This document shows, piece by piece, positions 1 to 40,288 of a stretch of DNA of 40,288 bases. Under the pieces are notes generated by a model. That model worked only from the letters and a program-made list of their open reading frames with translations. It searched no databases and had not been told where the DNA came from. The stretch lies in sequence record SRR20825006_1153. One strand, 5' to 3'. The translations under genes and the position numbers were made by a program. Numbering within the stretch: the first letter of the stretch is position 1; every line of letters starts with the position of its first letter.

Positions 1-1
1 G

Positions 2-517
2 ACGCCGGAACCTACTCCTGCGCCGACACCAGAGCCGACGCCTGAGCCAAAAGAGCTTATCGCGGATGCCGGCGTGTATGATCCGATCCCGCTTGGTGAA
101 GACTTCACACTTGATGGCTGCGGCACGACCTTTGAAGCAGAGCTTGTCTGTCAACTCACCGACAATGCGGACTTTGACCTGGTCTGGATGCTTGGCGACC
201 AGATTATTGGTACAGGCACCAGCTTCCTCGTCCAAACCGGATCCGGGGGCCTATTCAATCAGGTTGGCAATTACGAGGTAAGCGTCAACGTTCGTTATGA
301 CGGACGCTTCATCAACGATGGAGAGACCTTCAATGTCCTCACAGGCGGAAGCATATTCCTGCCAGGAGACATGATTCTTACCAGTCTTGATACGGCGATC
401 ATTACAATCTTTACCGTTCCTGAGCCCGCAGGCTTCCTGCTGTTAACGCCAGGCCTCGTCTATATTGTGCGCCGGGAGCGCGACAAGAAAAAGGCGAAGA
501 AAAAAGCAGCCACCTAA
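2..517 (+). CDS. PEP-CTERM-sorted surface protein, C-terminal part (5' truncated by window)
   Basis: The frame of ORF 74..517 is open from base 2 (TPEPTPAPTPEPTPEPKELIADAGVYDP...). A Pro/Thr linker is followed by a beta-rich domain and then VPEP + hydrophobic stretch + basic tail (VPEPAGFLLLTPGLVYIVRRERDKKK), the exosortase signal architecture. Confidence 0.8.
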   Translation, partial: TPEPTPAPTPEPTPEPKELIADAGVYDPIPLGEDFTLDGCGTTFEAELVCQLTDNADFDLVWMLGDQIIGTGTSFLVQTGSGGLFNQVGNYEVSVNVRYDGRFINDGETFNVLTGGSIFLPGDMILTSLDTAIITIFTVPEPAGFLLLTPGLVYIVRRERDKKKAKKKAAT

Positions 518-544
518 GCTGGCTCCAACACCATCAATGTAAAT

Positions 545-580
545 AAAAACGCGGCGTACCCATGGTATGCCGCGTTTCTT
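545..580. terminator. bidirectional intrinsic terminator between convergent genes
   Basis: AAAAACGCGGCGTACC-CAT-GGTATGCCGCGTTTCTT inverted repeat flanked by A and T tracts. Confidence 0.75.
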
Positions 581-615
581 CTTCAACAGTGGTGAACTGT
601 ATCAGCTAACTATAG

Positions 616-1017
616 TTACATGCCGTACTCATCAACGCCACTTGCGAGCAGACGAGCGAGGCCCAACACTTTCTTACGAATGCGCGGGTCTGCAATACGG
701 TAATATGCTTCAACAAGCTCTTGGGTTTCCTGACGCTCGAACGCGTCAGCATCCAGCCCCTCGCCCGCAGCGTTATAGCCCGGAAGTTTTGTCTCCGCGC
801 CTTCAAAGAAGTAGGAAACTGGCACGTCCAGCGTTGTCGACATCCGGAATAACCGGCTCGAACCAATGCGGTTGGTGCCTCGCTCATATTTCTGGACTTG
901 CTGGAAGGTAACCCCCAACTCTACACCCAGCTGAGTCTGGGACAAACCCAGCATCTTACGCCGTGCGCGAACACGTTGCCCGACGTGTACATCAATCGGA
1001 TCAGGACTCTTATTCAT
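616..1017 (-). CDS. XRE/Cro-CI family HTH transcriptional regulator
   Basis: PDPIDVHVGQRVRARRKMLGLSQTQLG..GVTFQQVQKYERGTNRIGSSRL is the typical alphaproteobacterial XRE signature. ATG 1017 follows a GA-rich RBS; the ORF track starts at 1050. Confidence 0.9.
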   Translation of the reverse strand: MNKSPDPIDVHVGQRVRARRKMLGLSQTQLGVELGVTFQQVQKYERGTNRIGSSRLFRMSTTLDVPVSYFFEGAETKLPGYNAAGEGLDADAFERQETQELVEAYYRIADPRIRKKVLGLARLLASGVDEYGM

Positions 1018-1279
1018 ATAACTCTCTCTCTGGTGATTGGCTGACCCCATTATAAGGCGAGCAACATGCTATCTCTAGTATATTATCCCACCCCGCTGCC
1101 TCGTGCGTCGGCTGCGAAACCATTCTACATATATACAACCTAATAATCACTTAATATCAATCACTAGGTGATAACTAGCTGTTAAGATACAAAATTCATA
1201 CCTATCCTGCCAAGTTTCACTAAACTCGACAATGATTGCCCACAACCGGACCTTTGCACGAATCACCTCTATTCCCAGC

Positions 1280-3910
1280 CTATAGTGACTTATCTACCAG
1301 CTCACGAACGTCATCACTTTCAACCTTGTGTCGCAGTTGTTCCAACTGCTGCTTCATCATGGCCTGAAGCCCTTCCGGCAAACGGCGCCATCTTCCAAGG
1401 GGAGCCACAAGGCGCGCTGCAGTTTGTGGGTTTATCTTGTCCATCTTGTCGATCGTATCCGCCAGCAGTACGTAACCTTCACCACCCGCATCATGGAAGC
1501 GGGGCTGGTTCAGCATTGAGAATGTGGATATCAGAGACCGCAGCCGGTTCGGGTTTGTATATTTGAAGGCCGGATGGCCTATCAATTCGCGAACCTTCGC
1601 GACAGCATCTGGCTGTGTATTTTGAGCTTGCAAGGCAAACCATTTGTCGATGACCAAATCGTCGCCCTGCCACGTTTGATAGAAGGATGACAGCTGAGCT
1701 TCCCGCGAAGCAAAGTTACTGCTTGCGACAATCGCAAGGGCTGCAACCTTATCAGTCATATTCTGCGACCGAGAAAGCTGCTCAGACACAACCTCCTCCG
1801 CTTGCGGCAGATGGGCAATATAGCGTAGCAGAGCATTTTTCAGCCGCCTACCAGCCTTGCTCTCCTTCGATAGGGAATAAGGCTCCAAGGAAAGGTCTTC
1901 ATACCGCTTGGTCAGCCTATCAGCAAAGCGCTGGGCAAGCTCCGCTACAGCCCGCTCTCTTGCCGTATGTATCACTTCAGGCCTTAGGATATCAAGCCGC
2001 TGCCCCAAAGTTATCTCAGAGGGCAACGTCAACAGCTCAGCCAACAAGGCTGGGTCAGTTGAGCTATCGTCGATCAAGTCTGAGAAAGCTTCCACAATAT
2101 GGTCTGAAATGCTCTTTGGTGTTTCCACGTCTTCGATGCAGGCCTGTAAATAGTCGCCATATAGTGACTGTGATGCTTCCCACCTCGCAAAGGTATCGCT
2201 GTCAGCACGGACCAAAATCGCCAGTTCTTCGGCATCTAGATCATGCTTCAGGTTCACTGGAGCAGAAAACCCCCGCAACAAGCTCGGCACGGCTCTGTCA
2301 GGAACACCTTTAAAGCAGAAGTGCTGCACAGTTGATTTTACGTCGAGCAGACAGCCATCGTTCGTCCACTTTCCGCCTGAGACCACATCTGGCCGAACTT
2401 CCTGACCGTCTGCATCGACCCACCCCACCAACAGGGGCATCTGCATAGCTTGTTTGATCGGCTGCCCTGGTGTTGCGGCACATGACTGTTCAACCTCCAA
2501 CACAACGTCCGCGCCAACCTGAGAGCGCTTTACCCTAAGCGTCGGCGTACCCGCTTGCGAGTACCACAAGCGGAACTGTGTAAGATCAACACCGCTTGCC
2601 GCTTCCATGGCAAGAACGAAATCCTCGCATGTAACGGCTTCACCGTCATGGCGTTCAAAATAGAGATCCATGCCCCGCCGGAAAGCATCTGCGCCGATAA
2701 GGCGGTGCATCATGCGAATAACTTCCGCACCCTTGTTATAAACCGTGGTCGTGTAGAAATTGTTGATCTCAATATAGCTTTCAGGGCGCACAGGGTGTGC
2801 GAGCGGCCCGGCGTCCTCAGGGAACTGAAGCATTCTGAGGGTGCGAACATCATCAACGCGCTTCACCGCGCGTGACGTCATATCGCTTGAAAATTCCTGG
2901 TCACGAAAGACCGTCAAGCCTTCCTTCAAACTCAACTGGAACCAATCCCGGCACGTAACCCGGTTACCTGTCCAGTTGTGGAAATATTCATGCCCGATCA
3001 CACCCTCTATATGATCAAAGTCGGCGTCCGTCGCGGTCTCCGGGCTAGCAAGCACATATTTTGTGTTGAAAACATTGAGGCCCTTATTTTCCATCGCCCC
3101 CATGTTGAAATCAGACACCGCAACAATATTATATACGTCGAGGTCATATTCGAGGCCGAACACGTCTTCGTCCCACTTCATGGAACGCTTAAGCGAGCCC
3201 ATAGCATAATCGCATTTCGCGATATCATCTTCCGCGGCATAGATGTTCAGGTCTACGTGCTTACCTGACTGGGTCGTAAACTCGTCATTCAGACAAGCCA
3301 GATCGCCCGCCACCATCGCAAAAAGATAACAGGGTTTAGGATGAGGGTCGTGCCATTCAGAGAAATGACGGCCATCGCCCATATCACCGCTGTTGCCGGG
3401 GTTGCCGTTGGCAAGAAGAACAGGGAAATTGGCTTTATCAGCCTCAATTCTAACATCGTAAGTGGTTAGAACGTCGGGCCTATCCAGAAAATAGGTAATG
3501 TGCCTAAACCCTTCGGCCTCACACTGGGTGCAGAAATTTCCACCGGAATAATAGAGCCCCTCTAGGCGGGTATTTTCTTTAGGCTTCAGCTCTGTAACGA
3601 TGGTAAGCGCAAACTCGTCTGGAACATCGTGCAGCACCAGACTGGGGTCCGTCAGTGTGTATTCGTTACCAGAGAGAGCCACACCATTCACAGACACTGA
3701 TAGCAGCCTCATATGGGGGCCGCCATCCAGCGTTAATGACGCTGTCTTCCCCACCTTTTTCATCTGCGAGGTTGCTGTTACCTCGACAAGGTCTGAATGC
3801 AATTTGAATGTAAGCTGTATACCATCGACGGCAAACGCCGATGGCTTATAGTCAGCCAATTTTATTTCATGTTTTGGCGCCCCGGCCGCTGCGGATGCAT
3901 CCACGATCAT
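1280..3910 (-). CDS. pepN: aminopeptidase N (M1 zinc metallopeptidase)
   Basis: GAMEN exopeptidase motif, HEYFH...KEG zinc motif, CTQCEAEGFR, NNFYTTTVYNKGAE; 876 aa. Confidence 0.97.
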   Translation of the reverse strand: MIVDASAAAGAPKHEIKLADYKPSAFAVDGIQLTFKLHSDLVEVTATSQMKKVGKTASLTLDGGPHMRLLSVSVNGVALSGNEYTLTDPSLVLHDVPDEFALTIVTELKPKENTRLEGLYYSGGNFCTQCEAEGFRHITYFLDRPDVLTTYDVRIEADKANFPVLLANGNPGNSGDMGDGRHFSEWHDPHPKPCYLFAMVAGDLACLNDEFTTQSGKHVDLNIYAAEDDIAKCDYAMGSLKRSMKWDEDVFGLEYDLDVYNIVAVSDFNMGAMENKGLNVFNTKYVLASPETATDADFDHIEGVIGHEYFHNWTGNRVTCRDWFQLSLKEGLTVFRDQEFSSDMTSRAVKRVDDVRTLRMLQFPEDAGPLAHPVRPESYIEINNFYTTTVYNKGAEVIRMMHRLIGADAFRRGMDLYFERHDGEAVTCEDFVLAMEAASGVDLTQFRLWYSQAGTPTLRVKRSQVGADVVLEVEQSCAATPGQPIKQAMQMPLLVGWVDADGQEVRPDVVSGGKWTNDGCLLDVKSTVQHFCFKGVPDRAVPSLLRGFSAPVNLKHDLDAEELAILVRADSDTFARWEASQSLYGDYLQACIEDVETPKSISDHIVEAFSDLIDDSSTDPALLAELLTLPSEITLGQRLDILRPEVIHTARERAVAELAQRFADRLTKRYEDLSLEPYSLSKESKAGRRLKNALLRYIAHLPQAEEVVSEQLSRSQNMTDKVAALAIVASSNFASREAQLSSFYQTWQGDDLVIDKWFALQAQNTQPDAVAKVRELIGHPAFKYTNPNRLRSLISTFSMLNQPRFHDAGGEGYVLLADTIDKMDKINPQTAARLVAPLGRWRRLPEGLQAMMKQQLEQLRHKVESDDVRELVDKSL

Positions 3911-4398
3911 CCCCTCCGACGACGGGTACGGTTCGCATCTATGGCATAATCAAGCGGTAATGCCGTTGTATATTTGATCCGTTCCATGGCAAACGATGAG
4001 CTTACGTCCGTAAGCTGGACCTTCTTAATCAAGCTTTTGTAGAAGGTATCATAGGCAGCCATGTCGGGCACAACGACACGCATCAAATAGTCGATCTCAC
4101 CACTCATGCGGTAGAGCTCAACGACCTCAGGAAACTCACACACCAGCCGCGCAAATTCATCAAGCCACTCAAAGTTATGCTCATTGGTGCGGATCGCGAC
4201 GAATACGTCGAGCGGAACATTTACCTTATTGCGGTCCACGAGCGCGACGCGGCGGGTAATATAACCCTCTTGCTCAAGGATTTGGATCCGTCGCCAACAT
4301 GGTGTGGTCGAAAGTCCAACTGCCTCCGCGATCTCCGCAGTACTAAGCGTCGCATCCTTCTGCAGAAGGTTCAGTATTTTGCGATCTATTTCATCCAT
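3907..4398 (-). CDS. Lrp/AsnC family regulator (DecR/YbaO-like)
   Basis: MDEIDRKILNLLQKDATLS..EIAEAVGLSTTPCWRRIQ HTH, and a RAM domain with YRMSGEIDY...SSSFAMERIKYTTALP. Its stop overlaps the pepN start (ATGA). Confidence 0.9.
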   Translation of the reverse strand: MDEIDRKILNLLQKDATLSTAEIAEAVGLSTTPCWRRIQILEQEGYITRRVALVDRNKVNVPLDVFVAIRTNEHNFEWLDEFARLVCEFPEVVELYRMSGEIDYLMRVVVPDMAAYDTFYKSLIKKVQLTDVSSSFAMERIKYTTALPLDYAIDANRTRRRRG

Positions 4399-4516
4399 AA
4401 TTATATGCTCCTACTCGTGACACATCCCCGCGTCATCACTTTTCTGTATTAGCCATTTTTTCTAATATTTAAACTCAAAAATGACAGTCTCTGCTAATAA
4501 AGCTCTATTTTTCGCC

Positions 4517-4987
4517 TCAACTTATTCCCATTTTACCAAATTTTCGGAATATGAGATGGTCTAGCGACAACCGCCCTCCTCCCATAACAAGGATGGCGAG
4601 CCCTGCTGCCAGCCAGGACGCGTGCTCTGTAAACAGCGCCGGATACACAAATATCTGTATGACCAACGTCATGCCAACCAACCCCAATGCTCCCAGGCGC
4701 GAGAACAAGCCCAGGATGAGTAGGAGCGGCAGAAAGGTTTCGCCATAAATAGCAAGCTGCGCTGCCACTTCCGGGTCCAGCAATGGCAGGGCATATTCAT
4801 CTTCAAACAATGTAATAGCGATATCCGATGGTTCAAGGTAACCACCAGCAACCTTGGTTCGCCCGCTTGCGTAGAAAATATGTGCCAACCAACACCTCAA
4901 CCAAAGAAGGACGAAATCCTGAACCTGAAATTTGCGCTGCCAGGTATCGGTTAGCTGCCACAGGCGGGCCTTCAATGTAGTCATCAC
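4517..4987 (-). CDS. DoxX family membrane protein (BufD-like)
   Basis: Hydrophobic protein with F..SG..K, LFEDEY.LPLLDPEVAAQLA..GE..LPLLL.LGLFSR, QIFVYP..FTEH..W and GGGRLSLD motifs; last gene of the MNIO operon. Confidence 0.85.
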   Translation of the reverse strand: MMTTLKARLWQLTDTWQRKFQVQDFVLLWLRCWLAHIFYASGRTKVAGGYLEPSDIAITLFEDEYALPLLDPEVAAQLAIYGETFLPLLLILGLFSRLGALGLVGMTLVIQIFVYPALFTEHASWLAAGLAILVMGGGRLSLDHLIFRKFGKMGIS

Positions 4988-5002
4988 TATTCTTCCCTTA
5001 TG

Positions 5003-5719
5003 TCAGGACAACGATAGCAGCCCAAACTCGATCAATTGTTCAAATGTGATTTGGTCGTCCGCACCCTGCTCACCATGTGTGATGATATTTCCGAGATAAT
5101 TTTGTTGCGGCGCCGACAATCCAAAAAGCCTGACCTCACCATCCTGTAATATCGCACAGGCACATTGCCCTCCGGCGTTTGCATGCACCGCCTCAGGGGG
5201 AAGTTGGCCTGTACCCGCCATCCAAAGGTTCAAGATTGGGTAATCGCTCTCTACCAAACGCGCATTCGGTGAAAGACATAAATCTCGCCCAGTCATGCCC
5301 TCACGTAGTTGTGCCGCAGATGGCAAGTTATGCTCCCTTGCGTACTGCAGTTCATATATCGCCCACTCAAGCGCCATGATATCAGATAGATACGGCACCT
5401 TCTGCGCCGGCACGAACGCGCGAACAAAGTCAGGAACACCGCCACCGTATGTGTTTAAGGCGGCCTCCGTTGGTGGTACTTCAGCCACATACTGCGCGAG
5501 TACCGCGCGGAGAAACTTCTCTCCCACAAATGCTTCGGCTACAGCGAATATGCCTTGCAGTGAGCTAGTCAGCGTCTGTCGGTAATTGTTGCGGTGAATA
5601 TTCAGACGGTCAGCAGCCTCTATAGCTCCAACATTTAGCACCAACACTAGGTCTTCTGGCGCTTCATTTGTTAAAACTGCCTTCTTGAAGGCCCGCTGTA
5701 TTTCCAAGAGACTAAGCAC
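5003..5719 (-). CDS. DUF2063-family MNIO partner protein (BufC/HvfC-like)
   Basis: SLLEIQRAF..A, RLNIHRNNY..TL..SL..IF, VGEKF, L..YG...PDF and YLSDIMALEWA motifs; overlaps the DUF692 gene by 8 bp. Confidence 0.85.
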   Translation of the reverse strand: MLSLLEIQRAFKKAVLTNEAPEDLVLVLNVGAIEAADRLNIHRNNYRQTLTSSLQGIFAVAEAFVGEKFLRAVLAQYVAEVPPTEAALNTYGGGVPDFVRAFVPAQKVPYLSDIMALEWAIYELQYAREHNLPSAAQLREGMTGRDLCLSPNARLVESDYPILNLWMAGTGQLPPEAVHANAGGQCACAILQDGEVRLFGLSAPQQNYLGNIITHGEQGADDQITFEQLIEFGLLSLS

Positions 5720-6590
5720 TCGCTGTCACCTGCATCTGTCGCGCTGAAACCATGATTGAAGCGGCCTGATGGGCTTGGTTATAGAGCTGTTCAAAGCTCG
5801 GTATATTGGTATCCCACTCGATAAGAGTGGGTTTTGAACCAATGCGTTCTATTACCTCGCTATATAATTCCCAAACACCCCTACAGACTTCGGATCCATG
5901 GTCGTCAATACGAATTTCTCCACCCTCAAACTGCTTTACTTCATGTCCCGCCAAGTGGATTTCACCAATCAGGTCTGCGGGAATTGTCTGCAGATACCCG
6001 CGGGGGTCCCAGCCCATGTTCTTACCTGAGACATATACATTGTTGATATCCAGCAACAATCCACAGCCTGTAGTTTGTGCAAGCCTGCACAGAAACTCTG
6101 CTTCTTCGAACTCACTTTCAGAGAACGAAACATAGCTCGAAGGATTCTCTACCAGAATTTGCCGTCCCAACGCGTCTTGAAACTGGTTTATGTTGTTACT
6201 CACCACACGGAGGCATTCACTAGTGAGCGGAAGCGGCAATAGATCGTTCAGATATGTTCCACCCTGAACTGACCAGGCCAGATGCTCTGACACCAATGCC
6301 GGATTATACCGATCCACGACTTCTTTGAACCGTTGGAGATGTTTACGGGCGAGCCCCTCAGCCGACCCGAGCGAGAGGCCAACACCGTGAATCGATATGG
6401 CATAACTATCCGCAATTTCTTCCAAATAGCGGTGATGCGCACCACCATCAGACATATAGTTCTCTGCATGAATCTCGAAAAAGGAAAGTGCAGGACGGTC
6501 AGCCAAAATAGCTGAGTAATGATCGCTTTTCAGGCTTACGCCGACGAGGGGCGTTCCTTGCTTTTGCCACCATGCATCCAGCTCTTTCAT
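5712..6590 (-). CDS. DUF692 multinuclear non-heme iron oxidative enzyme (MNIO, BufB-like)
   Basis: FFEIHAENYM, HGVGLSLGS, SEHLAW, DLLPLP, ENPSSY, LLLDINNVYV, EIHLAGH, IDDHG and TLIEWD are the DUF692 iron-ligand motifs. Confidence 0.95.
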   Translation of the reverse strand: MKELDAWWQKQGTPLVGVSLKSDHYSAILADRPALSFFEIHAENYMSDGGAHHRYLEEIADSYAISIHGVGLSLGSAEGLARKHLQRFKEVVDRYNPALVSEHLAWSVQGGTYLNDLLPLPLTSECLRVVSNNINQFQDALGRQILVENPSSYVSFSESEFEEAEFLCRLAQTTGCGLLLDINNVYVSGKNMGWDPRGYLQTIPADLIGEIHLAGHEVKQFEGGEIRIDDHGSEVCRGVWELYSEVIERIGSKPTLIEWDTNIPSFEQLYNQAHQAASIMVSARQMQVTASA

Positions 6591-6674
6591 ACCTTCTCAC
6601 GCTCCAACAAAGAGAAACGCCGGAACACGAGGCCGCATAGCCACTGTACCCCGGCGCCCAATTTCGGGAAAACC

Positions 6675-6953
6675 TTAGGACTTCTTAGGTTCTTTTGTCG
6701 CGCCTGCAATACGGTCACACAGCCCCGCTGGGACATACATCCATTCTTCGGGGTGTTGATCAACCGACGCCTGACCTGCGCAGCTGTGGGCCGATGTCGC
6801 GCAATCATTCATGCCTTTTGCGACAACGCCGTAGCATTTTTCTTTTTTACCTTTTTTATCATCAGCTGATGCCGAGCCCGCAGCTGCAGTCATGGCAAAC
6901 GCCATAGCACTCGTGGTAACGATGGCTGTTCTTGCAATCTTGTTGAGTTTCAT
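6675..6953 (-). CDS. DUF2282 Cys-rich secreted RiPP precursor (bufferin BufA1-like)
   Basis: Sec signal (..AAAGSASA|DD) followed by EKCYGV..KG.NDC.T..HSCAGQ..VD.....W.YVP.G.C..I.G, with four Cys (40, 51, 58, 79); directly upstream of DUF692. Confidence 0.9.
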   Translation of the reverse strand: MKLNKIARTAIVTTSAMAFAMTAAAGSASADDKKGKKEKCYGVVAKGMNDCATSAHSCAGQASVDQHPEEWMYVPAGLCDRIAGATKEPKKS

Positions 6954-7130
6954 TTTGCACTTCCTCTGTTTGGTAATGAAGGAGGATTTTATCGCGGCCC
7001 TTCACAAGCCGCCCTTGCAAAACCATCTTTGCCCAAGCAGCTGGAAATAGAAAATAATATCCGTTTCACGAGTTAGTGAGACAAACGCGAGCTAATTACA
7101 CGTGATATACGCGATAGAAGCAAAAACCTT

Positions 7131-10100
7131 CTACCGGCCTGAGAAATCACTTCTATAGTCACGCATAAAGGACTGAAGCTTCTCAACACTTGCGATTTGG
7201 CCAGCAATTGCGCCGAGCTCCCTGCCCGAGAGTTCCTGATCATTGGTCAGCAAGTCGAACGCATTTGCAAAATCTCCAGCCCGCATTTGGGAGCCATAGC
7301 GGCGGCGCATTTCAATCAGCCCTGCTCTATCTTCCATGAAAGTGAGCGCTATCGTCAATCGGATGAGGTTCAGGCGTTCAAGCGGGTCCAGCGCCTCATT
7401 TCGCCGCCACCCATCCCCAAGGAGTTGCCGGATGGTCGCTGAAGCCTTGGACCAAGCCTTACTGGACCAATAGATATCTGCTTTTAGTTGATCCGCCTCC
7501 CGGCTACGGTCACCTTCAAGCAACACTTCGGCCTCTTCATAGCGGCTTAGCTCGATCAACGCACGCGTTTCCACATGACGTCGTGTTGCATCAATATCTT
7601 CAGGCAACCGTGGCTCACGGGTAGCACGCATGATCTCAAGGGCTTTGGTAGGTTGCCGGTTGAGGATATAGATTTTGGCAAGGTTGGCGGCAATGAGCGC
7701 ACGGCCTGCACCTTCAGTTCTGACCCGAACCTGATATTCAAGAAGCTCAGCCGCCCGGTCCAGAAGGTCAACCGAGACAAGCCGGTCTGCCAGTCGCCGG
7801 ATCATCAAGTCACCTTCTGCACCCAAAGGCGTGAGGTCGCGGAACTTATAATACAGGCTTATTGCACTGATCGGTGTCAGGACATCGGCTTTGCCTTCGA
7901 GGAACAGTTCCCTGAACATTGAAGCCGAGCGTGAGATCATTTGACGGTCACGGGCAAGCTCCGGGAAATACGACACACCTTGGCGCAGAACCTCAAGCCC
8001 CAATTCATACTGCTCGGTGTCAAAATAAAGATCAGCAAGGTCATCGAGCAACTGCGCCTCAAACCGGGCACCGCGCCAAGCGAACCGCAGACGCTCCAAC
8101 TGGTCAATGGCTTGCTCTTTGGTGATATCACCATTCGTGAGGTTTTGCGTGGTTCGAGCATATCGCGCGCGAGCGGCGATCCAACGATAAGGAACATCCG
8201 TCAGGTCATCAAACTGCGCGAGCGCAGCATCCATCTGACCTTGACGCGCCGCAATGCGGGCGCTTTGGAATACAGATTCCGCCAGTTGTTCGTCGCTCAG
8301 ATCGAGGCCATTCAACAAATCCAGTTCGCGCAAGGCAAGTTCAAGGCTATCGAGTTCCAGCGCCGCCCGCACAACAGCCAACTGTATCTCGGCACGGTCG
8401 AAGTCGTCATAGGTGCCCATGACATCCTTGCCGCGGCGATAGTGTTCAAGCGCTGCATCATACTGGCCCAGCGCCTCAGCGACCAGGACACGCCACAACT
8501 CAGCATCCTGCTCTGCCTCAAGTCCCTTATTGGAAAGATCAACACTGGCTGCTTCAAGCCTACCTTGTTTGAAGTTGGCAACACCGCGCACCGCCAGATA
8601 TTCACTATTCTGCGCCAGAAGCGGGTCTTCATCGAGCATGCGATCAAGCACTCCGATCGCCTCGGCCGCCCGGCCATGAGCGATGTAGAAGCGCGCCAGC
8701 TTCCATCGCGCAGCATTACGATCGGACAGAGGTTGCAACGAGAGTTCGTACAGCAAACGTGATTTGTTCTTCCTGTACTCCCACGGCTCCCCGATGCGCC
8801 ACGCATCGAAATCAATAAGCCGGGAGAACTGCTCGTCCCTCGCTGCTTGCGACAGACCTGTATCGCGGGAAAGTTTGGTTGCTGACAAAATGTTGTTACC
8901 CGCCGATCGGATAGCGATACCATCACGAAAGCGCTCAACGTCAACGAAGTCAGATTTTGGCATCACGACGACGCCTTGCGCTGTCTCCAGCAGCTGTGAT
9001 GACGCATAGCTGAATTCCTGGGCCATGCCCCGCCCTTCCCCAAGCATCGGAAGTACGACGAGAAAATCACCAACAGCCGGGTCTTCAACATCGATTTTAC
9101 GGCCAATATCGGTTGCGGGTACAAATATCTGTTGCCCCTGCACGCCTTCTGCCTGTCGGGTCGGCTCAAGAGGGAACCTTGGTTTGGTTGGCGTGTCCTT
9201 GAGGCTAATCAGCCAATCATTCACATCACGCTCAACAACAAAGGACTGACCATTTTTGACGCCAAGGCGCATAACCAAGGCATCGCTGTTATCCTGCAGT
9301 TCAACAGCCCGGATACGATCCTTGATAATACTTTGCCCCATCCGCAGTCCGCCGGGGTCAAATTTATAGGGCTGGTCAAACACGATCCATAGGTAGCCAC
9401 CACGCTCGAAAGCCGCCGCTCCTACCTCTTCCGGCCAGCCAAAGCGCAGCTGTATACCGGTATCAACCTCAGACACCGAAACCGACACGACCTTATCATC
9501 CGGTGAAAACGCTGTTACCCCTTGGATATCAATACCTGAGAAAACCTTTGGTTGGACGACCGGCTCGTCGGGGTCAGCTGTCACCGGAGAGGCGGGTGCA
9601 TCGTCAGTCGATACTTCCTCAATCGGTTCGACTTCTGCGTCTTGACTAGCTTCATCCGACGGAGTGTCGCTTTCCTGAAGCGGTTCAGTCGTTGCCTCTT
9701 CATCGGCATTTTCTGCGGATGGTGCCATGTTCTCTGCGGATTGTGTCCGGGCAGCCCCTGTCGAATAGATATCGATTACGAGATACTGACCAGACCAGAA
9801 ATCACGAGGGCCAGCGTCCGCAGGCACATCAAGAGTGACAATAGTATTTCCGCCCTGCTTGCTAACGCGAGGGTTTGTAGCTTGCTGGAGCGGCGAAGCA
9901 AGTATAGCGGAGAAATCAAGCTCAACATCAGCCTCGAAACGGACCGTCAACTCAGAGCCCTGCTTATTGACGCTATAGCCAATAGTTCGCGGTAGCGGAA
10001 ATACCAGACGTGCCGCATTTGATTGCTGCGCACCCTGGACCACCACTTGTGATGCGGTAGACTGCGCGAACACTGCTGGCGCCGTCACAATAGTGAACGA

Positions 10101-10169
10101 CAGGCAAGCAGCACCCATCAAATTTTGCCATTTAGAAAATGTCATATGCGCTTTGCCCGCGTCTTTCAT
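7131..10169 (-). CDS. large periplasmic TPR protein of the flagellar motor operon (MotK/FssB-like)
   Basis: Signal peptide (..TAPAVFAQ), beta-rich N-terminal domains, acidic linker and long helical TPR region; last gene of the fliL-fliM-motE-motB operon. Start is uncertain (10169, 10145 or 10118). Confidence 0.7.
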   Translation of the reverse strand: MKDAGKAHMTFSKWQNLMGAACLSFTIVTAPAVFAQSTASQVVVQGAQQSNAARLVFPLPRTIGYSVNKQGSELTVRFEADVELDFSAILASPLQQATNPRVSKQGGNTIVTLDVPADAGPRDFWSGQYLVIDIYSTGAARTQSAENMAPSAENADEEATTEPLQESDTPSDEASQDAEVEPIEEVSTDDAPASPVTADPDEPVVQPKVFSGIDIQGVTAFSPDDKVVSVSVSEVDTGIQLRFGWPEEVGAAAFERGGYLWIVFDQPYKFDPGGLRMGQSIIKDRIRAVELQDNSDALVMRLGVKNGQSFVVERDVNDWLISLKDTPTKPRFPLEPTRQAEGVQGQQIFVPATDIGRKIDVEDPAVGDFLVVLPMLGEGRGMAQEFSYASSQLLETAQGVVVMPKSDFVDVERFRDGIAIRSAGNNILSATKLSRDTGLSQAARDEQFSRLIDFDAWRIGEPWEYRKNKSRLLYELSLQPLSDRNAARWKLARFYIAHGRAAEAIGVLDRMLDEDPLLAQNSEYLAVRGVANFKQGRLEAASVDLSNKGLEAEQDAELWRVLVAEALGQYDAALEHYRRGKDVMGTYDDFDRAEIQLAVVRAALELDSLELALRELDLLNGLDLSDEQLAESVFQSARIAARQGQMDAALAQFDDLTDVPYRWIAARARYARTTQNLTNGDITKEQAIDQLERLRFAWRGARFEAQLLDDLADLYFDTEQYELGLEVLRQGVSYFPELARDRQMISRSASMFRELFLEGKADVLTPISAISLYYKFRDLTPLGAEGDLMIRRLADRLVSVDLLDRAAELLEYQVRVRTEGAGRALIAANLAKIYILNRQPTKALEIMRATREPRLPEDIDATRRHVETRALIELSRYEEAEVLLEGDRSREADQLKADIYWSSKAWSKASATIRQLLGDGWRRNEALDPLERLNLIRLTIALTFMEDRAGLIEMRRRYGSQMRAGDFANAFDLLTNDQELSGRELGAIAGQIASVEKLQSFMRDYRSDFSGR

Positions 10170-10860
10170 TTATGAGTACGATATCGATGCGCTCAGCCCA
10201 TTCAATGCGACTTTGTGTGGAGAGACTTTGGCTCAACTCTGCATTTCTCGTATCCGCATAACCAAGAACTGTAATGGGTTGCAAATAGCCCGAGTCAGCT
10301 AATGCGCCGGCCACCACACGGGCCCGTGTCATGGATAGCTCCCAATTTGAGCGGAACAGGCCGTTCGAAACCGGTGCTCCATCTGTATGGGCTGTAACCT
10401 GCATTCTGTTCCTGATCTGAACCAGCGCACCCGCCAACTGTCGCATCGCCCGCGCTGCGTCAGGTGCCAGAACAGCTTTTTTACGCTCGAACATAAGGCT
10501 CGCGGGCAGAGAAATAACAACCGTATCTGCCCGCCGATACACCTCCGCGCCTTGAAACAACGGCATCTGCTTTAATTGCCGGGACAGAAGAGATTCTAAA
10601 TACGACAGGTTAAGCCCGGTAATACTTTTCGTCATCAGCGAAGCAGGAGCGTCATGCCGGACAGGATCAACAGTAGGCCGCAAAGGATTAAACTCCTCTG
10701 ACATCGTATGCACGACAGCCTTCCAGCTCTCGAAAGTCACCGTGTTCATTGAGAACACCAACACAAAAAAGGTCAGCACCAACGACAGAAGGTCTGCGAA
10801 TGTGAGAAGCCATGGTGCTGAGGTCGAATGCTTCTGCTTAGGCCTGTGACGAGTTAGCAT
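10132..10860 (-). CDS. motB: flagellar stator protein MotB (OmpA-like PG-binding domain)
   Basis: TM segment WLLTFADLLSLVLTFFVLVFSM carries the conserved Asp; HTD..P and SNWELSMTRA..VA motifs are present. Confidence 0.85.
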   Translation of the reverse strand: MLTRHRPKQKHSTSAPWLLTFADLLSLVLTFFVLVFSMNTVTFESWKAVVHTMSEEFNPLRPTVDPVRHDAPASLMTKSITGLNLSYLESLLSRQLKQMPLFQGAEVYRRADTVVISLPASLMFERKKAVLAPDAARAMRQLAGALVQIRNRMQVTAHTDGAPVSNGLFRSNWELSMTRARVVAGALADSGYLQPITVLGYADTRNAELSQSLSTQSRIEWAERIDIVLINERRGQSAYDIF

Positions 10861-11537
10861 CAGCGCTCTCCCCCCACAGGGGTTACCGTTCCTTGAGGTG
10901 GGACAGACCTGAACACCGCCAGAATTTCACCCTCAGGAATGGCGGCAAACCCGGTTGTAAAACTTCCTTCATCAACCCCATTCTCAATGAGATAGCGCGC
11001 TAGCGACCCTGCCCTGCGCACCGCCACTTCTTGCGGTCTTGTCATTTCTGCATCAACAGGCCCCTGGCCGACACCAAACATTATGGCTAGTTCTTGCCGC
11101 CACCCACCTGATGACTGACCAAGCCCGCCGACCAGTTGGTTTAGAAACGGATGGATATCAGGCCTTACACGAAAAGAGCCCGCTGGAAACAGGTAGTCTT
11201 CCGGGAACTGAACCTCGAACGTATTCCCACCCTGATTAGAGAAACGGCCCTCAAGGTTAAATTCTGCAAAGAAGGCGCGCTGGAAACCCTGCAGCACAGG
11301 ATCATTTGACGCGGCCTCCACAGCCCTGGGGTCAATATCCTCGCGCTTGTTGGGAACCTCGGGTTGAAACGTCGTGTTGACACTCTCCATCGCCGCAGCC
11401 GCGCGAGACGCTGCATGCTGCGAGGTGGAGGTCAGGACAATAAAAAACGCGAGCAAAATCAGGTAGAGAGCGACAAACAAACCAAGTGTGTTGTCGCTCC
11501 CAAAAATTTTTCTGCTCTGATCGTTTTCTATAAACAT
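10860..11537 (-). CDS. MotB-like protein lacking the ion-conducting Asp
   Basis: N-terminal TM LFVALYLILLAFFIVLTSTS followed by a degenerate OmpA/MotB-like domain (F.EDYLF..G, A.RRA.SLARYL...G); 1-bp overlap with motB. Confidence 0.65.
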   Translation of the reverse strand: MFIENDQSRKIFGSDNTLGLFVALYLILLAFFIVLTSTSQHAASRAAAAMESVNTTFQPEVPNKREDIDPRAVEAASNDPVLQGFQRAFFAEFNLEGRFSNQGGNTFEVQFPEDYLFPAGSFRVRPDIHPFLNQLVGGLGQSSGGWRQELAIMFGVGQGPVDAEMTRPQEVAVRRAGSLARYLIENGVDEGSFTTGFAAIPEGEILAVFRSVPPQGTVTPVGGER

Positions 11538-11563
11538 CGCTGCCTGATCAATAACCTCAAAAC

Positions 11564-12235
11564 TTAGTCAAAGCTTGCGAGGATTGCATCGATTTCCGCC
11601 TGACTATTGCCTTCACCTTCCAACTGTGGGCCATGAAGCAGGTCTGTATCGTCCGCAGCAATTCCTTCGTCGTCACGTTCAATTTCTTCTTCAGGCTCGA
11701 TATAATCGTCACCGATTGCATCGGCCAAGGCGTTCAGGCGCTCCTCGAGATGCCCAAGTGTCCGCATAACCTTGGTAATGCGTTGGCCCGTGAGATCCTG
11801 AAAACTTGAGGCCTGAAAAAGGTCAGTCGAAACCTGCGCCAACCGTTCCGAAGCATCGTCACCCATTTCTTCCGAAATCTGACCAACGGTTTCCGCCGCG
11901 TCCATGATGGTTTCTGCTGCTTCTTCAGTTGACTTAACGATAGCATCCAACTGCTCACCGGCATCCGGGATGTCCCGGTTGGAAAGCGATTTAGGCTGCA
12001 TGCCAACCAGCTCACTTTTTGCCGCGTTAATATAGGAAAGAAGCTCACGCAGCTCGCCCGCAATTTGGTCAATTTCCTCGTCGTGCGTCCGCCCTTTGAC
12101 AAGACTACCAACAACATTCGCGATCTCATCAATCGCGACATTGTCGCCCCTGTCCTGGCGTAGCGCCTTAGCCCTCTGTTCCAGGCTTACAACTGCTGCC
12201 TGTTTTACCATTCCTACAAACTCCTCCGCCCCCAA
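11564..12235 (-). CDS. cheZ: chemotaxis phosphatase CheZ family (alphaproteobacterial type)
   Basis: QLDAIVKSTEEAAETIMDAAE, SFQDLTGQRITKV catalytic motif and C-terminal LLHGPQ..SQAEIDAIL. The start may be ATG 12211. Confidence 0.85.
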   Translation of the reverse strand: MGAEEFVGMVKQAAVVSLEQRAKALRQDRGDNVAIDEIANVVGSLVKGRTHDEEIDQIAGELRELLSYINAAKSELVGMQPKSLSNRDIPDAGEQLDAIVKSTEEAAETIMDAAETVGQISEEMGDDASERLAQVSTDLFQASSFQDLTGQRITKVMRTLGHLEERLNALADAIGDDYIEPEEEIERDDEGIAADDTDLLHGPQLEGEGNSQAEIDAILASFD

Positions 12236-12264
12236 AGTAAGTTATCTAGTAATCACCCTGCGCC

Positions 12265-12954
12265 TTAGTTGCCCTCGTTATTCAAATCCTGAATACGAGG
12301 CGGCTGCGCGAGTGTTGCAAGCTCTGTCGTCAAAATGCTGGCTGCCTGCGGAGACATTTCCCCCATCAACGCTGCCACTTTTGAAGGCTTCATTTTTGAA
12401 ACCAGATCAATCTGTGTTTGCAGTGCTAGCGCCTCAAATCTCGGAGCAGCATCCTTCGGCTTCATCGTCTCATAAACCTTCACGATGTCTTGTAGCTTCT
12501 GATCTTCCGCAGTCTCGAAAATACGCAAATGCTCCTTGATCCGCGTTTCCAGAACTTCAAGTTGCTGGATTTTGTCGTTGATACGTTTTTCCGTGCTTGC
12601 GAGAAGCTGTTCCTGCAAATCTAGCTGCGTTTCCCGACGCTCAAGTTCCTGTCGCCGCTCCCGCAACTGGGTAATCAGTTCCATTTCTTCGTTGCTTGGA
12701 AGGCCAACCACCAATGGCTGTCGCGGGCGTTCTTGAGGCGCGGCATTCGTTTCAGTCTGTGCCTGACCATTATCCGTCGCTGCTTGCGCGTCAGCACTTT
12801 CACTGCTGTCGCCCTCTTGTTCCTGTGCGCTGGCAGGCCCAATCAGAAGGCTATACCCCGTATAAAGGTTGATGCCTCTGACCCCGAGCGCAACAAACGC
12901 AAACAAAATCAGAAGGGGAAAAATGCGTACCCTGCTCAGAACTGCGTTACTCAT
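12265..12954 (-). CDS. motE: MotE family motility protein (coiled coil + MgtE_N-like domain)
   Basis: N-terminal TM/signal, coiled coil LRERRQELERRE..L, and LQDIVKVYETMKPKDAA..F...MKP.KVAALMGEM.P motif. Confidence 0.8.
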   Translation of the reverse strand: MSNAVLSRVRIFPLLILFAFVALGVRGINLYTGYSLLIGPASAQEQEGDSSESADAQAATDNGQAQTETNAAPQERPRQPLVVGLPSNEEMELITQLRERRQELERRETQLDLQEQLLASTEKRINDKIQQLEVLETRIKEHLRIFETAEDQKLQDIVKVYETMKPKDAAPRFEALALQTQIDLVSKMKPSKVAALMGEMSPQAASILTTELATLAQPPRIQDLNNEGN

Positions 12955-12994
12955 TTCATCTTTCCTTCAACATAAGTGGGGCACATCAAGCGCC

Positions 12995-13411
12995 TCACCT
13001 GGCTTCCCTTAGGGCTGCCAATATTTGCTGCTGTTGCTTGCTGCTTGCTTTTTTAGCTGGCGCATCCTCTGGTTCGGCCTTTGCTGTGGTACCCGTAAGG
13101 CCACGCTCAATTCGGTCAGCAAGATTGTTGCCAGCTTCAGTAATCATGCCAAGCTCATCGGCCAAAGAGCCAGCCTTCTGAACCTGGCTTTGCAAGCGTT
13201 CTTCAACATCCACAGCCGATTGCTTAAGGCCCGCGACACTTTTTTGTGCGTCCTGAACAGCGCGGTTAAGGTCATCCACCAGCGTCCTTAGCTGTGCCTG
13301 CCCTTCCCGGATTGTCCCCAAGCGACGGTAAACAATGATCGACACCGTGATCGAGGAGATCAGCAAGAGCGCCAGCACACCATCAACTATCATTTCAGAC
13401 ACGAGATCCAT
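12995..13411 (-). CDS. PflI-like (DUF6468) single-TM coiled-coil flagellar protein
   Basis: N-terminal TM, then RRL..IR.G..QL..L...L..A...A heptads and LADELGMITEAGNNLADRIE; lies directly after fliM, as Caulobacter pflI does. Confidence 0.65.
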   Translation of the reverse strand: MDLVSEMIVDGVLALLLISSITVSIIVYRRLGTIREGQAQLRTLVDDLNRAVQDAQKSVAGLKQSAVDVEERLQSQVQKAGSLADELGMITEAGNNLADRIERGLTGTTAKAEPEDAPAKKASSKQQQQILAALREAR

Positions 13412-13420
13412 TCAATCGCC

Positions 13421-14563
13421 TTAATAGCTGTTTTCATCTGTTGGGTTCAGGCGCTCAGCCGTTTGCCTGACCTGAACAGCCACATGTTGCCCGGCTCGGC
13501 CAATCGCACCGCTCACCATCGGCACGTCACCGCATTTTAACACAACTTCGTCATTAGGAGTTTTATTAAACAAAATGGTCTGACCTATCTCTAGGTTCAT
13601 CACATCCCTGAGTGACATTGTTGTTTCATCCATGATGGCATGGAGGTCTACGTCAGCCCGCCAAAGCTCGGTTGCCAAGTGGGTTTCCCATATAGAATCC
13701 CGGCCAAACTTCTCGCCCATGAAGCGCTGCAGCAGCAGTTCGCGAACGGGCTCAAGAGTAGCGTAAGGGAACAGCACCTCAAGCCGCCCGCCCCTGTCTT
13801 CCATATCAACCCGAAGCTTGATCAGGATCGCGGCATTAGGAGGCCGTGCGATTGTCGCAAAACGTGGGTTGGTTTCAAGGCGGTCAAAGGTAAAGTTCAC
13901 TGGGCTGAGCGGCTCAAATGCGCCGCACATATCTTTAAGCACCACCGAGATCATGCGTTCCACGAGCGTCTGCTCAATCGTAGTATAGGGCCGACCCTCG
14001 ATCCGCATTGCGGCTGTACCGCGCCTGCCGCCGAGAAGAACGTCCACAATAGAATAAATGAGGCTGGAATCGATGGTCATCAGACCATAGTTGTCCCATT
14101 CCTCCGCCCGGAACACCGCCAGCATTGCAGGAAGTGGGATAGAGTTCAGATAGTCACCGAACCGGACAGACGTGATATTGTCGAGTGATACCTCGATGTT
14201 ATCGGAGGTAAAGTTACGCAACGATGTCGACATCATCCGAACCATACGGTCGAAGATAATATCGAGCATCGGCAGACGCTCATAGGATACCAGCGCGCTA
14301 TTGATAAGCGCGTGGATGCCCGTCATCTCACCGGCATCACCATCACCGTCAAAACCTAGAAGGCTATCGATCTCGTCCTGATCAAGAACACGGCCGGGAG
14401 ACGGACCACCAGAGTCGTCTTCCTCCTCACCACCTGCCATTGCTTCCCATTCGGCCGCCATGGCATCCTGATCGGTGTCGTCGTCCTCTTCGCCGCCACC
14501 ACCAGCCATTGCTTCCCATTCGGCAGCAACTGCTTCGTCATCAATTTCTTCATCGTCAGCCAT
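13421..14563 (-). CDS. fliM: flagellar motor switch protein FliM
   Basis: RVLDQDEIDSLLG CheY-binding peptide, VSYERLPMLDIIFDR, RLETNPRFA and a C-terminal SpoA domain. Confidence 0.97.
   Translation of the reverse strand: MADDEEIDDEAVAAEWEAMAGGGGEEDDDTDQDAMAAEWEAMAGGEEEDDSGGPSPGRVLDQDEIDSLLGFDGDGDAGEMTGIHALINSALVSYERLPMLDIIFDRMVRMMSTSLRNFTSDNIEVSLDNITSVRFGDYLNSIPLPAMLAVFRAEEWDNYGLMTIDSSLIYSIVDVLLGGRRGTAAMRIEGRPYTTIEQTLVERMISVVLKDMCGAFEPLSPVNFTFDRLETNPRFATIARPPNAAILIKLRVDMEDRGGRLEVLFPYATLEPVRELLLQRFMGEKFGRDSIWETHLATELWRADVDLHAIMDETTMSLRDVMNLEIGQTILFNKTPNDEVVLKCGDVPMVSGAIGRAGQHVAVQVRQTAERLNPTDENSY
14436..14524. repeat. 20-bp direct repeat (69-bp period) encoding a duplicated AAEWEAMAGG motif in the FliM N-terminus
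   Basis: GCCATTGCTTCCCATTCGGC occurs at 14436-14455 and 14505-14524. Confidence 0.9.
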
Positions 14564-14589
14564 AGAAACCTCTCAGACGCTTTGTTCGA

Positions 14590-15156
14590 TCAGCCCTGAA
14601 CCAGAAATTCCTGGAACAACACATCCCTAACCCGCGTCGGTGCCACAGCCTGGTTGATCCGCATCAGCAGTTCTTCCTTAAGTCGGAAGATACCCGCCGC
14701 GCCATCCAGATCTTCCGGCCGCAACTCACGCATGTAGACGTTAAACTCATCAAGAATTCTTGGAAGTTTGGCATCAAGGTCCGCCTTATAGCTTTCTCTG
14801 TCTACTTCCAGCTGGATCTGAACGCGAAGGAAGCTCGAGCCCTGCCCGCCCGTATTCAAGTTATACTGCTGGGCCGGGATCACATAAAACAGTGTCTTGA
14901 GCTTCTCGGTCGGCACGTCTTGTTCAAGCTGCGCCTGATCACGCTTGTCAGCAGCGGCCTCCGCCATCTCATGAAGGTCAGCATCTTCATCCGGCGTATC
15001 GTCACCGCCCATGAAGGACATAATGCCAAGCCCTGCAAGTGCAGCCACAACCAAAGCCACAACGCCGATCACGACCTTCTTGCCGCTTACTTTCTTGCGC
15101 TCCAAGCCTTCGACGAGTTCTGCTTCCCCTAAGGTGTCTTCCATATTATCGGACAT
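14590..15156 (-). CDS. fliL: flagellar basal body protein FliL
   Basis: SGKK + TM, NLN....FLRVQIQLE, PRILDEFNVYMRELRPEDL.G.AGIFRLKEELL.RIN and VRDVLFQEFLVQ. Confidence 0.95.
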   Translation of the reverse strand: MSDNMEDTLGEAELVEGLERKKVSGKKVVIGVVALVVAALAGLGIMSFMGGDDTPDEDADLHEMAEAAADKRDQAQLEQDVPTEKLKTLFYVIPAQQYNLNTGGQGSSFLRVQIQLEVDRESYKADLDAKLPRILDEFNVYMRELRPEDLDGAAGIFRLKEELLMRINQAVAPTRVRDVLFQEFLVQG

Positions 15157-15253
15157 GAAATATCTATGACCTCTATCATTGCCTGATGAACACCGCAGCT
15201 AAACAACCCCGGTGACTTTATCCTGTGTTCAACTTTATCTTTATTTATACATA

Positions 15254-15269
15254 GTTAACAAGCCGTGAA
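15254..15269 (-). promoter_or_regulatory. putative CtrA box upstream of fliL (class II promoter)
   Basis: Minus strand TTCA-CGGCTTG-TTAAC, one mismatch to TTAA-N7-TTAAC, about 100 bp upstream of fliL. Confidence 0.6.
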
Positions 15270-15311
15270 ATCCCCGTAAAGAAATCAGACATAAAATTTC
15301 CCCCTACTGGT

Positions 15312-15402
15312 GGGCAAAACCAGCAAAGGCGGCAAAAAACTCGGTGCCAAAAGTTCCCCGCCCAAACCGTATATCTCGTCACACATCAATAATTCTTTGA
15401 TA
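15312..15402. promoter_or_regulatory. ftr-like (FlbD) enhancer elements plus IHF site upstream of flgF
   Basis: GGGCAAAACCAGCAA (15312), CGGCAAAAAACTCGG (15330), TGCCAAAAGTTCCCC (15345). Minus-strand TATCAAAGAATTA (15390-15402) matches WATCAA-N4-TTR. Confidence 0.55.
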
Positions 15403-15419
15403 TTATTGGAAAAAATTTC

Positions 15420-15435
15420 TGGCACGGTTCCTGCT
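15420..15435 (+). promoter_or_regulatory. sigma54 promoter of flgFGAH
   Basis: TGGCACGGTTCCTGCT, GG-N10-GC spacing. Confidence 0.8.
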
Positions 15436-15493
15436 TATTCTCCAGCAAACCAAATCTGCGCCAAGCAGAAGCTGCGAATGCAGGAGAAAAATT

Positions 15494-16240
15494 ATGGATA
15501 CCGCACTTTTTGTCGGGTTGGCACATAGAAGCGCACTGAAAAGGCGCATGGACGTTGTTGCACATAATATCGCAAATATGTCGACAACAGCCTTTAACAA
15601 AGAAAGAGTTGTATTCCGCCAGCATCTGATGGATGCGCCGGGTGCAGCAGCCACTACAGGTGGCAAAATCGCTTATGTGATGGATGCGGGTGTTACTCGC
15701 AACACAGACACAGGCAACATGATTTCATCCAATAATCCACTTGATGTCTTTATCAAGGGGCGCGGTTACCTTTCAGTAACGGCAAGTGATGGCCAGACGG
15801 TATATACCCGCAATGGCCGCATGATGGTCGACAAAGATGGCGAACTTTCTCTGCTTTCCGGTGAGAAAGTGCTCGACGAAAACGGGCAAACTATCCAGTT
15901 CGACGAAGAAGATGTCGACATTCACATCGCAACAGACGGTGCCATTTCCACCAACCAAGGTGAAAAAGGCAAACTTGGCCTCGTGTCCTTTGCCAACGAG
16001 CAGGGCATGAAACGGCGCGGTTCTTCTCTTTATGAGACTGACCAGGCGCCCCTGGCCCCGGAAAATGTGACCGATGTCTCGCTTCGCCCCAAGGCATTTG
16101 AAGGATCTAACGTAAACGCCATCGAAAGCATGGTTGAGATGATCGACGTGATGCGCGCCTACGAACGCGCTTCCAAAAACTCATCCGGCTATGAAGACAT
16201 GCGCAAGGACTCCCTCGACCGGCTTGCCCGCGTGCAATAA
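15494..16240 (+). CDS. flgF: flagellar basal-body rod protein FlgF
   Basis: MDVVAHNIANMST.AF, NPLDVFI.G.GY, YTRNG and EGSNVNAIESMVEMI; first gene before flgG. Confidence 0.93.
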   Translation: MDTALFVGLAHRSALKRRMDVVAHNIANMSTTAFNKERVVFRQHLMDAPGAAATTGGKIAYVMDAGVTRNTDTGNMISSNNPLDVFIKGRGYLSVTASDGQTVYTRNGRMMVDKDGELSLLSGEKVLDENGQTIQFDEEDVDIHIATDGAISTNQGEKGKLGLVSFANEQGMKRRGSSLYETDQAPLAPENVTDVSLRPKAFEGSNVNAIESMVEMIDVMRAYERASKNSSGYEDMRKDSLDRLARVQ

Positions 16241-16281
16241 CCGGCCCTGACGTAACGGGAAACTGAGGAAAGGATTGAAAG

Positions 16282-17067
16282 ATGAAAGCATTAAGCACAG
16301 CAGCGACGGGCATGCTCGCACAGCAGCTCAATATCGAGGTCATCTCGAACAACATCGCAAACATGAACACCACTGGCTTCAAACGCCAGCGGGCAGAGTT
16401 CCAGGATCTTTTGTACCAGAATATCGAGCGCGTTGGCGCCAGCTCATCTGACGCAGGCACGACGGTTCCAAGTGGTATTCAGGTTGGTGTCGGCGTACGT
16501 GCCGCAGGCGTATATCGCATTACGGACCAAGGAAGCCTTTCAAGCACGGGCAACCAATATGATGTTGCCATTAACGGGCGTGGGTTCTTCCAGATCCAGT
16601 TGCCTGACGGGCAGTCCGCCTACACACGGGCCGGCTCGTTCCAGGTTGACCAGGATGGTCGCCTCGTAACGCCAGAGGGCTACCCGGTTCAACCGCAAAT
16701 CGTAATCCCGCAGGATGCCGTTGATGTTTCCATCAACGAACAGGGCGTCGTATCTGTGAAGCAGGATGGCCAAACCAACCCGGCAGATATCGGTACATTT
16801 GACATGGTCACCTTCCCTAACGAAGTAGGCTTAGAAGCCATCGGTGGGAACATGTACCTTGAAAGCCAGGCATCTGGGGCCCCCAACGTGAGCCAAGCTG
16901 GCTTGCCAGGCTTCGGCAAGATCGTTCAGGGTTTCCTTGAGCAGTCCAATGTGAACGCGGTAGGTGAAATCACCTCCATGATCTCTGCACAGCGCGCTTA
17001 CGAGCTCAACTCCAAGGTCATCCAGACCTCCGATGAGATGCTCCAAGCAGCCAATAACCTTCGCTAA
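16282..17067 (+). CDS. flgG: flagellar distal rod protein FlgG
   Basis: MKALSTAATGMLAQQLNIEVISNNIANMNTTGFKRQRAEFQDLLYQ and AQRAYELNSKVIQTSDEML. Confidence 0.97.
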   Translation: MKALSTAATGMLAQQLNIEVISNNIANMNTTGFKRQRAEFQDLLYQNIERVGASSSDAGTTVPSGIQVGVGVRAAGVYRITDQGSLSSTGNQYDVAINGRGFFQIQLPDGQSAYTRAGSFQVDQDGRLVTPEGYPVQPQIVIPQDAVDVSINEQGVVSVKQDGQTNPADIGTFDMVTFPNEVGLEAIGGNMYLESQASGAPNVSQAGLPGFGKIVQGFLEQSNVNAVGEITSMISAQRAYELNSKVIQTSDEMLQAANNLR

Positions 17068-17076
17068 TAGGAGGAT

Positions 17077-18045
17077 ATGATGCAGAAGCTTAAACAAACA
17101 TACAAAAGGGCGGTGATCGCCGCCCTCATGTGCGGGGCTCTCGCACCTGCGGCGGTCGCACACGAGCTACGTGAGCAACTGTCTGTAATAGACCCTGTTA
17201 TCAAACTTGGTGATCTGTTCACAGATGCCGGGGCTGCGGCCGAGACAATTGTCATGGAAGCTCCAGCACCAGGTAAAGCTAAGCAACTGAGCTCATATGA
17301 GCTAGAGCGCATCGCAGAACAGTTCGAGTTGGATTGGGAACGCCCGACTTATCTGAAGCGTGTACGGGTTTACCGTGAAGGCAACAGCTTCTCCCTCGAT
17401 GACCTGTCAAATCTGGTTATGACCGAGATACAGCGGCAAGGCTTGTCAAGTGACGTGGAAATCCAGATTTACGGTCGGCGTACCGGCCTCTATTTGCCAG
17501 CGGACGCCACAGCCAATGACGTCGAGATCGAAAGCTTTGAAATGAGTGATCGCCGTGACCGTTTCAATGCGGTTGCCTTGATCCCAACAGGTGGCGTGGA
17601 GCCAGAGCGGCTCAGCATCTCTGGCCGGATTGAAGAGGTTCGCATGGTGCCAACCCTCAACCGTATCCTGACACCTGGTGAGGTTATTCGCTCCAGTGAC
17701 ATTGAGTGGACCAAATTTCCGGTGCGCCAGATCAATGCCCGTGTCGTGCTTGATCAGTCTGACCTTGTTGGCCTCGTGGTAAAACGGGCTATACGCCCAG
17801 GAAAAACACTGTTCTCCACTGACGTGGCGCTGCCAGTCGTCGTCGAGAAAGGCAGCATCGTTACGATGATAGTTAGCGCCGGCGCGCTTTCCCTAAGCGC
17901 CTCGGGCCGCGCACTTGAAAATGGCGGTAACGGTGACACCATCCGGGTGATGAATACCAAGTCCAAACAGACGGTTGACGCGAAAGTGCTCAACTCGGGC
18001 CAGGTACAGGTATCCAGCAATTCTTTAACGCTTGCCGCGATGTAA
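17077..18045 (+). CDS. flgA: P-ring chaperone FlgA
   Basis: Signal peptide, IKLGDLF, SAF domain and C-terminal G.ALENG..GDTIRVMNTKSKQTV.A.V; between flgG and flgH. Confidence 0.9.
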   Translation: MMQKLKQTYKRAVIAALMCGALAPAAVAHELREQLSVIDPVIKLGDLFTDAGAAAETIVMEAPAPGKAKQLSSYELERIAEQFELDWERPTYLKRVRVYREGNSFSLDDLSNLVMTEIQRQGLSSDVEIQIYGRRTGLYLPADATANDVEIESFEMSDRRDRFNAVALIPTGGVEPERLSISGRIEEVRMVPTLNRILTPGEVIRSSDIEWTKFPVRQINARVVLDQSDLVGLVVKRAIRPGKTLFSTDVALPVVVEKGSIVTMIVSAGALSLSASGRALENGGNGDTIRVMNTKSKQTVDAKVLNSGQVQVSSNSLTLAAM

Positions 18046-18058
18046 TGAGGAGGCAGCC

Positions 18059-18859
18059 ATGTTAAAACAATTTGTTCAGAAAACACTTCTTGTTGCAGCA
18101 CTTACCTCGCTCGCAGCCTGTGGCGCTGCTGACCGTATATCAGATATCGGCAAAGCGCCCGACCTGACACCGATCAAGGATATCAAGGCCCCTGTCGCAC
18201 AGCGGTCGATCAGCCTGCCAATGCCTCAGGACACGCCTGATCGGTACCAGCCCAACTCGCTGTGGCGCACCGGTGCCCGTGCTTTCTTCAAAGACCAGCG
18301 CGCGTCCAACATCGGGGATATCGTTACAGTTAATATCGCGATTTCAGATAGTGCCCAGATTGGCAACTCAACTGCTCGCTCGCGTTCAACCGCCGAAAGC
18401 GCTGGCCTACCAAACTTCCTTGGGCTGGAAGCTGCCATTCCGCATGCTCTCTTTAACCAGCGTGCCGCAGATGCTGGCGCAACAAACGGCAATGCCGCTG
18501 CGGCAAATGCTTTCAGTGCCAGTTCACTTGTTGGCGCAGACTCAGGTTCTTCCTATGCCGGAACCGGCTCAGTTGACCGCTCGGAAGCGATCAACATGAC
18601 CGTGGCCGCGATCGTTACAGAGGTACTGCCAAACGGCAACCTTGTGATCCAGGGCCGCCAGGAAGTACGTGTTAATTTTGAAAAACGCGAGCTCTTGCTC
18701 GCCGGTATTGTCCGCCCTGAGGATATCTCGAGCGGCAACACCATCTCACACACCCAGATTGCCGAAGCCCGCATCAGTTATGGCGGCAAAGGCCAGATTA
18801 CCGATGTCCAACAGCCACGTTATGGGACCCAACTGTATGACATCATATTCCCGTTCTAA
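18059..18859 (+). CDS. flgH: flagellar L-ring lipoprotein FlgH
   Basis: Lipobox LAAC, NSLW..GARAFFKDQRA..IGDIVTV, VLPNGNLVIQG.QEVRVNFE and IAEARISYGG.G. ATG 18059 follows GAGGAGG. Confidence 0.96.
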   Translation: MLKQFVQKTLLVAALTSLAACGAADRISDIGKAPDLTPIKDIKAPVAQRSISLPMPQDTPDRYQPNSLWRTGARAFFKDQRASNIGDIVTVNIAISDSAQIGNSTARSRSTAESAGLPNFLGLEAAIPHALFNQRAADAGATNGNAAAANAFSASSLVGADSGSSYAGTGSVDRSEAINMTVAAIVTEVLPNGNLVIQGRQEVRVNFEKRELLLAGIVRPEDISSGNTISHTQIAEARISYGGKGQITDVQQPRYGTQLYDIIFPF

Positions 18860-18927
18860 TGTGATCTAACCAAGGAGGACTATGGAGAGAAACTAGGAAC
18901 TACTTACCGAAAATAAAGCCAACTGAC

Positions 18928-18961
18928 AAAGGCCGGGCATTATGTCCCGGCCTCTTTTTTT
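18928..18961 (+). terminator. intrinsic terminator of flgFGAH
   Basis: AGGCCGGG-cattatgt-CCCGGCCT followed by CTTTTTTT. Confidence 0.85.
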
Positions 18962-18975
18962 GCTAATTAGGAATC

Positions 18976-19310
18976 CTAACGAATCGATTCGTTCCTAAGG
19001 GATTTTGCAGCATTTACCATGTTGGCCAGTGCTGGCTTAACCTCTTCCCACCGACGTGTCTTCAAACCACAATCCGGGTTCACCCATATCTGGCCGGGAT
19101 CAAGCGTCGATACAGCCTCTCGTATCTTTTTTTCAATTTCCGTTTGATCTGGGCAACGAGGTGCGTGGATATCATACACCCCCAAACCTATATCGTTCGC
19201 ATATCCAGAACGTTTGAATACATCCAGTATCTCCATGTCCGAACGAGACGCCTCGATAGAAATCACATCCGCATCAAGCCCGGCGATAGCTGGCAGGATA
19301 TAAATTCTGA
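18976..19310 (-). pseudogene. metE: 3' remnant of cobalamin-independent methionine synthase MetE
   Basis: ILPAIAGLDADVISIEASRSDME..IGLGVYDIHAP..IWVNPDCGLKTRRWEE..ALANMV.AA..LR matches the last ~110 aa of ~750-aa MetE. The N-terminus of the listed ORF is just the dksA terminator read in frame. Confidence 0.85.
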
Positions 19311-19320
19311 CCCGAATGAC

Positions 19321-19350
19321 AAAAAAAGGGAGCTCAAAAGCTCCCTTTTT
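19321..19350. terminator. bidirectional intrinsic terminator downstream of dksA
   Basis: AAAAAAAGGGAGCT-CAAA-AGCTCCCTTTTT. Confidence 0.9.
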
Positions 19351-19373
19351 CACTTCAACGCTGGCCTCAGGTA

Positions 19374-19811
19374 TTAGTCGTCGCGGTGTACTTTTTCCGC
19401 GCGCTCATGGGCCTCTTGCGCTTCAATGGTCATTGTCGCGATTGGGCGCGCATCAAGCCGACGAAGGCTGATAGGCTCGCCACTTACCTCACAATAACCA
19501 TATTCACCGTTCTCAATACGGCGAAGCGCAGCATCAATTTTTGAAACAAGCTTACGCTGACGATCTCTGGTACGCAGTTCAACCGACCAGTCAGTTTCTG
19601 ACGACGCACGGTCGGCAATATCTGGCTCACGCAGATTGTCTTGCTGGAGATTTTGCAGTGTTTCCGCAGACTCTCGGAGAATATCCTGTTTCCACCCTTC
19701 CAGCTTGCGCCTGAAATACTCAAGCTGGAGATTATTCATAAATTCTTCGTCTGGCGACGGCTGGTACCCTTCGGGCAATACGGTTGCTGTCGCTGTCATT
19801 GTTTCCGCCAT
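19374..19811 (-). CDS. dksA: RNA polymerase-binding factor DksA
   Basis: Y.PS.DEEFMN..QLEYFRRKL, PDIADRASSE (DxxDxA), ELRTRDRQRKL..KIDAAL.RI..GEYGYC..SGEPISL.RL.ARP.A. ATG 19811 follows AGGGAG. Confidence 0.96.
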   Translation of the reverse strand: MAETMTATATVLPEGYQPSPDEEFMNNLQLEYFRRKLEGWKQDILRESAETLQNLQQDNLREPDIADRASSETDWSVELRTRDRQRKLVSKIDAALRRIENGEYGYCEVSGEPISLRRLDARPIATMTIEAQEAHERAEKVHRDD

Positions 19812-19876
19812 TGTCACTCCCTAACAAATACACATTTCCGATCTTCGCCTAGTAATCCCCCGAAGACCCGCGCCGT

Positions 19877-19905
19877 TATATAATGATTTCCGGCTGTCAG
19901 TACAA
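19877..19905 (-). promoter_or_regulatory. putative sigma70/sigma32-type promoter of dksA
   Basis: Minus strand TTGTAC-N17-TATATA followed by a GC-rich discriminator (ACGGCGCGGG). Confidence 0.45.
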
Positions 19906-19913
19906 GACGTAAT

Positions 19914-19938
19914 AAAAAAGCGCCAGAACTGGCGCTTT
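19914..19938 (-). terminator. intrinsic terminator after fliX
   Basis: Minus strand AAAGCGCCAG-TT-CTGGCGCTTTTTT. Confidence 0.75.
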
Positions 19939-19972
19939 CAGCAAGATTTAAAAGAATGCCAAGTGATTGGAA

Positions 19973-20392
19973 TCAAACGCCAAGTTTTGCCAGTTCAACC
20001 TCGGCCCGCAATTCGATTTCTTCCAGCACGCCGTTCAACCGTTGATCTTCGGTTTTACTACGCTGATTCCTTGCGAGATCCGCAAGCCCCCGCAAATTAC
20101 TGGCTGGGATAGACCCCAGAAGAATGCCTTTCCGAATTTCCTCAAGAATATCAAGCATTTCCTCCGCCCGCTTAAGCCCCTTTGACCGCGACTGTGTCGA
20201 GTCTGGCACTTCCTGCAAGGAAAGAAGTGCATTAACGGGTGCCAGAGGACTCGTCGCCGATGCTTTGGAGGCAGCATGTGTACTTGCCGGCCCCTCAAGT
20301 TCACCGCTAAAGGCAGAGCCTTCGCTCGCCTGCTTGCGCGACGCCTTCTTGATGGTCTTGGATTGTACTTGCCCGGGGCCGGTAATCTTCAT
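19973..20392 (-). CDS. fliX: flagellar assembly regulator FliX
   Basis: MKITGPG..., ALLSLQEV, RAEEMLDILEEIRKGILLG.I and L.EIELRAEVELAKL; divergent from flgI and upstream of dksA, as in Caulobacter. Confidence 0.92.
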   Translation of the reverse strand: MKITGPGQVQSKTIKKASRKQASEGSAFSGELEGPASTHAASKASATSPLAPVNALLSLQEVPDSTQSRSKGLKRAEEMLDILEEIRKGILLGSIPASNLRGLADLARNQRSKTEDQRLNGVLEEIELRAEVELAKLGV

Positions 20393-20519
20393 GCTAACAA
20401 ATTAATCCTTGGCAGCGCTATGAGCAAGCTTTGCTACACTCATCCGGAAATTTTATCCATGTTAAACTAACGCCCGATATTTTTCCATTAAATTACAACA
20501 TATTAGCCCCCACGGTAAG

Positions 20520-20536
20520 TTGGCACAATCTTCGCA
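20520..20536 (+). promoter_or_regulatory. sigma54 promoter of the flgI operon
   Basis: TTGGCACAATCTTCGCA, GG-N10-GC. Confidence 0.8.
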
Positions 20537-20560
20537 TTACTTTGGCTGAGATTTCCATGT

Positions 20561-20577
20561 CCGGCAAAAAGCGCCGG
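20561..20577 (+). promoter_or_regulatory. ftr-like FlbD-binding element in the flgI leader
   Basis: CCGGCAAAAAGCGCCGG, dyad CGG-N9-CCG resembling Caulobacter ftr elements. Confidence 0.65.
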
Positions 20578-20601
20578 GCGACGTTACAAAGGTGCCGAAG
20601 C

Positions 20602-21729
20602 ATGTTGCATAAATCTTTCTTCCAGAAGCTCGTTGCTGTAGCCGGACTTGCCGTGGCTATGATGATGCCGAATGAAGCTGGTGCTTCATCCCGCATCAAG
20701 GACATTGTTTCGGTTGAAGGTATCCGGGAAAACCAACTGATCGGCTACGGCCTGGTTGTTGGCCTTAACGGCACTGGTGATACCCTTCGGAACACCCCCT
20801 ATACAGAACAAAGCCTCACTGCAATGTTGGAGCGCCTTGGTGTAAACGCCAAGGGTGAGACAATGCGCCCGGAGAATGTGGCGGCTGTCATGGTAACATC
20901 CACGCTTCCTTCATTTGCGCGCCAAGGCACCCGGATCGATGTTCAAGTAAGCTCGATGGGCGATGCAGAGGACCTGAAGGGCGGCACGCTTATCGCTACA
21001 CCGCTTCTCGGCGCCGACGGTGAAGTTTATGCCGTTGCCCAAGGTTCAGTTGCTGTTGCCGGTTTCAGTGCTCAAGGTGAAGCAGCCTCCATTGTGCAGG
21101 GCGTACCAACAAACGGCCGTGTCGCAAACGGCGGTATCGTGGAACGTGAAATACCATTTGAGCTCAGCGACCTTACGGCAGTTAAGCTTTCACTGCACAA
21201 CCCGGATCTTACCACAGCACAGCGCATCACACAGGCGATCAACTCCCACCTGAACACCAACATGGCGCGCCTGCTTGACCCTGCAACCATCCAGCTTGAT
21301 CGCCCGATCGGGTATGAAATGGCCCTTGTGGACATTCTCACCACCATTGAGCAGATCGCTGTTACACCTGACCAGAAAGCGCGCGTCATTATTGACGAAC
21401 GCACTGGCATTATCGTTATGGGCTCAGAGGTTCGCATCAATTCCGTTGCAATTGCACAGGGTAACCTGACGATCAGCATTTCCGAGCAACCACAAGTGTC
21501 ACAGCCCGGTGCATTCGCACAGGGTGGCCAGACACAGGTCGTGCCGCGCAGCACCGTAAATGTTGAAGAAACCGGCACGGAAAAACTTACCGTGTTGCCG
21601 CCTTCCGTCACGCTGCAAGACCTGGTTGATGGCCTGAATGCCCTTGGTGTTGGCCCACGCGACATGATCTCCATCCTGCAGGCGATTAAAGCGTCTGGTG
21701 CGATGCAAGCCGAAATTCAGGTGATGTAA
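20602..21729 (+). CDS. flgI: flagellar P-ring protein FlgI
   Basis: Signal peptide, SRIKDI..VEGIRENQLIGYGLVVGLNGTGD and DMISILQAIKASGAMQAEI. ATG 20602 chosen because the upstream in-frame region contains the promoter. Confidence 0.97.
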   Translation: MLHKSFFQKLVAVAGLAVAMMMPNEAGASSRIKDIVSVEGIRENQLIGYGLVVGLNGTGDTLRNTPYTEQSLTAMLERLGVNAKGETMRPENVAAVMVTSTLPSFARQGTRIDVQVSSMGDAEDLKGGTLIATPLLGADGEVYAVAQGSVAVAGFSAQGEAASIVQGVPTNGRVANGGIVEREIPFELSDLTAVKLSLHNPDLTTAQRITQAINSHLNTNMARLLDPATIQLDRPIGYEMALVDILTTIEQIAVTPDQKARVIIDERTGIIVMGSEVRINSVAIAQGNLTISISEQPQVSQPGAFAQGGQTQVVPRSTVNVEETGTEKLTVLPPSVTLQDLVDGLNALGVGPRDMISILQAIKASGAMQAEIQVM

Positions 21730-22067
21730 TGCAAGCACAGCATGTAAATATGGCCCAAGCCCAAGTGATGGATGCCCAGTTCGCCGCCGCTAAGAACGGT
21801 GTCGGCACTCTCGGCAGCAACCTTACGGACGCACAAAAAGCCTCCGCGCGCGACGCTGCTGAAAAATTTGAGGCAGTTTTCATCGCCCAGATGCTTAACC
21901 CAATGTTCGAGGCTCTCCCGACCGACGGCCTTATGGGTGGCGGACCTGCCGAAGGCGTGTACCGCTCCATGATGGTAGATGAAGCCAGTAAATCAATCGC
22001 TCGCAACGGCGGCATTGGCATCGCGGGCAATGTGTACCGCGAGCTTCTTAAAATGCAGGAGGTGTAG
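21729..22067 (+). CDS. flgJ: FlgJ rod-binding protein (no muramidase domain)
   Basis: AAEKFEAVFIAQML.PMF..., GGGPAE.VYRSMM..E.....A..GGIGIA..VYRELLKMQE. Confidence 0.9.
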   Translation: MQAQHVNMAQAQVMDAQFAAAKNGVGTLGSNLTDAQKASARDAAEKFEAVFIAQMLNPMFEALPTDGLMGGGPAEGVYRSMMVDEASKSIARNGGIGIAGNVYRELLKMQEV

Positions 22068-22547
22068 ATGCCACTCGACCCCCTTCCCTTAAAACCAAAC
22101 ACCGTGGAAGCGCCGATTATTACGGGCCACGGCTCCCAACTCGCAAAACTGACAATTTCGCTTACTGAGCTTATCAGCCGCGAGACAGAGCTGTTGAAAG
22201 ACCGCAAGCCCCGCGACGCGCAAAAGCTGCACGGTGAGAAAAGCCGCCTTATGGCTGAATACCGCGAGACGCTGAACCGGGTTCGGGTGAATGAACACAC
22301 GCTTGGTCCGAAAGGCTCGAACGAGCGAACCTACCTTAAGGACCTTACGGACACGTTCCGGGAAGTTCTGAGAGACCACGCACGTGTGGTTCTTCGGCTC
22401 AAATCCGTGAGCGAAGGACTAATTCGCAGCGTCGGTGAAGAAGTAGCAAAGAGAAACCGCCCGGTGGTCGGCTACGGCAAAAATGCCGCAGCACAGCCAG
22501 CACCACGCGGTCGCCCCACTTCACTAGCCCTCAACCAGGTGATCTAG
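22068..22547 (+). CDS. FlbY/FlgN-like flagellar helical protein
   Basis: L..LT..L.ELI.RET.LL, EK.RL...Y and SEGLIRSVGEEVAK....V.GYG..A...PTSLALNQVI; third gene of the flgI operon. Confidence 0.7.
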   Translation: MPLDPLPLKPNTVEAPIITGHGSQLAKLTISLTELISRETELLKDRKPRDAQKLHGEKSRLMAEYRETLNRVRVNEHTLGPKGSNERTYLKDLTDTFREVLRDHARVVLRLKSVSEGLIRSVGEEVAKRNRPVVGYGKNAAAQPAPRGRPTSLALNQVI

Positions 22548-22549
22548 TT

Positions 22550-22861
22550 ATGCAAGTCAACCCGCAGGCAGCGTTACTCGCGCTCCTGCGCGTCCCTGTT
22601 GGCTCACCACCCTCCGCTCCTGACCTTTCAGCGTCAGGCCGCTTCCAAAACGAACTTCTCGCATTTCACCGGCAGGAAAGTGTTTCCAGCCAGCCTAGCA
22701 CGCAGCTCGTCAGTTCCGCCCGCCCGTCGGTCTTTATTCCTGACACGGGTGCCGCAGCGGCTGGGCAAAGCACAACTTCAAAGCGTGGCGGCGAGAAGAA
22801 GAGCCCAAAGAAGAATAACGGATCCATCCGGACCTCCACGTTTCTGCCGCAGGGCAAATAG
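22550..22861 (+). CDS. hypothetical Ser/Pro-rich protein, possibly fourth gene of the flgI operon
   Basis: ATG 2 nt after the previous stop, AGGTG upstream; low-complexity sequence with no recognisable domain. Confidence 0.4.
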   Translation: MQVNPQAALLALLRVPVGSPPSAPDLSASGRFQNELLAFHRQESVSSQPSTQLVSSARPSVFIPDTGAAAAGQSTTSKRGGEKKSPKKNNGSIRTSTFLPQGK

Positions 22862-22913
22862 CAACTCGCATTTCCAGTCCCTTCAACGGCCCCCTTTCCT
22901 CTTCAGCCCAAAC

Positions 22914-23060
22914 CGGCAGATGTTGCATTCCCCGCCTATCCGCAGTGGCACATTATGCCCTCAGCCAACTTTTCTACAAAACGTCTATCGAGCAAAATTC
23001 TATATTTTATCTATATAAATCAATACTTTATATATTTTAAAAATTGGCACACCGTTTGCA
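22914..23060 (+). promoter_or_regulatory. flagellin promoter: ftr-like sites, IHF site, sigma54 -24/-12
   Basis: CGGCAGATGTTGCAT (22914), TGGCACATTATGCCC (22945), IHF consensus AATCAATACTTTA (23018-23030) and TTGGCACACCGTTTGCA (23044-23060). Confidence 0.8.
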
Positions 23061-23119
23061 TTTACCAAACCAAGCCGAAATGACGGCCGGGTATAACTGT
23101 CATGAGAAGGAGAGGTTAA

Positions 23120-23950
23120 ATGACCTTTTCAATTAATGTGAACGCCAGTGCACTTGATGCACTTCGTAACTTGAACCATACAAGCAAACAGCTTGAAACG
23201 ACACAGACCAAGATCAATACAGGTCTGAAAATTTCTTCTGCCAAGGATAACGCAGCGGTCTTCTCAATCGCGCAAAAGTTGCGGGGCGATGTGAAGGGCC
23301 TGAACGCTGTCAAGCAATCCCTTGATCGCGGCATTTCAACCGTTGACGTGGCACTTGCCGCAGCTGGCGCAATCTCTGACCTCCTTCTGGAGATGAAAGA
23401 AAAAGCTGTTGCCGCCGCTGACCAAGGCCTCGACACCACCAGTCGAAACGCCCTCAGCCAAGACTTTGCTGCGCTACGCGACCAGGTCACCACCATCGTG
23501 GAAAACGCAGAATTCAACGGCACCAACCTGATCGATGGCGGTACGGACGCGATTGTCGCGATCACCAATGCCGATGCTACCCAGACCTTGACGGTAAATC
23601 ACCAGGCCCTGACACTTGGCGGCGGTAATATTACAGTGACCTCCAGCCAGGACATATCCACCCAAACCACGGCCGCACTTGCGGTGACGAACATTGGCGA
23701 CTCCATCGACAATCTCAATTCCGTGCTGACACAGCTCGGGTCGGGTTCCACGGCGCTGGAGCAAAACCGGAGTTTCGCAGGTCGCCTTGCAGACGTGATT
23801 GAGGTCGGCATTGGTAACCTCGTTGACGCCGACATGGCCAAAGAAAGCGCCAACCTTCAGGCACTACAGGTGAAGCAGCAACTGGGCATCCAGGCTTTGT
23901 CGATCGCCAACCAGTCGCCACAATCTATCCTCTCCCTCTTCCAAGGGTAA
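23120..23950 (+). CDS. flagellin (short, Caulobacter Flj-like, 276 aa)
   Basis: SIN.N.SA..AL.NL....INTGLKISSAKDNAA.F.IAQ and GNLVDADMAKESA.LQALQVKQQLG.QALSIANQSPQ.ILSLF. Confidence 0.97.
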   Translation: MTFSINVNASALDALRNLNHTSKQLETTQTKINTGLKISSAKDNAAVFSIAQKLRGDVKGLNAVKQSLDRGISTVDVALAAAGAISDLLLEMKEKAVAAADQGLDTTSRNALSQDFAALRDQVTTIVENAEFNGTNLIDGGTDAIVAITNADATQTLTVNHQALTLGGGNITVTSSQDISTQTTAALAVTNIGDSIDNLNSVLTQLGSGSTALEQNRSFAGRLADVIEVGIGNLVDADMAKESANLQALQVKQQLGIQALSIANQSPQSILSLFQG

Positions 23951-24001
23951 GGCTAGGCCAGACGGTCTTGGCAAACCTCATGACATTATACCGACGCCTT
24001 T

Positions 24002-24031
24002 TGGTCAGGAACGCAGCAGCGTTTCTGACCA
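24002..24031. terminator. 13-bp hairpin between convergent flagellin and pseC
   Basis: TGGTCAGGAACGC-AGCA-GCGTTTCTGACCA. No clear U tract, so it may be a 3' stabiliser rather than a terminator. Confidence 0.55.
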
Positions 24032-24059
24032 GGCTGGCGCAATGTTTTGAGGATAATGT

Positions 24060-25253
24060 TTACTCTGTAAGCCCCAAAGTTTGCTTGAGAGCAGCAACTA
24101 CCCTATCCACATCACTGTCGCTCATTCCCGGGAAAATTGGCAAACTCAGCACCGCTTCATAATAGCGCTCTGCCCCCGGAAAGTCCGGCTCTCCGCATAA
24201 CTCTCGATAGTAAGGTTGCCACGGGACCGGCACATAGTGCACCTGCGTTCCCACACCGTGCCCATGCAAGCTTCGCATAAGCTCGGCGCGACTTATCCCG
24301 ACCGCTTTAAAGTCAATCAAAACCGGATATAAATGCCAAGCCGACGCCGCAAGCGATGTACGCTGCACAGGCTTCAACGCATTGGAAAGCCCAGTAAGCG
24401 CCGCATCGTAACGATCGGCAATTTCTGCCCTACGCCGCACGAACCCACCCAACTTACCAAGCTGGCTGAGGCCTAGCGCGCACTGCATATCGGTCGCCCG
24501 GTAATTATAGGCCAGCTCGTGCATTTCATAATACCAGGGGTTTGGCTCGCCATCTGGTGCAAAACCACTGGGCATTTTCCAGTCCTCAGGGTCGCGCCGC
24601 ATATCGTGGCCACGCAAATTCCTCAGGCGTTTCGCAATCGAAGCGTCATTTGTCGTCACGACACCGCCTTCACCCATCGCTATCGACTTGACCGGATGGA
24701 GCGAGAAGCAAGCAAAGTCTTCATACTGCCCGTCACCCGGACCGCCGCCGCCCGCATACTGCGCCCCCAAAGCATGGCAACAGTCCGTTATGACCTTGAG
24801 AAAATGTTTCTGAATAATGCCGTCAAGTCTAGGCATCTCCACGCACTGCCCATTCAAGTGAACAGGCATAACGGCCACAGCGTTTTCGCACCTTGAAAGT
24901 GCCGCTATCAATGTCTCTGCAGTTAGGAGGCCTGTATCGGGGCAGACATCGGCGAAAATCACATCCGCGCCAGCCATGCGCACCGCGTTAGCTGTCGACA
25001 GAAAGGTTACTGCCGGGACGATAACCTGATCTCCAGGGCCAATCCCGGCTGCGATCACCGCAAGATGCAGGGCCGTGGTGCCGTTAGAGCAAACCACGGC
25101 ATGTTTTGCTCCAGTCACGCGGGAAAAAGCGTTTTCAAACTCATCAACCTTTGGCCCGCCAGTCAAAACACCGTGGCGCAACACATCGACTACCGCTGCG
25201 ATGTCGTCTTCATCGATTTGATGGCGTCCATAGGGAAGAAATTTGCCAGACAT
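24060..25253 (-). CDS. pseC: UDP-4-amino-4,6-dideoxy-N-acetyl-altrosamine transaminase (PseC/FlmB, DegT family)
   Basis: LPYGRHQIDEDDI.AV..VL, SNGTTALHLA, FSLHPVKSI..GEGG (PLP Lys), WYYEMHEL.YNYR.TD.QCALG.SQ and QVHY.PV..QPYY; downstream of pseB. Confidence 0.92.
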   Translation of the reverse strand: MSGKFLPYGRHQIDEDDIAAVVDVLRHGVLTGGPKVDEFENAFSRVTGAKHAVVCSNGTTALHLAVIAAGIGPGDQVIVPAVTFLSTANAVRMAGADVIFADVCPDTGLLTAETLIAALSRCENAVAVMPVHLNGQCVEMPRLDGIIQKHFLKVITDCCHALGAQYAGGGGPGDGQYEDFACFSLHPVKSIAMGEGGVVTTNDASIAKRLRNLRGHDMRRDPEDWKMPSGFAPDGEPNPWYYEMHELAYNYRATDMQCALGLSQLGKLGGFVRRRAEIADRYDAALTGLSNALKPVQRTSLAASAWHLYPVLIDFKAVGISRAELMRSLHGHGVGTQVHYVPVPWQPYYRELCGEPDFPGAERYYEAVLSLPIFPGMSDSDVDRVVAALKQTLGLTE

Positions 25254-25262
25254 CTTTGTCTT

Positions 25263-26300
25263 CTATTCGCCTTCCTCAGGGATTTTGGTCAAAATTTCCC
25301 TAAGAGCCTCCACACCAAGCCAATCGTCATTTTTGTCGCTCGAATACTCGAAGCCTTCAGGCATGCCTTCGTGGCCTTCATCAAGAAGGTCTTCCCGTTT
25401 CCAAAAATGCCATTCCGGCTCAATCACGTAGCGGTCGCCCAAGTCAATCGTGCTCTTGGCGTTATGTTCGGTGATCATGATCTCATGAAGTTTTTCACCC
25501 GGGCGAATACCAACGTGCTTTATCGCCATGCCAGGCGCGAGTGCCTCGATCAAATCCGGTATGCGCATGGAGGGTATTTTTGGAACGAATATTTCTCCGC
25601 CACGCATAATCGGGAAACACGACATGGTGAAATTCACGGCTTCTTCAAGTGTGATCCAAAAACGGGTCATGCGCTCATCCGTTACAGGAAGCTCCGTCGC
25701 GCCCTTTTTGAGAAGTGCCCGAAAGAACGGTATCACACTGCCTCTTGAGCCAAGAACGTTCCCGTACCTGACCACTGCAAAGCGGGTGCCCGTGCCTGAA
25801 GCGAGCGAGTTGGCAGCCACAAAAATCTTGTCGGATGCTAGCTTGCTGGCACCATAAAGGTTGATCGGGTTCACGGCCTTATCGGTTGAAAGCGCAATGA
25901 CCTGCTTCACCCCTGCCTGGATCGAAGCCTGAACAACATTCTCTGCGCCAATCACGTTGGTGCGAATACACTCAAACGGGTTATATTCCGCGAGCGGAAC
26001 CTGCTTTTGTGCAGCAGCATGCACCACGATATCCACCCCACGCATCGCCATAACCAGTCGATCACGGTCCCGGATATCACCAATAAAAAAGCGGACCTTT
26101 TTTTGCTCGGCTTCAGTCAGTGTATTTTGGAGCAAAAAGTGATTTAGCTCTCCGCGCGCAAACACGATAATCTTACGCGGGTTGTGGTCGTCCAACAGTC
26201 GACGCATCAGGGTCTTGCCAAACGAGCCAGTCCCCCCAGTGATGAGGATAGACTTACCTTCAAAGTCGGCCGATGATCCCCCAAACCCTGTAAAAGACAT
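25263..26300 (-). CDS. pseB: UDP-GlcNAc 4,6-dehydratase (inverting) PseB/FlmA
   Basis: ITGGTGSFG, RFFIGDIRD, HAAA.KQVP.AEYNPFECI.TN, STDKA.NPINLYGASK, VRYGNVLGSRGSV and GIRPGEKLHE. ATG 26300 follows AGGAGA. Confidence 0.93.
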   Translation of the reverse strand: MSFTGFGGSSADFEGKSILITGGTGSFGKTLMRRLLDDHNPRKIIVFARGELNHFLLQNTLTEAEQKKVRFFIGDIRDRDRLVMAMRGVDIVVHAAAQKQVPLAEYNPFECIRTNVIGAENVVQASIQAGVKQVIALSTDKAVNPINLYGASKLASDKIFVAANSLASGTGTRFAVVRYGNVLGSRGSVIPFFRALLKKGATELPVTDERMTRFWITLEEAVNFTMSCFPIMRGGEIFVPKIPSMRIPDLIEALAPGMAIKHVGIRPGEKLHEIMITEHNAKSTIDLGDRYVIEPEWHFWKREDLLDEGHEGMPEGFEYSSDKNDDWLGVEALREILTKIPEEGE

Positions 26301-26383
26301 ATGGTATCTCCCTGAGCCCAAATTTGCTTTATCCACAGAAACTTAGCACCCACCATGCGCTAACAAAAGAACTTCTTTGCCTC

Positions 26384-28381
26384 TTATTCGGCAACTTGCC
26401 GTATGGAGACTTTATATCGAAATTTGGGTGCCGCTATATTTTCTGCCATGCTCAGCGCCTTGCGCGATGACGTTTCATCTGACTCCCTTACGCTGATTGC
26501 GGCACGCACAAAATAGCTGTCGCGCACAGCGCTAGACGTTATCAGCCCAACACCGGCCGCGTCGCACCGGTCCATCTCAAGCGCTACTACGTGCCGATTG
26601 TCCCCAATGTAAAGCGTCCCTCCGGTCATACCGAGTCCGGTCGTGGCCGACACCAGCCGGGATACCGCTCGCCCATGATCCAACGACAATAGAACGCCAT
26701 CGTTAGACAACGCATGTCTTTGCTGGGAACGTCCGCCATTCTCGCACTCGAAAAACAGATGTCGCACGTCAAACACAAGGGGGTTTAACGTAACAAAGCC
26801 CAGCCTTACCGCGCCCGGCAACGGCATAAGCCAATCATGGATATATTCAACAGCCAGACTACAATCCTGCGGATCGAAAAGGAGTTGTTTGTCAACAGGC
26901 CCCAGCGAGGTTGCTATCGTTGCATGGATTTCCACCTGCCCTGCCTGATTGACAGAAACTTCAGGCTCGCATTTTACAAGATCGGTTACCTTGTGGCTGT
27001 CATGAGGTTCATAGACAAAATGTCCGCTATAAAAATCAGCCCCAAAAGCAATGTCGTCATAAAACCCGTGTGCCAAGGTGCCAATCGGGCTTGTCGTGCC
27101 CGGCGCGCCTGCTTCCTGCGGCAGTAATGGCCCGAACCCCATTGCCTGAATAGCCAGCCCCCGTGAGGTATTGAGCACTAGATGGCACGCTCCTGCTTCA
27201 ATTTCCAACCACCGTCCGCGCCTTTCGAACTTAGGCTCAGACGCAAAGGGCCGCTTCCGTTCGCTTTCTTTGGGCGCCGCTTTGATGACACCATTTTTGG
27301 GCAACCGCTGTTGCAGATCCAGCCATCTGGCTTCCGTGATGTGTGTCCTGTAATCACTTGACCAGAACTCGCACAGGTTTCTCCAGCGCTCTGGCTCCGT
27401 TACGCCAGCATCAACCAAGCCTCGGAATATTCGCCAGCAGTGAGTGTTAAGCGCAAGGTCGTTACGGCCCGTCACTGCCCAGCGTAATACATTGTATTTG
27501 CGTTGCTTTTTTACTGGCACTGGTGCAGCCGCACTCTCCAGCTGAATTGGGGCCCTATCGGGCTGAAGGAATTTAAGCGCATCGCGAGGAAGCCCTAGGG
27601 TCACCCCCCCACTGTCCCTGAGAGCCCTCAGCAACAAACCGATACGTTCGTACTCACTCATGCCATCAATCGATGCTTCACTCTCAAACCGGCCAGGTCG
27701 GAAATCAAATATTTCTGCGTCGCTGGTATAAAGCGGCATGGCCCGCATACCTTTGCTGAGCTGCAGCACCAGAAATTCCATATATTCTGCTGCCGAAAGT
27801 TCACCATGTGCAAAGCGTTGAAACTTCTGGAAGGAGATAACGTCTGACCACACAACAGGAATGGTTGTACCCTCCGCCCCCACCAGGGTTTGTGGTTCAA
27901 GCGCATATTCTTTTCGCCAGTCGCTGTGATGGCTGGCAGGCTCTGCCCAGTCCATAATCAGGGCTTCAAAGCCAGCCGCTTTATATATCGGCACCAGCCC
28001 CGGCGAATAGGCTTGTTCGTTCACCAAGGCTATCATTGGCCTTATGCCAAAGGTCTCTTCAAAATCCTCCTGGCCGAGTTTGAGGTTCCACTCGTTAATC
28101 TCTGGCGGTACAAGGGGGCCAATAAGTTGAACATATCCGCTGCCAATGAACTCGATCTGCCCGGCGTCCAAAAGAGCTCTAGCCTCATCCACCCACGTCG
28201 GGTCAATCTCCCGGATGGCGCGCAGCGTGTAACTTGTCATCTCAAGGCCTATGGGGAAACCTTGCCGCGCAAGCCTGAGCAGCGGCCAATAACACTTCTG
28301 CACAACAACCGCGCGCTGCTCTACCTCAATGGAGGAAAATGCCAAATTCAGATGAAACGCTGTATATAGCGTTGGCTTCAA
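26384..28381 (-). CDS. GH57-like (beta/alpha)7 carbohydrate-active protein
   Basis: N-terminal FHLNL, CYWPLL, SG/Y-T-L segment, GQIEFIGSGY.Q.I.PL, NEQAYS (nucleophile-like Glu), SDAEIF (acid/base-like Asp) and WSSD; C-terminal beta-sandwich. Confidence 0.65.
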   Translation of the reverse strand: MKPTLYTAFHLNLAFSSIEVEQRAVVVQKCYWPLLRLARQGFPIGLEMTSYTLRAIREIDPTWVDEARALLDAGQIEFIGSGYVQLIGPLVPPEINEWNLKLGQEDFEETFGIRPMIALVNEQAYSPGLVPIYKAAGFEALIMDWAEPASHHSDWRKEYALEPQTLVGAEGTTIPVVWSDVISFQKFQRFAHGELSAAEYMEFLVLQLSKGMRAMPLYTSDAEIFDFRPGRFESEASIDGMSEYERIGLLLRALRDSGGVTLGLPRDALKFLQPDRAPIQLESAAAPVPVKKQRKYNVLRWAVTGRNDLALNTHCWRIFRGLVDAGVTEPERWRNLCEFWSSDYRTHITEARWLDLQQRLPKNGVIKAAPKESERKRPFASEPKFERRGRWLEIEAGACHLVLNTSRGLAIQAMGFGPLLPQEAGAPGTTSPIGTLAHGFYDDIAFGADFYSGHFVYEPHDSHKVTDLVKCEPEVSVNQAGQVEIHATIATSLGPVDKQLLFDPQDCSLAVEYIHDWLMPLPGAVRLGFVTLNPLVFDVRHLFFECENGGRSQQRHALSNDGVLLSLDHGRAVSRLVSATTGLGMTGGTLYIGDNRHVVALEMDRCDAAGVGLITSSAVRDSYFVRAAISVRESDETSSRKALSMAENIAAPKFRYKVSIRQVAE

Positions 28382-28538
28382 TTGCTCACTCCAATGCGTT
28401 CCGCACCCGAAACATATATTTCAAATTACCACCGCCCTATCAAGACAATGGTACATTTATTGCTTTCATCGACACAACTGATAAGCTCGTACCAAGTTAA
28501 ACCTAAGCCATTGTATTGCAAGCAGGACTACACAAGAC

Positions 28539-29288
28539 ATGCTTACCTCTTTTTCGCTGGCAGGAAAAGTCGCCTTGATAACCGGGTCCTCACGGGGGAT
28601 CGGCGCGGCCGTTGCAGAAGCTGTGTTTCAGGCTGGCGGTTCCCCCATTATCACCTACCACCAAAACCGGGATGCGGCTGATCTGGTAGCCAAAAAATGC
28701 GGTGATGCTGCAGTTCTGCAGTTTGATGCTTCCGATGAAGCAAGCGCGGCACAACTGGCCGCCGATGCTATAGGCGTATGTGGCAAGGTTGATATTCTGG
28801 TGAACAATGCTGGCATTCTGGAGCAAAAACCCTATCAGGATATTACCCCATCCGAATGGGACATCATGTTCGAGACCAACCTGAAAACGCCCTTTTTCCT
28901 GGTTCAGGCGCTCGCGCCCCATTTCATAGAGCGAGGCCAGGGCTCGATCATCAACATGAGTTCGGTTGGCGGGCAATTTGGTGGCCCCAAAGCACCCCAT
29001 TATGCAGCAAGCAAAGGCGCACTGCTGACCTTGACAAAGTCGCTCTGTCGCTTGCTGTCCCCACACGGGGTGAGAGTAAACGCACTGGCACCCGGTTTTA
29101 TTGAGACGGACATGATGAAACACATGGCAAGCAAGACCGACAGGCAGGCCATGATCGACCAGGTGCCCATAGGGCGCATCGGAACACCGGAAGACGTGGC
29201 ACATGCCGCCGTATTCCTCGCATCCGACGCCGCGTCTTTCATCACCGGGCAAGTTATCAACGTGAACGGCGGACAATATTTAGGATAA
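28539..29288 (+). CDS. classical SDR oxidoreductase (FabG-like)
   Basis: TGSSRGIG, NNAG, SS, YAASK and PG..ETDM motifs. Confidence 0.92.
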   Translation: MLTSFSLAGKVALITGSSRGIGAAVAEAVFQAGGSPIITYHQNRDAADLVAKKCGDAAVLQFDASDEASAAQLAADAIGVCGKVDILVNNAGILEQKPYQDITPSEWDIMFETNLKTPFFLVQALAPHFIERGQGSIINMSSVGGQFGGPKAPHYAASKGALLTLTKSLCRLLSPHGVRVNALAPGFIETDMMKHMASKTDRQAMIDQVPIGRIGTPEDVAHAAVFLASDAASFITGQVINVNGGQYLG

Positions 29289-29292
29289 AACC

Positions 29293-31059
29293 ATGAGCAC
29301 AATGTTAGCTGACATTCGCGACCCCAAAGACGTGCAAGACCTAGACGGGGGTGGCCTCAATGCGCTCGCGGCTGATGTCCGGTCGTTTCTTCTCCGTAAC
29401 ATCAGCGCGACAGGCGGGCATATCGGCGCCAATCTGGGCACGATTGAGCTTACCATCGCGATGCACGCCTGTTTCCGCTCACCCGACGTGCCGTTTCTGT
29501 TCGACACGGGCCATCAGGGGTATACTCACAAGCTGCTCACCGGCCGGGCGCATTTGTTTCCAAGCTTGAACAAATATGACGGTATGAGCCGCTTCCTCAC
29601 TCATTTGGAAAGCCAGCATGACCCAATTGAGGCGTCACACGCGGGCACCGCGATCTCTGTGGGTCTCGGCATGGCGCTCTCGCGCAAGCTACGCGGTAAC
29701 GAGGACCATGTAGTCGCTGTGGTAGGCGATTCCGCGCTTGTCGAAGGCGCGTCACTTGAGGCGTTGAACCACGCGGCGGTTGAAGATACTAACCTTGTGG
29801 TGATCGTGAACGACAACGGTTTTGCCATCAGCCCCGGTTTTGGCGCGGTACATGAAGCGCTGCAATCTGGCGACGGCAAGGCCAAAGCCCTGTTCGAAAG
29901 CCTTGGCTGCACCTATATCGGACCAGTAGACGGGCACAATATAGCGGAGATGACCAAAGCCCTCGATGAAGCCAAGCAGGCTAAATCGCTGCCTGTCGTG
30001 CACGCAAAAACAGTCAAAGGAAATGGCTGGGCACCGGCGGACAACCACCCGTTCCGCCTGCATTTCTCATTCCCGTTTGACCCGGAAACAGGGGCACCAA
30101 CAGGCAACAGCGCGCCGCAGAAAACCTATCCGGATTATGCCGCACAAGCGCTTGAGCGTAGGATGGACAGCGACGACAAGATCACCTGTATCACGCCATC
30201 AACCATCTATGCTACCGGGCTTGCGGGCATCTTCTCCAAGTATCCGGACAGATGTTTCGACCCCGGAATGGAAGAGCAACACGCGCTGACCATGACGGTT
30301 GGCATGGCACTTGACGGCGCGAAACCGGTTATCGCCTACCAGTCTACCTTCCTGCAGCGAGCGTTCGACCAGATCATCCACGATGTGTGCTTTATGAACG
30401 TGCCAACGCTTATACTCTCGGCCCGCAGCGGTTTCAGCGGTTACGATAACCCAACTCACCACGGGATATATGATATCGCCTTCCTGCGCTCCATCCCGAA
30501 CCTCAGGGTCTTCTACCCGAAAGACGGGCCTGAGTTGCAAACCATGATTGACGTGGCGCTTGATGAACTAAGCGGGCCAACGCTGATCATGATGCCCTAT
30601 GGCCCGGTGCATGATTTTGGTTTGAGTTCATCCACAGATAAAGCTGGCATCCTCAAACCGGAGGTATTTGGCGACGGGGACGATATGGTCATGATCACCG
30701 TCGGCAACAAATTTGCCGCTGCGCGCGAAGTGCAGGGACATCTGGACGCCAAGGGTCTGCGCACAAGGCTTGTGAATATCAGGCAGATAAAACCCCTGCC
30801 TGAACAAGAACTTATGCGGCTCATTGGAAATACGCGCAAGGTTGCCGTGATCGAAGAAGCGGTGCTTGATGGCGGCCTTGGCTCCCAGATCGGCACCATG
30901 CTTCTGGAGAATGGTTATCCGGGTGAATTCCTCCGCCACGGCCTGCCTTGCAAATTTATTGAGCCCGGCTCAAACGAAGAGCTTGAGGACATCTACAAGC
31001 TCGACGGCAAAGGTCTCGTTGAGACGATGCGCACCAAATGGCTGTCACTAAACCTCTGA
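29293..31059 (+). CDS. DXP-synthase-like ThDP-dependent enzyme (divergent paralog)
   Basis: GGHIGANLGTIELTIA, DTGHQGYTHKLLTGR, GDSAL.EG..LEALN...NDN, GPVDGH, EEQHA, STFLQRAFDQ..HD and THHG. Confidence 0.85.
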   Translation: MSTMLADIRDPKDVQDLDGGGLNALAADVRSFLLRNISATGGHIGANLGTIELTIAMHACFRSPDVPFLFDTGHQGYTHKLLTGRAHLFPSLNKYDGMSRFLTHLESQHDPIEASHAGTAISVGLGMALSRKLRGNEDHVVAVVGDSALVEGASLEALNHAAVEDTNLVVIVNDNGFAISPGFGAVHEALQSGDGKAKALFESLGCTYIGPVDGHNIAEMTKALDEAKQAKSLPVVHAKTVKGNGWAPADNHPFRLHFSFPFDPETGAPTGNSAPQKTYPDYAAQALERRMDSDDKITCITPSTIYATGLAGIFSKYPDRCFDPGMEEQHALTMTVGMALDGAKPVIAYQSTFLQRAFDQIIHDVCFMNVPTLILSARSGFSGYDNPTHHGIYDIAFLRSIPNLRVFYPKDGPELQTMIDVALDELSGPTLIMMPYGPVHDFGLSSSTDKAGILKPEVFGDGDDMVMITVGNKFAAAREVQGHLDAKGLRTRLVNIRQIKPLPEQELMRLIGNTRKVAVIEEAVLDGGLGSQIGTMLLENGYPGEFLRHGLPCKFIEPGSNEELEDIYKLDGKGLVETMRTKWLSLNL

Positions 31060-31075
31060 AAATAAAGACACTTCA

Positions 31076-32083
31076 TTGGAAAACTCGCCTCACACAACAA
31101 AGCCTTATATCGCGTCCATCGGCACTGGGCGCGGCCAAAGGCGACTGATTGAAGCGGCGAAACAGGCCGGATTTGCGGTGCTGGGGATCGACCAGGCACC
31201 CGACGCGAGCCTATGCGACGCCACCCTCAGGGTAAGCACCTATGATGCGGAAAAAGCGGTCGAAGCAGCACTGGAATGGCAGAAAAAAAACCATAAAATA
31301 CAACATGTTATGGCTAGAACATCGGGCCCTGCGAACATTACGGCAGCGAAACTAGCAAGCGCCCTAAATGTTCCCGGACAGGGGGATGATTTGGCAGAAG
31401 CAGCGCTCTCGAAACTTTCTCTTTATAAACAATGTGTTGACGAGAACGTCCCGACGATTGAAAGCGAACAACTTTCGCCAAGTGTGGCGCCAAGCCTTTC
31501 CCTCCCCTTGATTATCAAGCCAGATCAACCGCTTAGGGGTAAGGAGCACGTATTTCTGATCCGTGAGCCGGAGGAGATAAGCGCCGCAGCCCAACAGGCA
31601 TGCAACGCATCCATCAACGGCATGTATATCGCGCAACCTCTTGTAAGCGGGGAGGAATTTGGCGTTTCCGTCGCCGCGAGAGACGGCAAAATGCTGTGGC
31701 ACGCCTATTATACCGAGCATGTTGAAACCGACGAGAATGGCCGTTTTATCGGGAAAGGTGTGGCGGGCCCACGGCCCAATGTGTGCGCGGATGTGCGGCG
31801 TATGTGTGGCGCGAGTGTGGCGCAGCTTTTGGCGCGTTGGAACACCACAGGCTTTGTCTTTTTTTCTTTTCGGATCAATGAGTTGAACATACCTCTCCTC
31901 TTTGAAGTTAACCCCGGACTGTGTGGCGACCAAATTGTGGATGAATTATTTCCCGCCATGTGGCCCGGCACTGACTTTTTTTACCTTGAAATAGCACTAC
32001 TCACCGGCGCTGAATGCACCTTCCCGAAAACCGAAGGTTTGGCCTCGGCCGTCAGGACAAAGTCGGGCGGAGAAGTGCCGTGA
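31076..32083 (+). CDS. ATP-grasp ligase 1
   Basis: IGTG.GQ..LI..AK..G..V..ID, PLIIKPD, Q..V.G.EF and LFEVNP.L.GD; TTG start. Confidence 0.75.
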   Translation: MENSPHTTKPYIASIGTGRGQRRLIEAAKQAGFAVLGIDQAPDASLCDATLRVSTYDAEKAVEAALEWQKKNHKIQHVMARTSGPANITAAKLASALNVPGQGDDLAEAALSKLSLYKQCVDENVPTIESEQLSPSVAPSLSLPLIIKPDQPLRGKEHVFLIREPEEISAAAQQACNASINGMYIAQPLVSGEEFGVSVAARDGKMLWHAYYTEHVETDENGRFIGKGVAGPRPNVCADVRRMCGASVAQLLARWNTTGFVFFSFRINELNIPLLFEVNPGLCGDQIVDELFPAMWPGTDFFYLEIALLTGAECTFPKTEGLASAVRTKSGGEVP

Positions 32084-33258
32084 AAACAAAAGCCATTATC
32101 CAGATCGGCGGTTCGGTCCTGCAGCGCCACACCACGGCATGGGCACAGGATGCAGGCCTGCAAGTCCTGCTAACCGACAGCACACCAGATCCTTACCTCA
32201 AGGATGCAGCAGATGCGTTTTGCCAAACAGATGGCACTGACGGTGAAGCAATCCTCAAGCATGCTCATATTTGGCGTGAGCAGTATGATATCATCGCGGT
32301 CTATGCGGGGGGCGATTTTGGCCTGAAGTCTGCCGCATATGTCGCGAAAGCACTTGGCCTACCACATTGCAGCCCCGATGCCGTTGACGCCAGCCTCAGC
32401 AAAGATATTGCGCTCAGGATATTTGAAGGTGCCGGGCTGACCGTGCCCAAGCGGGTTGAGGAAGAAAACGCAGCCGCCCACCTGCCCGTTATCGTGAAAC
32501 CGAAAGACAGCAGCGGCAGCCGCGGCGTTACCTTTGTGAAGCAGGCAATTGAGCTTGCGCCAGCCCTCGCCCACGCGAAACGATATTCGATCGACATTAT
32601 TATTGAGCATTGGGTAGATGGCCGCCACATAGACGTAAATGGCATTCTCTGGCACGGCGAGTTTTATGGCTGCGAGATCATCGAGCGCTTCTTCTCACCG
32701 CTTCCGCTCCGCTATCCCACTGGCATGATCACACCGCCGAAGGGCTTGAGCAGCGTTGAGCGCGAGAAGATATATGCCACGCTCGCAAGTGCTGCCAAAG
32801 CTGCGGGCATCACCCAAGGCCCGGTCAAGGGCGATTTCATCATGACAAACGATGATATCGTTATACTTGAAATAGCGCCGCGCTTTCACGGTGAAACCAA
32901 TACCTATTCGGCACCACTGGCCTATAACACCTGCTCGGCGCGGGACTATATGGTCACGCTTGGCACCGGGCGCGCGCCATCACCTCAGCCCTACGCAGCA
33001 CCCGAGCAAGTCGCGGGCTGGGTTGCTATTTTCCCGGAGAGCACGGGCATGTTGAAGCAGGTTATTGGCACACACGAAGCCCTTGCCCTGCCCGGCATTG
33101 CCGATATTGTCATCCGTCGCGAGCCGGGTTTTAAGGTCAGCGCCATACAGGATAATACGGCTGTGATCGGCTTTATTTATGGCCAGGCTAACGACCATGA
33201 AACGCTTGACCACCTGCTCGATCAGGCACGAGAAACCATAACTGTTGAGATGGAATAA
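32080..33258 (+). CDS. ATP-grasp ligase 2 (L-amino-acid-ligase-like C-terminus)
   Basis: IGGSVLQ, PVIVKPKDSSGSRGV, IIE..V.G, GPVKGDF and ILEIAPRFHG. GTG 32080 overlaps the previous stop (GTGA). Confidence 0.85.
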   Translation: MKTKAIIQIGGSVLQRHTTAWAQDAGLQVLLTDSTPDPYLKDAADAFCQTDGTDGEAILKHAHIWREQYDIIAVYAGGDFGLKSAAYVAKALGLPHCSPDAVDASLSKDIALRIFEGAGLTVPKRVEEENAAAHLPVIVKPKDSSGSRGVTFVKQAIELAPALAHAKRYSIDIIIEHWVDGRHIDVNGILWHGEFYGCEIIERFFSPLPLRYPTGMITPPKGLSSVEREKIYATLASAAKAAGITQGPVKGDFIMTNDDIVILEIAPRFHGETNTYSAPLAYNTCSARDYMVTLGTGRAPSPQPYAAPEQVAGWVAIFPESTGMLKQVIGTHEALALPGIADIVIRREPGFKVSAIQDNTAVIGFIYGQANDHETLDHLLDQARETITVEME

Positions 33259-33263
33259 CCACG

Positions 33264-34487
33264 ATGCCCAACCCCCAAAAGCGCCTTCTTGTGCTTGGTG
33301 CCAGCCAGGATCAGGCTTTCATGATCAATACCGCCAAAGCCATGGGCATTAACACGCTTGCGGTTGACATGAACCCGAATGCGCCCGCGTTTGCGTTCGC
33401 CGATGACTTCGCCGTGGTATCCACGCGCGATACAAAAGCCCTGAAGGCGTTTCTGGATGACTATACACAGGAAAAACCCGTGCACGGGGTTGCAACCATG
33501 GGCAGCGATATCCCCCACATTGTAGCCGAGATTGCCGAGCATCTGGGCACATGGCATATCAGCCATGAAACAGCAAAGCTCGCCACCAACAAATTTGCCA
33601 TGAAAGAGGCCTTCAAGCGCGGCGGTGTGCGCATCCCTGACTACCGGCTTGTGGGCAGCGCCCGCGAGGTTCATGACGCTTTTGACGAGTACGGCAAACT
33701 GGTGATCAAACCGTTGAGTGAAGCTGGGTCGCGAGGGGTGAGCTTGATAACAGACACAAAAGATATTGCTGAACTGTTTGACCGCGCCTTCGCTTACGCG
33801 ATTGACGGCAAAGTGCTGGTTGAGAGTTTCCTTGAAGGGCCCCAGATATCGACTGAAAGCCTGATGGTGAACGGCCATATCCATACCCCCGGCTATGCAG
33901 ATCGCAACTATGATGTGCTGGAACGCTTCCTACCGCAGATTATGGAAAACGGGGGCGTGCAGCCAAGCGACCATCAGGACGCTTTTGACGATGTGGAAGC
34001 CATGCTACTGAAAGCCGCCAAATCCATTGGCCTTGATCATGGCGTGATGAAAGGCGATGTAGTGCTCACGAAAGACGGCCCTGCGCTCATTGAAGTGGCA
34101 GCGCGCCTTTCCGGCGGGGACTTCTGCGAGAGCCTTGTGCCCCTCGGCACCGGTGTGAATTATGTGCGCAACGTTATTCGCATGGCGCTGGGCGAAGATG
34201 TTGTGCTGGACGAGCTTGCCCCCACCATGAACAGGGCTGTTTCAAACCGGTATTTTTTTGCGGAGCCCGGCCGGTTTCACTCGGTTGAAGGGCTTGAGGA
34301 GGTTACCGCCAAAGACTGGATCAGCAAATTTGAGATCTGGTACAAACCCGGCGATCTCTTGCCGGAAACACGAAGCCATGGCCAACGCTTTGGTGTTTTT
34401 GTGCTGACGGCAGATGACCGGGAAACCGCTATCGCGCGGGAAAAATGGGTCTATGACACCGTGAAGATCAGGATTGACCCGGTTTAG
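33264..34487 (+). CDS. ATP-grasp ligase 3
   Basis: LVLGASQDQ, TNKFAMK, VIKP...AGSRGV, LVESFLEGPQISTE, GVMKGD and IEVAARLSGG. Confidence 0.88.
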   Translation: MPNPQKRLLVLGASQDQAFMINTAKAMGINTLAVDMNPNAPAFAFADDFAVVSTRDTKALKAFLDDYTQEKPVHGVATMGSDIPHIVAEIAEHLGTWHISHETAKLATNKFAMKEAFKRGGVRIPDYRLVGSAREVHDAFDEYGKLVIKPLSEAGSRGVSLITDTKDIAELFDRAFAYAIDGKVLVESFLEGPQISTESLMVNGHIHTPGYADRNYDVLERFLPQIMENGGVQPSDHQDAFDDVEAMLLKAAKSIGLDHGVMKGDVVLTKDGPALIEVAARLSGGDFCESLVPLGTGVNYVRNVIRMALGEDVVLDELAPTMNRAVSNRYFFAEPGRFHSVEGLEEVTAKDWISKFEIWYKPGDLLPETRSHGQRFGVFVLTADDRETAIAREKWVYDTVKIRIDPV

Positions 34488-36229
34488 GCAGCCAGTTGCT
34501 TGCGCACAAACTCAACCAGTTGCGCACCGCGTTCACCACCAACAAAGGACGATGTGTCAACGGAGGGTTTCCAGCCCGTGGCTAAACGCGCAACAGCTTC
34601 GGGCAACTCATCTTCACCGTCCACCGCCAGCGCAAGGCCCGAGGCGGCAAAAGTCTGCCATGCCTCTTTCTGCAGGGCATGAATCGGATCAAATACCACT
34701 GTAGGCAAGCCCGCCGCTACACATTCAAAAAAGCTCATGCCAAAAAGCGTGACGGCACCGTCGTACTGGTGAAGGCGGCTTGAAAGATTGTCCGGCGCGT
34801 TTAGCACAGACCATCTGCCTTTGTGTTCCAGCGCATCCAGCTTTGGCGCAGCCGCGCGTGGGCCCTGCACCCACTCAATCTCGACCCCTTTGGGCACATT
34901 GGCGTCCAACACGCCAGGCAACCAGTCACCTGCGCCTGAGACATCCGTACTACCAGTAAGCACAACAATCTTCTGCACCGCACCGTCATCATTTGTTCTG
35001 CGCCGGATATTGGGCAGCAGGTAACAGTCCCACCCGTAAACAAGATTGCCGTTTCGCCTTTCAAGCCAACGATCAGGCACATAAAAGGACGGTACATAAT
35101 ATCCGTCAAAACCATCAACCTCGACCATGCGGTCAAAGCCCAACACCTTGACGTTCATATCGCGGCATTCAGCCAATACACCCTCAAGGCCGTCAGGCTC
35201 AGAAGAGAAGTCCGCGAATACAAGATCAGGCTTCAGGCTTGCGAGTTTCTCACACACCTGTACCTCGCTCCAGTCATCCTGCCAAATGCTGTCAAAAAAC
35301 TGCAGGTCCACAACGCCCGTGTGCTGCCCGATAATGAGAAAGGATACCTTGGCGGCCATACGGTCGCGCAGTATCTCGCCCGCCGTGCGGCAGCGGGACA
35401 GGTGCCCAAGGCCAACACCCTCGCGGCAGTCCACCAGCATGCAGACATGTTTGGAACTTTCCCGCATATCTTTCTGGTATACATGAGCGTTTATAGCCCT
35501 CAAGGCCGGGTCGGCATGCAACTGGTCCATCACCCATTTGAGATCAACGATCTCATCATGGCTGTGGCTTTGATACCAATCGTCATACACCCGCTTCATA
35601 AAAGCATAATCCGCTGGCGTATCTACAGAGATACGATGCTTGAGCGTTGAAAAGAAGGGGTCATCCGGCACGCTGGCAACAGCGCGCGGGCCTACTTTAC
35701 CAAGCCTGCCGTACACCACACCCACATGTTCACGCTCAAACGGCTCTATGCTGGCCTCAACAATCGCATCCCAGAACTGGCGACTATAAACCGCAAAACC
35801 TTCATGGATAGTTTCCCCGCCCACAGCATCAAGGTCAAGTTTTGCAACATCCTTGTCACCGCCGTCCGCAACAGCCGCAATCATGTTATGCAGCGTGGTG
35901 GGCTCGATCAGCGGGCAGTCGCCGCAGATATAACAGACCACATCGGGGTTATGCTGTTTTACGGCGGCATCTACGCGGCCAACCAGATCGTTCACGTCCC
36001 CGTCATAGGCGCAGACATAATATCCGGCCCTGCCCGCCTCGCTAACCAGCGGCGCATTATAATCATCAGACGTTGTGGCAAGAAGGAGCCTGGCTTCAGG
36101 CCATGCTGTTTCAAGCCGGGGTTTCAGCCGCGCAATCAGACTTTCCCCCGCCAGATCCAGCAGGTGTTTACCCGGCAGCCTGCTTGAGTTCAGACGCGCA
36201 CCAACAATGATCAGGACTGAGGGTGCCAT
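34484..36229 (-). CDS. fused cytidylyltransferase (SpsF/PseF-like) + SpsG/PseG-like GT-B domain
   Basis: ARLNSSRLPGK, GD.ND...R, ICGDCPLI, REHV and RISVDTPADY (CTP_transf_3); then GVGLGHLSRC, V.LTGS.D and G.SFFECVAAGLP (PseG/SpsG). Confidence 0.85.
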   Translation of the reverse strand: MAPSVLIIVGARLNSSRLPGKHLLDLAGESLIARLKPRLETAWPEARLLLATTSDDYNAPLVSEAGRAGYYVCAYDGDVNDLVGRVDAAVKQHNPDVVCYICGDCPLIEPTTLHNMIAAVADGGDKDVAKLDLDAVGGETIHEGFAVYSRQFWDAIVEASIEPFEREHVGVVYGRLGKVGPRAVASVPDDPFFSTLKHRISVDTPADYAFMKRVYDDWYQSHSHDEIVDLKWVMDQLHADPALRAINAHVYQKDMRESSKHVCMLVDCREGVGLGHLSRCRTAGEILRDRMAAKVSFLIIGQHTGVVDLQFFDSIWQDDWSEVQVCEKLASLKPDLVFADFSSEPDGLEGVLAECRDMNVKVLGFDRMVEVDGFDGYYVPSFYVPDRWLERRNGNLVYGWDCYLLPNIRRRTNDDGAVQKIVVLTGSTDVSGAGDWLPGVLDANVPKGVEIEWVQGPRAAAPKLDALEHKGRWSVLNAPDNLSSRLHQYDGAVTLFGMSFFECVAAGLPTVVFDPIHALQKEAWQTFAASGLALAVDGEDELPEAVARLATGWKPSVDTSSFVGGERGAQLVEFVRKQLAA

Positions 36230-37074
36230 GTTTTCCTCACATGCAGGAAAGGACGCAGGCCGTCAGACGGATCCGCGCGCCATTCCCGGTCTGTCTCTTC
36301 CGCAGGTGTTGGTGTCTTGATGCCGTTGCCGTCGGCGATATAAGCCTGATGGCATTCGGTGATCACCGGCTCGATCTCTTCCGGCAACCAACAGTGGCCG
36401 GTCTGGTATTCCGCCCCTTGTTCATCAAGGTCGATATGAAACTCAACTGTTGTGGCACCCCAGCGGCTGACAGCACGGCGCACCACTGCGGGGTTTCGTG
36501 AATGGTCGGACCAGCCAACGGGCACCCCGAACGCGTTTCGGATCGTCTCAATCGCAGCGAGATTACAGTTCTCAAACGGCGTGGGATAGCCCGATATGCA
36601 GTGCAGCAACGTGAGATTTTTTCCTCCCGCCGCATTAAAAACACACACGGCTGCGCCGATCTCATCCAGCGTGGCCATGCCGGTAGACAGCACGAGCGGC
36701 TTGCCTGTGCGTGCGCATTCCGCGATCAGGTCATGCCACGGCAGCTCATAGGATGCGACCTTGTAGAAATCCACATAAGGTTCCAGCTCTTCCACCGCCT
36801 TGAGATAAAACGGTGTACAGCAGAACTCCGCCTGCCTGTCGTGACAGGCGCTTGCGAGCTCAGGCAGGAACTCAAGCGGCAACTCCCACTCACGCCGGGC
36901 GCGGTGGGTTGCGCTGCGCTCCAGTATTTCAGGTGAGAAAAGCTCATCGATCTTGAAAAGCTGAAATTTCACCGCGCCACAACCAATGGCAACGGAGCGG
37001 TTGATAAACTCGACGCAGCGGTCCATATCCCGCGCATGGTTGCTTGAAACTTCCGAGATAAAAAGCGGCTGCAT
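36211..37074 (-). CDS. NeuB/PseI/SpsE-family nonulosonate synthase lacking the C-terminal AFL/SAF domain
   Basis: FISEVSSNH, AVKFQ, CTPF, YKVASYE, LSTGMAT, LLHCISGYP, GWSDH and VEFH; about 287 aa. Alternative TTG start at 37083. Confidence 0.9.
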   Translation of the reverse strand: MQPLFISEVSSNHARDMDRCVEFINRSVAIGCGAVKFQLFKIDELFSPEILERSATHRARREWELPLEFLPELASACHDRQAEFCCTPFYLKAVEELEPYVDFYKVASYELPWHDLIAECARTGKPLVLSTGMATLDEIGAAVCVFNAAGGKNLTLLHCISGYPTPFENCNLAAIETIRNAFGVPVGWSDHSRNPAVVRRAVSRWGATTVEFHIDLDEQGAEYQTGHCWLPEEIEPVITECHQAYIADGNGIKTPTPAEETDREWRADPSDGLRPFLHVRKTWHPQS

Positions 37075-37100
37075 ATCAACCAACCCTTCTGTTGTTGATG

Positions 37101-38864
37101 TTACGCCTTGCCATGCTTGGCCACCCGGTCTTTGAGCGCGGCAGCAACATCAGCCACGTTCCGTTTCCAGTCCTTATCAGGGAAACGCGGGAAATACCGG
37201 CCTTTTGGTGCCCAGGGTATGCCCTCGTCGGCTCCAAAGCTCCACCACGGTTTATAAAGCGTGAGCCACCAGACCGGCCGGTTGATCGAGGCTGCAAACA
37301 CCTGTGTGGACATGGCTGGGCCGATCACCAGATCAAGATGTTCCATGATCGAGAGGTTGGCATCGATATCCGCCTTCAGGTTCACATCCTCAAACCGGTG
37401 TAACTTGATGCCAGTGCGGCTCGTGAATTCCTCAACCTGTTTGCTCACATCGCTATATTGCATATTCACAAACTGGACACCGGGAACCGACAGAATAGGC
37501 AAGAGATCATCGAGCTTTAGGTAACCAAACTGCCGCGCAGCGCTTACAGTACCGCTTTGCCACGTAACCCCCACTTTCAAGCCGGGCCCGAGCGCTTCAA
37601 TGCGGTCGCGCCACTCATTGCTTTTCGCAGGGTCCGCCCCCAGATAGCCCTTATCAGGGAATTTGACGTCTGACGTTTGATGCCAGAAGTGCTGGAGAAT
37701 TGTCGCAAACGGCATGGCATAGTCCACGTGCAACTCGCCACGTTTTATCTTGCCCTCAACTTCCGGGAAAGCGCGGTAACGGTAGCCTTGCAGCATGCCA
37801 TCTCTATAGGCTGTAACAATGGCATCCGGGAACGCACGTTGATAAATTTTCACCAAGCGGTGATCCACGCCAATGACAAGTTGTTTGCAATGCTTCTCGA
37901 TTTCACGCAGGCCCAAGCCGAACATGACCTCGTCACCAATGCCCTGCTCACATGCCGCAAGAACCACTTTATCCTTGAGTGAGCTTTGGCCATCCCACTC
38001 CGGCAACCGATGCGTATAAGTTATCTGCTGCGTTTGCACCCGGCGCGAGCTGAGGCGCGACTTATAATACTTCCAAGCCTCCTCAAGGCGACCGTTCCGG
38101 AATAGATACATAGAACTGGCGATCTGGACTTCAGGGTCCAAAGGCTCGACCTCAAGAGCACGAACCAGATATTGCTGCGCTACATCCTGATCAGCAATTG
38201 CTCCTGCCAGATTACATAAAACCTTGTGATTTTTAGGGTCCAGGCGCAGGGCCTCTTCATAAAAGACGATAGAAGCTTCCTTGCCGTCCCTGTATTTCAC
38301 CGACGTGGCAAGCACATTCCACATATCGGCACTATCTGGGAACATAGGCAACATCTGCTGCGCCATCTCGATCGTTTGATCATATTTTTCCTGCCGGTTC
38401 AAAGCGGTGAAGAGGTTAATATAATGCTTGATTGTCTTCGGATCCATCGCCACCAACTGGTGCCCCAATTTCTCTGCTATCTCATGGAACCCCATGTCCA
38501 GCGCCAGATTCTGGATTACAGAACAGACATCCGGCGTTGGCTTGTGATAGTGGAGCGCACGCTCAAGAACGTAAATGGCTTGTTCACGCACACCAAGCTG
38601 TGTGAGAGCATGTGCCAGAATCGTGAGGATATTGATATCCTCAGGCAAGGCCTCCCAGGCTTTCAGCAGTTCCGTCACCGCCTCGGGCCACTCTTGGTTG
38701 GCGGCGTGTTGCTGCCCCTTTTTCAGGGCGACCTTAACCTCCTTGATCGAGAGGTTTGTATCCGCCAGGCCTGCCTTCTGCGCCTTGGACACGGCTTTGC
38801 CGCGAGCGCCAGCAGCCTTCGCTTGCGTGCTGCCATTGCGCGCTTTTCTTTTGGTTGCTGCCAA
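37101..38864 (-). CDS. flmG: FlmG-like flagellin O-glycosyltransferase (TPR + GT-B)
   Basis: N-terminal TPRs, then EAWKYY..R, W.G.SSLK.K.VL...EQGIGDE.MF, VG.TW.SG, FVNMQY and LDLVIGP; divergent from flbT-flaF as in Caulobacter. TTG 38864 follows GGGAGGA. Confidence 0.8.
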   Translation of the reverse strand: MAATKRKARNGSTQAKAAGARGKAVSKAQKAGLADTNLSIKEVKVALKKGQQHAANQEWPEAVTELLKAWEALPEDINILTILAHALTQLGVREQAIYVLERALHYHKPTPDVCSVIQNLALDMGFHEIAEKLGHQLVAMDPKTIKHYINLFTALNRQEKYDQTIEMAQQMLPMFPDSADMWNVLATSVKYRDGKEASIVFYEEALRLDPKNHKVLCNLAGAIADQDVAQQYLVRALEVEPLDPEVQIASSMYLFRNGRLEEAWKYYKSRLSSRRVQTQQITYTHRLPEWDGQSSLKDKVVLAACEQGIGDEVMFGLGLREIEKHCKQLVIGVDHRLVKIYQRAFPDAIVTAYRDGMLQGYRYRAFPEVEGKIKRGELHVDYAMPFATILQHFWHQTSDVKFPDKGYLGADPAKSNEWRDRIEALGPGLKVGVTWQSGTVSAARQFGYLKLDDLLPILSVPGVQFVNMQYSDVSKQVEEFTSRTGIKLHRFEDVNLKADIDANLSIMEHLDLVIGPAMSTQVFAASINRPVWWLTLYKPWWSFGADEGIPWAPKGRYFPRFPDKDWKRNVADVAAALKDRVAKHGKA

Positions 38865-38930
38865 GAAATCCTCCCGATCGCAGAGCGTTTGCCGGACTAT
38901 TGAGTTAATGTGCACCTGTTGCTGCGTGCT

Positions 38931-38947
38931 TGCAAGGGGGGTGCCAA
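38931..38947 (-). promoter_or_regulatory. sigma54 promoter of the flmG-neuB-spsFG operon
   Basis: Minus strand TTGGCACCCCCCTTGCA, consensus TGGCAC-N5-TTGC. Confidence 0.8.
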
Positions 38948-39055
38948 ACGCCTATTGTATCGTATTCGCGACGATGTCCTTATGCTATATAGGGGAATCT
39001 AAACGGGACCGGCCATATCAGGCGCGACGGAGGCCGGTATTTTAGGGAGGACTGT

Positions 39056-39448
39056 ATGGCGCTGAAGCTTTCATTGAAGCCCGACGAGCGGCTGGTGATA
39101 AATGGCGCAGTAATTGCAAATGCCGACAGGCGGACGACTTTGATCGTTCACAACAAGGCGTCGATCCTGCGTGAAAAAGACATCATGCAGGAAGAAAACG
39201 TCGATACCCCGGCTAAACGGATCTATTTTCCGATTATGTTAATGTATATGGGGCAAGGTGACACAGATAACTACTATGAGGAGTTTGTCCTGCGCATGAC
39301 TGAGTTCATGAATGCGATTAGCACTCCGGCGGCGATAGATAACTGTGTTAAAATAAGCCGCGATGTGATGGACCGGAACTATTACAAGGCACTCATCACC
39401 TGTAAAAAGCTGATCGCGTTTGAACAGGAACGCCTTGGGGGACAGTGA
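39056..39448 (+). CDS. flbT: flagellin translational regulator FlbT
   Basis: MALKLSLKP.ER.VINGAVI.N.DRR....V.NKASILREKDIMQ.E..DTPAKRIYFP.MLMY and YYKAL..C.KLI.FE. Confidence 0.95.
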   Translation: MALKLSLKPDERLVINGAVIANADRRTTLIVHNKASILREKDIMQEENVDTPAKRIYFPIMLMYMGQGDTDNYYEEFVLRMTEFMNAISTPAAIDNCVKISRDVMDRNYYKALITCKKLIAFEQERLGGQ

Positions 39449-39474
39449 GTAAAGGAACCTAACCGGGAAAGAGT

Positions 39475-39894
39475 ATGTCATACCAAGCGTATCAAAAGGC
39501 CCAACAGTCCTCAGAGAACCCGAGCCAGATCGAGTATCGCCTGTTTGCACAGGTAACGAATGCCCTGATTGAAGCTCGGGATAAAAACTTCCAGGGTGCA
39601 GACCTTGTGAAGGCGCTGGACTGGAACCGGCGCATGTGGTCTGTGCTGTCGTCTGACTGTGGCACAAAAGGCAACAGTTTGCCTGACCAGTTGCGCGCTG
39701 GCATCATCTCACTTTCTATCTGGGTTTCCAAACATTCCTCCGCCGTGGCACGCGGCGCGGAAACCGTTGACGACCTTATCAGCATTAACCGCACCATCAT
39801 GGAAGGCCTGGCCGATCAGGCACGCCTGCAAGCCAAAGCGGCTGAAGGCAATACAAGCGGCCCACAGCCCGGCACGGTGAACTCCACCCTGTAA
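39475..39894 (+). CDS. flaF: flagellin secretion chaperone/regulator FlaF
   Basis: MSYQAYQ...ENP.QIEYRLF..VT.AL, ALDWNRRMWS...DC...GN.LP..LRA.IISLSIWV..H and LI.INRTIMEGL. Confidence 0.95.
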   Translation: MSYQAYQKAQQSSENPSQIEYRLFAQVTNALIEARDKNFQGADLVKALDWNRRMWSVLSSDCGTKGNSLPDQLRAGIISLSIWVSKHSSAVARGAETVDDLISINRTIMEGLADQARLQAKAAEGNTSGPQPGTVNSTL

Positions 39895-40081
39895 TTTTTG
39901 CCCACCCTCGGCAAAAACTTCCCATGTAACCAGACACTTCCTGCCGACCCGGCAATATTTTCCCTGCCATTTTGGCATCCCATTCACAGCCCCACCCATG
40001 AGATCGGTAAAATTTTCCGATAATTTTCAATCCATTAGGTAATATTAGCCTAGAAGATGGAAAATTGGCACACCCCATGCA
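39889..40081 (+). promoter_or_regulatory. second flagellin promoter: ftr-like cluster, IHF-like site, sigma54 -24/-12
   Basis: CGGCAAAAACTTCCC (39909), CGGCAATATTTTCCC (39950), CGGTAAAATTTTCCG (40005) and reverse copies near 39889 and 39932; TTTCAATCCATTA (40025); TTGGCACACCCCATGCA (40065-40081). Confidence 0.8.
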
Positions 40082-40153
40082 ACGACGGTTTCGAAGGCAA
40101 AAGGCTTTCGTGAGCAAAAGGCTCAAATAGACTCTCAGAATGGAGATTACCAA

Positions 40154-40288
40154 ATGGCATTTTCTGTCAATACAAACGCAGGCGCGTTTGCTGCCCTGCA
40201 AAACCTCAACAAAACCACTGCCTCTTTGAACACCACTCAGACCCAGATCAACACGGGCCTGAAGGTTTCTTCTGCAAAAGACGATGCT
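40154..40288 (+). CDS. second flagellin, N-terminal 45 codons (truncated by window end; absent from the ORF track)
   Basis: MAFSVNTNAGAFAALQNLNKTTASLNTTQTQINTGLKVSSAKDDA, homologous to the start of 23120..23950; GGAG RBS and sigma54 promoter upstream. Confidence 0.95.
   Translation, partial: MAFSVNTNAGAFAALQNLNKTTASLNTTQTQINTGLKVSSAKDDA

What the first reader, a model, noticed from the sequence alone, without database searches (positions are those of the whole stretch)
24060..38864. Flagellin glycosylation island with no PseH but a GH57-like/SDR/DXS-like/3x ATP-grasp cassette: candidate new nonulosonate-tailoring pathway
Seen: between two flagellin genes lie PseB, PseC, a PseG/SpsG-like domain, a NeuB/PseI synthase, a cytidylyltransferase and an FlmG-like transferase. 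That covers every step of the CMP-pseudaminic-acid route except the GNAT N-acetyltransferase (PseH; FlmH follows flmG in Caulobacter). Six accessory genes sit in the middle of this core. Established: ATP-grasp enzymes form amides from carboxylates and amines, and PseC creates a free C4 amine. Inference: the cassette builds a non-acetyl acyl group (ThDP carboligation, then SDR reduction) and ligates it, possibly extended with amino acids, onto the sugar amine(s). The product would be a new pseudaminic-acid derivative on flagellin.
Basis: partly seen in the sequence, partly recalled or inferred. Interest (0 to 1): 0.82.

Follow-up and report, generated by a model that had tools for sequence, protein, structure and literature searches.

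The report
Tailored flagellar sugar pathway, Shewanella type
This gene island most likely makes a decorated version of the flagellar sugar pseudaminic acid, using a widespread enzyme set that is known genetically from Shewanella but whose chemistry nobody has yet worked out.

Summary
Between flagellin genes lie PseB, PseC, a cytidylyltransferase fused to a PseG-like domain, a short NeuB without a SAF domain, and an FlmG-like transferase. With them sit a GH57-like protein, an SDR, a DXS-like ThDP enzyme and three ATP-grasp ligases. No PseH scores over its cut-off anywhere in the complete genome.

The "new pathway" claim is only partly right. The cassette is homologous to the Shewanella oneidensis sfm flagellin-modification locus (Bubendorfer 2013). 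That locus has a 290-aa NeuB, a ThDP enzyme, an SDR and an ATP-grasp, and no PseH. Its product is a mono-N-acetyl nonulosonate carrying a nitrogen-free unit of 236-264 Da.

Shewanella-genus loci fetched here also carry the GH57-like gene and the oversized cytidylyltransferase. The short NeuB and the GH57-like gene occur in exactly the same 22 of 101 Shewanella-genus genomes.

The module spans many phyla, and its ThDP enzyme comes in three unrelated architectures. The window holds the rarer DXS subtype, which adds two extra ATP-grasps, and pairs it with FlmG instead of Maf. Sigma-54-like motifs tie the cassette to the flagellin regulon.

The chemistry is unsolved. Verdict: a real new variant of a known kind, of moderate interest.

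The parts
23045..23059 (+). sigma-54-like -24/-12 motif (TGGCAC-N5-TTGC), 61 nt upstream of the flagellin gene
   Evidence: One of 3 exact matches in the window; 0.25 expected; 0 of 100 shuffles reached 3.
23120..23950 (+). flagellin, 276 aa
   Evidence: Flagellin_N E 3.9e-30 and Flagellin_C E 1.5e-15.
24060..25253 (-). PseC aminotransferase (UDP-4-amino-4,6-dideoxy-AltNAc transaminase)
   Evidence: TIGR03588 448.2 bits, over the 423.5 cut-off.
25263..26336 (-). PseB, inverting UDP-GlcNAc 4,6-dehydratase; the only copy in the genome
   Evidence: TIGR03589 493.5 bits, over the 407.75 cut-off; no second copy (next hit 23% identity).
26384..28381 (-). GH57-like protein, 665 aa, first gene of the GH57-pseB-pseC operon; the constant partner of the ATP-grasp ligase
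   Evidence: PF03065 54.4 bits. E122 and D221 align with E123 and D214 of 1K1W. AF2 pLDDT 86; every Foldseek match listed is a GH38 or GH57 enzyme; relatives found at 529 places.
28449..28463 (+). sigma-54-like motif (TGGTAC-N5-TTGC), 76 nt upstream of the SDR-DXS-ATP-grasp operon
28539..29288 (+). classical SDR reductase, 249 aa
   Evidence: adh_short_C2 E 4e-65; an SDR homolog lies in 60 of 80 GH57-like loci.
29293..31059 (+). DXS-like ThDP enzyme, 588 aa; a paralog, not the housekeeping DXS
   Evidence: TIGR00204 509 bits; 33% identical to dxs at C1:264663-266513; the housekeeping RYPRG is replaced by MMPYG here (LFPYG, LYPYE or AMPYG in the four other full-length clade members from other species), and a loop of about 40 aa is deleted; the clade sits beside SDR and ATP-grasp genes.
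31076..32083 (+). ATP-grasp ligase ag1, 335 aa, without the LAL_C2 domain
   Evidence: ATP-grasp_3 23.6 bits; hhalign 99.9% with the ag3 family; profile against 4DIM E 4.5e-17 and 3VOT E 3.1e-16.
32014..33258 (+). ATP-grasp ligase ag2, L-amino-acid-ligase type. The longest ORF overlaps ag1 by 70 nt, so the true start may lie later.
   Evidence: LAL_C2 E 3e-12 and ATP-grasp_3 E 3e-10.
33264..34487 (+). ATP-grasp ligase ag3, L-amino-acid-ligase type; counterpart of the SfmE-type ligase
   Evidence: LAL_C2 E 9e-15; 4DIM and BL00235; 36-37% identical to the ATP-grasp in Shewanella-genus loci; a homolog in 71 of 80 GH57-like loci.
34484..36229 (-). fusion of a CMP-sugar cytidylyltransferase domain and a PseG-like GT-B domain, 581 aa
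   Evidence: CTP_transf_3 60 bits, TIGR03590 23 bits; colinear match with a shared GLGH..RC motif; 32-35% identical to 568-584-aa proteins in Shewanella-genus loci.
36211..37083 (-). nonulosonate synthase of the NeuB family without a SAF domain, 290 aa (SfmA type)
   Evidence: 57-65% identical to orthologs in 22 of 101 Shewanella-genus genomes; only 30% identical to the genome's own bona fide PseI.
37101..38864 (-). FlmG-like flagellin glycosyltransferase: N-terminal TPR, C-terminal GT-B-like. Probable TTG start at 38864, giving 587 aa.
   Evidence: TPR families; the C-terminal part resembles GT9 clusters, feature score 0.96; a GGGAGGA Shine-Dalgarno sequence precedes the TTG.
38932..38946 (-). 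sigma-54-like motif (TGGCAC-N5-TTGC) upstream of flmG-neuB-pseFG
39056..39894 (+). flbT (39056-39448) and flaF (39475-39894), regulators of flagellin synthesis
   Evidence: FlbT E 7.6e-45 and FlaF E 1.5e-33.
40154..40288 (+). start of the next flagellin gene. It runs off the window and is 275 aa in the genome. Two more flagellins follow.

Best explanation
The island is an sfm-type pathway (sfm = Shewanella flagellin modification) for a tailored, pseudaminic-acid-like nonulosonate. It is the DXS subtype, and it is wired to an FlmG-class flagellin glycosyltransferase and to the sigma-54 flagellar regulon.

Proposed route, with my odds for each step:
1. PseB and PseC make UDP-4-amino-4,6-dideoxy-L-AltNAc. 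Family membership is shown; activity is inferred.
2. No PseH acetylates the 4-amine. It is either left free or acylated by an ATP-grasp ligase, with ag3 as the counterpart of SfmE. I give about 0.5 to ATP-grasp acylation of that amine.
3. The acid or other appendage is built by the DXS-like ThDP enzyme and the SDR. The DXS-like enzyme would decarboxylate pyruvate and add the C2 unit to a non-phosphorylated acceptor. The two extra ligases, ag1 and ag2, would extend or add further amide-linked pieces. This step is inference only.
4. The GH57-like enzyme keeps the catalytic Glu and Asp of the family. It is co-transcribed with pseB and pseC. It would do glycosidic-bond chemistry on the sugar nucleotide or on the appendage. 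Its role is open.
5. The PseG-like domain releases the free sugar. The SAF-less NeuB condenses it with PEP. The cytidylyltransferase domain makes the CMP-sugar.
6. FlmG transfers the sugar to Ser/Thr of the flagellins in the cytoplasm.
For: Homology to the published sfm locus:
- S. oneidensis SO_3261-3265 encode a 290-aa NeuB, a 581-aa TPP enzyme, a 255-aa SDR, a 395-aa methyltransferase and a 412-aa ATP-grasp. All are needed for flagellin modification. PseB and PseC are present, but clear PseH, PseG, PseI and PseF orthologs are lacking (PMC3765264, section 5 and passages).
- A Shewanella-genus locus fetched here (L192) shows ORFs of 286, 581, 255, 404 and 408 aa in that order. A 640-aa GH57-like protein (39% identical to the window's) and a 584-aa cytidylyltransferase fusion (34%) follow, then pseC. 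L191 and L193 also carry pseB.
- The short NeuB is 57-65% identical to orthologs in 22 of 101 Shewanella-genus genomes.
- The GH57-like gene is found in exactly those same 22 genomes, on the same contig, 5.7-10.2 kb away.

Conservation of the module (80 GH57-like loci kept of 529 places found):
- An ag3-like ligase lies in 71 of them. In 55 it is on the same strand within 400 nt.
- An SDR lies in 60, and a short NeuB of at least 45% identity in 46.
- The ThDP enzyme is a split transketolase in 36, ALS-like in 11, DXS-like in 3, and both transketolase and DXS-like in 2. None was detected in 28.

- ag1, ag2, SDR, DXS-like, ag3 and GH57-like lie together in a Thermodesulfobacteriota MAG and in an Omnitrophota MAG.
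- The five genes SDR, DXS-like, ag1, ag2 and ag3 lie together in 15 of 78 loci found with the DXS-like profile. These include Shewanella waksmanii and S. insulae.

Complementarity with PseH:
- 0 of the 30 genomes with a GH57-like hit have PseH over its cut-off.
- All 4 genomes with PseH over the cut-off lack a GH57-like hit.
- Within the genus, the three best PseH-like scores (90, 71.5 and 68.5 bits) belong to genomes without a GH57-like hit.

Regulation and the transferase:
- Three exact sigma-54-like motifs sit upstream of the flagellin, the SDR operon and flmG.
- The genome has no Maf domain.
- FlmG-like architecture matches the published one.

The DXS-like clade lacks the housekeeping RYPRG motif.
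Against: - Nothing here is biochemical, and no RNA run was listed for this organism.
- The island has no methyltransferase and no Maf, so it differs from the Shewanella reference locus.
- In S. oneidensis, deleting sfmA to sfmD removes the whole mass shift, while deleting the ATP-grasp sfmE leaves part of it. A simple scheme in which ThDP and SDR only feed the ligase does not predict that.
- The outer 236-264 Da unit is lost readily in the ion source, and the 274-Da core behaves as if it keeps a basic group. That fits an O-linked appendage at least as well as an amide.
- In Caulobacter the PseH step is redundant: a triple acetyltransferase mutant does not phenocopy the other mutants (PMC7591256). 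A missing PseH alone is therefore weak evidence.
- The role of the GH57-like enzyme is unexplained.
- The co-occurrence counts come from related genomes and overstate independence.
Confidence: 0.75

Rival explanations
1. Same island and same product class, but different chemistry. The ThDP enzyme and SDR build a two-carbon-branched or chain-extended neutral sugar, following the logic of YerE/YerF in yersiniose biosynthesis (recalled, not looked up). The GH57-like enzyme acts as a retaining transglycosylase and attaches that sugar O-glycosidically to a nonulosonate whose 7-amine stays free. The ATP-grasps do a later, smaller decoration.
For: - The published Shewanella outer unit contains no nitrogen, is lost easily in the source, and leaves a core that carries a basic group.
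- From the paper's Table 4 formulae I calculate the outer unit as C9H16O7. The free form has one degree of unsaturation, which fits either one ring or one carboxyl, but not both.
- Deleting sfmE leaves part of the modification, whereas deleting sfmB, sfmC or sfmD leaves none.
- The GH57-like protein keeps the catalytic Glu and Asp and has a full GH38/GH57 glycosidase architecture.
- Three unrelated ThDP architectures are interchangeable in the module. All three transfer a C2 unit onto a carbonyl.
Against: - No nucleotide-sugar donor genes for a second sugar lie in the window island.
- GH57 enzymes are known for alpha-glucans, not for such transfers.
- The ATP-grasp is the gene most tightly linked to the GH57-like gene (71 of 80 loci). 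That is odd if it is only a late decoration.
- Four Kordiimonas loci (L025, L031, L032, L034) keep the ATP-grasp and the GH57-like gene but show no ThDP or SDR hit.
Confidence: 0.18
2. The island makes ordinary Pse5Ac7Ac. An unrecognised acetyltransferase elsewhere in the genome does the PseH step. The SDR, DXS-like, ATP-grasp and GH57-like genes are an unrelated metabolic cluster that merely sits there.
For: - The PseH step is redundant in Caulobacter.
- The genome holds generic GNATs; the best scores 32.6 bits on the PseH model.
- A second locus holds a bona fide PseI.
Against: - These genes keep the same neighbours (short NeuB, PseB, PseC, cytidylyltransferase) across many phyla.
- The phyletic match in the Shewanella genus is 22 of 22.
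- A sigma-54-like motif stands in front of the accessory operon, as in front of the flagellin gene.
- The island's synthase is not a PseI by its curated cut-off.
- The published sfm mutants lose the flagellin modification.
Confidence: 0.04
3. The DXS-like gene is a true second DXP synthase for isoprenoid or vitamin supply, and the ATP-grasps make a free dipeptide-like metabolite.
For: - The protein scores 509 bits on TIGR00204, above the 466 cut-off.
- ag2 and ag3 carry the L-amino-acid-ligase C-terminal domain.
Against: - A housekeeping dxs exists elsewhere, and the two are only 33% identical.
- The clade replaces RYPRG with M/F/Y-P-Y-G/E and lacks a loop of about 40 aa. My recollection is that the second Arg binds the phosphate of glyceraldehyde-3-phosphate.
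- Members of the clade sit beside SDR and ATP-grasp genes in nonulosonate clusters, whereas the hits of 33-39% identity without that context look like housekeeping DXS.
- In other genomes a split transketolase or an ALS-like enzyme takes its place.
Confidence: 0.03

Closest known systems
Shewanella oneidensis MR-1 sfmABCDE (SO_3261-3265) with its neighbours SO_3269-3271 (Bubendorfer et al. 2013, PMC3765264; bioRxiv 10.1101/2023.12.03.569772)
   Same: - A SAF-less NeuB of about 290 aa, 57-65% identical to orthologs in Shewanella-genus genomes.
- A ThDP enzyme, an SDR and an L-amino-acid-ligase-type ATP-grasp of about 410 aa.
- A GH57-like gene next to the ATP-grasp, seen here in Shewanella-genus loci but not named in the passages of the two papers I read.
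- A cytidylyltransferase of about 580 aa.
- PseB and PseC present, no PseH.
- Linkage to flagellin genes.
   Different: - The ThDP enzyme is DXS-like, not ALS-like.
- There are two additional ATP-grasp ligases.
- The island has no SAM methyltransferase.
- The transferase is FlmG-type, not Maf.
- The promoter motifs are sigma-54-like, whereas a sigma-28 site was reported for sfm.
- The product of this island is unknown.
[quoted passage not shown]
   Same: PseB and PseC pass their equivalog cut-offs. A NeuB-family synthase, a cytidylyltransferase and a PseG-like domain are present.
   Different: There is no PseH. The synthase scores below the PseI cut-off and lacks the SAF domain. PseF and PseG are fused. 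Six extra genes are present.
FlmG flagellin O-glycosyltransferase of Caulobacter crescentus (PMC7591256)
   Same: About 590-600 aa, with N-terminal TPR repeats and a C-terminal GT-B-like part. It lies in an alphaproteobacterial flagellar locus with flbT, flaF and several flagellins.
   Different: Sequence similarity to the Caulobacter protein was not measured here. The gene following it is neuB, not flmH. The genome holds a second paralog, 34% identical, in a second nonulosonate locus.
GH57 4-alpha-glucanotransferase of Thermococcus litoralis (1K1W) and GH38 alpha-mannosidases
   Same: The fold matches over the whole length. Residues aligned with the catalytic Glu and Asp are invariant in the family.
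   Different: Only about 12% identity. The genomic context is nonulosonate synthesis, not glucan metabolism. The substrate is unknown.
L-amino acid ligases (BL00235 3VOT, BacD) and the unassigned ATP-grasp 4DIM
   Same: ATP-grasp fold, plus the LAL_C2 domain in ag2 and ag3.
   Different: The nucleophile is probably a sugar amine rather than an amino acid. ag1 lacks the C-terminal domain.
1-deoxy-D-xylulose-5-phosphate synthase
   Same: Same domain order. It scores above the TIGR00204 cut-off.
   Different: 33% identity to the genome's own DXS. The RYPRG motif and a long loop are missing. The genomic context differs.
YerE/YerF of yersiniose biosynthesis (recalled, not looked up)
   Same: A ThDP enzyme plus a reductase working within nucleotide-sugar tailoring.
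   Different: Analogy only. Nothing was tested.

Membership tests
Canonical CMP-pseudaminic acid pathway | PseB, inverting 4,6-dehydratase | tested here: met
   TIGR03589 493.5 bits, cut-off 407.75.
Canonical CMP-pseudaminic acid pathway | PseC aminotransferase | tested here: met
   TIGR03588 448.2 bits, cut-off 423.5.
Canonical CMP-pseudaminic acid pathway | PseH, GNAT N-acetyltransferase | tested here: not met
   TIGR03585: the best hit in the whole genome scores 32.6 bits against a 93.1 cut-off, is RimI-like and lies in an unrelated context.
Canonical CMP-pseudaminic acid pathway | PseG, UDP-sugar hydrolase | tested here: inconclusive
   TIGR03590 23 bits against a 153.55 cut-off. Colinear 23% match, E 0.026, to a GT28_C PseG-like protein, with a shared GLGH..RC motif.
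Canonical CMP-pseudaminic acid pathway | PseI synthase (equivalog score, SAF domain) | tested here: not met
   TIGR03586 162 bits against a 340 cut-off; no SAF domain. A true PseI (445 bits) lies in another locus.
Canonical CMP-pseudaminic acid pathway | PseF cytidylyltransferase | tested here: met
   CTP_transf_3 60.3 bits against a 22.6 cut-off, residues 7-194. Met at domain level only.
sfm-type flagellin modification module (Shewanella) | SAF-less NeuB of about 290 aa | tested here: met
   290 aa; 57-65% identical to orthologs in 22 of 101 Shewanella-genus genomes. The paper gives 290 aa for SO_3261.
sfm-type flagellin modification module (Shewanella) | ThDP-dependent enzyme in the operon | tested here: met
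   Present, but DXS-like rather than ALS-like. Shewanella-genus loci themselves carry ALS-like, split-transketolase or DXS-like forms.
sfm-type flagellin modification module (Shewanella) | SDR reductase | tested here: met
   36-40% identical to the SDR in Shewanella-genus loci.
sfm-type flagellin modification module (Shewanella) | SAM methyltransferase (SfmD) | tested here: not met
   No methyltransferase domain in any of the island's genes.
sfm-type flagellin modification module (Shewanella) | ATP-grasp ligase of about 410 aa (SfmE) | tested here: met
   ag3 is 407 aa and 36-37% identical to the 407-409-aa ligases in Shewanella-genus loci.
sfm-type flagellin modification module (Shewanella) | GH57-like gene and oversized cytidylyltransferase next to the operon | tested here: met
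   39-41% and 32-35% identity respectively. Same 22 of 101 genomes as the short NeuB. SO_3269 is described as much larger than canonical cytidylyltransferases.
sfm-type flagellin modification module (Shewanella) | Maf glycosyltransferase | tested here: not met
   No PF01973 hit in the genome. FlmG-like proteins are present instead.
sfm-type flagellin modification module (Shewanella) | Product: a 274-Da mono-N-acetyl nonulosonate plus a 236-264 Da unit | not testable with these tools
   Needs mass spectrometry of this strain's flagellin.
FlmG-class flagellin glycosyltransferase | N-terminal TPR domain plus C-terminal GT-B domain, about 596 aa | tested here: inconclusive
   TPR families over residues 55-290. 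The C-terminal part resembles GT9 clusters by language-model features only, score 0.96. Published architecture read. No direct alignment to the Caulobacter protein was made.
Glycoside hydrolase family 57 | Catalytic Glu nucleophile and Asp acid/base in a (beta/alpha)7 barrel | tested here: met
   E122 and D221, invariant in 15 of 15 sequences of alignment A1, align with E123 and D214 of 1K1W. The catalytic roles of E123 and D214 are recalled. Fold confirmed.
Glycoside hydrolase family 57 | Activity on alpha-glucans | not testable with these tools
   The genomic context argues for another substrate.
DXP synthase | Equivalog score | tested here: met
   TIGR00204 509 bits against a 466 cut-off.
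DXP synthase | RYPRG motif and long mobile loop of housekeeping DXS | tested here: not met
   The motif is replaced and the loop deleted in all 6 full-length members of the clade aligned. The role of the motif in binding substrate phosphate is recalled.
ATP-grasp L-amino-acid-ligase type | ATP-grasp core plus LAL_C2 domain | tested here: met
   Met by ag2 and ag3. ag1 has the core only.

The most novel reading that the evidence does not exclude
In this widespread module the acetyl-CoA-dependent PseH step has been replaced by an ATP-driven amide-ligation system.
- The acyl donor is made on the spot by a ThDP carboligase and a reductase. The carboligase has been swapped between three unrelated enzyme architectures.
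- In the DXS subtype seen here, three ATP-grasp ligases act in series and build an oligo-amide, peptide-like side chain on the sugar amine.
- The GH57-family enzyme has been recruited from glucan metabolism to act on a nucleotide-activated amino sugar. That would be a reaction type not known for GH57.
Probability: 0.25. Interest if true: 0.8.

Novelty: new variant of a known kind. Interest (0 to 1): 0.55.

Why it matters
Flagellin nonulosonates affect filament assembly, phage attachment and immune recognition. Their side chains are the variable, antigenic part.

The sfm-type module has been known only genetically, in one Shewanella strain. This analysis found relatives of its GH57-like member at 529 places in a collection of one genome per species, including archaea. 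None of its tailoring enzymes (ThDP enzyme, SDR, ATP-grasp, GH57-like) has an assigned reaction.

This genus offers natural comparison material. Close relatives carry the transketolase subtype at the same chromosomal position, while this genome and one other carry the DXS subtype with three ligases. Comparing flagellin glycan masses among them would assign chemistry to the cassettes. It would also supply new amide-forming and C-C-forming enzymes for glyco-engineering.

Tried and rejected
- A single-protein scan for ag1 relatives in genome contigs found none. Whole-genome searches and profile scans found them later.
- The profile scan with ALS-like enzymes (A2) returned almost only housekeeping acetolactate synthases. 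Only 2 of its 80 loci were module loci. Its use was to give a handle into the Shewanella genus.
- A search for GH57-like fusions longer than 1165 aa found none. The tool itself calls this weak evidence.
- Sigma-70 promoter-like and terminator-like sites were no more frequent than in shuffles.
- Allowing one mismatch, the sigma-54-like motif was not enriched: 11 matches against 6.9 expected.
- No sigma-54-like motif was found in front of the GH57-pseB-pseC operon.
- No RNA holder was listed for the stretch, so nothing can be said about expression.
- Literature searches for GH57 with flagellin and pseudaminic acid found 0 papers.
- A search for nonulosonic acid, transketolase and ATP-grasp found nothing relevant beyond the Shewanella paper, judged from the listing.
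- A search for deoxy-xylulose with pseudaminic found 4 papers that looked unrelated by title and abstract.
- I tried to deduce the appendage from the published formulae. C9H16O7 fits several structures: a polyhydroxy acid, a deoxy-nonose, a methylated octulose, or a hexosyl-glycerol. I could not choose among them and left it open.
The job ran later.

Full report
WHAT IS THERE

The window is the minus strand of a complete 4.18-Mb, single-contig genome. The closest named homologs belong to Kordiimonas, a marine alphaproteobacterium.

The left half of the window is a flagellar gene block: MotB-like, CheZ-like, FliM, FliL, FlgF, FlgG, FlgA, FlgH, FliX, FlgI and a rod-binding protein.

From 23.1 kb to the window's end the order is as follows:
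- flagellin (+)
- pseC, pseB and a 665-aa GH57-like gene, all (-), transcribed in the order GH57, pseB, pseC, with gaps of 47 and 9 nt
- SDR, DXS-like, and three ATP-grasp genes ag1, ag2, ag3, all (+)
- a 581-aa cytidylyltransferase/PseG-like fusion, a 290-aa NeuB and an FlmG-like TPR protein, all (-), transcribed from flmG
- flbT and flaF (+)
- three more flagellins, of which only the first 135 nt lie in the window

PseB and PseC pass their curated equivalog cut-offs. The NeuB has no SAF domain and scores far below both the PseI and the NeuB cut-offs.

ag1 is only borderline in Pfam. A profile of 13 ag1 homologs matches the ag3 family at hhalign probability 99.9% over 312 columns. The same profile matches ATP-grasp structures 4DIM and 3VOT at E 1e-16 to 1e-17. 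All three are therefore ATP-grasp enzymes. ag1 simply lacks the C-terminal LAL_C2 domain.

The probable FlmG start is the TTG at 38864, preceded by GGGAGGA.

IS PseH REALLY MISSING?

The PseH model has no hit over its cut-off in the whole genome. The best hit, 32.6 bits, is a RimI-like GNAT next to a MopJ-like gene.

Among 61 genomes (this one plus 60 relatives), four have PseH over the cut-off, and none of those four has the GH57-like gene. Of the 30 genomes that have the GH57-like gene, none has PseH over the cut-off.

Inside the genus, the three best sub-threshold PseH-like scores are 90, 71.5 and 68.5 bits. They belong to three of the five genomes without a GH57-like hit. One incomplete genome has a 59-bit hit together with the GH57-like gene.

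These genomes are related, so this is a pattern and not a statistic. The eLife paper on Caulobacter FlmG (passages read) also shows that the acetyl step there is redundant. For both reasons, absence of PseH is supporting evidence rather than decisive evidence.

THE CASSETTE IS NOT IDIOSYNCRATIC

The GH57-like protein belongs to a large family. More than 2845 proteins were found, and members from different phyla are about 45% identical.

A profile scan of one genome per species found relatives at 529 places. I examined the best 80 loci, using tblastn with the window's proteins:
- An ag3-like ligase lies in 71 of 80. In 55 it is on the same strand within 400 nt of the GH57-like gene.
- An SDR lies in 60.
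- A short NeuB of at least 45% identity lies in 46.
- PseC lies in 46, PseB in 38, a flagellin in 39 and an FlmG-like gene in 20.
- The ThDP enzyme is a split transketolase in 36, ALS-like in 11, DXS-like in 3, and both transketolase and DXS-like in 2.
- No ThDP enzyme was detected in 28. Nine of those have under 3 kb of upstream flank.

Pfam scans of loci from Terriglobales, Methanothrix, Rhizomicrobium and another Kordiimonas confirmed the recurrent order. It runs aminotransferase, short NeuB, cytidylyltransferase, PseG-like, SDR, ThDP enzyme, ATP-grasp, GH57-like, often with methyltransferases.

Three unrelated ThDP architectures in the same slot amount to non-orthologous displacement. The pathway evidently needs a ThDP-bound two-carbon carbanion, not one particular enzyme.

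IT IS THE SHEWANELLA sfm MODULE

Bubendorfer et al. 2013 (PMC3765264; abstract, section 5 and passages read) describe SO_3261-3265:
- a 290-aa protein with a NeuB domain
- a 581-aa TPP enzyme
- a 255-aa SDR
- a 395-aa methyltransferase
- a 412-aa ATP-grasp

All are needed for normal flagellin modification. PseB and PseC are present, but clear PseH, PseG, PseI and PseF orthologs are lacking. The glycan is a 274-Da mono-N-acetyl nonulosonate on serine, plus a nitrogen-free unit of 236 Da carrying up to two O-methyl groups.

A 2023 preprint (10.1101/2023.12.03.569772; passages read) adds that the locus's cytidylyltransferase, SO_3269, is much larger than canonical ones. It also states that the product is an atypical Pse derivative.

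I tested the homology directly:
- In 101 genomes of the Shewanella genus, 22 have a short NeuB that is 57-65% identical to the window's.
- Exactly the same 22 have the GH57-like gene on the same contig, 5.7-10.2 kb away.
- Three of those loci were fetched. One reads NeuB (286 aa), ALS-like (581), SDR (255), methyltransferase (404), ATP-grasp (408), GH57-like (640), cytidylyltransferase fusion (584), then pseC. The second has the same order and also pseB. The third has a split transketolase in place of the ALS-like enzyme.

The GH57-like gene and the fused cytidylyltransferase are therefore part of the same conserved set. The passages I read from the two papers do not name the GH57-like gene, and the word "hydrolase" does not occur in the preprint.

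WHAT IS SPECIAL ABOUT THIS WINDOW

Only one of 31 other same-genus genomes searched (G012) has an ag1 ortholog. It carries the entire island in the same order, at 73-97% protein identity. The other Kordiimonas loci examined mostly have the split-transketolase subtype with a single ATP-grasp at the same position.

The window's plus-strand operon resembles distant genomes more than its own genus:
- ag3 is 50-56% identical to ligases in DXS-type clusters of Magnetospirillum aberrantis, Marinibaculum pumilum and other distant taxa. It is only 26-39% identical to the ligases of other Kordiimonas.
- The GH57-like protein, PseB, PseC and the flagellin are closest to Kordiimonas.

The SDR-DXS-ag1-ag2-ag3 operon therefore looks like a cassette exchanged as a unit. 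That reading is inference.

The same six-gene set occurs in a Thermodesulfobacteriota MAG and in an Omnitrophota MAG. The five genes SDR, DXS-like, ag1, ag2 and ag3 occur together in 15 of 78 loci found with the DXS-like profile. These include two further Shewanella species.

The DXS-like clade differs from the genome's own DXS. The housekeeping RYPRG becomes M/F/Y-P-Y-G/E in all six full-length members aligned, and a loop of about 40 residues is absent. From memory, the second arginine of that motif helps bind the phosphate of glyceraldehyde-3-phosphate. If that is correct, the acceptor here is not GAP.

REGULATION AND TRANSFER

The exact motif TGGYAC-N5-TTGC occurs three times in the window. 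The expectation is 0.25, and none of 100 shuffles reached three. The sites lie 61 nt upstream of the flagellin, 76 nt upstream of the SDR operon, and upstream of flmG.

Late flagellar genes of Caulobacter use sigma-54 promoters (recalled). The accessory operon thus appears to belong to the flagellin regulon.

The genome has no Maf domain. The FlmG-like protein has the published architecture of a TPR part followed by a GT-B-like part.

THE GH57-LIKE PROTEIN

An AlphaFold2 model has mean pLDDT 86 and pTM 0.89. Every Foldseek match listed for it in the PDB is a GH38 alpha-mannosidase or a GH57 enzyme, with E values down to 2.5e-18. An independent Atlas model gave the same picture.

E122 and D221 are invariant in the 15-sequence alignment. 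They align with E123 and D214 of the Thermococcus litoralis 4-alpha-glucanotransferase. I recall those two residues as the nucleophile and the acid/base.

The protein therefore looks like a working retaining glycosidase or transglycosylase. What it cleaves or transfers in this pathway is not known. Candidate roles are release of the bulky sugar from UDP, handling of a sugar-containing appendage, or editing.

MECHANISM: WHAT IS SHOWN AND WHAT IS INFERRED

Shown:
- family membership of PseB and PseC
- absence of a PseH-class gene
- homology and synteny with the sfm locus
- phyletic coupling of the module's genes
- intact catalytic residues in the GH57-like protein
- a DXS-like active-site motif that differs from housekeeping DXS
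- sigma-54-like motifs

Inferred: the order of reactions given under Best explanation.

The published 274-Da core, with one acetyl group, fits a pathway without PseH.

From the formulae in the paper's Table 4, I calculate the outer unit as C9H16O7. The free form, C9H18O8, has a single degree of unsaturation. It is therefore either an acyclic polyhydroxy acid that could be amide-linked by the ATP-grasp, or a cyclic sugar-like unit without a carboxyl that would be O-linked.

Its easy loss in the ion source and the phenotype of the sfmE mutant lean towards the second reading. The tight pairing of the ATP-grasp with the module leans towards the first. I put about 0.5 on N-acylation by ag3, about 0.2 on the O-linked branched-sugar alternative, and the rest open.

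The window's product will differ from Shewanella's in any case, because the island has no methyltransferase, two more ligases and a different ThDP enzyme.

NOVELTY AND VERDICT

The kind is known genetically: the sfm operon since 2013 and FlmG since 2020.

Two things are not described in the papers I could search. One is the DXS subtype with three ATP-grasps. The other is its pairing with FlmG.

Earlier reports of this scan on other genomes reached the same sfm reading. I saw them only after reaching it myself, and they are not independent evidence.

The finding is real, coherent and chemically unsolved. It is a new variant rather than a new pathway.

Noticed in passing
G000:C1:1634000-1653900 (locus L005), outside the window: A second nonulosonate locus. 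It holds a bona fide PseI (445 bits), a PseG-like gene, a PylC-like ATP-grasp, a cytidylyltransferase and a glucuronyl-C5-epimerase-like protein. It also holds an FlmG paralog (34% identical), a 1091-aa GT4 protein, a WbqC-like protein, a radical SAM enzyme and a DegT aminotransferase. It has no PseB and no GNAT, so it probably depends on the window's single pseB.
   Followed up: partly
whole genome G000: At least nine flagellin-like coding stretches lie at six places: four in or next to the window, and others near C1:955828, 2397229, 2986029-2988436 and 3032570. Together with the two FlmG paralogs, this hints at two separate flagellin glycosylation systems.
   Followed up: no
window 4517-6590 (-): A gene trio of an MbnB/TglH/ChrH-family (DUF692) enzyme, a DUF2063 protein and a DoxX membrane protein. 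This is a RiPP-like or stress-related set unrelated to the flagellar genes.
   Followed up: no
window 18976-19353 (-): A 125-aa ORF matches only the last 100 residues of cobalamin-independent methionine synthase (Meth_synt_2 positions 225-323 of 324). It lies between flgH and dksA and may be a gene remnant.
   Followed up: no
window 15420-15434 (+) and 40066-40080 (+): One-mismatch sigma-54-like motifs lie upstream of flgF and upstream of the next flagellin gene. As a set, the one-mismatch matches are not enriched.
   Followed up: partly
locus L024 (Kordiimonas marina) 2116-8559: This relative carries both a split transketolase and a DXS-like gene in its island, plus an Fe-type and a Zn-type alcohol dehydrogenase and two methyltransferases. 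It is a further subtype of the module.
   Followed up: partly
window 7131-10169 (-): A 1012-aa protein has only weak TPR matches. It lies directly upstream of a MotB-like gene in the flagellar block.
   Followed up: no
   Followed up: no
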